This document shows, piece after piece, positions 1 to 64,000 of a DNA stretch of 64,000 nt; positions within the stretch are counted from its first letter, which is position 1; every line of letters begins with the position of its first letter. The notes below the pieces were generated by a model. The model saw nothing but the letters and a program-made list of their open reading frames with translations, did no database searches and was not told the DNA's origin. Origin of the DNA: Nitrospirota bacterium (GTDB lineage Bacteria; Nitrospirota; Thermodesulfovibrionia; Thermodesulfovibrionales; UBA9159); NCBI GenBank assembly GCA_963699545.1, contig CAVOUE010000003.1:544001-608000 (forward strand), given 5' to 3'. The position numbers and the translations under genes were made by a program.

Positions 1-932
1 GGCCTCAGTTTTTCGGCATAGGGAAGAAAGTATGCTTCGTGAAACGGCAAGAAGAGCTTCTCTGCACCGAGGACGAACTTGAAGTACATTTTTGTTAAAA
101 TGCTGCGGTCCCGTGCGATGATATCGGCAAAACTGTCTCCCCGCATCATACCAAGCGCCATCTCATTAATCCCGCCGCTGATTTCGACCGCATCAAGTCC
201 GAGTTCAGCGAGACGCCTGGCTGCGGGAAAACTGTCGCTGGGCGTTGTTCCGAAGGGAACAAGGTCACTGATGTTCAGCTTGTAAAAAACTCCAAAATCC
301 GCTCCGACGGCCTTCCGCACAGCATTATAGACTTCTGCAAGGAAACGAAACCTGCGCTCAAAATCGCCGCCCCACTCATCCCGCCTGCGATTTGTCAAGG
401 GCGACAGAAAGCTCGAGATGAGATACCCGTGTGCGCCGTGAATCTGGACCGCGTCAAAGCCTGCCTCTTTAACGCGGGCAGCGGCATCTCCGAAGTCCTG
501 TATCGTCCGGAGGATTTCCGCCTCAGTCATCCGCCTGGGCATGGTGAAATAAACGAGATCAGGGGTCGCTGAAGGAGCCACAGATTTGCGGCCTCCCAGT
601 GCCCGGGCCTTTATCTGTCTGCCGCCGTGTGCGATCTGCATGGCGATCGTGCCACCCAGTTCATGCACCCCATCGGTGATCCTGCGCCATTCCGGGACTG
701 CCCTGTCTATATGAATTCCGCTCTGCAACGGAAAGGACTGGCCGGTTTTGTTCACATAGGCATAGCCGGTGATGATCAGACCTGTGCCTCCCTGGGCCAA
801 ACGCCCATAGAACAGCCGGGTCTCATCAGTGGGCAGCCCTTCCAGCGTTGCCATGTTCTCAAGAGTGGCAGACTTGATGACGCGGTTTTTCAAGGCGATT
901 CCCTTGAGAGTAAAAGGGGTGAACAGTTTCAA
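1..932 (-). CDS. NADH:flavin oxidoreductase (old yellow enzyme family), runs off the window start
   Basis: Manual minus-strand translation from TTG at 932 (RBS AGGAG): LKLFTPFTLKGIALKNRVIKSATLE...AGFDAVQIHGAHGYLISSFLSPLTNRRRDEWGG. Confidence 0.9.
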   Translation of the reverse strand, partial: MKLFTPFTLKGIALKNRVIKSATLENMATLEGLPTDETRLFYGRLAQGGTGLIITGYAYVNKTGQSFPLQSGIHIDRAVPEWRRITDGVHELGGTIAMQIAHGGRQIKARALGGRKSVAPSATPDLVYFTMPRRMTEAEILRTIQDFGDAAARVKEAGFDAVQIHGAHGYLISSFLSPLTNRRRDEWGGDFERRFRFLAEVYNAVRKAVGADFGVFYKLNISDLVPFGTTPSDSFPAARRLAELGLDAVEISGGINEMALGMMRGDSFADIIARDRSILTKMYFKFVLGAEKLFLPFHEAYFLPYAEKLR

Positions 933-1266
933 TGTGTTATCTCCTCTCCTTTGTGCGGGTAGCTGGCCCTCATGATGACCGAAGAGTGAACGCGCGCGTG
1001 AAATAAAAAGACACGACGCTTGCATCAGAAATGGTCTTACCGAAAATTATCCCCCTTAATCGCATTCTATAACAAGGACAGGCGGTATGCAAGAACTCTC
1101 TTTCTCCATGACTTTTTTACAGGTCTCTGGTAAACTTTCATGAAAATACAAACAGGGATCAGGGGACCCAGGATTCAAGTGTTTGACTTTGCAAGAAATG
1201 CCTAAGCCCAAGGCCTTTATTCCTCAATCACCCGACCCCTCGAATCCTTGCAGCCTTATATCGAAT

Positions 1267-2623
1267 ATGATATACAACGATACAATTAATTACCTCTACC
1301 GCCTTCAGAAACACGGCATCAAGCTGGGGCTGGATAATACCAATAGGCTTTTGTCCCTCCTTGGCAATCCCCAGAACTCCTTTCGAGCGATCCACATCGC
1401 CGGCACCAATGGCAAGGGCTCCACTTCTGCCATGATAGCGTCTGTTTTGAAGACCGCCGGCTATAAGGTGGGCCTTTTCACGTTCTCCGCATCTCGTCAG
1501 CTTCACAGAGAGAATAAGGGTGGACAATGTCGAGATAGAAGAGGAAGAGGTCGTGGAGCTGACGAAGGAAATAAGAGAGGTCATTGAAAGCGACCAGGGA
1601 TCAGCGGCCGCCGATCAGCGGTCTTTTCTTCCCACGTTCTTCGAGTTCGTCACCGCGATGGGATTTCTTTACTTCAAGAGAAAGGGGGTTGAATGGGGAG
1701 TGGTCGAGACAGGCATGGGGGGAAGGCTTGATGCCACGAACGTCCTTGTCCCTGAAGTGACCGTGGTAACAAACATCAGTTACGATCACAGGGAGTTCCT
1801 TGGCGAGACGTTGAAAGAGATCGCCGGAGAAAAGGCAGGGATAATAAAGAAGGGCATTCCTGTGGTCTCTTCAGCCCAGGAGCCTGGCGCCATGGAAGCG
1901 GTCAGCGGGAAGGCTGCAGAGCAGGGGACCGAACTTTTTGTCTATGGGGAAGACTTTATCTCACGCCCGAAGCACATGGATATGTATGGCATCACCTTTG
2001 ACTATGAAGGGAAGGAAAGGATGGCAGACCTTTATGTGCCTCTTTGTGGAATGCATCAACTGGAGAACGCATCAGTCGCCGTAAAGGCCTTGGAACTCTT
2101 GAGAGAAAAAGAATCTGTTCCGCCTCACTGTGTCAGGGAAGGGCTGGCTCGTACGAGATGGCAGGGGAGGCTGGAGCTCATCAGGAACGAGGAGTGCAAC
2201 TACGACTTTCTCATCGATGGCGCTCATAACCCCAATGCATCAAGGGCCCTTGCCGTCTCCCTGGAACGGTATTTTATTTCTCCCTATCAAACGATCATTC
2301 TCATTCTTGGAATAATGGCTGACAAAGATGCGGAAGGGATAATGAAGCCCCTTTTGCCCCTTGCATCAGAGATAATCTTTACCGCTCCTGCTTATGAAAG
2401 GGCTGCCCCTCCTCAAAAGCTCTCTGAATATGCGGGGAGTCTCGGGTTTCGATCGAGAATCGCGGAGCCGGTGAAGGCCTCTATCGAGCTTGCGAAAGGA
2501 ATGGCGGGAGAAAGCACCGGGAAGGCCCTTATCGTTATTACCGGTTCCTTTTATACTGTCGGCGAAGCAAAATTGCATCTTGGAGAAGAATGTCATTCGC
2601 CTTCCCTGGCGAGGCTGAGATGA
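1267..2623 (+). CDS. folC: Folylpolyglutamate synthase/dihydrofolate synthase (1-nt frameshift near 1483)
   Basis: GIKLGL, HIAGTNGKGST, ETGMGGRLDATN and DGAHN motifs; the FTSPHL motif is split by an extra T. Confidence 0.92.
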
Positions 2624-4629
2624 CCACAAGAATAACGTTCAACGTTGTGGTTTTTGCTCTCTGCTCTCTGTTCTTTGCTCTTTGCCTCCACTTCCTGGCT
2701 ACTCCCTCTTTTGGAGCCGAGAGCACGACGATCGATTCAGACAGCCTTGACTACGACGGTGAGACATCTACCTACACCGCAAAGGGCCACGTGAAGATCA
2801 GGAAGGGTACGACAACGGTCGATGCCGATGAAATGATATATAACGACGAGACCTCAGAACTCAATGCTGAGGGCAATGTCGTCTATGGGGACTCTGATGT
2901 GAGGATCAAGGCGAAGAAGGCTGATTTGAACCTTGAAGACAAAACCGGGACACTTTACGAAGCAGAGGTTTTTTCGAAGAAGGACAATTTTCATGTCAAT
3001 GGTGTCGAAATTGAGAAGACAGGGGAAAAGCAATACAAGCTGAGAAACGCATCATTCACCACCTGCGACGCACCCTTGCCTGCCTGGTGCTTCAGGGGCT
3101 CCGATGTCGATCTTATTATGGGTGACAGGCTGAAGGCCAGGAATGTGACATTCGATATAAAAGGTCAGCCGGTATTTTATTCCCCCTATATCTCGGCCGG
3201 CCTGGGCAAAGAAAGAAAGACGGGTTTCTTGATCCCCACTGCAGGGTTTGTGAAAGGGAAGGGCATTCACTATGAGCAGCCTTTTTTCTGGGCCATCTCT
3301 GACACCAAAGATGCCACCCTGATCTTTGATACTTTCACCAAGAGGGGTGTGGGTGAGGGACTTGAATACCGTTTTGTTGAGCCTGATGGCTCCAAGGGCA
3401 CCCTCTGGACGTATCACCTCAGGGATAACGAACTGAGCAAGGATTTCTGGGATATCAGAGGGACTTATGACAGGGACCGTGACGCCAGGATCACCGCTTA
3501 TCTTGACATCAACTATATAAACTCAAGTCAGTTCTACCAGGAATACGACCCCTTTCTTATGAGCAGGGGCAAGAAGTTCATGGACCCGGCATCGTATCTG
3601 ACCGTCAGTACAGGGAGATTCCTCGAATCCACGGGAGAGCTTTCCACGAGGTTTGACAACTCAAGACTTTTTCTGGCGTCCCAGTACCTCGTGGATCTGA
3701 AAGTGGGGGTAGACCAATCTACCATTGTGCAAATGCTCCCTGAATTGGGATATTTCATAAACCCCCGGAATGTAGGTCCGGTGGTTTTCTCCTTCTCTTC
3801 AACCCTTTCGAACTTCTGGAGGGAGAACGGCACTTTGGGACAGAGGCTTGATCTCTACCCGAGGTTCTCCTATGCTTTCGGAAGTGATCTTATTGTCAAT
3901 CAGTCACTCGGGCTGCGGGGAACCGCATATTCCCTGTCGGATAGTGGTGACTTTGGCAGATCACCACACAGGGAAAGCCTTGACTATACTGTTTCGGCCC
4001 AGACAAGGCTGACGAGAAGATACGATTCGTTCATACATATCCTGGAACCCTCTCTGGGGTATACGTTCATTCCTGACGCTGAATCGAACCTGCCCCTCAT
4101 CGACTCCACCGAGCTTTACACAAAAACCTCGACGATCTCGGCTTCTCTCCTGAACAGGTTCCTAGACAGCCAGGGAGAGTTCTTGACCGTAAGGATAACC
4201 CAGCCCTTTGATTCATACCAGGGAGATCGTCCCTTCCTTCCCCTGAAGATGCAGGCGGCTCTCCACAGACCCGTGGCTCTCCGGGGAGAGGTATCCTACG
4301 ATGTGAACACAGGGAGGGTTGAGGCGGTCAATTCAGACGTCTCTTTCACTTTGCCTTCCCAAATGACCCTCAACCTGGGGGAAAGGTACAACAGGACCGG
4401 GGATATACTCTTTTATACGGTGGGGATGAATTACTCTTTCTCGAAAGAAATATCGGCACAGACAAATTTCTGGTATGATGCGAAGAGCGGCGACCTCAAC
4501 GATCTTATGGCAAAAGTGACATACCAGAAGCAGTGCTGGGGTGTGAGCATGGTCTTCACCAAGAGGCCGCAAGACTACAGCATATCCGTGCTTTTTGACC
4601 TCCTCGGCCTCGGCACAATAAAACTATGA
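2620..4629 (+). CDS. lptD: LPS-assembly protein LptD
   Basis: Signal peptide, OstA-like N-domain (ASFTTCD...W), beta-barrel ending FDLLGLG; ATGA overlap with folC. Confidence 0.85.
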   Translation: MTTRITFNVVVFALCSLFFALCLHFLATPSFGAESTTIDSDSLDYDGETSTYTAKGHVKIRKGTTTVDADEMIYNDETSELNAEGNVVYGDSDVRIKAKKADLNLEDKTGTLYEAEVFSKKDNFHVNGVEIEKTGEKQYKLRNASFTTCDAPLPAWCFRGSDVDLIMGDRLKARNVTFDIKGQPVFYSPYISAGLGKERKTGFLIPTAGFVKGKGIHYEQPFFWAISDTKDATLIFDTFTKRGVGEGLEYRFVEPDGSKGTLWTYHLRDNELSKDFWDIRGTYDRDRDARITAYLDINYINSSQFYQEYDPFLMSRGKKFMDPASYLTVSTGRFLESTGELSTRFDNSRLFLASQYLVDLKVGVDQSTIVQMLPELGYFINPRNVGPVVFSFSSTLSNFWRENGTLGQRLDLYPRFSYAFGSDLIVNQSLGLRGTAYSLSDSGDFGRSPHRESLDYTVSAQTRLTRRYDSFIHILEPSLGYTFIPDAESNLPLIDSTELYTKTSTISASLLNRFLDSQGEFLTVRITQPFDSYQGDRPFLPLKMQAALHRPVALRGEVSYDVNTGRVEAVNSDVSFTLPSQMTLNLGERYNRTGDILFYTVGMNYSFSKEISAQTNFWYDAKSGDLNDLMAKVTYQKQCWGVSMVFTKRPQDYSISVLFDLLGLGTIKL

Positions 4630-5157
4630 TTTTGACTGGAGCTCGCTGATCAGACTCTCCACTTTCTGCACCGTCTCGGGAATAAACGTCCTGTCAGCTT
4701 CTATGAGGAGCTCCGGGTTCAGGGGCTCTTCGTAGGGTGCAGAGATGCCGGGAACAGGCCATCCGGCCTCTCCTTTCTTATAGATGTCCCTGGGTGCCCC
4801 GTGGGTCTGAAGGCGTTCCCTTTCCCTCAGCATGCAGAGCTCGACGGGACACTTCAGGTAGACCTCTCCATATTTTGGAATGTGCTGCCTTGCCAGAGCC
4901 CTCCACTTTCTGAGATTCCCCGTGGCGTCGATCATCACGTTGTGGCCGTTTTCTACCAGAGCGGAGGCAGTGTATACAAGACACCGGTACACGATATCCC
5001 TTTCTTCTTCAGAATAGGTCGGTTCGGGGGTAACGATCTTTCTGATATCGTCCATTCGGAGAACGATAAAATCCGGATGGCGCCTTTTTATCTCTTCCGC
5101 AATGGTGCTCTTCCCGCTTCCCGGCATGCCGGTCAACCAGATTGCAAGAGGAATCAT
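4624..5157 (-). CDS. cysC: Adenylylsulfate kinase-like P-loop kinase
   Basis: IWLTGMPGSGKST and PGISAPYEEPLNPEL. Confidence 0.7.
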   Translation of the reverse strand: MIPLAIWLTGMPGSGKSTIAEEIKRRHPDFIVLRMDDIRKIVTPEPTYSEEERDIVYRCLVYTASALVENGHNVMIDATGNLRKWRALARQHIPKYGEVYLKCPVELCMLRERERLQTHGAPRDIYKKGEAGWPVPGISAPYEEPLNPELLIEADRTFIPETVQKVESLISELQSKS

Positions 5158-5251
5158 ACTTGAAGTTTATCACAAGAAAGGGGATGTTGTGGGAGTGGGA
5201 TCCGCCCGAACCGAGGCAAGGTACAAGAGCAGCTTCAGATCGTTGAAAGAC

Positions 5252-6805
5252 TCAGAGCAATATCTGGTTTTCCTTAGACCTTGACTCGCCGACGCTGGTC
5301 ACGTAGATCGCGGGCTGGCCGACCACCGGACATTTTGTCTCGCATATGCCGCACCCGATGCAGAGCTCAAGATCAACCCTGGGCTGTTTCACGACCTTCT
5401 CTTTCCCCCTCCTGTCCTTTACCTTCGCCTCCTCAAACCATATGGCCTTCTTCGGGGTGGGACAAACCTCTTCACATACTATACACGGCGTTGCATGGGC
5501 GTAAGGCAGGCATCTCCCCTTGTCGATCATCGCCAGTCCTATCTTCACCTTTGTCTTGTCCTTTAGCTCAAGCTTTTTGATAGCGCCTGTGGGGCAGACC
5601 TGGCCGCAGAGGGTGCAGCGGTACTCGCAGTATCCCATCCTCGGAACGAGCACGGGCGACCATATCCCTTCAATGCCCGCTTCAAGGAGCGTCGGCTGAA
5701 GTCCGTTGGTAATACATACCTTCATGCACTCACCGCATTTGACGCATCTCCTGAGGAATGCGTTCTCTTCGAGGGAGCCCGGCGGCCTTATTAATTGCGG
5801 GTTCGAAAAGCCCGGTTTGGAAAGGGGGACAGATTTCAGAAGGGGAACGGCAATGATTCCTGAGAGAGCAGCGGTGATGACCCTCCTTCGCCCCAGATCC
5901 ATAGATGCGGCGGCTTTCTTCTGAGAAAATCCGAAACTCACAGCATTCTGGGGACAGACGTCATCACAGTTCCAACAATAGAGACATTCGGTGTCTCTCC
6001 ATTCCCCTTTCCTGTCAGGCGATGCCTTTCCCTGACAGACCGGGGCACACGCCCCGCATGAGGTGCACCCTTCGCTCACTGACCTCTTCAAGAGAGAGAA
6101 TCTCGAAAGAATACCGAGAAGGGCCCCAAGGGGACAGAGATATCTGCACCAGAAACGCCTTTCCACAAGGTTCAGCGCCAGGATACCAAAAAAGAGGATC
6201 CCGATGAATATGCTCTGCCTGTAAAAGGGCTGCTGGAAGGAGAGGACGCTCTTTTTCAGTAAGGCGTAGAGGGATTCTGAAACGTCCACGACACCCCGGA
6301 TATTGAGGTCGTAAAGGGAGTCAAAGAAAGCCCTGACGCCGTAATTAAAGAGCGGAGATACACTAACCGAGAATGACCGGATGAGCAGGGACAGGGGATC
6401 CATTATGCCCACCAGTTGGAGCGTAAAGAGAGAGGACAAGAGGATGAATATCAGCACATAATACTTTGCCCTGTACCAGTTTTCGCTCATCCCGGCAAGG
6501 CGCACTTTTTTCAGCGCGCCGATCATATTATGGAGAGTGCCCAGGGGACAAGCCCATCCGCAAAATACCCTTCCCAGAAGCACCGTGGCAATAACAAGGG
6601 CGATGGAGAGATAAAAAGCCTTTGCAGCGGCATGGGCGGAAAGGATAGTCGTGCTTAAGATGAGAGGATCAAAATCCAGGAATATCTTGACCGGATAACC
6701 GAGCGCATCATTTCCCTTTGACTCTGTCTGTACAAAGAGAAAAAGGAATATAAGTAAGAATATCCCCTGTGAAATCCTTCTAAAATTCTTCAGTGAGTAC
6801 TTCAG
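5252..6805 (-). CDS. Membrane-bound 4Fe-4S polyferredoxin (NapH/MauN-like fused to NapG/MauM-like)
   Basis: GRVFCGWACPLG, RFWCRYLCPLG and several CxxCxxCxxxCP motifs; frame stays open upstream of 6583 to a CTG at 6805 (LKYSLKNFRRISQGIFL...). Confidence 0.85.
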   Translation of the reverse strand: MKYSLKNFRRISQGIFLLIFLFLFVQTESKGNDALGYPVKIFLDFDPLILSTTILSAHAAAKAFYLSIALVIATVLLGRVFCGWACPLGTLHNMIGALKKVRLAGMSENWYRAKYYVLIFILLSSLFTLQLVGIMDPLSLLIRSFSVSVSPLFNYGVRAFFDSLYDLNIRGVVDVSESLYALLKKSVLSFQQPFYRQSIFIGILFFGILALNLVERRFWCRYLCPLGALLGILSRFSLLKRSVSEGCTSCGACAPVCQGKASPDRKGEWRDTECLYCWNCDDVCPQNAVSFGFSQKKAAASMDLGRRRVITAALSGIIAVPLLKSVPLSKPGFSNPQLIRPPGSLEENAFLRRCVKCGECMKVCITNGLQPTLLEAGIEGIWSPVLVPRMGYCEYRCTLCGQVCPTGAIKKLELKDKTKVKIGLAMIDKGRCLPYAHATPCIVCEEVCPTPKKAIWFEEAKVKDRRGKEKVVKQPRVDLELCIGCGICETKCPVVGQPAIYVTSVGESRSKENQILL

Positions 6806-7701
6806 ACGTTTATCTTCCTGACCTTCAGTTTCGTGAGGTCCATGACACCGAGACCCATTTTGTCACCTGTCTTCACAAACCCGAGGTCGCTCCCCTTCAT
6901 CCCGAAAAGGGTGGCGCCGTATGAGTCCACCGCCACCTGATCGATCCCGACGACCACGGTGTCCGTCTTCTTTACGTCCTTCAGGTCCCCGCCCTGGGGG
7001 CCATTGGCAGTGAGGATCCGGACTGCATCAAGGACAGTGAGAGTGGGCTTGATGACCAAGCTGAGGTCAACAAGGCTTTCATTCAGCCGCTGGTGGATGC
7101 TGTTCCTTCTTCCTCCCATTATCCCCATCCAGTTCTTCATCGCCATGGTGAGGATGGAGAGGCTGTGATGTTTTGCGATGGGGATGTTGATAACCTTGTC
7201 TGCTTCGAATATCTCGGCATACAGGGGCCATGTCTTAAGGGCCTCTCCATTGATCTTTATCTCCTTGAATTTTCTTTCGTCGACATAACTGACCTCTGCA
7301 CCCAAAGCAGATGCTGCCGGCGCAATGCCGCTCTGAACGTAACACCGCCTGGGGTCGTTCACCGGCCGGTCAAATACCTTTACCTTCTTGGCCCCTGCCT
7401 CGAAGCAGAGCTTTACTACCGTTGCCACTACGTCAGGGTTGGTATTGGCTGCCTGCTCCGGAAGCCTGTCCCACCCCATGTTCGGTTTTATCACCACCAC
7501 GTCGCCCCTGGAGATGAATCGCTTCATGCCTCCCATGACGTCAATGGCAGCCCTGGTGATCATTGCAGGAGAAGGGCCATGAGCCACCGCCAGGTCGATC
7601 TTCTCATAAGCCTCTGCAAAAGGAATAAGCCCGTCCATTCGTGTAACCGAAAGCCCGAGACCGCTCATTGCGGCCAGTTTCAAGAACTCTCTCCGGTCCA
7701 T
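6802..7701 (-). CDS. DUF362-domain Fe-S protein with Tat signal
   Basis: MDRREFLK twin-arginine motif; VVIKPN, TNPDVV, AKHH...MKNWMG. Confidence 0.85.
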   Translation of the reverse strand: MDRREFLKLAAMSGLGLSVTRMDGLIPFAEAYEKIDLAVAHGPSPAMITRAAIDVMGGMKRFISRGDVVVIKPNMGWDRLPEQAANTNPDVVATVVKLCFEAGAKKVKVFDRPVNDPRRCYVQSGIAPAASALGAEVSYVDERKFKEIKINGEALKTWPLYAEIFEADKVINIPIAKHHSLSILTMAMKNWMGIMGGRRNSIHQRLNESLVDLSLVIKPTLTVLDAVRILTANGPQGGDLKDVKKTDTVVVGIDQVAVDSYGATLFGMKGSDLGFVKTGDKMGLGVMDLTKLKVRKINV

Positions 7702-8013
7702 ATCGATCCTTTTCCTTCACTGTTCCGGATGATCTGCCGGGACGTATTCGGTAATTTCCCCGATAATAAGTACCGCAGCATCCGTAAAGTGCACAGATTC
7801 CCCTTCTTGTATATTAAGAGATAAAAGGGGACACTTGTCAATCCAGGCTGTGGCGGATGCTTTCTCTCTCCCGGGATATCGTGAAAAAATGTGCTTGTGG
7901 GACGCCGCCCCTTTATCCGTTCATGGACCAGCATCATTGGCTAGGTGAAGCGGGAGTGTCTGAAAATCTGGTAAAATAATAGAAAGATGAAAAGCGGGGG
8001 ATACGGTTGAAGA

Positions 8014-8328
8014 ATGAGCAGGGATGGGTCAAAGACAGAGGGAGATGTTGAGGTAAGGACGAGGCGGGAAGTGAAGAGCCCTGCACTATACAGGGTTCTT
8101 CTCCTGAACGATGACTATACCTCCATGGATTTTGTGGTCCGGGTTCTGGAGATCGTTTTTCACAAGCCGCCTGCAGAGGCAACACAGATCATGCTCAATG
8201 TCCATAAAAAGGGCGCCGGGGTGTGCGGGGTGTATACCCGGGACATTGCAGAGACCAAGGTTTCAACGGTGCATGAGCTTGCCCGCGGGAAGGGATTCCC
8301 CCTCATGTGCATCATGGAGAAAGAATGA
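8014..8328 (+). CDS. clpS: Clp protease adaptor ClpS
   Basis: YRVLLLNDDYTSMDFVV...MLNVHKKG...AETKV. Confidence 0.95.
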   Translation: MSRDGSKTEGDVEVRTRREVKSPALYRVLLLNDDYTSMDFVVRVLEIVFHKPPAEATQIMLNVHKKGAGVCGVYTRDIAETKVSTVHELARGKGFPLMCIMEKE

Positions 8329-10581
8329 TCGGTAAGGAACTGGAATTAACATTGGAGGCCACGGTGCGGGATGCAAGGGCGCGCAACCACGAGTATCTCA
8401 CGGTGGAACATATTCTCTTCGCTGTTGTCCACGACGAACTGGGCGTGGAGATCATTACCCGTTGTGGGGGAAGTGTCTCACAAGTCAAGTCTTCCCTCGA
8501 GGGAATTTTTTGTGCGGAACATTCCGACGGTGAATACTGATCCGGCCACATACCCGCAGCCGACCATCGGCTTTCATCGCGTCCTTCAGAGAGCCCTGAA
8601 CCACGTGCAGTCGGCGGAGAAGGAGGAGGCGGATGCCGGAGATGTTCTTGCGGCCATCTTTTATGAGGAAGATTCCCATGCCGTGCATGCGCTCCGTGCA
8701 CAAGGGATCACGCGACTGGATGTCTTGAATTATATCGCTCACGGGATGACAAAGAAACCTGACGAAGGCGGGGCGGAAGAACAGGATGAGAGGCAAGCCT
8801 TTCATCCTGACGGGGAAGAGAAACCGATGGATGATCCCCTGAAGATTTTTGCCGTGGATTTGACGGAGAAGGCGGCACAGGGTGGGATCGATCCTCTGGT
8901 GGGCCGGGAAGGAGAGTTGAAGAGGACCACCCAGGTGCTGAGCAGAAGGAGAAAGAACAATATTGTATTTGTCGGAGAACCGGGAGTGGGGAAGACCGCT
9001 GTTGTGGAGGGGTTGGCCTTAAGGATCCATGGGGGCCTTGTCCCAGACGTGCTGAGAGGGACCAGGATTTTTGCGCTCGATATGGGCGGGCTGCTGGCGG
9101 GGACCAAGTATAGAGGGGACTTTGAAGCTCGCCTGAAGTCAACGATAAAGGGCATCGAAAAGATCCCCGGAGCCATTCTCTTCATCGATGAAATTCACAC
9201 CATTGTGGGAGCGGGTGCGACCAGCGGCGGCTCGCTTGACGCGTCCAATATCTTAAAGCCTGCACTTATTTCGGGAAGGTTGAGATGTATCGGTGCTACG
9301 ACGTACGAGGAGTATAAGAATTATTTTGAAAAGGACAGGGCTCTTTCGCGCCGTTTTCAGAAGATAGAGATCCGGGAGCCCGGCATGGAAGAGACCATCT
9401 CTATCCTGAAAGGGTTGAAGCAATATTATGAAGACTTCCACAGGGTGAGATACACTGACGCCGCCTTGAGGTCTGCGGCAGAGCTCTCCGCAAAATATAT
9501 CAACGACAAGTATCTACCGGATAAGGCCATCGATGTTGTTGACGAGGCGGGGGCATCATTGAAACTCTCTTCCTCCTACACGAGAAAGAAGGTGATCGGT
9601 CCGCGAGAGATCGAAAAGGTGGTCGCGCGGATGGCAAATATCCCATCAAGGACCATCTCCACGTCTGACATGGACAAGCTCAGGGCTCTTGAAGATGAAC
9701 TGAAACGTGTAGTCTTCGGCCAGGACGACGCCATCATCTCACTGGTCTCGTCCATCAAGAGGGCACGATCCGGACTCGGACTTCCGGACAGGCCCATAGG
9801 CTCTTTCCTTTTTACCGGACCCACAGGGGTGGGAAAGACCGAGATATCAAAGCAGATGGCTGCTGTTCTCGGTATCCAGTTCACCCGCTTTGATATGAGC
9901 GAGTACATGGAGAAACACGCTGTTGCACGATTAATAGGGGCGCCGCCCGGGTATGTAGGCTTTGATCAGGGGGGATTATTGACCGATGCTATCCGGAAAC
10001 ATCCGTACAGCATCCTCCTGTTGGACGAGATCGAGAAGGCACATCCTGATATCTTCAGCATTCTCCTTCAGGTGATGGATTATGCCACCCTCACCGACAA
10101 TAGCGGGAGGAAGGCGGATTTCCGCAATGTGATCCTTGTCATGACCTCCAATGCCGCTTCACAGGAGATGGACAGGGATGTCATCGGGTTCGGGGACAGG
10201 AGCATGGATGTCCATGCAAAGGGGAAAACGGAGATTAACAAGCTGTTCAGCCCTGAGTTCAGGAACCGCCTCGATGCCGTTATCACCTTCAGGCCGTTGA
10301 CCCCGGAGATCGTCAAGAAGATAGTGGACAAGTTCGTTATAGAACTGGAAAGTCAGCTTCACGGGAAAAAAGTCAGGATGGTCATCTCCGGTGATGCAAG
10401 GAACTGGCTTGCGGGGAAGGGGTTCGATCCCCGCTATGGAGCGCGGCCTCTGGGAAGGCTCATCCAGACTGAGATTAAGGATGTGTTGTCAGAGGAGATC
10501 CTTTTCGGGAAGCTCGCGAAGGGCGGCCAGGTCCGTATCGATCTGGAGATCGATCACTTAAAGTTCGAGTATGGTGATTGA
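8325..10581 (+). CDS. clpA: Clp protease ATP-binding subunit ClpA (1-nt frameshift near 8501)
   Basis: HEYLTVEHIL N-domain; two AAA modules (GEPGVGKT, GPTGVGKT); RFDMSEYMEKH. Confidence 0.93.
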
Positions 10582-10643
10582 GTCCTGTTGTTGCATCTTT
10601 CCGATGACTGCGGCCAATGACTTCGCGACTGAATGACCGGTCT

Positions 10644-11339
10644 ATGCCTGTCTACAGACTGACGGATGAAATCATTTTCCCTCCTCCTGAATATGCCGAT
10701 GAGGACGGCCTTCTGGCAGTGGGAGGGGATCTCAGTGAAGAACGTCTCCTGCGTGCCTATGCCATGGGCATCTTCCCGTGGTATTCAGAGGATTCCCCGA
10801 TCCTGTGGTGGTCTCCTGATCCCCGCCTTATTCTCATTCCGCAGGAGGTGAGGGTATCGAGAAGTCTGAGGCAGACCATCAAGAAAGGGACGTATGAGGT
10901 GACAATGGACAGGGCCTTTGACCGGGTCGTGAGAAGCTGCGCTGAAGTGCACAGGAAAGACGACGGAAGGACATGGATCACTCAGGATATGTTTGACGCT
11001 TATCGCAGGCTCCATGGTTCAGGGGTTGCCCATTCAGTGGAAAGTTGGTACAAGGGAGAACTGGCGGGAGGGCTTTACGGGGTTGCCCTGGGAGGAGCAT
11101 TTTTCGGGGAGTCCATGTTCGCAAGGAGGACCGATGCGTCAAAGGTTGCCTTTGTGAACCTCGTCCAGCATATCACTCAATGGGGTTTCGAGCTCATTGA
11201 CTGCCAGGTCACCACGAAACACCTTGTGAGTTTAGGCGCAACAAATGTCCCACGGACAAAATTTCTTGAGCTGCTCAAGCATGCGTTACGAAGGCCGACC
11301 CGGCGAGGTATTTGGAAGATCCCTCCCTCTGCCCACTGA
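10644..11339 (+). CDS. aat: Leucyl/phenylalanyl-tRNA--protein transferase
   Basis: GLLAVGGDL, GIFPWY, WWSPDPR, FFGESMF; follows clpS-clpA. Confidence 0.95.
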   Translation: MPVYRLTDEIIFPPPEYADEDGLLAVGGDLSEERLLRAYAMGIFPWYSEDSPILWWSPDPRLILIPQEVRVSRSLRQTIKKGTYEVTMDRAFDRVVRSCAEVHRKDDGRTWITQDMFDAYRRLHGSGVAHSVESWYKGELAGGLYGVALGGAFFGESMFARRTDASKVAFVNLVQHITQWGFELIDCQVTTKHLVSLGATNVPRTKFLELLKHALRRPTRRGIWKIPPSAH

Positions 11340-11400
11340 CTGAGTGAGAGAGAGGAGGGGGAAGAGATTCCTCAAAAACTTTTCGCTGCATTGAACGGCT

Positions 11401-13170
11401 TCACGCAGTGATGAACCCGTTCAACCACATGCTCTTTGCAGGATATTTCAGTTTCTTGATAGCCTTGACCTCAATCTGTCTGATCCGCTCCCGCGTGACA
11501 TCAAACTCCTCTCCGAGCTCTTCGAGGGTGTGGGGGGCATCTTCTCCTATTCCATACCTTAAGCGTATGATCCTCTGCTCCTTGGGACTGAGAGTGCAAA
11601 GAATCTGCTCAATGTGATGTTTGAGGTCGTCGTTCATGACGATATCGATGGGGGAAAGGGTTGTCCTGTCCTCGATAAAGTCCCTCAGGTGGATTTCCTC
11701 ATCCTCACCTGCAGGTGCTTCCAGGGACAAAGGTTCCTTTGATATTCTCAGGATAGCCCTGACCTTCTCCTCGGGGATATTCACCCGAACAGCAATCTCT
11801 TCTGAGCACGGCTCATATCCCAGCTCCTGCAAAAGCTCCCGTGAAGCTTTGACGATACGACTCCTCAGATCAATCAAGTGCACCGGGATCCGGATGGTCC
11901 GCGACTGATCGGCAAGGGCCCTGGTAATGGACTGCCTGATCCACCACGTGGCATAGGTGCTGAACTTGTATCCTCTCCGGTACTCGAACTTGTCCACAGC
12001 CCTCATCAGCCCGATGTTCCCCTCCTGGATGAGGTCAGGGAAACTGAGCCCCTTCCCGATATACCGCTTCGCGATGCTGATCACAAGCCTGAGATTGGCC
12101 TCGATCATCCCGCTTTTTGCAGCAGACATCTCTGTTTCTGCCTCTGAAAGGATCCCCATGACCTTCTTCATTTCGGCATAGCGGACGCCGACGGAGCGCT
12201 CGTAGTTCTTTATTTCAGCCATGGAGTTGCGGTATGACTTCATCGCTTCAATCCGGTTCGCATCGGCGATTCTCGATTTCCCCCTAGCTCTCCCCATGAC
12301 TTTCTCCGACGCTTTCTTTGGGAACGATTTTGCCGATCTCTGCCGACGCCCGCCGACGCTCCAGCCAAGGTCCAAAAGTGTTTTCTCAATACCTCTCATC
12401 TTCCGCAGAACATCTTCAATACGGTGCACGGTCTTCGCCAGTTCATCTGAAAATGTGTAAAGGACATCCTCTTTCAGACGTAAGGCCTTCACTCCTTCCA
12501 GGATCTTTTCTGTGTTGTTTTCGAGAAACCTGGTCGCCCGGGGGGCTGAGAACTTAAGAGCAGCGGCATTGTTCAGGAAAATTCTCTGCTTTTCCGGTCT
12601 GTCACCGTTCTTGCCGGCCTTTACCCCGGAAGAGCGGCCGCTTCCCGGTTGTTTTCCGGATAATTTCTTAAGGTAAGCGACCCTCCGGCGATAAAGGGAC
12701 CTGATACGCCCGATGAACAACAAAAATCTCCTTTTCTCATCTTCGGGGGTCTCTTCAGAGTCGCTCTCGGTCCGCGCAAACTCAGAAAGTGACGCCCCTC
12801 CGGCCCTGATCAGATTACCGTAACTGATCAGTTCCTCCAGTGCAAAGGGGAGAGCAAGGAGAGCCTTTGTGACCTTTTCTCTTCCCTTCTCGATCCGCCG
12901 CGCAAGTTCGACTTCGTCGTCTTTCTTTAGCAGAGGGAAGCCGCCCATCTCTTTGAGATACATTTTGACAGGATCATACTCGTCGCTGACAAAAGAGGGT
13001 TTTTCGCCTTCTCCCTGACCCTCCTCATGCAGACCGTTGCCTTCCTCCCAACGAAGCGCGGTATCCTCTGCGATGACCTCGTTGAAAGCCCCGGGGTGAT
13101 CGCCGTCAGCATACTCTCCAAGATACTGAAAATTCTCTATCCTCTGACTCACCGTGTCATATACATCCAT
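11401..13170 (-). CDS. RpoD/SigA-family sigma-70 factor
   Basis: [10 protein letters not shown] (1.2), [48 protein letters not shown]. Confidence 0.92.
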
Positions 13171-13401
13171 TGGCCGTTCCCCTTTCTTTAAAAGAGAATT
13201 GTTCTCACCATAATTGTCGTAACAAGCGCATTTTTTACGAGGAAGAGTTGCTCAATGGATTAACTTTAGAGCAATTGAAAGAAAAGAGAAATCAGCGGAA
13301 GACTGATTTTCTTGTAAGAAAATACTTTTCCCCCTGTAAGTGTTTGTCCTACAACATCACTGGGAGGTGGCGAAACCTTGTGAGGCGGAACTCCATAGGA
13401 T

Positions 13402-14034
13402 CTAATCTACCAATTTGTTCTGAATTGCGTAGTGGGTTAATTCAGCATTGTTCTTCATGTTCATCTTTTCAAGGATGCGAGCCCTATAGGTGCTGATGGT
13501 CTTGGCGCTCAGCGTCAGCTTCTCCGCGATCTCCCCCACGGTTTTTCCCGAAGCGATCATGCACAATACCTGGTATTCACGGTCTGAAAGCATTTCGTGA
13601 GCAGGCTTTGAGGCATCAACTTCAAGGTCAACAGCCAATTTCTCAGCCAGCGAGGGACTGACATACTTCTTCCCCTGCGCAACTTTGCGCAGTGCCACTA
13701 CCAGTTCATCCGGTGCACTCTCCTTTGTCAAATAGCCTGAAGCACCAGCCCGCAAAACCCGGACCGCATATTGCTCCTCGGGGTACATGCTTAAGACAAG
13801 GACAGGGAGTTTGGGGTTTTCCGTTTTCAGTTCTCTCAGGATATCGAGGCCGCTCTTGCCGGGCATGGAGATATCGAGCAAGAGGACGTCATACTGGCTT
13901 TGTTTCACCTTTTCCATCACTTCAAAGCCGTTGCTCGCTTCCCCTGTTACGACCATGTCCTGGGTCTCTGCCAGGATCTGCTTCAACCCCTTACGGACAA
14001 TGGTGTGATCATCGGCAATCAGAATATTTATCAT
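13402..14034 (-). CDS. NarL/LuxR-family response regulator
   Basis: ILIADDH receiver, DISMP, LSDREYQVL...TISTYRARILEK HTH. Confidence 0.93.
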   Translation of the reverse strand: MINILIADDHTIVRKGLKQILAETQDMVVTGEASNGFEVMEKVKQSQYDVLLLDISMPGKSGLDILRELKTENPKLPVLVLSMYPEEQYAVRVLRAGASGYLTKESAPDELVVALRKVAQGKKYVSPSLAEKLAVDLEVDASKPAHEMLSDREYQVLCMIASGKTVGEIAEKLTLSAKTISTYRARILEKMNMKNNAELTHYAIQNKLVD

Positions 14035-14108
14035 ACCCACACTATACTATACGGGAATAATAAAAGTGGAACATCGGGGAAATCCTGATAATTTTGTCAG
14101 TTCCTGTC

Positions 14109-16302
14109 CTACAAGCTCTTCCCATCACTATAGGCTGTTCTTTCGATGGGAATCGTTATAACCAGGGAAGTGCCTTTGTTCCGTGCCCCTGTTATTCTGA
14201 CCTCACCGCCAAAGAAATGGACCCTTTCCCGTATCCCGATGAGCCCGAAGGACTTGGGGTCGGTGAGCTGCTTTTCGGTGAGCCCTTTCCCGTTGTCCTC
14301 CACGCTTAAGAGGATACTCACCGTGTTTTTCTTCCAGGGATACCTTCACTTGTGTTGCCCCGGCATGGCGAATCACATTGGTCAGCGCTTCCTGAAGGAT
14401 GCGGAAAACGGCGGTAGAAATTCCCCTGTCCAAAATGATATCGTCAGGACGGAACGTAACCCGGCATTCGATGCCGGTCCTCTTCTGGAACTCCTCCGCC
14501 TGCCATTCGATGGCCGCGACGAGACCGAGGTCGTCCAGAACCACGGGCCGCAAGTCCGAGGAGATCCTCTTCACCGTGCGGATAGTGGCATCTATGAGTT
14601 TTATCATCGCTTTTGTTTTTTCCGAAAGGGGTTCGTACTCCTTATATTTGTTTCGGAGCCACGATATGTCCATCTTCAGGGCGGTCAATGATTGGCCCAG
14701 TTCATCATGGATCTCACGGGCAATGCTTGTCCTCTCCCGCTCTCTCACCGTATTCAGGTGTGCGGAAAGATTGCGCAGCTGTTCCCGGGAAGACCTCAGG
14801 CGTTCTTCCACAAGCTTGCGCTCGGTGATATCCTGGACCGTTCCTACCATTCGGACCGGCTCACCGGCATCATTGAATGTCACTTCCCCCTGTTCGTGTA
14901 CTATTTTCACTCTTCCATTCTGCAGAACAATACGGTGCTCAATGCCGTATGGTCTTGTCCCCTGCAATGCCTCATTGATGGCTTTCTTTACCCCCTCCCT
15001 GTCGTCCGGGTGGACATAGTTTAAAAAGGCGACATAGGTTGTTCCGAACTGTTCAGGGTCGGTTCCGAAAATCTGATAGATTTCATCTGACCAGTGCAGA
15101 TCGTTTGTCAGTATATCCCACTCCCAGTTTCCCAGGCTCGCGATCCTCTGTGCCTCTGAAAGGCGCTTTTCACTCCTCTGAAGCGCTTCATAATTTCTCC
15201 TGAGTTCGTCTTCGATGGAAAACCTGTAGAGGGCTTCTCCGATGAGAGGGGATATCAATTCAATGAACTCTACGATCTTCAGGGAGACCATCCCCGCCTT
15301 CTCATCCGCAAGATGGACGGCGCCCAGTATGCTTCCACGGTACCGCACGGGAATAACGGCAACAGAAGTAAACCCGTTGCGGACACATACGTGGCGGTAC
15401 CTTTCCTTGTCCCTTCCCGCCAGCGATTCCATAAATTTCGATGTGTTATTGGAATAAAATGAACCGTATGGTGTCATTGCGGACATCTCCTGAAGATCAG
15501 GCGTTGCTTTGATAACCCGGATACAGACGCACTGGTTTTCTTCTGTGGAGAGACAGTTCTCCAGCTCCCAGAACTCCTCACTAAACCCGGCGTACGACTC
15601 ATACGGTATTTGTTCATGTGCGTCCTTGACCCTGATGCCGGTGCAGCGGCACCCGCTCCATGTGCGGATAAGATCCACTACCGCGTCCAGATATTCTTTC
15701 CGGGACAGCGACCGTGAGAACAACCTCAGGAGTTCATTGTTCGCTGTGATACGCTTCTCCGCTGCCTTGCGCTCGGTAATTTCAGCCTGCAATTCCTTGT
15801 TGGTTGCTGCAAGTTCCGCGGTTCTCTCCAGAACGTGGATCTCCAGTTCGTCGAGCGCCTTCTTCAGCGCTTCTTCTGCCTGTTTGCGCTGGGTGATGTC
15901 AATATGATAAATACGGATAAGGTTGCTTTCTCGGACGTGATGAGTGGCCTGTTCATACCAGGTCTCATCGATCTTGATCTCGCGAACATGCGAATTCCTC
16001 TGATTGTTTTTAAATGGAGCAAGCAGTGTTTCAAAGTTCTGAAGCAGAGAATGCTGAATCCCGAGTTTTGCCAGGTCGGGAAACGTCTCCCTCGCAGAGG
16101 GGTTCGCATAGAGAACTTCTCCTGCAAGGTCCACTTCGATAATGGCATTCGGATTCAGTTCGGGGAAGGAAGCAAGCTTACGATGCTCCTGTTCCGTGAC
16201 CTTGCGACCGGTCACCGTCTTGTTGGATGTCAGGGGCGTCAGTGGGGCCTTCGCTCTAGCGGTTTTCGCTCTTTTTCTTGCCGGGTCCTTCTGATCGCTC
16301 AT
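14109..16302 (-). CDS. PAS/GAF sensor histidine kinase, HisKA_3 type (frameshift near 14325)
   Basis: PAS repeats, IAREIHDELGQ, FRILQEALTNV; the C-terminal VEDNGKG...FGLIGIRER lies in a shifted frame (14109-14321). Confidence 0.88.
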
Positions 16303-16681
16303 GGCTTGAAGATCCCCTTTCTGTGAATCTGGTTCCGGCACAAGACGGTGAAATCCGTGCCCGGTTGCTCACCGCATCTCCCATGGCAGCGATGATCGCC
16401 TGGGTTTTTGCTTTCTCCTTCTCACCCTCACAAGGGATGCTGCCCGCAGATACACCCTCCACACTGTTGACGATGAAGCCCCTCTGTTACCGGTGGAATG
16501 AAATAGTATATCAAATCGGGCTCCCCGACCACAAATCCCCCGGTCCTGTATGCGACGCCTCAAGTGGAAATGACGGTCCCGCCCGTTTGGAGAGAGGGCT
16601 CCTCGGCTGCGACAGAACGGCTTGGCCTTCCTTCGAATGAAGCGTTCCTTAATGTAGTATAATGCTGACGTAGGATACTGT

Positions 16682-17590
16682 ATGACGATTCTCTACGGTG
16701 TTGTGGTGCACGGGGGGGTTGGATCTCCCGCCGAATTGTCGGATGGCTGCAAAGCCGCGTGTGAGTCGGTATTCCCCCTCCTTGAAGCCGGAATGTCTGC
16801 CCTCGATGCGGCAGTCGAAGCTGTCAGGATTCTTGAAGATGACGGCAGGTTCAATGCGGGAAGCGGATCTGCCCTTCGTCTTGACGGCAGAACCATTGAG
16901 ATGGATGCAGGCGTTATGGATTCGAAAAACAATATCGGGATGGTGATCTCTGTAAGAGGGGTGAAGAACCCTGTGCTTGTGGCCAGGGCAGTCGTGCATA
17001 CCCCTCATGTCGCGCTGTCGGGGCTGGGCGCCTCTGCCTTCGCAAGGAAGCAGGGGTTCCCGCCTTTTTATCAGGTTTCGCCCCGTTCCCTGGAGCGATT
17101 TAAAAAGATACGGGAATTGATAGAGGAGGGCAAACTGGGTCAAGAGAATCCGCGCTGGCAGGGGTATGATGTGGAATCCCTCTGGAATTTTGAAGATATC
17201 TCTTACAGGGACCTCTTCCGCTGCGATACTGTCGGAGCGGTCGCGCTGGACAGGGAAGGGAACACGGCGGTGGCAAATTCCACAGGGGGCGCTTCCCCCA
17301 TGATGCTGGGGAGAGTGGGGGACAGCCCCCTGACAGGCTGCGGATTCTATGCCGGGCCTGCATGCGCAGTGGCTGCCACCGGCATCGGTGAGGAGATCAT
17401 AAAGCGGATGCTGACCAAAACGGTGTACGACATCGTCGCCGCCGGTGTGGAGATTAACGATGCCTGCAAGAAGGGAGTTTCTTTGTTTCCTCCCGAAATT
17501 GCGGCCGGCCTCATCGGCATATCAAAGAAAGGGTATGCTGTGGAGTCGAACAGGGACATGGCGCATTATGTCATGCTGAAAGAGCGGTAG
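16682..17590 (+). CDS. iaaA: Isoaspartyl peptidase/L-asparaginase (Ntn hydrolase)
   Basis: VVHGG, FNAGSGS, DTVGAVA, STGG, GRVGDSP. Confidence 0.9.
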   Translation: MTILYGVVVHGGVGSPAELSDGCKAACESVFPLLEAGMSALDAAVEAVRILEDDGRFNAGSGSALRLDGRTIEMDAGVMDSKNNIGMVISVRGVKNPVLVARAVVHTPHVALSGLGASAFARKQGFPPFYQVSPRSLERFKKIRELIEEGKLGQENPRWQGYDVESLWNFEDISYRDLFRCDTVGAVALDREGNTAVANSTGGASPMMLGRVGDSPLTGCGFYAGPACAVAATGIGEEIIKRMLTKTVYDIVAAGVEINDACKKGVSLFPPEIAAGLIGISKKGYAVESNRDMAHYVMLKER

Positions 17591-17622
17591 TCTAAAAGAC
17601 TTCAAGGGGCATCACGCATTCG

Positions 17623-19096
17623 CTATCTCAGGTTCCTGAGCAGCGTTTCAAATACCGCGTCCGCTCCCCATAGCGTAGAGTCAATGGGGTGGGTGTTCTT
17701 GTTTTTCCTGTACCTGCCATTCAGCCTGGAATATTCAATGAAGGCCCGTGGCGTCAGGTCCCACCCCCTCTTGTTAAGGAGCTGGGCCTTGTCAGCCGGC
17801 GTCAGCTTCTCCCATGGCAGGGTGTGCCCCTTGTAACCTACAAGCCTTTCCCACGTTTCCGGATAGGTGTCTTTAAGAAATTCCATGTATCTGTATGAAT
17901 AGTCCCTTGCCCTTGCCCTGTTTTCATCATTGTGGTCAGGGTCATTCTTTTTCCCGAAGAGTTTTGACATAGAGGTATGCTGTGCATTGGTGATCCCCTT
18001 GTGCGTTGCCAGGTCCTGGATTCCATGAAGGACATAGCCGAGAAAGAATAACCCGGAGCGGACATCTTTTCCCGTGCTCCGAACCAGCCTGCGAGAGAGG
18101 TCTCTCATCCATCGTACATAGTTTCCTTCTGCCTGTTCTCTGGATTCAATGGTTCTTCCTTCGTTATCGTTGTCTGTCTGGGCGTGGGCGGCAGGGGTGT
18201 ACCAGTCATAAAAGTCCGGGTCTTGGGAGGCATCGCCAGCCACCTCCACGGCATTGCCGGAAAAACCGGATGCTCTCAGGATATCTCCCGTGATTTCACA
18301 GTGGCCTGGCTCCCAGTCACCCGTTATTCGGGAGAGCCAGCCCCCCGAGGGAAGTCGCGTCTTTCTCATATTGACCTTTCTGCCGCGCAGCCTGAGATAT
18401 TTTTCAAGAGCCAAGGCCTTTGAACCGGCAGTGTTTTCGGGAAAGATCTCCCAGAGATGGTGATGATTAAAGCAGTAATAGGGTTTATATTGGAAGGACT
18501 GGCCGGGAATGGTGAGCTTATCCGCCTCAGGCATTCGGGAGGGTACAGTGTCGAGTGTGCTTTCGAGGATGCACCATTGTCCTGACTCGTTCTTGTATGC
18601 GGGCCAACAGTGGCCCCCCAGGGATCTGCCGTTTTCGTCGAACACTTCGCCCAGGACCACGCGGACACAGAAAGGACTTATTCCGCATGTGATGAGGAGG
18701 CTTGCAAGGAGCAAACTCGCGTCCTGACAGTCTCCCCTTTCTCAGGGCACAGACTTCAGGGGGAAAGAGCCAGAAGTCTTCTTCCCCCCGCTTCTCGCTA
18801 TCATGTACGTAGCTCACATTCCGCGCGATGAAATCCCAGAGGATCATTGCCCGCTTGTCAAAATCACCCGGTCCTCTGCTTGTGGGCAGTCCTTTCTCGT
18901 TCACAAGTCTTCTGACGATCCCTTTCAAAATATTGTTGTCCTCAAAGGAGATCCACTCCCTGATATCAGTCTTGATCTGCGTGTCAGGACTCCCGATAAC
19001 AAACCGCTTGTCCTCAGTGATGGTGTCCTGGATTATCAGGTCTCCTTCCCAGCGATAGGAGAGTGTATTTACTCTTTCTCGGATGCTTCCGGGCAT
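17623..19096 (-). CDS. Transglutaminase-like domain fused to a Zn-dependent phospholipase C/S1-P1-like domain (frameshift near 18735)
   Basis: Rejoined frames give FWLFPPEVCALRKGDCQD...GHCW...ILEST, then WEPGH...DPD...HAQ...LHGIQD...H. Confidence 0.6.
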
Positions 19097-19481
19097 CGGG
19101 GTCTCCTGCAATGTTTGACGGCAATGAGCAGGGCAACGGCACTGATGGATACGCAGATTGCCTCACTTTTCCTTTTGTGCATGACTGCTCTCCTTAAGGG
19201 GGGCGCCGAAGCCGCAAGGACAGATATCGGCGGAGAACTCTGCGGCTCCGGTAACCCGGTTTCCAGGATAGTATCGCAGGAGAGCGCAGTGGCTGGCTAT
19301 ACATTTCTTGCTTTTCTTTCTGCAGATATTGCTGTTTTATAACGTTATAATGACATGTGAAGGTGCAGAAGATGATGATATCAGCGCATGAGGCAAAGGG
19401 ATAAAGCGAGAAAGAGGTTCTCCATGTGGAGGCGGTGAGGTGAGAGCGTGTATACCGGCGGGCGACCGCGCAAAGAGTCCG

Positions 19482-20951
19482 TTATGGCGAGAGAGCTTCC
19501 CCCGGCTTCAGTGACTGTTGTATCTGATCCAGTCCTTTCCTTGCCTTGGCGTTCTCCGGGTCCAGTCTCAGGGCCTTTTCGAACTGGTGCTGCGCCCTTT
19601 TACTGAGTCCCGCTTTGAGGTAGAGGTGACCGAGGTTTGCATAGTGCTCACCGCTGAAAGGCTCCAGTTTGATCGCCTGAAGAAGTGCCTCCTCGGCCTC
19701 TTTCAGCCTGTTTGGTATCTTGCTGAGGGAAAGGGAGAGATAGCTCCAAGCCTTCGGGTTTTTCGGAAAATTCCTTGTCACCAACCTGAAAAGTTCAGCT
19801 GCTCCCCAGTAGTTTCCCCTCTTGAACTCTTCAACCCCCCTCCTGAACTGTTCCTCTAAAAGGGCGGCATGGGTATCCTCGGACTCTTTTTTTACCGTTC
19901 CAAGGGAACGGAAATACTCAGACCTCTTCGCTTCATCCTTCACGGTGTCGTATGCCTTCGTGGCAACATCGAAGATGGCGGCGACCTTACTTTTCAACTC
20001 AATGTCGTCTGAATGATGGACCCTGTCAGGATGAAACTCTTTTACCAGCCGGTAATAGTTCCTTTTTATCTCCTCGAGGGGTGAATGCTCATTGATCTGG
20101 AGCAGGTCGGCAGGGCTCATATCATGGAGTTTTTCGTGCAATTCGTCCACTTTTTGCTTCAAGGCCTCCTCATCTTGCGCCACGGATTCCAGGATCTCCT
20201 CTCCGATGTTGACGGTCCCTTCTTGTGCCTTGCCGGGCATTTCCCTCTCGACGATGAACCCCGTTGACCACAGGACATAGAGGGTCTTCATCACATCAAA
20301 GGAATTCACGCGGGATTCCTCTATTAACTGATTAATGCTCCTTTTCCCGTCCACGAGGGAGAGGATGGTTCTGTCAAGGGAGGACAGATCGATCCCCTTA
20401 GAAATACCCGCGTGATCTTCATTCAGTCTGAAGACGGTCTTTACATCGGGCATCTCCTTCCGGATGTTCGTTATCGTGCCGATCCGGCTGACCCCTTCGC
20501 AGATGAGGTTGTTCATGCTGATCTTCAGGGTAATGACCTCATCAGGGGGGACGGCGTTCTCATTGAATTCGTATTCGCCATCCTCGATCTGGAAGATACT
20601 GCAGATGATCTCTTTCACCTGATACTTGACACCCCAGAAAAGGTCCTTTGGTGTTATATACCCAAGGTCTACCAGGATGGCGCCCTGCCGTTTCTTCGAA
20701 GTTTTCAGGAACTTCGCAGACGTATCGTACTGCTCCAGGCTGATCTTGCCGGCCTTTACCAGCATCTCCCCCAGCCTGTCATCCTCGAAAGTGGAAGAGG
20801 CAAAGATGACGCTGCCGTCCCTCACATAGATGCTCTTTGTGAAACGCGGGGTGGTAACGGCAAGGGTCCCGGTTGCCTTGTCCCTGTTGAGTTCGTTCAG
20901 GATCTTCGGTAGGCTGAACTCTTTAAGATTTCCCCTGTGCGGTATGTTCAT
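19482..20951 (-). CDS. DUF4388 + DnaJ + TPR domain protein
   Basis: GNLKEFSLPKIL...RLGEML; YYRLVKEFHPD J-domain; C-terminal TPRs. Confidence 0.85.
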   Translation of the reverse strand: MNIPHRGNLKEFSLPKILNELNRDKATGTLAVTTPRFTKSIYVRDGSVIFASSTFEDDRLGEMLVKAGKISLEQYDTSAKFLKTSKKRQGAILVDLGYITPKDLFWGVKYQVKEIICSIFQIEDGEYEFNENAVPPDEVITLKISMNNLICEGVSRIGTITNIRKEMPDVKTVFRLNEDHAGISKGIDLSSLDRTILSLVDGKRSINQLIEESRVNSFDVMKTLYVLWSTGFIVEREMPGKAQEGTVNIGEEILESVAQDEEALKQKVDELHEKLHDMSPADLLQINEHSPLEEIKRNYYRLVKEFHPDRVHHSDDIELKSKVAAIFDVATKAYDTVKDEAKRSEYFRSLGTVKKESEDTHAALLEEQFRRGVEEFKRGNYWGAAELFRLVTRNFPKNPKAWSYLSLSLSKIPNRLKEAEEALLQAIKLEPFSGEHYANLGHLYLKAGLSKRAQHQFEKALRLDPENAKARKGLDQIQQSLKPGEALSP

Positions 20952-21457
20952 CAATGAAACCTTCTCACCTCGAACCGATATATTTCGGCGTCTTCATCCT
21001 GCCCCATCCCTGCCTTCATCTTTGCGATCCTGATCTGTTCTTCCGCGGTGTCCACCCCCTCAAGGTCAGGCAGGAGGAGTCCTTTCATTCCTCCTTTGAC
21101 AACGATCACCCCATATTTCCCGGGATCCAGGTCCCGCACGTCATGTATCTTTTCCGGGGGAGAGAGGATATCCACAGAGTATTCCAGGGAAGGGAGCTCA
21201 TCCTTCCCTACAGGCAAGAAACGGGGATCCTGCGTCGCGGCCGATATGGCATTTCGTATGGTCTCATCAGCCACCGTGCCGTAGCAGGGCATGAAGGTCC
21301 CGATACATCCCTTCAGCTGGCCGTGCATTTTCAGGCAGACGAAGACCCCGGCCTTTTCGCTCATCTCCGGGCTGAGGTCTTTCGGTACGGGAAGCGTTTT
21401 CCCGTACCGGATATATTCCTCAACCGCTTTCTTTGCCAGTTCAACAACAGGGTGCAT
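20951..21457 (-). CDS. AMMECR1-family protein (AmmeMemoRadiSam protein A)
   Basis: GVFVCL..LKGCIGT, DPRF, GLLLPDLEG. Confidence 0.9.
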   Translation of the reverse strand: MHPVVELAKKAVEEYIRYGKTLPVPKDLSPEMSEKAGVFVCLKMHGQLKGCIGTFMPCYGTVADETIRNAISAATQDPRFLPVGKDELPSLEYSVDILSPPEKIHDVRDLDPGKYGVIVVKGGMKGLLLPDLEGVDTAEEQIRIAKMKAGMGQDEDAEIYRFEVRRFH

Positions 21458-22431
21458 TATCTGTCCCTTTCAAGGGCATAATCTGATATTCCCATCAGGG
21501 CATCTTTCCCGGGTGAGGGGGGGAAGAGGTTCAGTTCGCTCTTTGCTTCCCTGACCAGTTCGCGCGCAATCCTGTGGGATTTTTCTATGACGCTGTGCGT
21601 TTCAAAAAGGAGGAGGATTCTCTTTAGGTCGTGCTCATCCGAGACGCCATTTTTTATGATTTTCTTTGTTTCCGCCGCTTCTTCAGCACCGGCAACGCCG
21701 AGGAGGTATATGAGGGGCAGGGTGATCTTGCCTTCTTCGAGGTCCTTCCCGAGCTTTTTCCCAAGTCCTTTTTCGTCGGCCATATAATCGAGGATATCAT
21801 CCACCATCTGAAACGCCATGCCGATCTTCATTCCGAATCTCGCCAGGGCATCTTCCTTCTCTCCGGAAAGCCCGCCGATGATACCCCCTATTCTGCATGC
21901 CGCAGATATGAGGGCGCCGGTCTTTGCAGAGATAATCCGGTAGTATTCTTCTTCCGTTATCTCGGGGTCTGCCACCCTGTTCAACTGGAGGACCTCTCCC
22001 TCTGTCATCATGGTGGTTGCCTCTGAAAGGGCCTCCATCACCCTCTGATCCCTCTGGAGCACCGCCAGCCTGAGGGCGTTGGAATAGAGGAAGTCGCCCA
22101 CAAGGATAACAATCTGATTGCCCCAGAGCTTATGCGCTGTCTGCTTTCCTCGCCTCAATTCGGCGCCATCCACCACATCATCGTGAAGGAGGGACGCAGT
22201 ATGGATGGCCTCAATGATGCTGGCGAGAACGATCCTGTTCTCGCCCCTGTATCCGGCAAGGTCGGCACTCAGGAGAAGGAAAAGAGGCCTCAGTCTCTTG
22301 CCGCCTCCCCCTACGATATGCTCGCCGATCAAGGGCAACAGGGGGGCGTCACTGGAAAATATCTCTTTCAGATTCTTTTCCACCATGGTGAGGTCATGTT
22401 TGTACAGGGGGAAAATATCGTGGATTGTCAT
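21457..22431 (-). CDS. ispB: Polyprenyl (octaprenyl-like) diphosphate synthase
   Basis: GGKRLRP, LLHDDVVD, FQMVDDILD. Confidence 0.88.
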   Translation of the reverse strand: MTIHDIFPLYKHDLTMVEKNLKEIFSSDAPLLPLIGEHIVGGGGKRLRPLFLLLSADLAGYRGENRIVLASIIEAIHTASLLHDDVVDGAELRRGKQTAHKLWGNQIVILVGDFLYSNALRLAVLQRDQRVMEALSEATTMMTEGEVLQLNRVADPEITEEEYYRIISAKTGALISAACRIGGIIGGLSGEKEDALARFGMKIGMAFQMVDDILDYMADEKGLGKKLGKDLEEGKITLPLIYLLGVAGAEEAAETKKIIKNGVSDEHDLKRILLLFETHSVIEKSHRIARELVREAKSELNLFPPSPGKDALMGISDYALERDR

Positions 22432-23543
22432 CGTCTTACAGGAGGAACAAAAGCTTTCCTTCGTGTTCCCTTCCACGTCTTCCTCATTATGTTCTTAATA
22501 TCGCCGGGGCGAATAATACCCTTCTCAGTAATTATACCAGTAATGTACCGGTGAGGTGTTATATCGAACGCCATGTTCTTCACACTGATGCCTTCAGGAG
22601 CGATCCGAACAGAGCCCCATGAACACACGTTGTCCTGCGTCTGCACCCTGCCGTAGATGCAGGTAACCTCTGAGGGATCCCGTTCCTCAATGGGGATCTG
22701 ATCCCCCGTGGAGATCGAAAGGTCGATACTGCTCAGCGGCGCCGCTACGTAAAAGGGTATGCCGTGTTCCTTGGCAAGCACTGCCACGGCGTAGGTGCCT
22801 ATCTTGTTCGCCACATCCCCGTTTCTCACTGTCCTGTCGGTTCCCACAATCACAAGGTCTATCTCACCCCTCCTCATCAATGCGCCCGCCGAGTTGTCGG
22901 CGATGAGGGTGACCGGGATCCCTTCCTGGACCAGTTCCCATGCGGTGAGCCTTGCACCCTGCAGCACCGGTCTTGTCTCGTCAGCGAAGACCCGGATCTG
23001 TTTCCCCTGATCCCTGGCAAAAAGCATGGGCGCTGTGGCGGTACCATATCCCCCGGTGGCGAGGGCACCGGCATTGCAGTGGGTGAGGATAGTGTCACCA
23101 TCCCGTATGAGTTTTGCGCCGAATCTTCCGATGGCCTTGTTCACCTCGATATCCTCATCCAATATCTTTCCGGCCTCAGCAACAAGCATCTTCTTCAGCG
23201 TTGCAACTGACTTCTCCCTGTGGGCGAGGAGGTGTTTCTTGAGGCGGTCTACCGCCCATTTGATGTTCACCGCCGTGGGGCGGGTGGAAAGCATTGCATC
23301 GCATATTGGTTCCAGCCTTTCCATGAATTCATCGAAGCCCGCGGCTTTTATATCTTTTGCCCCCAGCGCGATCCCCATGGCGGCAGCGATGCCGATAGCA
23401 GGCGCCCCCCGGATCCAGAGCTTTCTGATCCCCTCCGCCACCAGCCGGTAATCGGTGCATTCGATGAACCTCACCTCGGCGGGAAGCCTGCTCTGGTCGA
23501 GCATGACGACCTTATTGTTCTTCCACGCTATGGCGCGTACCAT
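22428..23543 (-). CDS. mtnA: S-methyl-5-thioribose-1-phosphate isomerase
   Basis: RGAPAIG, THCNAGALAT, ETRPVLQGARLT, ANKIGTY. Confidence 0.93.
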   Translation of the reverse strand: MVRAIAWKNNKVVMLDQSRLPAEVRFIECTDYRLVAEGIRKLWIRGAPAIGIAAAMGIALGAKDIKAAGFDEFMERLEPICDAMLSTRPTAVNIKWAVDRLKKHLLAHREKSVATLKKMLVAEAGKILDEDIEVNKAIGRFGAKLIRDGDTILTHCNAGALATGGYGTATAPMLFARDQGKQIRVFADETRPVLQGARLTAWELVQEGIPVTLIADNSAGALMRRGEIDLVIVGTDRTVRNGDVANKIGTYAVAVLAKEHGIPFYVAAPLSSIDLSISTGDQIPIEERDPSEVTCIYGRVQTQDNVCSWGSVRIAPEGISVKNMAFDITPHRYITGIITEKGIIRPGDIKNIMRKTWKGTRRKAFVPPVRR

Positions 23544-24785
23544 TTACCCTTTTCCTCCTAGGGGGATGAGTAAGGTGATAACCAGAAAGGCGGTGAGGCC
23601 TATGATCACTATCACCGTTCCCCATGCTATATAATTATAGCTTTTTGGATTCGTATATGCTCCCATGAGGCTCTTGTTGTTTATCAGCGAGAGGGCATAG
23701 ATGAGGACGAAGGGCAACAAGAGCCCGTTAACGACAGAGGAAAGCACCATCAGGAAGACGAGAGGGGCTCCAGGGATCAGGATCAGGAGCGCTGCCACTA
23801 CAATGGTGAGGGTGTATATCCACATGAACTGCGGAGCTTCCTTGAATGTTTTGTTTATCCCTGCCTCCCATCCCATAGCCTCACAGACAAAATAGGCTGT
23901 AGAGATGGGAACTATAATGGCACCGAGCAAGGAAGCATTGGCGAGACAGAAAGCGAATATGAGAGATGCGTAGTCCCCTGCAAGGGGTTTCAGGGCCATT
24001 GCCGCCTCTGTTGCTTCATTTATCCTGATCCCCCGGGGAAACAGGAGCGTGCCGCAGGTTACGATAATGAAAAAACTGATTACGTCGGTTAAAAGACAAC
24101 CGCTCACAACATCAATCCGCGATGTCTTGTAGTTCTCTTTCGTGACCCCCTTTTCCACAATGGAGGACTGGAGATAGAACTGCATCCACGGGGTGATGGT
24201 CGTTCCTATGATGGCTATGCTGAGCATCACATACTCCGCATCCCACTGCACGTGCGGTACAAACGTGCTCTTCGCTATGACCGCCCAGTCCGGCTTTGCC
24301 ATAACGCCGGATACGATGTAGCCCAGATAGACGAAGCAAGCGATGAGAAGTATCCCCTCCACAAAGCGATAACTTCCTTTGGTCACCAGCATCCAGATGG
24401 ATATGGCTCCCAGCGGGACCATAATATACTTGCTTATCCCGAGGATCTCTGTGCTGGCTGCCCATCCTGCAAAGTTGGCGACCGTGGTCCCAAAGTTTGC
24501 AACGAGAAGGCCCAACATCATGAAGAAGGTCGTCTTCACCCCATAGTTCTCCCGTATGAGGTAAGAGAGTCCTTTCCCCGTTATTACCCCCAGCCGGGCG
24601 ACCATCTCTTGGATGACCACAAGGGCGATGGTCGTGGGGATAAGGGTCCAGAGGAGTCCGTACCCAAAACGCGCACCTGCAACAGAGTACGTAGTGATGC
24701 CGCTGGCATCATTATCGATGTTCGCAGTGATGATGCCGGGACCGACAATCGATCCGATGACCATCATTTTTTTCCAGAATTTCAT
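23544..24785 (-). CDS. Nramp-family divalent metal transporter
   Basis: GPGIITANIDNDASG, GTTITPWMQFY; about 11 hydrophobic segments. Confidence 0.88.
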   Translation of the reverse strand: MKFWKKMMVIGSIVGPGIITANIDNDASGITTYSVAGARFGYGLLWTLIPTTIALVVIQEMVARLGVITGKGLSYLIRENYGVKTTFFMMLGLLVANFGTTVANFAGWAASTEILGISKYIMVPLGAISIWMLVTKGSYRFVEGILLIACFVYLGYIVSGVMAKPDWAVIAKSTFVPHVQWDAEYVMLSIAIIGTTITPWMQFYLQSSIVEKGVTKENYKTSRIDVVSGCLLTDVISFFIIVTCGTLLFPRGIRINEATEAAMALKPLAGDYASLIFAFCLANASLLGAIIVPISTAYFVCEAMGWEAGINKTFKEAPQFMWIYTLTIVVAALLILIPGAPLVFLMVLSSVVNGLLLPFVLIYALSLINNKSLMGAYTNPKSYNYIAWGTVIVIIGLTAFLVITLLIPLGGKG

Positions 24786-24918
24786 TGCCGTCTCCCATGC
24801 CCTTTCGCGTAAGGAAAATATTATATCTGATGGTGCGTATATTTTTCCTGGCGCTTATTTTTTCTTGTGAGGTAACTGCTGTTTGTGGTAACATATTAAA
24901 CTTTATGGAGGTGTAGCG

Positions 24919-25698
24919 ATGTATAAAATGTTACTGTCACTGGTTGTTACTGTACTGCTGTTGCCGGTATCGTACTCGTACGGCTTCAGCACGCAGGGCG
25001 AAGACTGCTCAAAATGTCATACCCTTACGAAAGATGATGCAGCTACCCTGCTGAAAGACCTGATTCCGAACGTGAAGGTTCTGGAAGTCAGGGTGGTCCC
25101 TGTAAAGGGCCTGTGGGAAGTGGATATAGAGTCGGGCGGCAAGAAAGGGCCTCTCTATGTTGATTTCTCCAAGAAGTACATTGTATCGGGCTCCATTGTC
25201 ACTATCAAGGAGAAAAAGAACCTCACCCAGGAAAGGGCTGAAGAGCTTAACAAGGTAGTCCTGTCGCAGGATGATGTGTCAAAGATCCCGCTCGATGACG
25301 CCCTCGTGATGGGTGACAAGAGCGCCAAGCATAAAGTGATCGTTTTTGACGATCCTGACTGACCCTACTGCGGAAAACTTCATCAGGAGATGAAGAAGGT
25401 CATAGCAGAGAGGAAAGACGTTGTCTTTTATGTAAAGATGTTCCCCCTGCCGATGCACAAGGGAGCATATGATAAGGCAAAGGCCATTGTGTGTGAAAAG
25501 TCCATCACCCTTCTTGAGGATGCTTTTGCCAAGAAGGAAATCCCGAAGCCGAAATGCGATACCAAAGTGATCGACGAGAATATTGCCCTGGCCCAGAAAC
25601 TGGGTATTTCGGGCACCCCCGCGCTGATCTTTCCCGACGGCAAGGTGGTTCCGGGGGCGGTCGATGCCAAGGCCCTCATGGAAATGATCGGGAAATGA
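24919..25698 (+). CDS. dsbC: DsbC/DsbG-family thiol:disulfide oxidoreductase, probable selenoprotein (UPYC)
   Basis: ORFs 24919-25362 and 25390-25698 are in frame across a TGA that replaces the first Cys of DPD-C-PYC; SGTP cis-Pro motif; downstream hairpin. Confidence 0.85.
25378..25395 (+). promoter_or_regulatory. Putative bacterial SECIS element
   Basis: CTTCATC-AGGA-GATGAAG perfect 7-bp stem starting 15 nt after the in-frame UGA, with G in the apical loop. Confidence 0.7.
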
Positions 25699-25730
25699 CA
25701 GCGTATACCCTGTGAGATAGAGTATTCAAG

Positions 25731-25759
25731 ACGAGGGGTCTGAAGTCCTGACCCCTCGT
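25731..25759 (+). terminator. Hairpin between dsbC and tRNA-Leu
   Basis: ACGAGGGGTC...GACCCCTCGT inverted repeat with a weak T tail. Confidence 0.45.
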
Positions 25760-25767
25760 GTCTGTTT

Positions 25768-25854
25768 GCCGAAGTGGCGGAACTGGCAGACGCGCTAGGT
25801 TCAGGGTCTAGTGGTCGCAAGGCCGTGCGGGTTCGAGTCCCGCCTTCGGCACCA
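25768..25854 (+). tRNA. tRNA-Leu(CAG)
   Basis: GCCGAAG/CTTCGGC acceptor stem, CTAGG-TTCAGGG-TCTAG anticodon arm, long variable arm, GTTCGAGTC T-loop, encoded CCA. Confidence 0.97.
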
Positions 25855-25882
25855 ATTCTTCTCTTAAACATCAATACGTTCA

Positions 25883-25956
25883 TGTGTCGCGGAACCATAA
25901 CTTGTCGCAAACGACAGATTATGGTTCATTTACACGGTGCGACAAAATATGGTTCC
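25883..25956. repeat. tRNA-proximal transposon end with 3 TnsB-type sites
   Basis: 8-bp terminus TGTGTCGC; GGAACCATAACTTGTCG (25891-25907); inverted copies at 25912-25927 and 25940-25956. Confidence 0.85.
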
Positions 25957-26226
25957 AAGGTGTTACGCCCTAAATGGGGATATCTTTAATAACGGCAGCC
26001 GATTACACGTAGTAACCCTTTTTCTTGGGCTCCATGGGATAAAACTGAGAGGTAATCACTGACGAATAATATATTTGTAAGGTTTCACTAGGGTGGAACT
26101 GCTTGAGTTCTGGCATAACGTCAAGGAAGCAGAGCCCGACGTTATCGTTATAAAAGAGATTTTGGGCGGCTAGGTCGCTAACGAACTACTGTATGCGGTG
26201 GCATGACATCACCGCTGAGACCGTTC

Positions 26227-26616
26227 CTATTCATCTCTACCGTTCGTCTCTTCTTTGTACTTTCTCCGCAATTGAGACAGGGCGAGAGCATCGACCGTCA
26301 TGCCGGCATATGCCACAGCTATCCCAAAGAGTATTACGAGATCCAGAATATAGAACTTTGCGGCTCCATCTGAAAAACCATGCAAGATAATCCTGCATAT
26401 TATGAGAGCAGCGACGATAATAAATACGACTATCGACCAGTACACCACACGTCGTACTGGAATTTTAAAGGTAGCGCCCGTTGTCGCATTTTCAGCTGCC
26501 TCAAGGGTCTTCTGAGCGTTGTATATGGCACCCATGACCAGGACCAACACGATAAAGGGTGGAGCGTTTCCGTCTATCAGACCGCTGAGTTTGTGCGCCT
26601 CGATCACTTCTTGCAA
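26227..26616 (-). CDS. Hypothetical membrane protein (about 3 TM)
   Basis: 129-aa ORF with three hydrophobic stretches, overlapping the upstream gene. Confidence 0.6.
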   Translation of the reverse strand: MQEVIEAHKLSGLIDGNAPPFIVLVLVMGAIYNAQKTLEAAENATTGATFKIPVRRVVYWSIVVFIIVAALIICRIILHGFSDGAAKFYILDLVILFGIAVAYAGMTVDALALSQLRRKYKEETNGRDE

Positions 26617-27404
26617 CCTGTGCTCCTCAGCTTCTGTATCTCTGCCACACTGTAGTCGTTAAAATCCTTCAGACCATTAATGTCGATACATTGTTTGACC
26701 TGCTCAAGTTCCTGCTGCGACAAAAGCAGGTAGTCTTTGTCACGGACACATTTCGCGAATGGCATGGCAGACTTCTTCATCCGTCGGGTCCGGCGAATGT
26801 AATTCTTCACCTCGTATCTGTTCTCCCGGAAATGCACAGACTGTCTGTGGGGCTCGTTGGGCGCATGCGGATATTCAAAGTATAGCTCCCCAGTGTAGAG
26901 GTTTGCTCTGAAATGTCTGTTATGCCGAGTGGGCATCACATACAGGTCGACCAGCCCGTGCGCTGCAGCCGTAAGGGCAAAAGACTCCTGATTGTCGTCC
27001 ACCAAAAAGACCGGGCCCGCGAGCATCGTCACTGGTACGTTCGCTTCCTTCAAGATGCGCAAACGGTCATAGAAATCCTGGCCGTACACCCTCGGTGCTG
27101 CCTCTCCGGCCACAATGACAATCTTTTCTTTATAAAGAAGGTTGTCCAGCCATTTGCCGGACAGGAACTTGTATCCCGTTGTGCCCCTCGGAAAGTTCAG
27201 GAAGCGAAGCACCATTTCCTTGCGGGGCGTGTCATAGGCGATAACAGTGTATTTGAACGAGCTCCCGAAAAACAGGTCTCGGAACCAGAGAACAAAGACC
27301 GCCGGTGGCAGTATAATAACGGCAAAGAGCAGGAGAAAAAGGTTAATGCCCGAGAGGTTGCGGAAAAAATCTACAACTTGTTGCGCTATCCCTTGCAGTT
27401 CCAC
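26604..27404 (-). CDS. Hypothetical protein, N-terminal TM plus soluble alpha/beta domain
   Basis: 266-aa ORF with G-rich RBS and own promoter. Confidence 0.65.
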   Translation of the reverse strand: MELQGIAQQVVDFFRNLSGINLFLLLFAVIILPPAVFVLWFRDLFFGSSFKYTVIAYDTPRKEMVLRFLNFPRGTTGYKFLSGKWLDNLLYKEKIVIVAGEAAPRVYGQDFYDRLRILKEANVPVTMLAGPVFLVDDNQESFALTAAAHGLVDLYVMPTRHNRHFRANLYTGELYFEYPHAPNEPHRQSVHFRENRYEVKNYIRRTRRMKKSAMPFAKCVRDKDYLLLSQQELEQVKQCIDINGLKDFNDYSVAEIQKLRSTGCKK

Positions 27405-27438
27405 GAATCCACCCCCCCCTCCGTCGTACTATCTACTG

Positions 27439-27467
27439 AATTTACCAGACTATTTTGAAATTGTCAA
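27439..27467 (-). promoter_or_regulatory. Sigma70-type promoter for the 27404 operon
   Basis: TTGACA-N17-TAAATT on the minus strand. Confidence 0.55.
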
Positions 27468-27579
27468 GGGCTTGTACTGGGCGTGTCAAGGCAAAGCCTA
27501 GGTCCGAGGCCATCGTAAAAGCAATTTCCAATCAGTGATGGATGTTCGAACTGAGCGGAATATCCATCTCAGGGAGTAG

Positions 27580-28983
27580 TCAATTGAGCCTTAATCGGCA
27601 GCCGCTACCCGTGAGATTAGTAATCACTTCCTCGCAGATTCTCTTGCACGCTGCCCTTTCGTCCGGCTTCTGGCTGACTGTATCTCTGCCCCCGATATCT
27701 AAAGCAACTAATTTTTGCGTTGGCCGTATCCCTTGATGTATTAGCCTGACTGCGCTTTCTTTGTACAGGGCGCACTTATCCTCAAACTTCCGGTTTTTCA
27801 AGGAGTGCCGGTGTGCTTGAAACCGCTCATTCATTTTCCTGGCAAGAGCTCCGAATGTACGAAAAAGAGTGCGGCGGCTGACACCAATCTTCATGGCTGC
27901 TACAGCCACACTGACCGGAGGGTTCACACTCACAAGCGTTTCGAGTTGCCGCTTCACTGCCTTTCTATCGAATCTCCGCGTCTCTCTTTCACGAAAGGAC
28001 CTTCGGCTGCTCGTATGCGCGTTGACAATCTCTGTTCCTTCAAAATCAACATGAGCCCCCAGCATCACATCAGCTATGGAACACCCGCACGAATACGCGA
28101 TCTCAACTGTCTGTGGAAAGGTTGGTAAGAACCCGCCGTTCATCCATCCATGTAACGTGGTTTTCTTGATGCCCAACAGCCGTCCAAAGATAGCCGCTTT
28201 TCCTCCGGCAAAATGCCGTACAGCATCTCTAAGGAACGCAGGGATCCCGCAACCAGCAACGCCATGAGCATCAGCCTTCAGCATCTTCATATCGCCTAAC
28301 AGGTCCGCTACGAGTTGCGCCCGGTCCACTTCATCCTGCGAGGCGCTTTTTATCAATGCTTCATAATTTCGTGTCAGGAAGCGCCCGCAGGAGTCACAAT
28401 ATCCCGATAGGTGTTTAATCTGTCGTGTCAACAGAGGCGATAACCCACTGCATTCGCATCGGTTGATCAACTTGATCCTGTGTTTTGGACAGGCATCGAC
28501 AGCCGCGATTGCCCAAAGAAGCTGCCCGTAGACCCTGCCCTCTTTAGCCGCTTCCTCAAAACACAGCGGGCACCATTTCTTTGCCTGGCTGGTAAGCCGC
28601 TGCTTGTTCGTATACGGCCTCAAAGGAACCAGTGTCAGATCAACAAGGTTTGCCTGCCCTGTCAGCTCGCTCAGGACCTTCGCCCATCTCTCCGGTGGGG
28701 CGCCGATCCCATTGAACAACGGCATGTTCCATACGGTGAAGGCGCCATCGCTTCGGCGCTCACCTTCGCCGACCATTCGCGGGATTATCAGTTCTCTCGC
28801 CAGGGTCTTAGGCGACAGATGGTGAAGATGGGCAAGGGCAAGATAATAACTGCTGAGGCTTTCCCTGTATGGGGTTCCCATCCCCATCGGCTTTAGTGAC
28901 GCCAGAACTGATCTCGAGGGGACCCGTGCATACGGGTCCCCTCCTACCAACGGATAATCCTCGAGCTCGTCGATTGCCGTCAC
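27580..28983 (-). CDS. tniQ: TniQ/TnsD target-selector protein
   Basis: ESLSSY, WCPLC...W...CPKH..L...C.C...C..CG Zn motifs; C-terminal HTH-like segments. Confidence 0.9.
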   Translation of the reverse strand: MTAIDELEDYPLVGGDPYARVPSRSVLASLKPMGMGTPYRESLSSYYLALAHLHHLSPKTLARELIIPRMVGEGERRSDGAFTVWNMPLFNGIGAPPERWAKVLSELTGQANLVDLTLVPLRPYTNKQRLTSQAKKWCPLCFEEAAKEGRVYGQLLWAIAAVDACPKHRIKLINRCECSGLSPLLTRQIKHLSGYCDSCGRFLTRNYEALIKSASQDEVDRAQLVADLLGDMKMLKADAHGVAGCGIPAFLRDAVRHFAGGKAAIFGRLLGIKKTTLHGWMNGGFLPTFPQTVEIAYSCGCSIADVMLGAHVDFEGTEIVNAHTSSRRSFRERETRRFDRKAVKRQLETLVSVNPPVSVAVAAMKIGVSRRTLFRTFGALARKMNERFQAHRHSLKNRKFEDKCALYKESAVRLIHQGIRPTQKLVALDIGGRDTVSQKPDERAACKRICEEVITNLTGSGCRLRLN

Positions 28984-30074
28984 GCCGCCTTCTTCTCGGT
29001 AGCGGTTTTGGCGATCAGTATCCTCGAGCCGAAGATGGTCTTCTCAATTTCTACCTCTCCCTTCAATGTCTCTTCGAGGATGGATGTGACCTGCCCTTCG
29101 GTAAGTAGCGCCTTTGCGAGACAGGCATCCGACCATTTCCCATTGTTCTGTAAAAGAGCGAACGCAAGTGCCCTTTGCATAGTTTCCTTCATTGTGCCCA
29201 CACAGCCAATGCAGGACTGTATCAGCTCACCGGACCACGGCGTCAGGTCTGGAACTCCTTTGATCGGATAGAATGCCTGCAGTTTGGCGATGCTTTTCGT
29301 AAACGCCTTCTCGTCCTCCGGAATTCCCGGGCGGTACCTCTGAAAGTGCACAATGGCGGTCCGCCGCGCAACCTGACCGCTCAGGCCCATCAACTGATAA
29401 AGGTCGTAGGAGCCGATCAATGCCAGGGTGAGGTTAACCCCTTCGAGCACGGTCAACGCCTTCAATGCGTCCATGTGAGCGGCCAGCGCATCCCCTCTCG
29501 CATTCCGTATGAGATGGACTGCCTCATCGATGATGACCAGGAGAGTGTTTCGGTAACGCAGGGCATCTTCAACGGCCATCCGGAGTCCGGCCACGGTACT
29601 CCCACCAGTGACTTGCTTTACGGACAGGCGGCCGTCAGAAAGCCGGAATTCCTGCTTCTTGTCAATCAACGGATCGATGAGAGCCTTCCCGAGTTTGATG
29701 TAAAAAATACGCCAGGCAAATTTCTTCTCTCCGGAAGACGGCGCAGAGATCATAACTGCAGGAATAAAACTCAGGTCCTCCAACATTTCAGCATGATGCG
29801 CTTTGATGATCCGCTCCAGAAGCGATGTTCCAAGCGTTGTCTTGCCTGCCCCAGTCGGGCCGATCACCAGGGCAATATCCGTCCCAGATCCCGGCAGGAC
29901 CATGGTTCCCAGGTCGTCAAGGATCGACGCCACCCTTGGGTGTTTCACCCGCACCCGCCAGAAATAGGCAAGCTTTTCATCATTAGAAGAGAGTAGCATT
30001 GCCTCCTCAGGGGTCATGTCTTTCGGATTAATCGCTGGGTTGATCTTAGAATAGTTCGTATTCTTCCTCCTCAA
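28980..30074 (-). CDS. tnsC: TnsC/TniB AAA+ ATPase
   Basis: Walker A GPTGAGKT, Walker B VIIDEA, GQVARR; lies between transposase and tniQ. Confidence 0.9.
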   Translation of the reverse strand: MRRKNTNYSKINPAINPKDMTPEEAMLLSSNDEKLAYFWRVRVKHPRVASILDDLGTMVLPGSGTDIALVIGPTGAGKTTLGTSLLERIIKAHHAEMLEDLSFIPAVMISAPSSGEKKFAWRIFYIKLGKALIDPLIDKKQEFRLSDGRLSVKQVTGGSTVAGLRMAVEDALRYRNTLLVIIDEAVHLIRNARGDALAAHMDALKALTVLEGVNLTLALIGSYDLYQLMGLSGQVARRTAIVHFQRYRPGIPEDEKAFTKSIAKLQAFYPIKGVPDLTPWSGELIQSCIGCVGTMKETMQRALAFALLQNNGKWSDACLAKALLTEGQVTSILEETLKGEVEIEKTIFGSRILIAKTATEKKAA

Positions 30075-32784
30075 TATCGGCCATCGGTTCCTGGACCGCT
30101 GGCGCTGAAGTATCTATAACCGAAGACGAAGGCTGAGGCACAGGGGGGCATGCCAGATCAGTAGGAGACTGGGGCGTAAGATCCTCCACCGTCGTCATGC
30201 CCAGGCGCTCATACACTATCCGCGCCTCACTCTGCTGCTCCCTCAGCCTTTCGTCGAAATTCCTTGCATCCAGTACCGTCATCCATTCAGCTATACGTTC
30301 GGGCGATAGGTCCTTCTTTTGGATATTGTGCTCTTTCGCCAGCTCTTCAAAGGCATAGCGCAGCTCTATCACGGTATACTGTCGGAGCCGCCAAGCCAGT
30401 TTGGACTCGCATTTATGCCACTGCTTGTTTACCAATGCATATACGAACCTCACATCCCATGGATCGATCCGGATATCGACGGGGTTCTTATCCAGGCTGG
30501 CAGCCCTGAAGGCATTGCTCCAGTACCAGATATGATTGATCTTGACGCCGCGCTGGCCGTCAATAATGCGGGTCCCCTGGGCGTCAGGCGCCGGGCATGT
30601 CTCGATAAGGAACAGACGGTCGAAGCGGACAATGCGGTGCAGGCGCATCCCGGTATCAGTCATCCGTGTTACGAAGTGCTTCACAGGCTCCTCCCCATGC
30701 GCCGGATGATTCTCGGTGCCGTAGAGATTCTGGAAATAGTAGTCCAGCGCGCCATGCAGTGCCGGCAGCGTCCATTCCACAAAGTTCTTCGGGTTTACGG
30801 ATTTGGTGACGGTGCGGACGTGCTTCATGAGCTGGGTATTACCTTTCATATTATGGATTAGCTGAGATTGGGTCGTTCCGAAGAGACGCTCCATTACCGA
30901 GCCGTGACGCGGCTGGCCTGCCGGACGATACCTGATGCTGCACCCATAAAGCTTGCAAACACGCTTGAACTCACGCGACTTAAAGTCTTTTCCGTTGTCC
31001 AAAATGAGCATATCAGGCATACGTCCGTGCCTTCTCACGATATCGCGAAGGACCATCATGCAGGATTTGTAGCTCGGCGGCTCAAAGGACAAATAAAAGC
31101 CGACCACCCTGCGGGATTCGGCGTCGATTGCCAGGGAAAGCCAGGCATGCCACTTTGAGTTCTTTTGCCTGGGGGAGCGGAGCAGGATATCCAGCGGCGT
31201 ATGATCGATATGCACATACTGGAACGGACGGACACCATGTATGGCCTCGGTGAGCTTCAGATACCAGACGATGGGCTGGGTCTGGTAAAAGGCCCTTTTG
31301 CCCTTGCGCTGACGAATAGATATAAGTCTGTCGACTTCCTTATTGAAGGTCTTTTGCGAGCAGGGCTTCAGACCGAGTGACTGACAAACACCCAGGAACT
31401 CTTTGTACGCCGCACTTTTGTTGATGTTGGTGGGAGTGTTGACTTCCTTTTTAACGAAATCTTTTATCGCAGCGATCAGGGCCTGCGGAATCTTCCGGAG
31501 TCGGTTTCCACGGTCCATCAGCTTCGGAACGAGGGCCAGCATCTGATCAATGGCGCTTTCTCCTGCTTCCTTAGCGGCTTTCCGGAGGCGCTGCATGGTG
31601 CGTTTAGATTTTGTAACAAACTGTGGCGCTACGCCGGCATATTCAAGCTGCCGTGCTCTTTCGAGCGCCGCGTCCATATACTTGGGTGATATGGCGGCTA
31701 TTGGTTCATCATTCGAATCGTGATGCACAGAGGATCTGATAATGAGCTTGCCGGCCGCATACTGCTTTTCCAATACTTCCAGCGAAAGCTCAGTGGTGCC
31801 GTCATCTGTCGAGAGCATTACGGACTTCTGCCCCACAAGATCAATCCGATAGGTCCTGCCGTCATAATCGACTTCCGTCCCTACAGCAAACGATACGTCA
31901 AGACGATCTGGCTCATTGATATTGCTGGCAGATTCAATCCTTTGATAAAATGCAAGCGTGGTCTTATCGCGATAAACACGCGCCCTCTGCGTCTCGGCGA
32001 TATCATCATTCATAAGATCGAAAGCTATGTGTCCGTCCGCAATGGCCTTGTAAATATTGTCGGCCGTTGCCAAACCCGAGGCATCTGCAACCGGTTCTCC
32101 TTCTGTGTCAACCTCAGATTCGTCACGGTCTCTGTATTGCAGGAGGTCCGCGATGGTGAGCACCGCCTTTTCGGCAAGAACGCTTTTAAGAAGATCTACT
32201 TTCCTCTCCTCAACGGGCGGGCAGGACGGGTCCATGTAGGCGGAAAGGAATTCAAGGTTCTGCACATATTGGCGTGGATGCTCATCCGCAGAACGGATCC
32301 TGTAGGTTATGCCCATTTTGGCAAAATGCTCCTCTACGATAGGGAAACGCCAGCCGTCATCTTCCTTAATAAATCTGTCTGGATACTTCTTGGCAAGTTT
32401 TTCGAGCCGCTTTTCCTCCCGCCATTCCTCGATGAGTATCTGGTCCTCCCGGATGATGAGGAAATCCGGCCAATGTTGTACGCGCGAGGGTTGGGTTTTC
32501 CCCTCAGCCGTGGAAACCAGGTCCAGTTCACAGGGCTGGGCGTAGTATTCAAGGACAAAGGAGTCATGCTCGCACTGGACGGCAGTCGGGAACTCGACTT
32601 TGCGGCTTTCGGTGCCTATAGGCCTGCCCATTTTCCTGCTGAAGTACCAGGTAATCACGTTACCGGAATGCGACTGGATATCCCTTACCGGCGCTTCCTT
32701 CCTCGCCTTCTCCACTAAACGGCGGCCCGCCGTTGGAGTACCCAGTCGGTCAAACAAGGCATTTAATTCAATAGGACTCAGCAT
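30046..32784 (-). CDS. Fused TnsA-like endonuclease/TnsB DDE transposase
   Basis: N-terminal S.KM...ES..E...EYYAQP...PDFL..EEWR; C-terminal HIDHT / LDNG / MERLF; RBS AAGGAGG before ATG at 32784. Confidence 0.9.
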   Translation of the reverse strand: MLSPIELNALFDRLGTPTAGRRLVEKARKEAPVRDIQSHSGNVITWYFSRKMGRPIGTESRKVEFPTAVQCEHDSFVLEYYAQPCELDLVSTAEGKTQPSRVQHWPDFLIIREDQILIEEWREEKRLEKLAKKYPDRFIKEDDGWRFPIVEEHFAKMGITYRIRSADEHPRQYVQNLEFLSAYMDPSCPPVEERKVDLLKSVLAEKAVLTIADLLQYRDRDESEVDTEGEPVADASGLATADNIYKAIADGHIAFDLMNDDIAETQRARVYRDKTTLAFYQRIESASNINEPDRLDVSFAVGTEVDYDGRTYRIDLVGQKSVMLSTDDGTTELSLEVLEKQYAAGKLIIRSSVHHDSNDEPIAAISPKYMDAALERARQLEYAGVAPQFVTKSKRTMQRLRKAAKEAGESAIDQMLALVPKLMDRGNRLRKIPQALIAAIKDFVKKEVNTPTNINKSAAYKEFLGVCQSLGLKPCSQKTFNKEVDRLISIRQRKGKRAFYQTQPIVWYLKLTEAIHGVRPFQYVHIDHTPLDILLRSPRQKNSKWHAWLSLAIDAESRRVVGFYLSFEPPSYKSCMMVLRDIVRRHGRMPDMLILDNGKDFKSREFKRVCKLYGCSIRYRPAGQPRHGSVMERLFGTTQSQLIHNMKGNTQLMKHVRTVTKSVNPKNFVEWTLPALHGALDYYFQNLYGTENHPAHGEEPVKHFVTRMTDTGMRLHRIVRFDRLFLIETCPAPDAQGTRIIDGQRGVKINHIWYWSNAFRAASLDKNPVDIRIDPWDVRFVYALVNKQWHKCESKLAWRLRQYTVIELRYAFEELAKEHNIQKKDLSPERIAEWMTVLDARNFDERLREQQSEARIVYERLGMTTVEDLTPQSPTDLACPPVPQPSSSVIDTSAPAVQEPMADIEEEEYELF

Positions 32785-32821
32785 CGTTGACCTCCTTTTA
32801 AGGTTAGGCAACATGGCATCC

Positions 32822-32947
32822 AGTTAGATAAATCTAACTGAGCAAGTAAATAAAAAGCATTATTTGGCAGTATGTTCTTTCATGTTAGAAATATCTTACA
32901 ACATTTTGGCCTTGACAGTCAAGTAAAATGTTAGGTATAATTTACAT
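32822..32947. promoter_or_regulatory. Divergent promoters with three operator palindromes
   Basis: TGTTAG-N6-CTAACA-like sites at 32822-32839, 32883-32900 and 32929-32946; TTGACA-N18-TATAAT (+) and TTGACT-N18-TAAGAT (-). Confidence 0.75.
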
Positions 32948-33568
32948 ATGACGATCGGCGGCTATATGAAGGAAAAAAGAACATGGCTCAGACTGTCCCT
33001 GCGCGAGGCAGCGAAAGCGACAGGCATATCCCATGTTCACATTAAAGACATAGAAAACGATAAGATAAAGCCAAGTTTTGAAAAAATTATGCAGCTTCTT
33101 AAGGCCTATAATGCCGATATTCAGGGGTTCCTGAGTGAACTGGGCTTTCTGCCGCAAAACGTCGAGTCGGCCTCCATGGGGGAATCAAAGCCTGTGCCGC
33201 TTATTTCGTGGGTGGCCGCCGGACGGTTCGCGGACACCGATGCATTTCAGCAAGGTGAGGTTGCAGAATGGGTCGCCTCCGATGTGAAGGGACAAGATGT
33301 CTTTGCTTTGAGAGTAAGAGGCGATTCCATGGAGCCCGAGTTTACTGACGGCGATATTATCATACTGGACCCTCACGTAAAGCCTCATTCTGGGGATTAT
33401 GTGATAATAAGGAACGATGAAGGGGAAGCAACGCTTAAACAGCTTAAACAATATGGTAATATCCAGGTGTTGCATCCTCTGAACCCGAAGTACCCGGACA
33501 TAGAGTTATCGGGTGATCATCAGTATGTGATTGTTGGGAAGGTTGTGGAGAAGAAAAAGGGATATTAA
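32948..33568 (+). CDS. XRE HTH + S24 peptidase repressor (CI/LexA-like)
   Basis: N-terminal HTH; VAAG cleavage site, GDSM serine, TLKQ lysine. Confidence 0.9.
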   Translation: MTIGGYMKEKRTWLRLSLREAAKATGISHVHIKDIENDKIKPSFEKIMQLLKAYNADIQGFLSELGFLPQNVESASMGESKPVPLISWVAAGRFADTDAFQQGEVAEWVASDVKGQDVFALRVRGDSMEPEFTDGDIIILDPHVKPHSGDYVIIRNDEGEATLKQLKQYGNIQVLHPLNPKYPDIELSGDHQYVIVGKVVEKKKGY

Positions 33569-33688
33569 TTGTAACAGTGCTATTGATGAGTGAATGGGCA
33601 CTTCGCTTTTCTTTTGGGTAATGTCCATAGCATATCACCATAGACAGACAAGTTCGAAGAAGGGGCCACTTCCGTTAAAATAAACTCG

Positions 33689-34822
33689 ATGAATTTACCG
33701 CCAGAAAAGATATTCATTGCCAATTGCCATGTTAACAAGCTAGCCAAATTATCCAGAGATAATTTTCTTAAACGCGTAATCCACATAAAGGCTATCAGAG
33801 CTCAACCACTTAAAGCTTTCACTCTGCTTCCCAAGACTGAACAGGATTGGGTCGCGCTTGAACGTTTCTATGCTATTGTGAATAAGGGCGATTTTGGTCC
33901 AGACGCAAACCTTCCCTATGAAAGTCCTGCAAACACGATATTTGGAATCCATGTACCTTCCAATTTGTATCAGTGGTTTTCGAGGAACGACATTTCGACG
34001 ATCCTACGCCAAATAACGTTGTACTCAGCCACAGCATACCATCTTTACCATGGAGAGACCATACCCGAAATTGAGTCCCCCCTGATCAAAGAAGCGGTAC
34101 AGCAGGTGATGAATCGTTTCTATGCAAACAAGGATCTGTGGAATGTTCCCTTGGTCGAAGAAGCTTATCGCAATGCAGCACTTAATTACTGTAATTCGGC
34201 GATGCCGCTTTTCTTGTCGTCGGTTGCGGCCGATTTAAGCGAAGACGTCTACATCGATACGGCTTATTTCAGCAAGCACGACTGGAACTTTCACGTTCTT
34301 CGAAAAGTCACGAGGTCATATAAATGGCAGTATCTCGATGAGAGGCATGGCCCTAAGCCAAAACCAGAGGTTGATCAGAATTTGGTCGACGTCCCCCCGG
34401 AGCATTCTGAGAAGGTTTCCGAAAACGACTTAAGGGTGTCTGAAGCAAATGAAATTGCGTGGAGCATGTGGCTTATGACATTCCAACGCTATCCTGTCTC
34501 TAAGGCGCATATTTACAGCCTGTTCAGTAAGGAATCGGCAGCAGGCTACATCTATATTTTTCGCGCTGGAATGAGCTGCAGCTATAAGCTTGGGTGGACA
34601 GCAGATAGTGATATTGGCAAACGGCAATCTTCCCTTCAGACGGCCTCACGTGACCCTCTTATCATTGTCGATTTCTTTCCGGTATCTAACAGGAGGGCGG
34701 AAAAATCACTTCATGATATCTTTGCCAACAAAAGAACGTTAGGTGAATGGTTCGATCTAAGCGATGAGGATATATATCATCTGCGATCCGCTGACTGGAG
34801 ACGAGGGAATAACATATTTTGA
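33689..34822 (+). CDS. Protein with C-terminal GIY-YIG (T5orf172/MUG113-like) nuclease domain
   Basis: GYIYIF...YKLGWT...KR...LQT...EKSLH..F...R..GEWF. Confidence 0.75.
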   Translation: MNLPPEKIFIANCHVNKLAKLSRDNFLKRVIHIKAIRAQPLKAFTLLPKTEQDWVALERFYAIVNKGDFGPDANLPYESPANTIFGIHVPSNLYQWFSRNDISTILRQITLYSATAYHLYHGETIPEIESPLIKEAVQQVMNRFYANKDLWNVPLVEEAYRNAALNYCNSAMPLFLSSVAADLSEDVYIDTAYFSKHDWNFHVLRKVTRSYKWQYLDERHGPKPKPEVDQNLVDVPPEHSEKVSENDLRVSEANEIAWSMWLMTFQRYPVSKAHIYSLFSKESAAGYIYIFRAGMSCSYKLGWTADSDIGKRQSSLQTASRDPLIIVDFFPVSNRRAEKSLHDIFANKRTLGEWFDLSDEDIYHLRSADWRRGNNIF

Positions 34823-34857
34823 AGATGGCCTGTAAGGCTTCATTTCTCTGAGCGCCC

Positions 34858-37368
34858 CTATGTTTTTGCATATCGTGCGCGCTTTGTAAACTCGCAGTAA
34901 GGGAAATTTGAACATGCCAGGAAAGTTCCATACGGCCCATCCTTTTTTATCAGCTTTCCTCCTTTACAAAAGGGGCAGTCACCTCTTATCCCTTCTTTGT
35001 CCTGGATCTCTGTAATGAACTTGGATTTTTTTGACTCTTCGGTAAGTATAAAGACCTTGCGCTTTCCCCTAGTTAATGCCACATAGAATAGTCGTCTCTC
35101 CTCCGAGTTCTCATACAGATCAGGAGCTGTGAGCACTAGATTCAGTATGGGGTCATCCTCCATCTCGCTGGGGAATCCGTGCCTATCCTGAATTACGTTG
35201 TTTATTATCACATAATCAGCCTCCCTCCCTTTCGATTGATGGACGGATGTGAAATCGATGGTGATCTTGTTAAAACGCTGCACAAACTTGTCCAAAGTTT
35301 TTGGGGCCTTGAATTTGTATCTGTCTAAAATAAGAACGGATAACTTGCTCTTTTCCTTTCGTGCTTGTGTATTGATTCGTGACAAAACGTCGGCCAGTGG
35401 TTTATCATCGTCCTGCTCGCGCTTGTAAATGATCTCCAGTGAGGGCTCGCTCGCTATCAGATCTGTTTGTAGTTTCTTCGCCATTTGAAAAGGATTCTTC
35501 TGTATGAATTCACCTGAGATTTCGGAGATTTCCCTATTAAAACGAAACGTCTTCTCAATATAAGTTTTCTCGGTGTGGCCGAAATAATTCTCGAACGATG
35601 TCATGATATCCAAATCGCAGCCTGTGAATCTATAAATAGACTGCCAGTCATCTCCCACGCAAAATGTCTTAGTGCTGGGGGACTGATCAAGCAAGCTTTT
35701 GATCAGCGAGTACCTACCTTTGGAGATATCCTGGAATTCATCAATGAGGATGTAGTGAAAAGGAAACTCGTACCTGCCGCTTTTAATATAGGCCGTCGCC
35801 ATAGAAAGCATGTCGCTGAAATCAATACTGGACTCACTTTTCAAGTGCCCCTCATATTCCTCATAAATTGGTTCGAACACTTTCAGGAAGGCAATTGATC
35901 TTCCGGTTCTGTCTATCGTCGTAGCTTTCTCAATCACTTCCTGCATTGTGTATAGGTTCCCCTTAAAGAGGTTGAGGAATTTACAGATTAGGTGAATTAG
36001 TAGTGGGATATCTCTTGACTCCGTAAAATGCTTCAGGATTTCGTCGTCGTGTATTCTGTGGAGCATCATCCCTCTCTCCTGAAGCCTGAGGGCTAAATTC
36101 TTCAACAAAACACCTTCTCTTTTTTCATATGAGTATGTCTCTATGAGAGGAGTATTGTGCTCCATATGCATCCCTCGCGCCCACCCAATCTTTCCCTTAT
36201 AGAATTGGGATGCATTCATAGTACCTGTCTTCTGAAACCAGGGAGGAACGTTCCCATGTCTATCAATACCCCAATGTTCCAGGTAGATCTTGTGCTGTGG
36301 CAGGTAGAAATCCGGTCTATATTGCCTGTGATCCCGGTCCCTTGCCGGGAATTCGTACGGTCTCTCGTATTCGTAGTCGATGCCATTAAGAAAAAGGAAA
36401 TTCGCTATCTCAACTTCCTCGTAGCTTTTGAGTTTTTCGTTTTTCAGCGTAAAAATATTGTTTGACTTTATATACTGAATGTATTCATCGTGTGTCGAGA
36501 AAGCTTCCTGCGCTTTGTACGGGCGAAGATAATCGACAAGGTAGTCGACTAAGAGGGCTGAGTACTCTTCCCTTTTGACGAGCTTCTGATAAATGCTATT
36601 GATGAAAGATAAAGTATCTTGTTGCTCCCCAAATTTTACATCGGGCTTATCCCCCTTAACCGTTGCAATGACATCTCGACCAAAGCTGTGAAAAGTATGA
36701 ACCACAAATTGCGTGTCCGCGGGGGCGATGCCGGCAAGCCTCTCTTTTAGCCGATCGGCCATTTCTCTCATCACCTTTCTATTAAATGCAAGGATAAGGA
36801 TTTTATCTGGAGATATACCGTGTCTTGCAATAAGGTGGGCAACTTTCCCCACCATAGTTGTTGTTTTGCCCGTTCCCGCGCCCGCAATTACTAGACTGTT
36901 ATCCTCATCTTTGACTATAGCCAACCTTTGCGCTATATGAAGGGGATATCTTTCAACTGTATCAAAGAGCTGTGCGCATTCCTTCATCTCGCGGTCTGCA
37001 AACCACCCGTTGTATCTTTTGATGGTAGCGGTGCCATTGTCGCAGTACTTGAAATACCTAGAGAGCTTTGCCTTTACGTCGCTGCGGATTGGAAGTTTTT
37101 GAAAATCAAAGTCGATGACTGACTTGATATTCCCGTATTGCTGAAGCCAGTCCTCATACTTCTTCCAATTAAAGTATTCTTGACCCGAAAGATTCTTCTT
37201 GAACTCAAAAACGGCAGCCAACAGTTCGGGTTCGATAGAGGTGATGGCAGCCTTCCTTGCGCTCTCGATAGCGGCGATTACCGCCTTCCTCTTTCTTGTT
37301 ATCGTCTTACAGCGCCACCATATACCGAGAGCCGTAATTATAACGAGCGTTACTAAAAGATAGACCAT
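34858..37368 (-). CDS. UvrD/helicase IV-like SF1 helicase with N-terminal TM, nuclease-like insert and C-terminal Zn ribbon
   Basis: AGAGTGKT, DEFQD, VGDDWQSIY, HQSKGRE, EERRLFYVALTR; YRPDFYL...LEHWG insert; CPFC...FLACSNFPYC. Confidence 0.88.
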   Translation of the reverse strand: MVYLLVTLVIITALGIWWRCKTITRKRKAVIAAIESARKAAITSIEPELLAAVFEFKKNLSGQEYFNWKKYEDWLQQYGNIKSVIDFDFQKLPIRSDVKAKLSRYFKYCDNGTATIKRYNGWFADREMKECAQLFDTVERYPLHIAQRLAIVKDEDNSLVIAGAGTGKTTTMVGKVAHLIARHGISPDKILILAFNRKVMREMADRLKERLAGIAPADTQFVVHTFHSFGRDVIATVKGDKPDVKFGEQQDTLSFINSIYQKLVKREEYSALLVDYLVDYLRPYKAQEAFSTHDEYIQYIKSNNIFTLKNEKLKSYEEVEIANFLFLNGIDYEYERPYEFPARDRDHRQYRPDFYLPQHKIYLEHWGIDRHGNVPPWFQKTGTMNASQFYKGKIGWARGMHMEHNTPLIETYSYEKREGVLLKNLALRLQERGMMLHRIHDDEILKHFTESRDIPLLIHLICKFLNLFKGNLYTMQEVIEKATTIDRTGRSIAFLKVFEPIYEEYEGHLKSESSIDFSDMLSMATAYIKSGRYEFPFHYILIDEFQDISKGRYSLIKSLLDQSPSTKTFCVGDDWQSIYRFTGCDLDIMTSFENYFGHTEKTYIEKTFRFNREISEISGEFIQKNPFQMAKKLQTDLIASEPSLEIIYKREQDDDKPLADVLSRINTQARKEKSKLSVLILDRYKFKAPKTLDKFVQRFNKITIDFTSVHQSKGREADYVIINNVIQDRHGFPSEMEDDPILNLVLTAPDLYENSEERRLFYVALTRGKRKVFILTEESKKSKFITEIQDKEGIRGDCPFCKGGKLIKKDGPYGTFLACSNFPYCEFTKRARYAKT

Positions 37369-37486
37369 TCCGCACCTTCTGAAAAGTATACCTCTTTTTT
37401 ATCTAAGAAATACTGATCTTTAGATGTGTGGAGTGTTTGTAATAGATGGCCATTCCACTTCCCCAGCTGTCTTAAGCGTAGTAGAT

Positions 37487-37538
37487 AGGGGCACTATAAG
37501 TTAACCATTGGTGAGAAGAATAGTGCCCTTTTTGTTTT
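37487..37538 (+). terminator. Long hairpin with T-tract
   Basis: AGGGGCACTAT...ATAGTGCCCTT followed by TTTGTTTT. Confidence 0.45.
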
Positions 37539-38215
37539 ATGAAAGGAGAAAGAAAGTGTTTAAGCCACCATCTGCATTTAAGAAAGCCGGCGGTGAGAAC
37601 CGGTTGAATGCACTTTTGTCGTTAATGTCGCACAACAAGCGTCCCAATGGCGACTTTTGTACAATCAGTGTCCAAGAGAAGAAAACAAACACCTTAGGTT
37701 GGTGTGATAATGCCTTGAATGTCAGGCTACGGCTTGATTTATATGACGCGCAGCGCTGCTTTAAGTACTCCACTACTGTCTATAATGCTGTGTACTACTA
37801 CTATGGCGTCGCGACTTGTGGCAGGAGGAAAGATGTCGAGCTTCGCCTGGTATTGATTCAGGAGGACGGTAAAGTCCTTGACTCCGTGACGATTCATTCC
37901 TTAGAACGCCCTGCAGAGGAGGGGTACGGCGTTGAGGATCATAAGCATTATGAGTATCATGCCGAGGAGTTATATCGCGCCGAGGAGATTTGCTTTTCCC
38001 CTGAGAGCCCGATGTATTTCAGTTTATGGTTCGATATGAAATTATCGGGAGAGAATTCTGCCCATCAGGTCAAGGTGGATAGCGTTGGGGCATATCATGC
38101 TATCAAACAGGAGTATCGGAGGCATAAGGGTGGATGGGACAGGTTTACCATGATCATAGTAGATCACCTTCTGAACAATGACACACTGATAGACAAAATC
38201 AACGTGCGGTACTGA
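37508..38215 (+). CDS. Hypothetical protein (true start possibly near 37625)
   Basis: Long ORF with no recognised motif. Confidence 0.55.
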   Translation: MVRRIVPFLFYERRKKVFKPPSAFKKAGGENRLNALLSLMSHNKRPNGDFCTISVQEKKTNTLGWCDNALNVRLRLDLYDAQRCFKYSTTVYNAVYYYYGVATCGRRKDVELRLVLIQEDGKVLDSVTIHSLERPAEEGYGVEDHKHYEYHAEELYRAEEICFSPESPMYFSLWFDMKLSGENSAHQVKVDSVGAYHAIKQEYRRHKGGWDRFTMIIVDHLLNNDTLIDKINVRY

Positions 38216-38338
38216 GAAGTGGTTTCCCCGGCCTTTGATCGAGCCCCTTCAATCTTTATCCTTTCGGAATAAGTATCCCTGAGGAAGACACTTAGGTTTA
38301 TTTCCTCTTGACTTTTGTATGTAATTGTTTTTTAATTG

Positions 38339-38510
38339 TCTCAAGGGCTATGCGAAGGTCCGGACCGCCCGCAGGCGTTGAGAGCCACGGTGAAGCACAC
38401 AGCGATTCGCAACGATGTTTGTAGTTTCTCTGATCGACAGGGCACTTCCCTAAATATAGGGCTGCTCGATCGTCAATGCGGGCATTCGAGTATCAGGGCA
38501 GCAACTATAT
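38339..38510 (+). ncRNA. Candidate structured RNA or long 5' leader
   Basis: Follows TTGACT-N17-TTTAAT promoter (38308-38336); nested stems and loop-to-upstream complementarity. Confidence 0.4.
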
Positions 38511-38526
38511 TGAAGGAGGCATAGTG

Positions 38527-39862
38527 ATGTCGACAGAACAAGAGAATTTCCCCATTGATATTGCAAAAAGAAAAGCAAAGCATCTCCATTCCATCCTGAA
38601 AGTTCGTATCCCTGATATCTCTCTCGGCGAATGTCTTAACAGTTATGCAAGAATGGAAGGGGCGCGGGATTGGAATACGCTCAGTGCATCCTTCAAAGCA
38701 CAATCTCCCTATGAAGAAAGCCCTTATAAGAAGATAGGGACTTTTGTGGACGAGGTCTTGCGGCCTATGATGACGCAAATCGCCGGTGCACACGGGATGG
38801 AGTTTAGCGCCCCGGCGGCCTATTTTGTGGCACAGAAGGACGGGAGACGAAAACGTTGCAGACTCTCGACCGTCAAAGGAGCTCGAAGTGACCTTTTGGC
38901 CAAAAGGTCTGAGAAATAGCGATTTCAGTTTCAGCATCGAAGTGAGTCCTGCGGCTATTACTCAGGAAAGGGCAGAGATTACCTTTATGTTTCCGGAGCA
39001 GGCTTGCGGAGATGCAACGAGGATTCTCTCCAGTGAGAGGATGCCCTACGTTCTCACGCCAAGCCTTATGCGAACAACGGAAAAAGGGAGAACTATGTAT
39101 CGTCTTATCCTGGAGCTGGAGCCGTTCTTCTATTTCGCCGGCGAGGCTGGGGAAATGTGGCAAGCTGCTGAAAAGATTGAGCATGTCCGGCAGGAAGTTG
39201 AGGAAACCGTTGCCAAGTATGCAAAGCTCAACGCTGTTTTTCAGAGGCTGTCCAGAAAATGGGGCGATAAAAAACTCCTGTCCAGCTTTGAAACGACGTT
39301 ATGGGAGGTCTTCACCGGAAAGCCCCGCTTTATGTCCGCGTCGACCGAATTCCATCGTGCGTCTTTCGGAGATGTGACTCTTACAGCCCATGTGGGAGAC
39401 TCCGGGCCTTACCTCAAAGGTCCTGAAGGGAATCTCAAGCTCGGTGTGAGTTCAATAATCTACCTCGAAGGAGGCGATAAAAAGCCTGCCGGGTATTACG
39501 TCGCGAAGTATGGCAACGATTATGAGGCTGACATTTACCTGAAAGGCATCGCGAAGGAAGGTATTGCAGACATTACAGCCGAATTTGGAGTTCCCATGGA
39601 CTACAAACTAGCAGTGCAATTAGGGATACCCCTGGAAGAGGTCAAAGAGGAGTACGTCGCTTTTTACAGATCGCGTGCATTCCTTGGGCTGCAGGACTGG
39701 GTTTCCAGAAACCGGAGCTTTGCAAAGAGAATAAGCAGACAGGCTCCATATCTCCCTGATTGGTACGAAAGGGCTACCGGTCAGCGTCCGATTCCGGATT
39801 CGGATGAAGACTTGGACCAGGAAGGTGGAGCGATAAGGAACCGCCGCAGGTCAAGGAAATAG
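38527..39862 (+). CDS. Hypothetical protein with N-terminal 'glyoxalase superfamily' (Glyoxalase_8-like) helical domain; frameshift near 38843
   Basis: AKRKAKHL...LGECLNSYARMEGARDWNTLSA; RBS AAGGAGG; removing one G joins the two ORFs (QKDG-DENV). Confidence 0.6.
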
Positions 39863-39870
39863 GGCTGCAC

Positions 39871-39900
39871 GGGGAAAGGGGTTATTATTCCCCTTTCCCC
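39871..39900. terminator. GC-rich inverted repeat
   Basis: GGGGAAAGGGG-ttattatt-CCCCTTTCCCC. Confidence 0.5.
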
Positions 39901-39942
39901 GGAAATGCGAGATCGCATAACACTCTACAGGAGGATTTTGTC

Positions 39943-40572
39943 ATGGCAGCTTCCCAGGAGGAGAGAGTAGAAAGGGCAATGAAGAAGCTCGGTATCGAGG
40001 ATGATACTCCACTCGATGATATCTGCGATGTTGTCACGCGCATGTTCGCTTATGGTGGGGTCGCCTATATGTCGTCTGACTGGCGAGAGCATACACATCT
40101 TACCCGAAGACAAGCCGGACGTCTCTTTGAAGGTTACTTTAGAGGGTTCCAAGGTTTCAAGAACTTCGGGACTGGTCCAGGCGGGATTGAGAGATATGGA
40201 TGCAGTCGCTTTAAGGTTCACTATTACCATCCGGAACTAAGGGCTGCGTTCGACCTTGTATCCAAAACAGGGGTAGCGCCTTCGCGGCTGGCTGGTGCAA
40301 GAGCAAAAGTCCGTTTCTTCAAGGATCTGAAAATTACCTATATCCCCTTGCCCTATTCAAAGCTTTATGAAATGGTCGTGGAGCGGGTAAGAAAGATCAT
40401 CAAGAACAAGGAACTCAACAGCAATAAGGCGGTTCTGTCTTACTTCATTGGAGACGCCCCCATTGAGCCTATGGAAGAAATGGGCCAAATATTTGGAACG
40501 ATATTTGGAGATCTCTTTGACAATATTTTCGAAACGAAACCGACAGTGAGAAAAGAGGAGGCCACTATCTGA
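39943..40572 (+). CDS. Hypothetical protein
   Basis: 209-aa ORF with RBS AGGAGG. Confidence 0.65.
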   Translation: MAASQEERVERAMKKLGIEDDTPLDDICDVVTRMFAYGGVAYMSSDWREHTHLTRRQAGRLFEGYFRGFQGFKNFGTGPGGIERYGCSRFKVHYYHPELRAAFDLVSKTGVAPSRLAGARAKVRFFKDLKITYIPLPYSKLYEMVVERVRKIIKNKELNSNKAVLSYFIGDAPIEPMEEMGQIFGTIFGDLFDNIFETKPTVRKEEATI

Positions 40573-40726
40573 CAAGAAGGATATCGCCAGTAGGGTCAAA
40601 GAGCGCAGTGCCACTGTGGACATTGCTTTCACTCCCAGACGCGGGGTAGGCTGGAGTGCCTTTGATTCCGGCGTTTTGGCCCGCGTTTGCTAGGTCTCGT
40701 TAACAAAAGAATAATTAAGAAAAGTT

Positions 40727-41146
40727 ATGAGTATACGGGCTCGCATTGAGGATGCTTTGTTCCTATATCAAAACGGCAGATATGAAGGCGCATTTCTAAA
40801 TGCACTCATTGCCGTTGCTGCAACTGCTCGTGTCGAATCTCCTGGCCGCGCTACAAGCGATCGTGAATGTTTTGAGAAGTTCTTAGACAAGCGGCAGCGA
40901 GGCATAATCAAGGTCGAATATAGAGGCGAGCTACATACGGTTCCTCATATTTTATATAAATGGTTTAGATGCGAACTGGTACATGAAGGCAAGCTGCCCA
41001 TTGACGTTCAATTTATAGCAACAGATGATTTGTCTGTCAGGGCTGGCGGTGCTCCAGAATATATTCTAAAGATCTCTCATGGCTGGTTTCATTGGCTCAT
41101 CAACTCTGTTATAGAGGCCCCCTGCAATGCAAATGAATTCAAATGA
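40727..41146 (+). CDS. Small HEPN-like protein
   Basis: Helical N-terminus and RCELVH (Rx4H) motif. Confidence 0.55.
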   Translation: MSIRARIEDALFLYQNGRYEGAFLNALIAVAATARVESPGRATSDRECFEKFLDKRQRGIIKVEYRGELHTVPHILYKWFRCELVHEGKLPIDVQFIATDDLSVRAGGAPEYILKISHGWFHWLINSVIEAPCNANEFK

Positions 41147-41240
41147 TGAGTCTGTTGCTTGCATTACGCGACGTGGGAGCGTGCGAAACAGCCTTTTCAA
41201 GAATTATGTGATCTGATATTATCTTGCCATCGGACTAATT

Positions 41241-42284
41241 ATGGAAACACATGACTGGAAGAGTTTTGAAAGGCTTGTGGCGGCAATTAACGCCACTAAA
41301 ATGAGAGGGGCCGACGTCAGGTGGAATGATAAGATTAATGGTCGTCAATTCGATGTCAGCATCCGATTTAAATTTGGAGATTACGAATATTTGACCGTCA
41401 TAGAGTGCAAGAACTACGGGTCCAAGGTGGCGGTGGAAAAAGTTGAAGCCTTCATCACAAAAAGTGGGGACGTAAAGGCTAATAAGGCGGTAATGGTATC
41501 GTCCTTGGGATTTCAGGAAGGTGCAATTACAGTTGCCAAACAGCACGGGATTGATCTGATTACTTTAAATGAAAAAGTCGAGTATCCCGAAGAAAAGCTA
41601 ACCTCGATTGTGATTCCAGCTGTAAACATTTATGGCGTATCTTTATTAAGAAAAGGCAAAAGACAACCGATAGAGTTTGAGGGCGGCTCTAAATTACGTT
41701 ATTCGCTTTCTCATACGTTTGTGATTCAAGAATCGAAGAAAGCCGCTTTGGATAGCATCTTGTCGGATTGGGTCAATAAGAATTACGAAAAATTGTCATA
41801 CGCTGAAAGCATGCATGAAATAGCTTTCCCTGAAGGTTCCATTGTTGAAGTTTCCGAGAATGGTATTCAAAACCGTATTAGAGCAATTGCATTTAAGGCC
41901 CGCTTTATAGATACGACCCCCTCAAAGGGCCCGATGTTAGATCCACATCTGCATGAAAGAATGAATACTTATGTAGTAATGGATAATATACTCAACGGAA
42001 CCACAGAAAAAATTAAGCTGACAGACATTGAGCACGGTTTTGATACCAAAGTAAAAGAGGGATACTTCTACGTGTCGCCTCAATCAGGGCAGACTTATTT
42101 CTGTGAGAAGATCGAAGGTGACTTAGTTACTTGGTGGCTCGTAGAATCGTACCAGCACGGCCAAAGAATAGACATACGATTTACACAAGAGCTTGAGTAC
42201 TCCAAGTATTATAAGGAGATATTGGATGAAAAGATAATTAAGAGGTTGAGGAAATCGATAAATGAACTCTTGAAAGGCAGCTGA
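41241..42284 (+). CDS. Mrr-like PD-(D/E)xK restriction endonuclease
   Basis: WKSFERLV...QFDV...IECKNY...VEAF...GFQEGA. Confidence 0.8.
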   Translation: METHDWKSFERLVAAINATKMRGADVRWNDKINGRQFDVSIRFKFGDYEYLTVIECKNYGSKVAVEKVEAFITKSGDVKANKAVMVSSLGFQEGAITVAKQHGIDLITLNEKVEYPEEKLTSIVIPAVNIYGVSLLRKGKRQPIEFEGGSKLRYSLSHTFVIQESKKAALDSILSDWVNKNYEKLSYAESMHEIAFPEGSIVEVSENGIQNRIRAIAFKARFIDTTPSKGPMLDPHLHERMNTYVVMDNILNGTTEKIKLTDIEHGFDTKVKEGYFYVSPQSGQTYFCEKIEGDLVTWWLVESYQHGQRIDIRFTQELEYSKYYKEILDEKIIKRLRKSINELLKGS

Positions 42285-42389
42285 CAAAATTAACCCTTTT
42301 CCGCTGCGAGCCACATTTTGGTAAAACACGATGCGCCAAACTTTAGTTCCACTTTTGCACGGCGCGACAAACTATCGGCAACGTCACAC

Positions 42390-43175
42390 TCAGACTGCCT
42401 TCTTGTATCTGCATCTTGGAAAATTACTGCATCCCAAGAACGGTTCCCCTGCAGACTTACCACTCTTGGCAACGCGCTGTACGAGCTGCCCGCCACAGCG
42501 AGGGCAAATCGTTGTTAACTCATGACGCTCGCGCAACGAATCGAGGTGTGTATCGCGGCTTATAGGATTATCCTGTTTCAATTTTCTCAGCGATGTCTCT
42601 ATCTCAGTAACTTGTTGCGGTGTAAGGCAAGGCTGTCTGAAGTCTTTGATGTATGGAACGAGGCCGCTGCTCATCACATTAGAAGGCATAGGCGTCTTGA
42701 ATGTGCAATCCCCTATAAAGAAGACAATCGGCTTAAAGATCTCATGATCCAGGCGAAGATACTCAGACAGACATTTTGTATGCCGGTAGTTCTGCTTAAT
42801 GGGGTTTTGAAACTGGCTCTTTTTACCAAAGATTGACTGTGTCCATTTATCGTTTTCCGGGGAGCCGAATATCCACCCTTTTATATTCTTCGTTTCTATG
42901 ACGAAGATCCCATATACCGAGACGATCACATGGTCAATCTGTGTTGTGCCATCTGAGGCGGGTACAATTACGTCGTCGATTCTGCGGTAGGTATCTCTAT
43001 CCAGCAGCGCCCACATCCCGGCAGAAGTGATTTTTTCGCCGATCCAGCCCTTGACGGTCTTACGTCTGCGCTTTAATAAGGCTATGACCACTAGAATGAA
43101 AATAATAGGGATCAAAAACACTAATCCTTGGGAAAGCCCTTTCAAAAGAGCAAGAATCATGTCAATTGATGTCAC
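42390..43175 (-). CDS. NERD nuclease-domain protein with N-terminal TM and topoisomerase-type Zn ribbon
   Basis: KGWIGE, TTQIDHV, IFVIETKN, QNPIKQN..H; CPRCG...FLGCSNFPRC. Confidence 0.88.
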   Translation of the reverse strand: MTSIDMILALLKGLSQGLVFLIPIIFILVVIALLKRRRKTVKGWIGEKITSAGMWALLDRDTYRRIDDVIVPASDGTTQIDHVIVSVYGIFVIETKNIKGWIFGSPENDKWTQSIFGKKSQFQNPIKQNYRHTKCLSEYLRLDHEIFKPIVFFIGDCTFKTPMPSNVMSSGLVPYIKDFRQPCLTPQQVTEIETSLRKLKQDNPISRDTHLDSLRERHELTTICPRCGGQLVQRVAKSGKSAGEPFLGCSNFPRCRYKKAV

Positions 43176-43198
43176 GATGGAAGTCCCTTCTCATCAGC

Positions 43199-43894
43199 TC
43201 ATTGACTACTTGTAATCTTGATGTCTTGGAAAAACTTTTGAGCTTGTGGGAGAATGTAATCAACATATTCAGGCTTTACCCTGACATATCCTGAGACCTC
43301 TCCGTTGTCTTTATCTTCAAATTTCGGGTCCAGCTCGATGAAGCCCTGTGCAATGTGTTTTCTTAATGCCCCGTCTTTGGTGTTAAGCAGACCCCTATTG
43401 TGGACTATCGCATTTCTAAGAGTCCGAAGGCCAACTATTTCCGGCCACTGAGCATTCTTTCCGAGGTCCAAATCCACATCTAAGACTTTTTCCATATAGA
43501 GCTTCGCCTGGTCCAGATAACCTCCCTTGAGGTCACTGTACCGTAAATCAACCTTTTCACCCTTTTTCTGTCTATCATGGCGAAGTGTATCACACAGGAG
43601 GCCCATTCCTGCCTCTATGCTGGCATAGAGCATCACGACGAAGGAGTCCAGAGCAAGCTTTCCGAAGACGTAGTCTATTTTTTGGTAATCGTCCGAGAAA
43701 AACTCTAAGTATTCCTCTTGCTCCTTTGCGTCTAAGCCTTTCGCTCCTTCTTCTAAACGCTCTGCAGTTAGCTTCTGCTCTCGATCAATGGCAAACTTCA
43801 TGAATGCATTATAATCCAGCAAGTTATCGAAGCCACTTATGATAAATTTGTGCATCATAGGGGCTAAACTCATAACATCTCCCTTGCTTGGCAT
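43199..43894 (-). CDS. HEPN-like protein
   Basis: LRTLRNAIVHNRG (Rx4H) motif in a helical protein. Confidence 0.6.
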   Translation of the reverse strand: MPSKGDVMSLAPMMHKFIISGFDNLLDYNAFMKFAIDREQKLTAERLEEGAKGLDAKEQEEYLEFFSDDYQKIDYVFGKLALDSFVVMLYASIEAGMGLLCDTLRHDRQKKGEKVDLRYSDLKGGYLDQAKLYMEKVLDVDLDLGKNAQWPEIVGLRTLRNAIVHNRGLLNTKDGALRKHIAQGFIELDPKFEDKDNGEVSGYVRVKPEYVDYILPQAQKFFQDIKITSSQ

Positions 43895-44143
43895 ATCACA
43901 CTATTGACGTTCCCCGCCGTCGTTATTTTGTTTTTTGCCATGCCGATATTATGCCAGCTTTAGAATTTGCAGGCAATAGAAATGCAATACTTGATCACAA
44001 GAAGTCGTGGACTCCTGGGGCAGAGTGAGCACGGCGCTATTTAGTGATACGGACTTGACCATTATTCTAAGAGAATTATTCCAGTAGAATAATTCCCGAT
44101 GGCGGATGGGAACGGTTAGGTTGCATTAGAAGTAATGTAGGGA

Positions 44144-45142
44144 CTATTTTTTCTTCATAAAATCAGGAATCATCTTCCCTATTTTTAAGAGCATTACAAT
44201 ACCTGTCATAGTGAAAAAGAAAATAATAAACCAGCTCAAAGAGAAGATAACATTGAAAAGATATTGTTTGGAATCCAACAGGGAAAGAGATAAGTTGGTT
44301 TTGAAAAGATACTCTGAATTTAAATTAATACTATCGGAACCATAGACGAGAATACCCACCATGCAGAGAAGAACTAATAGAGAGACATAGGAAATGTTTA
44401 ATATAAATCCCTGTATAAAATATTTTCGTATAGCATTGTCATGCTGGTTTTCTGAGGTAATGATGCCGAGGAAGATACCAAGTAGTCCGACGTAAGATAC
44501 ATATACGGCAGAAATGGTTGTTAAGGCTGTCTTCAGTGTATCTGGAGCAATGACTCCAAAGAAATGAAAAGGGTAAACGCTTAGAACCAGAACAGCAGAA
44601 CATGCCACTAATACAAAATGGAACCAATTAGGAATGTCAAAAAATTCGTCATAAGGTCTTATTAGAATCCACTTAACAAAAAATATAGCAAATCCGAGCA
44701 TCCATATTGGCTGTTTCAGCTTATAAGCGAGATAAAGAAGAACTATCAATCTAAAGGGCTTAATGATAAAATCGTTGATATTATGACCGTCAGGAGAGGT
44801 GACATAGGCATTCCCAGTCTTTATCAGAAAACGGATTCTCAGGACATTCATAATTAGGTACGTGACAGCTAATATGAGGACACCGACATCTTTATCGGTA
44901 CAGTAAATTATGATAAAGGAAAGAAAATAGAACGCATTTTGGGATAGTGTCTGACTGCTAATTCTCAATTTGCTATGCTTCTCATGACGATGTGCTTTTG
45001 AAAAAGGTTCTTCTGTTAAAGATGCCTTTTTTCTCGTAAAGACTCGAAATATTAACCGTGGCACATCCGCAAGCATAAATAGAATCCAGGCCATTCTTAT
45101 CCAAGTGACAGGTGTCATATCATTCACCAAACCTGCAATCAT
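44144..45142 (-). CDS. Multi-pass membrane protein (AT-rich)
   Basis: 332-aa ORF with about 8 hydrophobic segments. Confidence 0.6.
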   Translation of the reverse strand: MIAGLVNDMTPVTWIRMAWILFMLADVPRLIFRVFTRKKASLTEEPFSKAHRHEKHSKLRISSQTLSQNAFYFLSFIIIYCTDKDVGVLILAVTYLIMNVLRIRFLIKTGNAYVTSPDGHNINDFIIKPFRLIVLLYLAYKLKQPIWMLGFAIFFVKWILIRPYDEFFDIPNWFHFVLVACSAVLVLSVYPFHFFGVIAPDTLKTALTTISAVYVSYVGLLGIFLGIITSENQHDNAIRKYFIQGFILNISYVSLLVLLCMVGILVYGSDSINLNSEYLFKTNLSLSLLDSKQYLFNVIFSLSWFIIFFFTMTGIVMLLKIGKMIPDFMKKK

Positions 45143-45390
45143 ATCTGATTATAGTTGATATACTTGGCAATTTTCTCGCCGTTATTAATTTGCTTTGCTT
45201 CGGCATCCGTATAACCTTTGTCTCTAAAGCGTTCCTTTCCGGAAGAAACCCTACATTTATAGCAGAAACGCCATAGTGTACAACACGTTCAGCCAAGACA
45301 AGCAGCCGTGATTTCGAGGACATTAGATTGTCACGAAAGAAAATCACCGGGAGGATATTTTAGGGTATGCCAGCACCCTTCCTCCTAGTC

Positions 45391-45542
45391 TACACGGTGC
45401 GACAGGATATGCTTCTGATTCTGCACGGCACGACACATTATGCTTCTATGGGTAGTTAAATTCTGGCAATTAGACCGGTGATTTGAATAGTAAAACGACA
45501 GGTTATGATTCCGAAGGGCGACACATTATGCCTCACGGCACA
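45391..45542. repeat. Distal transposon end with 4 TnsB-type sites
   Basis: CGACA-NN-(T/A)TATG-NYTC-like sites at 45400, 45431, 45496 and 45519, then ACGGCACA terminus. Confidence 0.85.
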
Positions 45543-45737
45543 GTTCAGTTCGTTCGTTGGCTTCCCGAAATCCTCAACGGACGTCAACAGGTTTCGTTTT
45601 GGCAGGGAGAAGTATTTCTGAATGCAGGTGATGTTCAGGCTGGAAGCCGGGAGACGGTATAGACCAACGCTCATTCCTGAGCCTTTGGCATAACAGGGAG
45701 ATCCAAACGTCAGGGCAAGACTACAACCTAAACTAAT

Positions 45738-45947
45738 TCAAAAGCCGTAACTGTATTGCCATTTCCTTCTTAAACATTTCGCCAAAAAGAGGGCACAGTT
45801 ATCATAGTTTTCGTTGTTGCAGCGCTTCAATCTTACTAATGCCCCTATCTTGAGAGATGTCACGGATGCTTTGCATACATCTGTCTTGACATCACAGTAC
45901 GGACATGCATCCAAGTCTTCTCTGGCCCTTGTTGCTAGTGCATTCAT
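45738..45947 (-). CDS. Small Cys-rich protein
   Basis: MNALATR...CPYC...C...C...C; RBS AAGGAGG. Confidence 0.65.
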   Translation of the reverse strand: MNALATRAREDLDACPYCDVKTDVCKASVTSLKIGALVRLKRCNNENYDNCALFLAKCLRRKWQYSYGF

Positions 45948-45967
45948 GGTATCCACCTCCTTTCTTC

Positions 45968-46147
45968 TTAGCAATTGAATGAAAACCTCCTTGCGGCACT
46001 ATTCGCTATGATGCTTGGCAAGTTCAGTTCAGGTCTTACCCATACCTCCCTGTCTTCGATTTGTTCTTCGTAATCACAAAGAATGTTAGAACACTCATAA
46101 TGAGTTTCCCTGTCCAACATCTCTCTGCCGCACGCCAGGCATTTCAT
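45968..46147 (-). CDS. Small Zn-ribbon-like protein (59 aa, below ORF-track cut-off)
   Basis: MKCLACGREM...YECSNILCDY; RBS AAGGAGG. Confidence 0.6.
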   Translation of the reverse strand: MKCLACGREMLDRETHYECSNILCDYEEQIEDREVWVRPELNLPSIIANSAARRFSFNC

Positions 46148-46195
46148 GACACTACCTCCTTATCCGGATTACTGCTGACAGTTTAGTAAAAGGAT

Positions 46196-46235
46196 GTTAC
46201 AGGGTGATGACTGTACCGTGAAGTTTTCATGTCAA
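46196..46235 (-). promoter_or_regulatory. Pho-box-like 11-bp direct repeats
   Basis: TTGACAT-gaaa-ACTTCAC-ggta-CAGTCAT-cacc-CTGTAAC, upstream of a TAAACT -10. Confidence 0.5.
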
Positions 46236-46653
46236 ACCCCTCGTGAACTATCGAAATTATCGATATATGAGATAACCATAAATAACAACCTGACAAATGA
46301 TGTTATCCTGCCAAAATGAATAGAAAAACAAAATCCTGTGGACATCATCAAGGTGTATAGTCTCATTTCAATATTTCCTTTCGATGTCGATAGAAGCAAC
46401 TCACGTGCCCGAACAAAAAAGCTTCAATTATGGGCAGCTATAGAAGAGAGGTCTTTGCGTCAAATAACATAATTGTTATGTATAAACAATAATGTATTGA
46501 GATACCAGAGAACCGGCAGGGACATTCCCCTACGGGGGTCGCAGCGGCACTCCCGGGTGATCACTGATTATGAACGGGATGGCTAGAGGTAGCGCTGAGT
46601 TTATCTTTGCTCGGTTGGCGAAACATGAGCCTGAGGGGAAGAGTTTCCGGGGA

Positions 46654-47337
46654 CTAAAGAGGTGACTGGTCCGGCTCCTTCTCCGAGAACAGTTTCGTTC
46701 TTTTTATCGCTCCCATCAGATAGTCCTTGAATTTATCAGGAAAGAGCCACTGTATCCCCAGTTTCTCAGCCCAGAGGATCAAGCCCTGATCGGCGGAAAT
46801 CAACAGAGCATCCAGTTCCGCGGCGAGGAGGAGCAGGTCCACATCCTCTTTGCTGTCGATGATCCCCTCCCTCAGCGCCTCCCGGTACTTTCTTCTCAGG
46901 TCCTGGATTATCTCATCCGGTTTTTTCTTTTCAGCACCCCTCACTGCCTTCTCCGCGATCCGCAACCCCTTGTTCACCCTCTCCCGCATGTCTTCTATCA
47001 GTTCATAAAGCAGGAACGCGGGAATCTTAAGTTCATGCCGCTTAGGCGGTTTCTGATGCAGGATAAGGAGGAGGTCCCCGGGGATCCTTTCCTTTTCCAC
47101 AAAATGGAGCAGTTCCTCAAATATGGACGGCGGCATATAAAATTCCAGGATATGGATCTGCGCTGCCAGAAACAGGAAGGTCTCAAGGGCTTCTGTGGGC
47201 GTGCTCCCGAGGCTTGTCCGGACATCAGGATTGACAAAAAGACTTGTGTCCAGGACAACCCTATGGGGCGGCGGGAGAAAAGTGAGAGGAGGCGATGCAC
47301 CACCGTGGTCCTCGAGTTCGTTACGCTCATCGCCCAT
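46654..47337 (-). CDS. RNA-free ribonuclease P (HARP, Aq_880-like PIN protein)
   Basis: VVLDTSLF, YMPPSIFEEL, RERVNKGLRIAE, LRRKYREALREGIIDSKEDVD, SADQG. Confidence 0.9.
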   Translation of the reverse strand: MGDERNELEDHGGASPPLTFLPPPHRVVLDTSLFVNPDVRTSLGSTPTEALETFLFLAAQIHILEFYMPPSIFEELLHFVEKERIPGDLLLILHQKPPKRHELKIPAFLLYELIEDMRERVNKGLRIAEKAVRGAEKKKPDEIIQDLRRKYREALREGIIDSKEDVDLLLLAAELDALLISADQGLILWAEKLGIQWLFPDKFKDYLMGAIKRTKLFSEKEPDQSPL

Positions 47338-47351
47338 CCCGATCTGTCCTT

Positions 47352-48665
47352 TCAGGCCTTGCAGACTCCGTAGAGATTGAACTGATACGTATCCCACTCC
47401 CTGCAGTTGGGGCATCTCCCCGACCAGTCATCTGAGGAATACCCACAGCTGTAGCAACAATACGGAAGCCTGAACGGTTTCTTCATGTCGATCACCTTCT
47501 TAAATTCTTCAACAGCCTTCTCGCATTGCTGCCGTCTCAGATAGATGTTCCCCAGGAGCTGGTGCAGCTCAGGATAGGGAGTGCTGCTCGTGTCAACCCT
47601 CACAAGGGTGTCGTATGCGTCGTCCAGCATCTCAAGCCGGTAAAAGAGTTTCCCCATAAAGAAGCGCAGGGCCTGGTTCTGGGGTTCCTTCAGCGTGCTG
47701 TTCCGGTAGAGGGTGATCAGTCTCCCGGGTTCGCCGAGATTAATAAGGAGATCCTCTATCCTCGCCAGGATTATGTTGGACGATGTCTGTTCGAACCCCC
47801 TCTGGAGAAGAGCGATCGCATCTTCGGATTCTCCTTCCCTGAGCATTGCCTCGGCAAGGCCGAGGTAGGCAGGTACAAAGTCCTTGTCCAGGCGGAGCAC
47901 TGTGGTAAAGGCTTTCTTTGCCTTTTCCGGTGCGGCGTTTTCGATGCCGTATCTGCCCTGTTCGTATTTATATCCTATGAGGTTCTTCTGCTCCCTCTGA
48001 CGGTCCTTCTCATTGTGTTCGCATTTGATTATGGTCCTCTGGATGGCGATGGTGTCGTCCCACCGTTCGCTTTTCTCAAGCAGTGACCGCTTCCGGTAAA
48101 GGGCAGTGAGGTTATCAGGGTCCAGCCTGAGGATTTCGTCCAGGTACAGGGTCGCTTCCGACCCTCTGCCGGTCTTCCCCATCATCCTTTCCAGGGAAAA
48201 GAGCACCTCGATATTCCGGGGCTGTATATCCCTTGCCCTCTTATAGTAGCCCAGGGCCTTCTGATAGTCCTCGTCCCCAGCAGCGATATCGCCAAGTCTC
48301 AGAAGGGCGTCCATGTGTCCGGGTTCTTCCTGGAGGATGCTCTCGAGGGCGGACCGGGCCTCATCTTCGTCGTCGGCGAGGATAGCGTTCAGCGCCCTTG
48401 AGTAAAGCTCCTGGATATGCATGTCCCGTTTCTGCCGGCGCTGATGCTGCCTGCTGTCAATGAACCGCTTGGTATCCCTGAAGAAAAAATAGACGAGCAT
48501 TACTGCAGCGCCCACCGCGAAGGACAGGAGGATGAGGGCTATCTTTGGCATCTCATACGCCGTCTTCGGAGCGACGGTAAGGGTGATGGTCTCCTCGTTC
48601 ATGACGGCAAAATAGCCGAGGGCCAAAAGCAACAACACAAAAAGCAAGAGGGCAAATTTACCCAT
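47352..48665 (-). CDS. lapB: LapA/LapB-like TM + TPR protein with C-terminal rubredoxin-type motif
   Basis: Two N-terminal TMs, TPRs, CYSCG...WSGRCPNC..W. Confidence 0.75.
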   Translation of the reverse strand: MGKFALLLFVLLLLALGYFAVMNEETITLTVAPKTAYEMPKIALILLSFAVGAAVMLVYFFFRDTKRFIDSRQHQRRQKRDMHIQELYSRALNAILADDEDEARSALESILQEEPGHMDALLRLGDIAAGDEDYQKALGYYKRARDIQPRNIEVLFSLERMMGKTGRGSEATLYLDEILRLDPDNLTALYRKRSLLEKSERWDDTIAIQRTIIKCEHNEKDRQREQKNLIGYKYEQGRYGIENAAPEKAKKAFTTVLRLDKDFVPAYLGLAEAMLREGESEDAIALLQRGFEQTSSNIILARIEDLLINLGEPGRLITLYRNSTLKEPQNQALRFFMGKLFYRLEMLDDAYDTLVRVDTSSTPYPELHQLLGNIYLRRQQCEKAVEEFKKVIDMKKPFRLPYCCYSCGYSSDDWSGRCPNCREWDTYQFNLYGVCKA

Positions 48666-49069
48666 CAGGGTGAACACCTTTCATCCTGAGATGGGCGTAC
48701 GTCCTCTGGTTGAGGCGTAGGCCCGTCCTCCTCAACATTGACTCGTGGGGCATCCAGCCACAGTTTCTCCAGTTCATAGTAAGCCCTTGTCTCTTCTTCA
48801 AAGATATGGACGATGACGTCACCGTAATCCATGAGCACCCAATGTGCGTAGCGCAGCCCCTCTATGGATAACGGCGTCAGCGCGTGTTTCATAAATTCGG
48901 ACCCGACATGTTCTGCGATTGCTTTCACTTGGGTTGTGCTTTCGCCGGAGCAGATAACAAAATAATCCGTGAAGGTGGCCACGCCCTTCAGTTCAAGGAT
49001 AAGGGTGTTTCTTGCTTTCTTTGCTAATGCTGATCGTGCTGCTTCCAGGGCCTTATTCTTGGCTTCTAA
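48665..49069 (-). CDS. rsfS: Ribosome silencing factor
   Basis: DYFVICSG.S..QVKAIA, WVLMDYGDVIVHIF, YYELEKLW; start uncertain. Confidence 0.9.
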   Translation of the reverse strand, partial: LEAKNKALEAARSALAKKARNTLILELKGVATFTDYFVICSGESTTQVKAIAEHVGSEFMKHALTPLSIEGLRYAHWVLMDYGDVIVHIFEEETRAYYELEKLWLDAPRVNVEEDGPTPQPEDVRPSQDERCSP

Positions 49070-49740
49070 AGGTGATCACTCCCTTCCTTATAGAGGTTAT
49101 GAGAAATTATAAAGGATTCCACACTCTCTGGCAACAGGTATTTTATGCTCATCCCCTGTTTCACGAAGTTTCTTATGGCAGTCGCCGATATATCCAGAGG
49201 GGTCACGTTCACGAGGAAGACCTCCCCTCCGTTCTCAAGGACGGTGCTGTGTACAGCGCTGCGAGTGCTATCAAGCGCCGAAAATGCCTTCGCATCTGCG
49301 GCGGTCCGGGAAGGGAGCTGCGTGAAGTTGAAGCCCGGCCGTGACACTACAACGAAAGCAGTGAGTTCCACGAGCCTTTCCGGATGATACCACAGAGGAA
49401 TATCGAGAAATGCATCGATGCCCAGGATGAAATAGAGCTTCTTCCCTGGATGCATCTCCCTCAGTGCAACAAGCGTATCAACCGTGTAGGACTTCCCGGT
49501 CTTTGCGCACTCAACGTCCGAGACCTCGAAAGATGGATTCGATGCTATCGCAAGCGTGGTCATCTCGTGGCGGTATGCTGCTGAAGCCAGCTCCACATCT
49601 TTCAGCGGAGGATTTCCCGAGGGGATAAAGAGTATCTTTTCCAGGCCGATCCGCTCCCTCACTTCCTCAGAGACCCTGAGATGCCCGTAATGCACGGGAT
49701 TGAATGTCCCGCCCAGTATGCCGATCTTGCCGTCTCCCAT
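49066..49740 (-). CDS. nadD: Nicotinate-nucleotide adenylyltransferase
   Basis: GILGGTFNPVHYGHL, SYTVDT, ISATAIR. Confidence 0.95.
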   Translation of the reverse strand: MGDGKIGILGGTFNPVHYGHLRVSEEVRERIGLEKILFIPSGNPPLKDVELASAAYRHEMTTLAIASNPSFEVSDVECAKTGKSYTVDTLVALREMHPGKKLYFILGIDAFLDIPLWYHPERLVELTAFVVVSRPGFNFTQLPSRTAADAKAFSALDSTRSAVHSTVLENGGEVFLVNVTPLDISATAIRNFVKQGMSIKYLLPESVESFIISHNLYKEGSDHL

Positions 49741-49745
49741 AGTCT

Positions 49746-50708
49746 CTATTTTCCCTTCTTCCCAAAGACCAGCACCGTATCATCCATCATGGCATCCCTG
49801 ATATCCGCGAGTCCGGCTTTGGAGAACCACTTCTTGATCTCAGATGAGGAATAGCACCTGCCCCTCGCCGTATTCACAAGCATATTTACGGAAAACAATG
49901 CACTCTGAACCGGATGCGCCCTGTCCTTTCCGAGATAAAATTCCTGAACTACGATCCTGCCGCCGACCTTCAGGGCATCCCTGGATTTCTCAACGACCCG
50001 CAGACCCTCCCTCTCGGAACAGGAATGGAGCACCTGACTGATAAAGACGAGGTCATACCCCCCACCTATGCCATCGTCAAGAAAATCTCCGGAAAGAAAG
50101 CCGATGTTCTTCCGCCCCGCCTCTTTGATGACCGACTTTGCCACATCTATCGTCTCCGGCCTGTCAAAGAGGGTGACCGAAACTCCCCTCTTCGCCATTT
50201 CCATCGCGTAGGTTCCGGGACCGCCACCAAGGTCCAGCGCATTCTTCACACCGCGCAGTCCTATAGCACTGATAACCTTCCCGGCTTTGAGGACGGCGAG
50301 GTTATGCATCCCTTTAATGAACGATGGGTGGTCATGGGCCACGTGATGAGGGCGCCCTGTTCTTACCACTTCGTCAAGGCCGGACCAGTTCTTCCAGAGA
50401 GTATCAGCGTGCCGCATGATATCGCCCTGGTAAAAGGGGCTCTTTTTGATCAGGAAGCGATGAGAGAGTGCGGTGTTCGTATACCCGGCCCGGGACTTCT
50501 TTACGAGATCGAGTCCCGTCAGGGCATCGAGGAGTATTTCCGTTGCCCGCCTGTCGGTTTTCAGGATATCTGAAAGTTTGTCAGCCGTTCTCGGGATTTC
50601 CAGATGTTCGAAGACCCGGTAGTTATTTGCGGTCAGTATCACCCTCGATGACCAGAAGCCGCCCCATAATCTCCTCAGCTCCTTTGCGCCATCGGGAATT
50701 CCCGTCAT
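49746..50708 (-). CDS. SAM-dependent O-methyltransferase with dimerisation domain
   Basis: LDLGGGPG, GDFL, SQVLH. Confidence 0.85.
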   Translation of the reverse strand: MTGIPDGAKELRRLWGGFWSSRVILTANNYRVFEHLEIPRTADKLSDILKTDRRATEILLDALTGLDLVKKSRAGYTNTALSHRFLIKKSPFYQGDIMRHADTLWKNWSGLDEVVRTGRPHHVAHDHPSFIKGMHNLAVLKAGKVISAIGLRGVKNALDLGGGPGTYAMEMAKRGVSVTLFDRPETIDVAKSVIKEAGRKNIGFLSGDFLDDGIGGGYDLVFISQVLHSCSEREGLRVVEKSRDALKVGGRIVVQEFYLGKDRAHPVQSALFSVNMLVNTARGRCYSSSEIKKWFSKAGLADIRDAMMDDTVLVFGKKGK

Positions 50709-50989
50709 TATTCAATCCCCATCTTTTTCAGCGCCTCATCTGCCGAGCTCTTTGGCGCCGGTGCATCCTCCAGCAGGTAGAACATCACCCCGCCCTTCAC
50801 CGGCCTGATAACGATCTTTCCCTCCTCGGCCAAACGGTTCGTCACCTCGACGGGATTCTCCCCGTCAAAATATTTCTTGAACGCCACATTAAACCCTGAA
50901 TACACGGAATGAATCCCCTTGTACCCTTCCTTCCTCAGGCTAACGATAGCCTTTTTCACAAACTCTTCGTGACTCATCTTCTCTGCCAT
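50708..50989 (-). CDS. Small hypothetical protein
   Basis: 93-aa ORF in the operon with RBS AGGAGG. Confidence 0.75.
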   Translation of the reverse strand: MAEKMSHEEFVKKAIVSLRKEGYKGIHSVYSGFNVAFKKYFDGENPVEVTNRLAEEGKIVIRPVKGGVMFYLLEDAPAPKSSADEALKKMGIE

Positions 50990-51012
50990 GTCCCCCTCCT
51001 GTAGTTTATTTT

Positions 51013-52359
51013 TTATGCTTCACGAGATTCCTCAGATAAGAGACTCAGATTCCTCGGTTTCTGATCCAGCTGTTCGAGGACCGGAATCTCCTCGGCGCCC
51101 GTCGCCCCGAGCTCCTTGAATTTCCTCATCGATGGCAATACCCTGGCTTCCACGGAGCCGATGATCCTGTTATATGCGTCCATGGATTTTCCGATGGCGG
51201 CCCCCAGTTCGTCGAAGTACTTTGCCAGCGTTCTCATCCTTTCATAGAGTTCCTTGCCGAGTGCGCTTATCTCCTGGGCATTCTTCGTAACCTGCTCCTG
51301 CCTCCAGCCATACGCGATGGCCCTGAGCAAGGCGATAAAAGTGGTAGGGGTGGCGATGATGACGCGCCTCTGTATCCCGTCCTCTATGAGGGTGGTGTCG
51401 GTTTCAAGGGCCGAACTCAAAAAAGATTCTCCGGGAATGAAGAGCACGACAAATTCGGGAGACTGCTTGAACTGGGCCCAGTAGTCCTTTGATGCGAGCT
51501 TGTTCATGTGGGTCCTCACCTGCTGTGCATGCCTGTCCATTTTCAGCTTTCTTTCATCTTCTGTGGAAGCCGCGATGGCATCGAGGTAAGCTTCGAGAGA
51601 TACCTTTGAATCCACAACGATCTCCCGTTCCATGGGGAGATGCACTACCATGTCCGGTCTGATCTTACCCTTTTCGGTATCCATGGACTGCTGTTCGCTG
51701 AAATCACAATGCATGGACATCCCGGAAAGCTCGGCGACCCTTCTCAACTGCATTTCGCCCCACCGACCGCGCACTTGCGGCTTCCTGAGCGCAGAGACAA
51801 GGTTGCTTGTTTCCTTCTGGAGATTTTCATGGGTCGATGCCAGCGCCCTCAGCTGTTCTTCAAGGCTTCCATATGCCTTGTGCCTGCCTTCCTCAATAGA
51901 CCGTATCTGTTCTTCATACCTTTTCAGTGTCTCATGCAAAGGCTTTATCATTCCATCCAGGGCGGCCTGGTGTTCCCCCAGTCTTCCCTTGGTGTCCGAT
52001 ACGACCTTGCCGAGGTGCTCGGAGGCAAGCCTGAGGAAATCCTCGCTGCTGCTCTTGAGAGCGGCTGAAGAGAGGGCATTGAAGGTGTCGGTCATCTCTT
52101 TCTTCATGGTATCAATGAGCGCTTTCTGTTCTTCGAGGCTCTTCTGGGATTCCCTGAGACTGGTGAGGGCCTCGGTCTTCAGTTGTCCTTCATTCTGGAG
52201 TTCTTTCCGCACCTGCTGCATCTCAGAGTCGTTCTGCTGGATCTGCTGTCTCAATAGGGTATTCACAGCTTCAGCACTTTTTGCTTTTGAACCCGCAAAA
52301 AGCCAGGCGATTATCCCGCCGATTATCAGTCCGACCAAACCGTATATCATTATCTCCAT
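51013..52359 (-). CDS. rmuC: DNA recombination protein RmuC
   Basis: TM + coiled coil; RGRWGEMQL, RPDMVV.LP, VDSK, ATPTT. Confidence 0.92.
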   Translation of the reverse strand: MEIMIYGLVGLIIGGIIAWLFAGSKAKSAEAVNTLLRQQIQQNDSEMQQVRKELQNEGQLKTEALTSLRESQKSLEEQKALIDTMKKEMTDTFNALSSAALKSSSEDFLRLASEHLGKVVSDTKGRLGEHQAALDGMIKPLHETLKRYEEQIRSIEEGRHKAYGSLEEQLRALASTHENLQKETSNLVSALRKPQVRGRWGEMQLRRVAELSGMSMHCDFSEQQSMDTEKGKIRPDMVVHLPMEREIVVDSKVSLEAYLDAIAASTEDERKLKMDRHAQQVRTHMNKLASKDYWAQFKQSPEFVVLFIPGESFLSSALETDTTLIEDGIQRRVIIATPTTFIALLRAIAYGWRQEQVTKNAQEISALGKELYERMRTLAKYFDELGAAIGKSMDAYNRIIGSVEARVLPSMRKFKELGATGAEEIPVLEQLDQKPRNLSLLSEESREA

Positions 52360-52374
52360 ATATGCACTCTGGAA

Positions 52375-52935
52375 CTATACTTTTTCATACACCCAAACCC
52401 TGCCGCCATTTTTTGTTTCATCCATTCTTTTTACCAGCCGCTTCTTATGCAGATTCAGCAATCGTGTTCCGCTGGTGTTCGCAGGGACTCTCAGCATATC
52501 AGAAAGCTGGCCCGCGGTGATCTTGCCTTTCTTGAGTATGAGATCGAGGGTTTTCTGGAGATAATTATTGAGACTTCCGATCAGCACCCTGCTCCCGTCC
52601 CTCATCTGCGCCATGACCGCGAGGTCCTTCCTTTCGAGGGCAACCTCTATATTCTCCTTCTGGCTTTCGTTGAGACCCGTCAAAACGATATATTTATCCC
52701 CATATTCTCCGCTCAGCAGCCGCGAAACCAGCTTTGCCACGATCTCGTCAGCGCAGGAATAGTCCACAATCCCTATCTTCGAGAAATCGAGGGCTATGAC
52801 CGAACCGTCCTTCTCTCCCGTAATATCTCTTTCAATCCGCTCCCTGATCGCCTGCCCCGACTGACGCGTCACCAGATCGTTTGAGCCGTTCTTCAGTTCT
52901 TCCTTGAGGAGCTTATCCAGGTTATACAGAGTCAT
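52375..52935 (-). CDS. STAS-like (DUF4325-like) + winged-HTH protein
   Basis: LDFSKIGIVDYSCADE; C-terminal HTH with wing. Confidence 0.6.
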   Translation of the reverse strand: MTLYNLDKLLKEELKNGSNDLVTRQSGQAIRERIERDITGEKDGSVIALDFSKIGIVDYSCADEIVAKLVSRLLSGEYGDKYIVLTGLNESQKENIEVALERKDLAVMAQMRDGSRVLIGSLNNYLQKTLDLILKKGKITAGQLSDMLRVPANTSGTRLLNLHKKRLVKRMDETKNGGRVWVYEKV

Positions 52936-53023
52936 GTGGACCTTTCAACTGGTTCAATTGAATCACAATAGAAGGACTTTGTCAAGAAGAAAGTGAGGGG
53001 CGGAGAAAGGGGAGATGAACCTT

Positions 53024-53866
53024 TCAGACTTCCGGCAGCAGGATGCTGATCTGTGCGCCGGGAAAAGGGGTAAGGTCCAGTTCTTTCTCTTTCCCCCGCG
53101 CCCATTTGGGGAGTATGGAGAGCTTTGCCGTCCCTGAACGAATAGAAAGTTTTCCGTTCCAGTGATGAACGAATTTCCTGACCGCAGCGAGTCCGTGTCC
53201 TCTTCCTTCATCCGCGAAACGGGAGGCGCCGTGGAGCAGGGCCTTTTCTATGGCATGGAGATCATTTCTCAGTAAGAACCTGTCCGAAAGCGAGTTCATG
53301 AAGCCGACGCCGGTGTCCATTACCGCGATCTTTACGACGTTCTTGTCCAGGTTCTGAAAATGATATTTCTGAATCCCCACAAATCCCTTGTTTGCGCTGT
53401 GTTCGACGATGTTCTGGCACACTTCCGAAAGAGCTACGATGAAGCCGTTTATCGCCCTCGCGGTATAATTGAGATGTTTTGCCAGTATCGCCTGGGCGCG
53501 TTCCTTGACCTTGCCCACAATAAAGTGTATGTCATCCGATTTCTCTGCGGGAGTAATTTCAAGGAGGACATCGGAAGAAGAATTTCTTGGGTATTTCCCT
53601 GCTATCTCCGGCTTGGCCGGCTCAAGAGTGAAGTAATTTCCGGCAAAACTGAAGAAATCCATTCTTTCGAGATATCTGAGGACTTCCTCTGATCCGGGGA
53701 GGCAAAGGGTTTTTTGAAGTCCTGCATTCTTGAACACTTCTCCCATCTCAAGAATGCCGACCATGCCGTATGGATCAATAAAGGTGGCGTCCCGGAGGTC
53801 CAGAACTGAAGACCCCATGAAAAGGGCCAGGACAGTATCAAAGGTCTCCTCCGTAATCTGTGTCAT
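53024..53866 (-). CDS. STAS-like + HATPase protein (anti-sigma kinase-like)
   Basis: SEVCQNIVEHS, DTGVG, GRGHGL. Confidence 0.7.
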   Translation of the reverse strand: MTQITEETFDTVLALFMGSSVLDLRDATFIDPYGMVGILEMGEVFKNAGLQKTLCLPGSEEVLRYLERMDFFSFAGNYFTLEPAKPEIAGKYPRNSSSDVLLEITPAEKSDDIHFIVGKVKERAQAILAKHLNYTARAINGFIVALSEVCQNIVEHSANKGFVGIQKYHFQNLDKNVVKIAVMDTGVGFMNSLSDRFLLRNDLHAIEKALLHGASRFADEGRGHGLAAVRKFVHHWNGKLSIRSGTAKLSILPKWARGKEKELDLTPFPGAQISILLPEV

Positions 53867-53869
53867 CTC

Positions 53870-54247
53870 TTATGCTTCGCTTTCGGCGATCTCGGTGCGG
53901 ACCAGTGCGAGTATGGCTGAATGCGGCACGATGAGATACTTCTTCCCTTCAAATTCTATCTCGACCGCCGCTTCCCTGAGGAAGATCGCATAATCCCCCT
54001 CAGCGGCCTGCAGGGGCACATAGCGCAAATCGGTCCTCTTGTTTGATGACCACGGCTCCTCAACGACTGCTCCGGGGTCGTGAACAGGATATCCCGGACC
54101 GACTTTTGCGATGTGCCCTCCCAGCACCTTCTCCTTTTCCTTAACAGTAGGGGGGAGGTAGAGACCTGAAGTGGTCTTGTCCATCCTCTCATCGGGATCG
54201 ATAAGGACCCTGTCACCTACAACGATAATGTTCTTCTTTGCTTTCAT
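53870..54247 (-). CDS. GroES-family co-chaperonin paralogue
   Basis: GDRVLI...TTSGLYLP...KVGPG...GD; no adjacent groEL. Confidence 0.8.
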   Translation of the reverse strand: MKAKKNIIVVGDRVLIDPDERMDKTTSGLYLPPTVKEKEKVLGGHIAKVGPGYPVHDPGAVVEEPWSSNKRTDLRYVPLQAAEGDYAIFLREAAVEIEFEGKKYLIVPHSAILALVRTEIAESEA

Positions 54248-54254
54248 GATGGTG

Positions 54255-54659
54255 TTAAGAGAGACGTTCCCTTAAGGTCCGGTAGAGGTCATTGCCCTCG
54301 CAAGCCCACCTCCAGGAGCATGTGGCGCAAAAGGTCCGGTGCCATGCCGGGAATATCTCGCCGATTTTTTCCTCTATCTCTGCCCATCCGATCTTCGCTC
54401 TCCGGGAAAGCTTAAGCAGGTCCAGGGCCATTCTGTCCATCTCTCCGATCCCCCTGTCGGCATCTTCGCTGAACTGACATCTGGCATTGTTCAGGTGGGG
54501 ACACTGAGCGCAGACGTCATCAGCCCCGTGATGCACCTCAATGCCCATGTCCTGTGCGGTCCTGACAACACGCGCAAGGTTCTTGACGAACTCCTCGCTG
54601 TAGCCTTCTCCCCTGAAGAAGTGCAGGCATACAAGATGATGTCCTCTCAGCTTCGGCAA
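54255..54659 (-). CDS. DUF1284-family protein
   Basis: LRGHHLVCL..FRGEGYS..F..N; DDVCAQCP. Confidence 0.8.
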   Translation of the reverse strand: MPKLRGHHLVCLHFFRGEGYSEEFVKNLARVVRTAQDMGIEVHHGADDVCAQCPHLNNARCQFSEDADRGIGEMDRMALDLLKLSRRAKIGWAEIEEKIGEIFPAWHRTFCATCSWRWACEGNDLYRTLRERLS

Positions 54660-54765
54660 TGAATACGCTATGACAAAACCTCCGGTCTCAGTTGTCCGTA
54701 ACCGACTGTTTATTATATAATACTTTTAACTGCGGAGAAAAGATTGATGTATCAGGGAGAACCCT

Positions 54766-56030
54766 ATGCACTTTTTTAGATACAGAAACGGTGAGTTATA
54801 TGCTGAAGACGTTCCCGGTGAGAAGGATCGCGGAGGCATACGGAACGCCGCTCTATATCTACAGTTACAGCACCCTTCTTCGCCACTTCAAGGCATATGA
54901 CGATGCCTTTGACGGCGTACCGCATATTATTTGTTTCGCCCTGAAGGCAAATTCCAATACCGCCGTACTCGAGATTGCTGTGCGAAAAGCGGCGGAGGCG
55001 CCGATGTGGTGTCGGGAGGAGAAGTTATTCAGGGCGCTGAAGGCGGCAGTATCCTCCCGTAAGATCGTCTATGCGGGCGTCGGCAAGACAGAAGACGAGA
55101 TACGCTATGCCCTGAAATCGAAGATACTGATGTTCAATGTCGAGTCTGAAAGCGAGCTTATGGAGATCGACAGGATCGCTGGTATCATGAAGGTGAAGGC
55201 ACCCATCTCCCTCAGGGTTAACCCGGATATCGATCCCGGAGACGCATCCCTATATCTCCACCGGTCTCAGGGAACACAAATTCGGCATCCCCATAGGGGA
55301 GGCCTTCGAGTATTACAGAATCGCAGAACGGCTGAAGAACACGGAGATCATGGGTATTCATAAGCATATCGGTTCCCAGATTACCAAGGTATCTCCGTTC
55401 GTGGACGCCCTGAAAAAGACCCTTCTCCTTGTGGATGAACTGAAGGAACACGGCGTGGTCATCCGCTATTTTGATATTGGCGGCGGTCTCGGCATTACCT
55501 ACAAGGACGAAGAGCCCCCGGTTCCCCGGGACCCTTGCGAAGGAATCTCCTGCCCGCTGCTCAGGGGAAGGCGGCTCACGATCATTATGGAGCCCGGCAG
55601 GTCCATCGTGGGCAATGCAGGAGTTCTGGTCACGAAAGTGCTCTATCTGAAGAAAGGGGCGGAAAAGGATTTTGTGATCGTGGACGCAGGGATGAATGAT
55701 CTCATACGACCCTCATTTTACGATGCGTATCATCAGGTACAGCCGGTGAAGAAGAAGCAGGAGAAAGAACATCCTTGCTGATATGGTCGGTCCCATATGC
55801 GAGTCAGGGGATTTTCTCGCAAAGGAGAGGGAGATGCCGGACGTAAAGCCCGGGGAATACCTTGCGGTGATGTCGGCGGGGGCATATGCATTTACCATGA
55901 GTTCAAATTATAACAGCAGACCACGGGCTGCAGAGGTGATGGTGAAGGGTAAGGGACTTTGCCTTGGTGAACAAAAGGGAGAACATACAGGGACCTTGTA
56001 AAGGGCGAGGAAATTCCTGATTTTGTTTGA
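54766..56030 (+). CDS. lysA: Diaminopimelate decarboxylase (multiple apparent frameshifts)
   Basis: [42 protein letters not shown] and MSSNYNSRP spread over several frames. Confidence 0.88.
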
Positions 56031-56124
56031 AGCGGGGTGTGTCATGTATCCGCAACCCTCAGGGTGTGCGAATGTACTATTCACTGCATGCAGGCCTAAG
56101 CCACCACGGTAGAGAATGAAGAGT

Positions 56125-57046
56125 ATGGAACTGAAATTTACCAAAATGCACGGTCTGGGGAATGATTTTGTCCTCATAGATTGCAGAGGCTTCGAGCCTC
56201 CGGCCCTCTCCGTTCTTGCGCGGAAACTCTGTCACAGAAGGTTCGGCATCGGCGCCGACCAGCTTCTGCTCCTGTATCCCTCCGAGGGCGCCGATTTCAT
56301 GATGCGCATTTTCAATGCGGACGGCAGTGAGGTCGAGATGTGCGGCAACGGTATACGGTGTTTTGCCAAATATATCTGGGACAGGGGATTGTCAGGTAAA
56401 GGGGTGCTGAGGGTCGAAACCATGGGAGGCATTATAAGAGCGGAAAAGGCCGATGGTCTTGTCAGGGTGGACATGGGTGAGCCGATTTTCGAGCCGGGGG
56501 AAATACCGGTAAGGATAGTTCCAGGTTCCTCCGCCGTGGACCAGGTTCCCCGCTCGGACAAGTACCATTCAGCGGCCGACACCAGGCACTCAAAACCTGT
56601 GGTCGATTACCCCGTGCGGATTGATGATAAGGAATTCACAATGACCTGTGTCTCGATGGGGAATCCCCACGCAGTGGTCATTGTTGACAACGTGTCGGAA
56701 TTCCCGGTAGCATACTACGGCCCGATGATAGAGAATCATGCGCTCTTCCCGAAGAGAACGAATGTGGAGTTCGTTGAAGTCCTGGATCGCTCTGAAATAA
56801 GGATGCGGGTTTGGGAGAGGGGGACAGGGGAGACCATGGCCTGCGGAACCGGGGCGTCTGCCGCTGCGGTGGCTGCCCATCTGAAGGGACTTACGGGCCG
56901 GTCTGTTACCGTGCATCTGAACGGAGGGGATTTATCGATCGAGTGGGCCGCAGACAACCGTGTTTATATGGCAGGGCCCGCGGTGGAAGTATTTCAGGGG
57001 GGAGATAGAGTATATTCAGAATGGGACGGGGATCAGGTCTTTGTGA
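56125..57046 (+). CDS. dapF: Diaminopimelate epimerase (likely frameshift in G-run near 57000)
   Basis: KMHGLGNDF, EMCGNG, SMGNPH, ERGTGETMACGTG. Confidence 0.92.
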
Positions 57047-57098
57047 GACGGAAAGAGTGTTTGGTTGAGGCGGTGAGAAGCCCCCTAAGGAGGTTGGC

Positions 57099-57976
57099 AT
57101 GTTCAGTGGCTCGGAATCGTCGCAATCGTTACGCCGTTTAAGAGCGGGAAGGTGGATGAAAAGGCACTGCGTGGGCTGGTGGAATGGCATATATCCAGCG
57201 GTACCAATGCCATAGTTCCCTGCGGTACCACGGGAGAGTCTGCAACCCTTGAGTATGAAGAACACTACAGGGTCATCGAGATAGTGATCAAGGCGGTGAA
57301 TAAGCGGGTTCCTGTTATCGCGGGGACAGGCGCCAACTCCACCGATGAGACGATAATGATTACCAAAATGGCGAAGAAGCTCGGGGCGGATGGTGCGCTC
57401 CTCGTAGCCCCTTACTATAACAAGCCGACCCAGGAAGGTCTCTACCGGCACTACAAGGCGGTGGCAGAGGCTGTAAAGCTTCCCATTGTCCTGTACAATG
57501 TGCCGGGAAGGACAGCGGTGAATATCCTCCCTCCCACGGTGGCGAGGCTTGCCGGGATAAAAAATATCGTTGCCATTAAAGAGGCAACGGGTGACATGAA
57601 ACAGGTGAGCGAGGTCATCAGGTTATGCGGAGACAGGATAGCGATTATTTCAGGGGACGACTTCACCACGCTCCCCCTTCTTGCCCTGGGAGGAAAAGGC
57701 GTGATATCGGTCACCGCGAACATCGCGCCCCGGGAGGTCTCTGACATGTGCAGGCTCTGGAAGGAAGGGAAATATGAAAAGGCGAGGGCACTTCATTACA
57801 GGCTGGAGCCCCTGAATCAGGCCATGTTCATAGAGACAAACCCCATACCAGCCAAAACGGCACTGGCTTTGATGGGAAGGGTACGGGAGGAATTCCGGCT
57901 CCCTCTGTGCGAGATGTCCGGGGTGAACAAGGAGAAGCTCAGGAAGACCATAAAGGATTACGGGCTGATAGAATAA
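57099..57976 (+). CDS. dapA: 4-hydroxy-tetrahydrodipicolinate synthase (frameshift near 57114)
   Basis: MFSGS..AIVTPF, GTTGES, YNVPGRT, IKEATG, ETNPIP. Confidence 0.93.
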
Positions 57977-57990
57977 AAAGATCGTTTTTG

Positions 57991-58019
57991 AGGCCCTCCC
58001 CATAAGGAGGGCCTTTTTT
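57991..58019 (+). terminator. Rho-independent terminator between convergent dapA and nth
   Basis: AGGCCCTCC-ccataa-GGAGGGCCT-TTTTT. Confidence 0.75.
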
Positions 58020-58020
58020 A

Positions 58021-58677
58021 TTATCGGCTGCTGCCAACCCCCATTCTGGGACAGTGCATCTCGATAGCGCACTGGCTGCATACGGGAGATATAGGCCTGC
58101 AGACGCCCTGTCCAAAAGCAACGAGCAGGCCATTGATCTCCCTCCAATACTTGCCGGGTAGCTTCTTCCTCAAAGCAAACTCGGTTTCCTCTGGAGTCCT
58201 CGTCTTGACGTATCCCCACCTGTTGGTGATCCGGTGAACGTGGGTATCCACGCAGATGCCCTGCTTATTGTATCCCAGGGTGACCACGAGGTTGGCGGTC
58301 TTTCTCCCTACCCCTTTGAGCTTCAACAGCTCTTCGATCTCATCGGGCACTTTCGAATGATACTTTTCCGCAATCTCCCGGCTCATGCCCTTGATCCTGT
58401 TCGCCTTGACCCTGTAAAAACCCACCGGGTAGATCGCTTTTTCTATCTCCCGTACGGACAGCATCGCCATTTTTTTCGGCGTTGACGCCAGGGAGAAGAG
58501 TCTCTCAGATGCCTCGCCTGTTGTTTGATCCTGTGTTCTCAAGCTCAGGATGCAGGAGATGAGTATCGTGTAAGGGTCTCTTTCGCGGGAAACCATCTTC
58601 TCCAGCCAGGGCAGATGAAGGGTTCTCACCTGGCGCTTCAGGAGTGGCCAAATTGTATGGATGTCGAATTCTTGCAT
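58021..58677 (-). CDS. nth: Endonuclease III
   Basis: LKGVGRKTA HhH, VDTHVHR, C-x6-C-x2-C-x5-C Fe-S motif. Confidence 0.92.
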
Positions 58678-58803
58678 GTATGAAGTATATCAAATCATAC
58701 AATCCGAGCATTGGGGGAGCCGCTTAAACCGCATCATCCGCCATGCCTGCTCATCGCTGAGGGTAGTGTATAATGAAAGGGGATTTGCTGCAAAAACTGA
58801 ACT

Positions 58804-59601
58804 ATGCGATACAAGAAGATAACGAGCACTTCAAACCCTCTGGTCAGAGAGATAGTGAAGGAGAAGAAAGAGAGAACAGGCGACATTTTGATCGTCGAAG
58901 GACGCCGTCTCATCGAGATGGCCTTGACCTCAGGCGCCGGCATGGGGAAGGTCTTCTTCACCGAAGCCTTTCAATCGAAGAACGAGGCGTTTCTCATGAA
59001 GCTCTCGAAGAAATCACCAGAACTCATAGAGACTTCAGATCATGTCCTTTCGAAACTTGCCGATACAGAAACACCCCAGGGCATTGTGGCCGAGGTGTTC
59101 CATAAAAGCCGCAGGCTCCAGGAATTACCTTTACAGGAGAGTCCCCTCATCGTTGTCTGTGACGGTGTCAGGGATCCCGGCAATCTGGGTGCCATCATCA
59201 GGACCGCGGATGCTGCAGGCGCTGATGCTGTGCTCCTCCTTCCTGGAACATGCGACCCTTTTTTGCCGAAGGGAATACGGGCCACCGCAGGAAGTATCTT
59301 CAATCTCCCTGTGCTTTTTTCAGAGCCGGCGGCGCTGGTGGAATGGCTCAGAAGAAGATCCATCGGCCTTGTGGTAAGCGATGTGAATGCAGCTGTCGGC
59401 ATTTTTGATGCAGACATGAAAGAACCCCTGGCCTTTGTCTTCGGGAATGAGGCAGCCGGAGTGAGCGAATATCTTAAGGACGAGAGCGGGATGAGTGTGA
59501 GGATTCCGATGCCGGGCAAGGCGGAAAGTCTCAATGTGGCGGCATCCGCTGCGATCTGCCTCTACGAAGCGGTCAGGCAGAGGAGAGGGGAGCCCCGGTG
59601 A
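58804..59601 (+). CDS. TrmH/SpoU-family RNA methyltransferase
   Basis: DPGNLGAIIRT, FGNEAAG, ESLNVA. Confidence 0.92.
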   Translation: MRYKKITSTSNPLVREIVKEKKERTGDILIVEGRRLIEMALTSGAGMGKVFFTEAFQSKNEAFLMKLSKKSPELIETSDHVLSKLADTETPQGIVAEVFHKSRRLQELPLQESPLIVVCDGVRDPGNLGAIIRTADAAGADAVLLLPGTCDPFLPKGIRATAGSIFNLPVLFSEPAALVEWLRRRSIGLVVSDVNAAVGIFDADMKEPLAFVFGNEAAGVSEYLKDESGMSVRIPMPGKAESLNVAASAAICLYEAVRQRRGEPR

Positions 59602-59668
59602 ACCGGTTGAGGGAGATTTCCCATTATGCTACTGGATGATTCCATCCTAATCTGATATCCTTCCCTGC

Positions 59669-60940
59669 ATGGCGTCACCACAAACCGCATACCGCAATCC
59701 ATGGCTCTTCGTTCCGACGCTCTACTTCGGTGAGGGCCTGCCATACGTCCTCATCAACACGGTTTCGGTCATTCTCTACAAGAAGATGGGCGTGGACAAC
59801 GCGGACATCGCCTTCTGGACTAGCTGGCTCTACCTGCCCTGGGTCTTAAAGATGTTCTGGGCGCCGGTCCTGGATCTCACATGGAGCAAGCGCACCTGGG
59901 TGCTTGCGGCCCAGGGGGCCATGGCATTGAACATTGGCTTCATTGCCTACGCCGTCGGCAGGCCGGACTTCTTTTTCCCCTCCCTCGGAGCATTCATGGT
60001 CGGCGCGTTCATCTCTGCGACCTATGATACCGCCACCGATGGGTACTATATGTTGGCCCTTACGGAGAAAGAGCAAGCCTTTTTCGCCGGGCTTCGGTCA
60101 GGGTTTTATCGATTGGCGATGATTTTCGGATCGGGGTTCCTGGTCTATTTCGCAGGAAGTGTCGAGACAGCAACGGGAAGTATCACGAGCGGCTGGGGAG
60201 CGGTCCTGGGTATGAGTAGCGGGATCTTTATGGTCGCCTGGCTCTATCATTCTGCAGTTCTTCCCTACCCGACGACTGACCGTTGCCGCGTGGCCAACGG
60301 TGCCATCCAAAGACCAAGGTTCAAAGAGGTCTTCTCCGCCTATTTTCGGCAGGAAAAAATAGGAGTGCTCGTCGCCTTTATCCTCTTCTATCGTTTAGGC
60401 GAGGCCATGCTGCTCAAGCTGGTCACACCGTTCTTGCTGGATGGTCGAACTCATGGAGGGCTTGGGCTTTCCACATCCGAGGTCGGCCTGGTCTATGGTA
60501 CGGTGGGCATTGCTGCGCTGGTGCTGGGCGGAGTACTCGGAGGATGGCTTATATCCCGGTACGGGCTCCGCCGCTGTATCTGGCCGCTCGTGATCACCAT
60601 GCACCTGCCGGACTTGTTCTTCGTGTACATGGCATGGGAACAGCCCTCCCTGGCGATGGTCTATCCGCTGGTGGCGCTGGAGCAGTTCGGTTACGGCATG
60701 GGATTCATGGTCTTTACGGTCTATCTCATGTACTCTGCCGAAGGCAGCTACAAGACCTCCCACTATGCCATCTCCACGGGTATCATGGCTATCGGCATGA
60801 TGCTGCCGGGGTTCATCTCCGGCTGGGTCCAGCAAGAACTGGGCTATCCCCTTTTCTTCGTCATTGTCTGTCTTCTCACCATCCCCGGGATGCTGACCAT
60901 CCCGTTCCTTCCAAATAAGGAAAAAGCCTCTGCAAAGTGA
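59669..60940 (+). CDS. ampG: AmpG-like MFS permease
   Basis: PWLFVPTLYFGEGLP, SATYDTATDG; about 12 TMs. Confidence 0.8.
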   Translation: MASPQTAYRNPWLFVPTLYFGEGLPYVLINTVSVILYKKMGVDNADIAFWTSWLYLPWVLKMFWAPVLDLTWSKRTWVLAAQGAMALNIGFIAYAVGRPDFFFPSLGAFMVGAFISATYDTATDGYYMLALTEKEQAFFAGLRSGFYRLAMIFGSGFLVYFAGSVETATGSITSGWGAVLGMSSGIFMVAWLYHSAVLPYPTTDRCRVANGAIQRPRFKEVFSAYFRQEKIGVLVAFILFYRLGEAMLLKLVTPFLLDGRTHGGLGLSTSEVGLVYGTVGIAALVLGGVLGGWLISRYGLRRCIWPLVITMHLPDLFFVYMAWEQPSLAMVYPLVALEQFGYGMGFMVFTVYLMYSAEGSYKTSHYAISTGIMAIGMMLPGFISGWVQQELGYPLFFVIVCLLTIPGMLTIPFLPNKEKASAK

Positions 60941-61194
60941 GCACCCGGCTTCAGGTGCGAGTCGACGCAGAAGACTGAAGAATTTGATCGGTAATTGCCG
61001 GAAGAAGCTTTCCTTGCCTTAGCTGTTGTGGTTACCTTATGGCCTGGCAGACAATATCAATTGGCCCTAAACACAGGAGTACACCGACTGCCTGATAGAT
61101 ATTGCTAATCGAAACTCATGTTGACTTTCAGAAGAAATCCGCACAAAAAAAGGCGAGATATTTACCTCGCCCTTTATGCGTTTTTTATAATCTC

Positions 61195-61479
61195 TTACAC
61201 CTCACAACTAATAATAGGACCTCCAACGAAATCAATCCTGAAATAAATATTATTTGTATCCGATGTTATGTATCCCGCAACAATATCTTCCCATTCATCC
61301 CCTACTGAAGAATCACCATAAGGGTCTATCACGGAAGGAGACACTCCTGCGGCATCCCAATCAGTAACCAGGCCGTCCAAAGTAATTAGCGGTGGTGGTG
61401 CCCATGCATGTCCAGTTATGCTCAATACAATGCCCAGAACAACTAAGAACCCAATAGCCGCTTTTCTCTTACGAAGCAT
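61195..61479 (-). CDS. Small secreted protein, possibly truncated
   Basis: Signal peptide (AWA), LDG..DW...DP.GD...NIYFRID. Confidence 0.5.
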   Translation of the reverse strand: MLRKRKAAIGFLVVLGIVLSITGHAWAPPPLITLDGLVTDWDAAGVSPSVIDPYGDSSVGDEWEDIVAGYITSDTNNIYFRIDFVGGPIISCEV

Positions 61480-61484
61480 CCAGA

Positions 61485-61946
61485 TTAATCTTTTCTTCCA
61501 TAATCTGATGCCTCTGTGTTTGATTCTGCAGCCCCCTTCAGGTCCATTAGAAAAGAGGCGGTAAGCTCTTTCAATCTCGATTTCGGAAACAGAAAACGCA
61601 GGGTCTTTAGAGGGATGCCTTTAAAAACCTCCCTGCTGATGACCAGTACACCGTTTTCAACCTCTTCGAAGATGAATTCATGGCGTGCTGAGACGCCGTA
61701 CTTCCCGCTTGACCATATAACTCGCTTGTTGGGGATGACTTCCTCAATTTCAGGCTCGAAGAAAACGGGAAAATGAAATGGATAGATACAGAATTTCACC
61801 TTACCTCCTGCCGCCAGAATCTCTGTTTTATCGGGTGAGACATTTTTGAGTATCCTACTCCAGTCGTTCCAACAGGTGATATTGGTAAAAGTCGCCCAGA
61901 CTCTATCTATGCGCGCATGGATGATTGTGGATTCCTCGATTTCCAT
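61485..61946 (-). CDS. SRPBCC/polyketide cyclase family protein
   Basis: I.A..DRVW....WNDW; HEFIFE. Confidence 0.75.
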   Translation of the reverse strand: MEIEESTIIHARIDRVWATFTNITCWNDWSRILKNVSPDKTEILAAGGKVKFCIYPFHFPVFFEPEIEEVIPNKRVIWSSGKYGVSARHEFIFEEVENGVLVISREVFKGIPLKTLRFLFPKSRLKELTASFLMDLKGAAESNTEASDYGRKD

Positions 61947-62090
61947 CTAATACCCGGTGATCTTCGGTCCACTTTCTTCTTCTGAAAAGGCTATCCTGAC
62001 TGCATCGTTAAAGGTAGTCTTCTCAAGAGGGATGAACGCATCAATGCGATTACCCCTGCAGACCACTTCATTGCTCAATCCCTCAATGAG
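61947..62090 (-). pseudogene. C-terminal remnant of a YbjT-like NAD(P)-binding oxidoreductase
   Basis: PLIEGLSNEVVCRGNRI...FNDAVRIA with no N-terminal part. Confidence 0.4.
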
Positions 62091-62127
62091 GGGATGGAAA
62101 AGCCAGCAGAGACAAAAAGAAGACATG

Positions 62128-62997
62128 TCAGGAGATGTGGAGCATGGTTGCATGTCTGAGCACTTCGCTTGTCGTGTCCCTGAGGTGCGAAAAGTTCTGT
62201 GCATTCTGAACAGCGATGGACGCATAGAGTGCGAGAGCATCCAGCATCTTGAGGTCATCAATGGTAAAGGGTTTGTCGGAACGGTTACTCATGTTGATCA
62301 CACCGAGATTGTAATTCCTGCACCTGAGCGGAGCACAGAGCATGGAGGTGATGTGGGAGACGCCGGGAATAAAACGTGAGTCAAGGGAGACATCGTTTAC
62401 CAGCTCTGCCGTGCCGGTCCTCAGCACATCACCGGCGATTCCTTTGCCCACAGAGAGGATCACCTTAGGGTCTACCTCCTCGCCAAAGGCTGCCGCAATA
62501 ACAAGGGATTTTTCCCCATCATCAAGCAGCATAAGGGAACCGTTATCAGCAGGGATGATGTTCTTTGCTTCCTTCAATATAAGCATGGCGGTCTCGTCAA
62601 CATCGACACAGAGGCGCGATATCTCTGTGTGCTCCTTTTTGAGCTTCGTAAGCTCCTCATCAAGCCTCCTTATCCTCTGACTCATCGATTCCACCATCTT
62701 GAATACAAGGGTAGGGTCCCTGTTGATGGTTGTGAAGAGCTTGTGCTTGTCCACGCTCAATACCCTCGCATCACCCAATGCAACGGCGGTGGCAGAGCGG
62801 GGCAGACGATCGAAAACTGCCATCTCCCCAAAAATTTCCCCTTCCCCGAGGGTTGCGATGGTCACATCTCCCGATTCAGTTTTCTTTGTGATCTTCACCT
62901 TACCCGACTGAATTACGTACATCACCTCACCTGTGCTGCCCTCATTGAAAATAATCTCACCAGTTGCATACACTCTCCCCAGTTCGCCCTCTTTCAT
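62128..62997 (-). CDS. cNMP-binding + GAF domain protein
   Basis: IFNEG...GEIFGEMA...RSATA; GKGIAG.V...D.RF...SMLCAPL. Confidence 0.85.
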   Translation of the reverse strand: MKEGELGRVYATGEIIFNEGSTGEVMYVIQSGKVKITKKTESGDVTIATLGEGEIFGEMAVFDRLPRSATAVALGDARVLSVDKHKLFTTINRDPTLVFKMVESMSQRIRRLDEELTKLKKEHTEISRLCVDVDETAMLILKEAKNIIPADNGSLMLLDDGEKSLVIAAAFGEEVDPKVILSVGKGIAGDVLRTGTAELVNDVSLDSRFIPGVSHITSMLCAPLRCRNYNLGVINMSNRSDKPFTIDDLKMLDALALYASIAVQNAQNFSHLRDTTSEVLRHATMLHIS

Positions 62998-64000
62998 GAT
63001 ACCCTCCTCGTGAGAACCTGCGAAAATTCCCTCAAGAGATTCCCGTGCATCCTGATGTCGAGGGCCTTGGGGAATATATTCTTATATCTCTCGTTCCCGG
63101 TAAACATATTCCAGAGGATTGAGCTGAGGATTCTGTGGTCAGCGGGTCCCTTCTGTTCTCTCCTGACGGTCCTGAGCATACCCTCAGTGAGGATCTTGTT
63201 TTTCCGGAATACGTCGGTAACGGTAAAGAGGAACTGACCGTAACGATTGTCAATGATGAGGCTTTGATAGACCGGATAATAATCCTTCTGAAAATGCCTG
63301 GCGCTCACCCCCTGAAACAGCGCGGTTTTTGCAGCAGCCTTTCCCATGAGATATGCGGCCCCGAGCCCGTCCTTGAAGAGCCTTGTGGAGCCTGCATCAC
63401 CGCATGTGACTACCCGGTCGGTGAAGGGTTTCAGGGGTGCCCCTGCATTCATTTTGGGCAAACAGCGGCACTCCACGGTATACGGGATGTCCTCCAACAC
63501 ATTTTTCACCACCGGTTTTTCTAGGAAGTCACTCACGGTGTTTGCATGCATCTCCTTTCCAAGTACGCAGAGGGTGACATAGGCGCCCTTGGGAATCATG
63601 GCAGCAAACTTCATCCCCTTGTCCGGAAGGAGGAAGAGATGAACCGAATTCCCAAAATGCTTTTCCACCTTCTCTTCGCCCAGAAGCAGCTCTGCGATGG
63701 CTGTGGTAACCGTGGGGGGTTCCTTGTATCCAAAGCCGATTTCCTCAAACATTTTTGGAGTGGTGCTGTTTACCCCAAATGCCCCAACCAGCAGGTCAAA
63801 TTGCCCCAGCTCCCAGTCCTTTGAGAAGAGAACAGGCTTCCTGTCCCTGATCTCAATGCGGTCAACCCTTACCGGATTAAGAACAGCCCCCTCCCTGATC
63901 GCGTCCTTGAGCAGAAAATAATCAAAGCTCTCCTTCCCCTTCGGGATCATTCCCTTCGGCCCGCCACCCCGGTACACTGTGGCGATGGTCCTTTCAAGGT
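62994..64000 (-). CDS. FAD-dependent oxidoreductase (geranylgeranyl reductase-like), start lies beyond window end
   Basis: LLVGAFG.NS, CGDAG...KDG.G.A. Confidence 0.65.
   Translation of the reverse strand, partial: LERTIATVYRGGGPKGMIPKGKESFDYFLLKDAIREGAVLNPVRVDRIEIRDRKPVLFSKDWELGQFDLLVGAFGVNSTTPKMFEEIGFGYKEPPTVTTAIAELLLGEEKVEKHFGNSVHLFLLPDKGMKFAAMIPKGAYVTLCVLGKEMHANTVSDFLEKPVVKNVLEDIPYTVECRCLPKMNAGAPLKPFTDRVVTCGDAGSTRLFKDGLGAAYLMGKAAAKTALFQGVSARHFQKDYYPVYQSLIIDNRYGQFLFTVTDVFRKNKILTEGMLRTVRREQKGPADHRILSSILWNMFTGNERYKNIFPKALDIRMHGNLLREFSQVLTRRVS

Follow-up and report, generated by a model that had tools for sequence, protein, structure and literature searches.

A Probable tRNA-Homing Tn7-Family Transposon with a Fused TnsAB and a Predicted CI-like Repressor in a Nitrospirota Bacterium

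Tn7 combines a DDE transposase and a TnsA-type nuclease with the AAA+ protein TnsC and the TniQ-domain protein TnsD, and it inserts at attTn7, downstream of glmS. It generates a 5-bp duplication, has TGT/ACA termini and asymmetric, multi-site ends, and inserts at a position displaced from the recognized sequence. The type I-B2 CRISPR-associated transposon PmcCAST, from the Peltigera membranacea cyanobiont 210A, encodes a fused TnsAB (about 900 aa), TnsC (about 370 aa), and TnsD (about 460 aa), and its homing is reported to occur downstream of a tRNA gene (PMC11915506). [quoted passage not shown] In the cyanobacterial "TnsAB clade", the TnsD pathway of the type I-D systems McCAST and CyCAST is reported to use a tRNA-Leu att site, with the left end beside the target, a 5-bp duplication, and a distance of about 30 nt between the tRNA and the insertion point (Hsieh & Peters, NAR 2023; Faure et al., Mol Cell 2023). 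The reported values are more than 99% left-end-proximal insertions for McCAST (PMC9881144) and insertion 30–33 nt past tRNA-Leu for CyCAST homing (PMC10293859).

Here, we analyze a window of 64,000 nucleotides (the whole stretch of DNA studied) from an uncultured Nitrospirota bacterium. Positions 25883–45542 very probably constitute a 19,660-bp (19.7-kb), intact-looking Tn7-family transposon of the fused-TnsAB, tRNA-homing type. A sequence-only reading had placed it in a non-cyanobacterial anaerobe. The first part agrees with the named relatives of the host's MtnA (70–78% identity), which all belong to Thermodesulfovibrionales or Nitrospirota; that the host is an anaerobe we infer. The features of the locus are as follows.

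25768–25854, plus strand: tRNA-Leu(CAG) gene with encoded CCA (ARAGORN; Rfam RF00005, 49.5 bits)
25855–25882: 28-bp tRNA-to-element spacer (direct sequence reading)
25878–25882: target-site duplication GTTCA, left copy, the last 5 bp of the spacer
25883–25956, plus strand: left (tRNA-proximal) transposon end, three predicted transposase-binding sites in both orientations (motif scan)
26227–27404, minus strand: two overlapping ORFs, 266 aa (26604–27404) and 129 aa (26227–26616), between tniQ and the left end
27580–28983, minus strand: tniQ, TnsD-type target selector, 467 aa (Pfam TniQ, E 1.6e-16)
28980–30074, minus strand: tnsC, AAA+ adaptor, 364 aa (Pfam AAA_22/TniB)
30046–32814, minus strand: tnsAB, fused transposase, 922 aa (Pfam TnsA_N, rve, and Mu-transpos_C in one ORF)
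32815–32947: divergent control region between tnsAB and the repressor gene (sequence reading)
32948–33568, plus strand: lambda-CI/LexA-like repressor, 206 aa (Pfam Peptidase_S24, E 3.5e-28; HTH_3, E 1e-10)
33689–45142: low-GC cargo, 0.37–0.51 (ORF list; Pfam, NCBIfam, PHROGs, and PADLOC scans)
33689–34822, plus strand: T5orf172/MUG113-domain protein (cargo)
34858–37368, minus strand: UvrD-like helicase with Zn ribbon (cargo)
41241–42284, plus strand: Mrr_cat nuclease (cargo)
42390–43175, minus strand: NERD nuclease with Zn ribbon (cargo)
45389–45542, plus strand: right transposon end, four predicted transposase-binding sites in a single orientation (motif scan)
45543–45547: target-site duplication GTTCA, right copy (direct reading)
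45548–46635: lineage-specific 1.09-kb segment with the transposon at its tRNA-proximal edge (comparison with G001, a genome of the same genus)
46654–47415, minus strand: host PIN_5 ribonuclease gene on the far side of the insertion locus (Pfam, E 3.2e-60)

The tRNA-Leu(CAG) gene, which stays intact after insertion and ends in GGCACCA at 25854, is presumed to be the att site that the element's TnsD-type TniQ recognizes. The element opens with TGT at 25883, reading TGTGTCGCGG, and closes with CACGGCACA, the final ACA at 45542 being followed directly by GTTCA. On direct reading, both termini, the duplication, and the 28-bp distance past the CCA are exactly as the sequence-only reading had them. 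A 5-bp match at positions preset by the TGT/ACA termini is expected by chance about once in 1024. The 16-nt motif CGACANNTTATGNTTC occurs with 0–1 mismatch at seven sites in the window, all at the element's ends: 25892–25907 (minus), 25912–25927 (plus), and 25940–25955 (plus) on the left, and 45400, 45431, 45496, and 45519 (all plus) on the right. At up to 3 mismatches there are 13 matches, a total not above chance, and the signal lies in the clustering of the best seven. A pattern built on the right-end tip matches once genome-wide, at the listed right end. Both termini are true transposon ends. Because the outermost left-end site is on the minus strand and the other two are on the plus strand, the left end reads as a both-orientation end, an arrangement reported to be a hallmark of the fused-TnsAB clade (PMC9881144). 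The same left-end architecture is seen in relatives.

The genes tnsAB, tnsC, and tniQ contain no internal stops and overlap by 29 nt (tnsAB/tnsC) and 4 nt (tnsC/tniQ). Their GC content is host-like. The TnsA–TnsB fusion proposed earlier is borne out by the three Pfam domains in one ORF and by alignment of residues 23–864 to the 898-aa fused transposase 9bw1_M (E 4.6e-133). The TnsA-like nuclease part contains E69/E74/E82, D117, and E130-W-R132, and the TnsB part has DDE-type columns D537, D606, and E642. All 39 aligned homologues share these catalytic columns, except at D117, which is kept in 38 of them, and at position 132, where R, K, or H occurs. TnsC is likewise intact, as had been claimed; its Walker A (GPTGAGKTT) and Walker B (VIIDEA) motifs both align to solved TnsC (PDB 8fcu/8v32/9bw1, E 8.6e-40).

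One TniQ was found in the genome, and its description as a single, HTH-extended protein stands. It has an N-terminal zinc-finger domain (W137-C-P-x-C141 ... C165-P-x-H168; C196-x-x-C199), in which the Cys/His columns are invariant in the alignment, and an HTH-containing, predicted DNA-binding C-terminal part. Residues 20–426 match TnsD in 8v32/9bw1 (E 2.6e-39). An AlphaFold (AF2) model with pLDDT 68 gives 8v32_J, from the TnsD–TnsC–DNA complex, as its top Foldseek match (E 6e-15), together with local matches to XRE/P22 c2-type HTH domains and a weak fold match to Tn7 TnsD(1–318) (E 0.16). The element also proves Cas-free, as first described. Pfam, PADLOC, NCBIfam, and PHROGs scans of its ORFs found no Cas domain except a negligible Cas1a match in the Mrr-like protein (E 9.6e-4); a search for a CRISPR array found no direct repeats of at least 20 nt within 200 bp of each other; and an Rfam scan returned tRNA and no other RNA family.

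The element shares with Tn7 the transposase/nuclease, TnsC, and TnsD set, the 5-bp duplication, the TGT/ACA termini, the asymmetric ends, and the displaced insertion. It differs from Tn7 in fusing TnsA and TnsB into a single polypeptide, in targeting a tRNA gene, in lacking TnsE, in facing the target with its left rather than its right end, and in having left-end sites in both orientations. Its fused TnsAB and tRNA-side position are as in PmcCAST, and its TnsC and TniQ match those of PmcCAST by sequence, TniQ also by fold. However, Cascade genes, a CRISPR array, and a second, small TniQ are absent, the host is a member of Nitrospirota rather than a cyanobacterium, a CI-like repressor adjoins tnsAB, and the TnsA-motif Lys of PmcCAST TnsAB is replaced by Arg. 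In a tree that does not include PmcCAST's own sequence, the window's TnsAB falls outside the clade of cyanobacterial loci retrieved. The likeness to McCAST and CyCAST extends to left-end orientation, duplication length, and insertion distance and, for the target, to tRNA-Leu at the level of the amino acid. In contrast to these systems, the element lacks an RNA-guided second pathway, and its TniQ is closest to one at tRNA-Asn; its TGT/ACA termini differ from the TAC/GTA reported for McCAST (PMC9881144).

Uncharacterized fused-TnsAB elements at tRNA or tmRNA genes in Betaproteobacteria and Acidobacteriota have the same tnsAB-tnsC-tniQ order reading toward the left end and, at the tip of that end, the same TGTG...CATAA and palindromic pair of sites. 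Their TnsAB proteins are 35–38% (betaproteobacterial) and 45–50% (Acidobacteriota) identical to the window's. In these elements, a few hundred bp separate the end of tniQ from the left end, whereas the window has two extra ORFs between, and the betaproteobacterial copies carry a co-oriented 160–180-aa ORF upstream of tnsAB where the window has the divergent repressor. Besides cyanobacteria, Betaproteobacteria, Acidobacteriota, and Nitrospirota commonly carry the fused-TnsAB family. The rarity outside cyanobacteria that the sequence-only reading implied is mistaken: at tRNA/tmRNA genes, fused-TnsAB elements are widespread.

A fixed distance from the tRNA had also been proposed, and the relatives agree: a script placed the left-end tip 26–31 bp past the 3′ end of the tRNA or tmRNA in 24 of 28 related loci, a range that includes the window's 28 bp, and the downstream sequences of these loci are unrelated. 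When att-site labels are mapped onto a 29-row TniQ tree, 11 changes are required, against a minimum of 10 and a shuffled mean of 20.3; none of 200 shuffles did as well, a result inflated by relatedness. The closest TniQ (61% identical, locus L021) sits at tRNA-Asn rather than tRNA-Leu, so the tRNA-Leu specificity of the window's TniQ rests on its position and on one short soil-metagenome contig that runs from the 3′ half of tRNA-Leu through a diverged spacer into the left end. Contigs from a soil metagenome run carry a relative that is about 86–89% identical. The closest copy in a genome (TnsAB 74–76% identical) lies 31 bp past tRNA-Asn(GTT), is flanked on both sides by a CTGTT duplication, and directly adjoins an older element at the latter's left-end tip, which resembles the window's. 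This copy and the soil-metagenome relative each represent a separate insertion event within the clade.

The steps of homing can be proposed from the solved cyanobacterial TnsABCD system, to which the proteins are homologous. The single TnsD-type TniQ would bind the 3′ part of the tRNA-Leu(CAG) gene and nucleate a TnsC ring on the DNA downstream. TnsC would then recruit TnsAB bound to both asymmetric ends, and insertion at a 5-bp staggered cut some 28 bp beyond the tRNA would leave the left end of the element facing the tRNA. The observed product is as expected from such an event: an intact tRNA, the GTTCA duplication, TGT...ACA termini, three sites at the left end and four at the right, and intact genes. 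More tentatively, the CI-like repressor, bound to two palindromic operators, may hold off expression of tnsAB-tnsC-tniQ.

Judged from its sequence, the window copy is somewhat likely still able to move. It is possible, though we think it doubtful, that the element is instead a fixed, immobile relic or genomic island that was inserted once by TnsABCD-type homing and whose intact frames reflect youth or another use. The host genome (87% complete) has a single copy, and a search of 5.8 billion proteins found no near-identical copy elsewhere, the nearest TnsAB being 82% identical. The empty allele with a single GTTCA that the sequence-only reading had predicted was not found among 60 relatives searched by flank, and no metagenome contig matched in a scan with the exact 23-nt spacer. 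Relatives also decay, with tniQ split into two frames in L021 and a bare left end without tns genes behind it in genome G100, and the window's TnsA lysine position is occupied by Arg. However, about 5.3 kb of tns coding sequence is free of stops and frameshifts, all catalytic and nucleotide-binding columns are kept, both ends have full site sets within a perfect duplication, and the repressor switch is intact in sequence, from the gene to its predicted promoter and candidate operators. In addition, the same-genus genome G001 lacks the element. There, tRNA-Leu(CAG) lies 64 bp from the PIN gene, without the 1.09-kb segment; the junction is unoccupied, but its spacer sequence differs from the window's. 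The insertion is therefore younger than the split from G001. The order of tRNA-Leu, about 50–64 bp, and PIN is found in G001 and G013, and PIN is a conserved neighbor of tRNA-Leu in relatives.

Assuming that the element is mobile, replicative movement via cointegrates instead of cut-and-paste, with the TnsA part impaired by a Lys-to-Arg change at position 132, appears unlikely. R132 occupies the lysine position of the TnsA PD-(D/E)xK motif, as does Arg in most Nitrospirota and Acidobacteriota relatives, whereas the alignment shows Lys in betaproteobacterial relatives and the solved cyanobacterial protein. Cointegrates are reported for the fused TnsAB of PmcCAST at about the rate of TnsA-less systems and for a McCAST D106A mutant in 149 of 150 events, but in 0 of 150 events for wild-type McCAST, which is also a fusion (PMC9881144). 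Because PmcCAST has Lys and is yet reported to form cointegrates, the identity of residue 132 is no guide to the outcome. Close relatives vary between Lys and Arg at this position, and the near-invariance of the TnsA-site acidic residues (E69, E74, E82, E130, and D117) points to continued selection on the site.

The 1.09-kb segment has pieces at other loci in relatives, and 72 bp of it are 82% identical to a sequence beside tRNA-Ala in genome G003 that is followed by a Phage_integrase fragment. It is nevertheless very improbable that a tyrosine-integrase island integrated at tRNA-Leu accounts for the tRNA-side position, the Tn7-like element being a passenger or chance insertion in it, given that the window's own segment has no such fragment, the transposon has its own termini and 5-bp duplication, and the 26–31 bp spacing recurs beside unrelated downstream sequences.

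The 266-aa and 129-aa ORFs, which run in the same direction as the tns operon, have hydrophobic, membrane-like segments by eye. They have no Pfam, NCBIfam, PHROGs, or PADLOC match, are missing from 80 of 80 related loci, and return only unnamed clusters in an Atlas search (scores ≤0.89); they are probably cargo. The 33689–45142 cargo, which also includes a Glyoxalase_8-like ORF and seven ORFs without a family, is defense-like because it is rich in nucleases and helicases. No complete known defense system was recognized in it, and none of its genes occurs in the 80 related loci, making it unique to this copy.

The machinery looks to be of an already well-studied kind, and the sole new-looking feature is a phage-like repressor switch. 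The element had been called a three-protein system; tnsAB, tnsC, and tniQ are indeed intact, but that account left out the conserved repressor gene. The repressor aligns with lambda repressor (PDB 3bdn, E 4e-13), including the self-cleavage motifs: the Ala-Gly pair (VAAG), the Ser in GDSM, and the Lys in LKQLK. Homologues with 69% identity occupy the same position in L021 and L022. The control region contains two 16-bp palindromes, the candidate operators GTTAGATAAATCTAAC (32823–32838) and GTTAGAAATATCTTAC (32884–32899), 61 bp apart and kept in place in both loci. A perfect predicted promoter, TTGACA-18-TATAAT (32912–32941, plus strand), faces the repressor gene, and the −10 box of a predicted minus-strand promoter (9/12) overlaps the second palindrome. 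RtaC/RtbC (Xre, type I-F3) and CvkR (MerR-type, V-K) are likewise reported as HTH repressors encoded beside transposition genes (PMC11406308); the window's regulator differs from these in carrying an S24 self-cleavage domain, as in lambda CI/LexA. A literature search found no paper on an S24 self-cleaving repressor in a Tn7-like element. The freshest feature of the element is this predicted self-cleaving, CI-like repressor with its pair of conserved palindromic candidate operators, which face tnsAB. Through the repressor's S24 domain, derepression would depend on RecA and DNA damage instead of on zygotic induction.

The 19,660-bp element in the window is a real Tn7-like transposon. The sole tRNA gene that ARAGORN finds in the window, and with which Rfam concurs, is tRNA-Leu(CAG) (25768-25854, plus strand). 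Its encoded CCA is followed by 28 nt that end in GTTCA (25878-25882), and direct reading of the sequence places the first base of the element at 25883 (TGTGTCGCGG...). The right terminus (...CACGGCACA), read in the same way, extends to 45542 and is followed by a second GTTCA (45543-45547), giving termini of TGT...ACA with a 5-bp duplication at both flanks. The 16-nt motif CGACANNTTATGNTTC, allowing 0-1 mismatch, occurs seven times in the whole 64 kb, in two clusters.

Left-end sites: 25892-25907 (minus strand), 25912-25927 (plus strand) and 25940-25955 (plus strand), all within 75 bp of the left terminus.
Right-end sites: four plus-strand sites, none farther than 145 bp from the right terminus.

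These transposase sites are asymmetric, three on the left and four on the right, with the left set in both orientations. Together with the coordinates, the clustered sites indicate that both termini are genuine, asymmetric transposon ends. The sequence-only reading had proposed these boundaries, the GTTCA duplication and the TGT/ACA termini, and all of its coordinates proved exact at both ends. A whole-genome scan for the end pattern matched the right end alone, since the pattern was shifted by one base relative to the left end; as evidence against further copies it is weak.

Between the ends lies an uninterrupted minus-strand operon in which neighboring genes overlap by 29 and 4 nt.

tnsAB: 30046-32814, minus strand; 922 aa, with TnsA-like N-terminal, rve and Mu-transposase C-terminal domains.
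tnsC: 28980-30074, minus strand; 364 aa, AAA_22/TniB.
tniQ: 27580-28983, minus strand; 467 aa, Pfam TniQ at E 1.6e-16.

TnsA and TnsB are encoded by one 922-aa ORF, and full-length homologues of about 900 aa exist, including the 898-aa chain of a solved structure (9bw1_M). The TnsB part matches Pfam rve (E 1.9e-10) and Mu-transpos_C, and it aligns to solved TnsB proteins across the D..D..E motifs; residues D537, D606 and E642, which we take to be the catalytic DDE columns, are invariant in 39 of 39 homologues. The Walker A (GPTGAGKTT) and Walker B (VIIDEA) motifs of TnsC both align to solved TnsC, and the zinc-finger Cys/His columns of TniQ are in place. The TnsA_N Pfam score, 26.2 bits, is slightly below the 26.5 cut-off, and the domain aligns to the solved fused protein. 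Its acidic site residues are invariant; the solved cyanobacterial TnsAB (9bw1) has a lysine at the PD-(D/E)xK motif position, whereas the window protein has Arg132. Arginine occupies this position in most Nitrospirota and Acidobacteriota homologues, lysine in the betaproteobacterial ones and histidine in one. No second TniQ was found in the genome and no second targeting pathway was recognized, leaving the element with a single chromosomal-homing selector.

Each of the three core proteins matches a component of the tRNA-homing machinery solved for a cyanobacterial CAST of type I-B2. TnsAB aligns to 9bw1_M with an E value of 4.6e-133 (residues 23-864), TniQ to the TnsD of 8v32/9bw1 with an E value of 2.6e-39 (residues 20-426), and TnsC to the chain common to 8fcu, 8v32 and 9bw1 with an E value of 8.6e-40. 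[quoted passage not shown] An AlphaFold model of TniQ, which is of moderate quality given its mean pLDDT of 68 (12-row alignment), has 8v32_J ('TnsD-TnsC-DNA complex') as its best Foldseek match (E 6e-15, TM 0.52), and its HTH units give local matches to P22 c2 and XRE-type repressor domains. [quoted passage not shown] Faure et al. (Mol Cell 2023, PMC10293859) place homing by CyCAST 30-33 nt past a tRNA-Leu gene. Each trait of this published clade is present in the window element, which shares with McCAST and CyCAST the fused TnsAB, the tRNA-proximal left end and a TnsD-like selector, here the 467-aa TniQ. Unlike a CAST, the element has no Cas effector genes, CRISPR array or guide: no Cas domain was found in any scanned ORF, a search for short-period direct repeats was empty, and Rfam returned the tRNA alone. 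A Tn7-family mechanism of this kind is already established genetically and structurally. The mechanistic reading made from the sequence alone, of a Cas-free element with intact tnsAB, tnsC and tniQ, a TnsA-TnsB fusion and a single HTH-extended TniQ, is thus supported in each of these parts.

Fused-TnsAB homing elements are widespread outside cyanobacteria. A profile built from 39 TnsAB homologues matched 114 stretches among one-genome-per-species contigs; 94 were confirmed and the best 80 were kept. The hosts of these best 80 loci are Nitrospirota, Acidobacteriota, many Betaproteobacteria, some Gammaproteobacteria, cyanobacteria, one Chloroflexia genome and one Bacillus genome. Among the best 80 of the 94 confirmed loci, tnsC is present in 78 and tniQ in 71, and in 27 of the best 80 ARAGORN places a tRNA or tmRNA gene facing the operon end. 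Spacing was scored in 28 loci, a set that leaves out L035, where the ARAGORN call is on the other strand, and adds the metagenome locus L106. A script searching for TGTG..CGT.AAGCATAA or TGTGTCGCGGAACCATA with up to 4 mismatches located the left-end tip 26-31 bp past the 3' end of the RNA gene in 24 of the 28, compared with 28 bp in the window. Inspection by eye of the four misses shows ATG in place of TGT at 29 bp in L049, a diverged tip at 27 bp in L080, and no recognizable end in L074 and L093. Targets among the related loci include tmRNA and tRNA-Val, -Met, -Ser, -Gly, -Leu(CAA), -Asn and -Pro. The spacing from the tRNA is preserved across loci with unrelated downstream sequences, so the economical reading is that the tRNA gene itself is recognized.

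On a maximum-likelihood tree of 29 TniQ rows, which omits L088 (no TniQ frame longer than 300 aa was recovered), the target label changes 11 times against a minimum of 10; shuffled labels average 20.3 changes and none of 200 shuffles is as low as 11, a result that kinship inflates. The Val group and the Ser group of this tree nevertheless each cover two named host families. In a FastTree of 75 TnsAB rows, from which six loci with fragments shorter than 750 aa were left out, the cyanobacterial rows, 17 in all, group in a separate clade (support 100). The window TnsAB lies in a Nitrospirota clade (support 100) inside a Nitrospirota/Acidobacteriota group, which is sister to 37 mostly betaproteobacterial rows. 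Together with the shared traits, the tree indicates that the element is of the published clade's kind, on a different branch. The sequence-only reading had likened it to fused-TnsAB, tRNA-targeting elements best known from cyanobacteria; the kind stands, and the window protein falls outside the cyanobacterial TnsAB clade.

Several arrangements among the related loci were seen in passing. In betaproteobacterial members (L039-L050 and L100, at about 9470-10010 in each), a conserved ORF of about 160-180 aa runs in the same direction as tnsAB and stops at, or extends into, the start of that gene; it has no Pfam family in the three examples scanned. In four loci from Holophagaceae and Geothrix (L027 9068-9594, L029 6179-6569, L036 4780-5204, L068 5574-6100), a tmRNA gene precedes the tnsAB match by about 340-1360 bp on the same strand, which suggests a sub-clade with the attachment-proximal end beside the tnsAB start rather than after tniQ. 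At L042, 3' of tRNA-Ser(TGA), the left-end tip TGTGCCGTTAAGCAT occurs twice in tandem ahead of the first full transposase site; the doubled tip may reflect partial duplication, or an earlier insertion may have left it as a scar.

The insertion locus was compared with those of related genomes. In G001, a genome of the same genus, tRNA-Leu(CAG) lies 64 bp from the PIN_5 stop, with 86-88% homology on both sides, and G013 has the same arrangement. The G001 junction is the unoccupied ancestral state. In the window's own genome, the tRNA-Leu and PIN_5 genes are separated by the 28-bp spacer, the 19,660-bp element and a further 1,088 bp (45548-46635). This last segment is absent from G001, which indicates that the transposon entered lineage-specific sequence. 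The sequence-only reading had proposed a search of relatives for an empty allele with a single GTTCA. The tRNA-Leu/PIN_5 junction is unoccupied in G001; the single-GTTCA allele itself was not found, as no locus joined the spacer to the right flank in a flank search of 60 relatives, and the exact 23-nt spacer (25860-25882) had 0 matches among metagenome contigs. Entry into lineage-specific sequence explains this result. G002, of the same genus, has dnaJ beside the PIN gene, and this difference in synteny makes it uninformative on the empty site.

Two small Cys-rich ORFs, of 78 and 59 aa, lie in the 1.09-kb segment between the transposon and PIN_5, and four other genomes (G007, G017, G003 and G008) have pieces with 74-80% identity to it at unrelated loci. 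A 72-bp piece of the segment resembles sequence beside a tRNA-Ala gene in G003, where a Phage_integrase fragment follows; an integrase scar was rejected for the window segment, which contains no Phage_integrase match. The same G003 genome has a TnsB-like frame of 726 aa (contig C80, 10628-12625; locus L125), which is 33% identical to residues 245-900 and lies about 8 kb away from the tRNA-Ala gene that adjoins the integrase fragment.

There is evidence of repeated, recent insertion in the Nitrospirota sub-clade formed by the window element and loci L021-L024. The closest genome copy, L021 in genome G100, has a TnsAB 74-76% identical and a TniQ 61% identical to those of the window. Its left end lies 31 bp past tRNA-Asn(GTT), and its right end, about 30 kb away, has CTGTT at both flanks and adjoins a second left-end tip that is nearly the window's own sequence. 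This juxtaposition at tRNA-Asn(GTT) indicates tandem insertion into an already occupied site. Within the tandem (L021 20990-21110; L128 9430-9650), the duplication of the newer, approximately 30-kb element overlaps the first base of the older left end. The end alone of the older, window-type element is recognizable: no tns genes lie within 10 kb behind it, and G100 has one TnsAB match only. The two ends differ in transposase-site sequence. In L021, tniQ (13808-15203) is split into two frames of 96 and 392 aa, and the selector of that copy is probably broken. The ends of L021-L024 were missed by the window's 16-nt motif because their site sequences differ, and they were recovered through the conserved tip.

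A second tRNA-Leu case comes from one soil metagenome run, which contains a relative; across tniQ, tnsC, tnsAB and the beginning of the repressor gene, its identity is about 86-89%. Judging from contig-end distances, a single contig of about 170 nt joins the 3' half of tRNA-Leu to the left end (4 substitutions in 36 nt) through a spacer that differs by 12 substitutions and 3 indels. It is the only other tRNA-Leu insertion in the sub-clade, a case represented by this one short contig. The contigs of the run (share 0.06) cover none of 33.7-45.7 kb and include no element-skipping read, making it uninformative on cargo and excision. Across the host order, a TnsAB or TnsB match reaching at least E 1e-30 is present in 8 of 317 genomes, among them the window's own (G000), and four of the eight encode full-length fusions: G000 and three at 73-75% identity to it. 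Against activity of the window copy stand its single-copy state, the empty allele that was not found and the arginine at the TnsA lysine position.

The remainder of the element comprises two ORFs at the left end and a cargo region.

26227-27404, tns operon strand, between tniQ and the left end: two overlapping ORFs of 266 and 129 aa.

Both have hydrophobic segments and look membrane-bound by eye. Neither matches a family in four libraries, both are absent from all of the best 80 of the 94 confirmed related loci, and Atlas returned unnamed clusters alone for the 266-aa ORF, all below 0.9. The cargo (33.7-45.1 kb) has a GC content of 0.37-0.51, versus 0.49-0.56 in the flanks and 0.49-0.55 in the tns module. 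Its genes code for a protein with a T5orf172 domain, a UvrD-like helicase bearing a zinc ribbon, one Mrr-type and one NERD nuclease, and several unknowns. PADLOC recognized no complete defence system, giving generic UvrD/GajB-like helicase matches without a partner gene and a weak PglW-like match to the NERD protein; NCBIfam gave no match, and PHROGs gave families of unknown function alone, for the T5orf172 protein. These matches do not support assignment of the cargo to a named defence system.

The least ordinary feature of the element is the gene for a predicted self-cleaving repressor next to the tns operon.

32948-33568, divergent from tnsAB: HTH_3 plus Peptidase_S24 gene (Pfam).

The best alignment of its C-terminal domain is to the lambda repressor (3bdn, E 4e-13). 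An Ala-Gly pair (VAAG), the Ser of GDSM and the Lys of LKQLK lie at the corresponding lambda CI positions; presumably they are the cleavage site and the Ser/Lys dyad, that is, the catalytic residues. Its predicted N-terminal HTH, S24 domain and motifs are those of a LexA/CI-type self-cleaving (Peptidase S24) repressor. The 133-bp intergenic region contains two 16-bp palindromes (32823-32838 and 32884-32899), 61 bp apart, which are the only matches to their pattern inside the element at up to 2 mismatches. A perfect sigma-70-type promoter (TTGACA-18-TATAAT) faces the repressor gene, and the -10 box of a 9/12 promoter directed to tnsAB overlaps the second palindrome. The palindromes and their spacing are conserved in the closest relatives, L021 and L022, whose repressors are 69% identical. 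At the equivalent divergent position, L023 and L024 encode HTH_3 proteins that lack an S24 match; all five elements of the sub-clade thus carry an XRE-type regulator facing tnsAB.

These features raise the tentative possibility that, in this sub-clade, the CI-like repressor silences transposition and is relieved by DNA damage, as in a phage-style SOS switch. In such a mechanism, the repressor would occupy the two conserved palindromes as candidate operators, one overlapping the -10 box of the probable promoter for tnsAB, the second within its leader. RecA-stimulated autocleavage would then inactivate the repressor, such that TnsAB, TnsC and TniQ would be made only after DNA damage. Xre-family and MerR-type regulators are recorded for type I-F3 and V-K CASTs in a review (PMC11406308). 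A literature search at the level of result entries found no description of a self-cleaving repressor controlling the tns genes of a Tn7-like element. SOS gating, if true, would be a mode of Tn7-family regulation without a description in the literature searched.

Our analysis of the window element does not overturn current understanding. Fused-TnsAB tRNA-homing elements are the chassis that gave rise to the type I-B2 and I-D CRISPR-guided transposons and are under engineering for DNA insertion; to these, the window copy adds a compact Nitrospirota member that is free of Cas genes and appears complete. The 26-31 bp, left-end-first rule gains further evidence far outside cyanobacteria, and the 61%-identical selector at a different tRNA in the same sub-clade is useful for mapping specificity determinants. 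The CI-like repressor and its conserved candidate operators provide a directly testable hypothesis on how such elements may be silenced.
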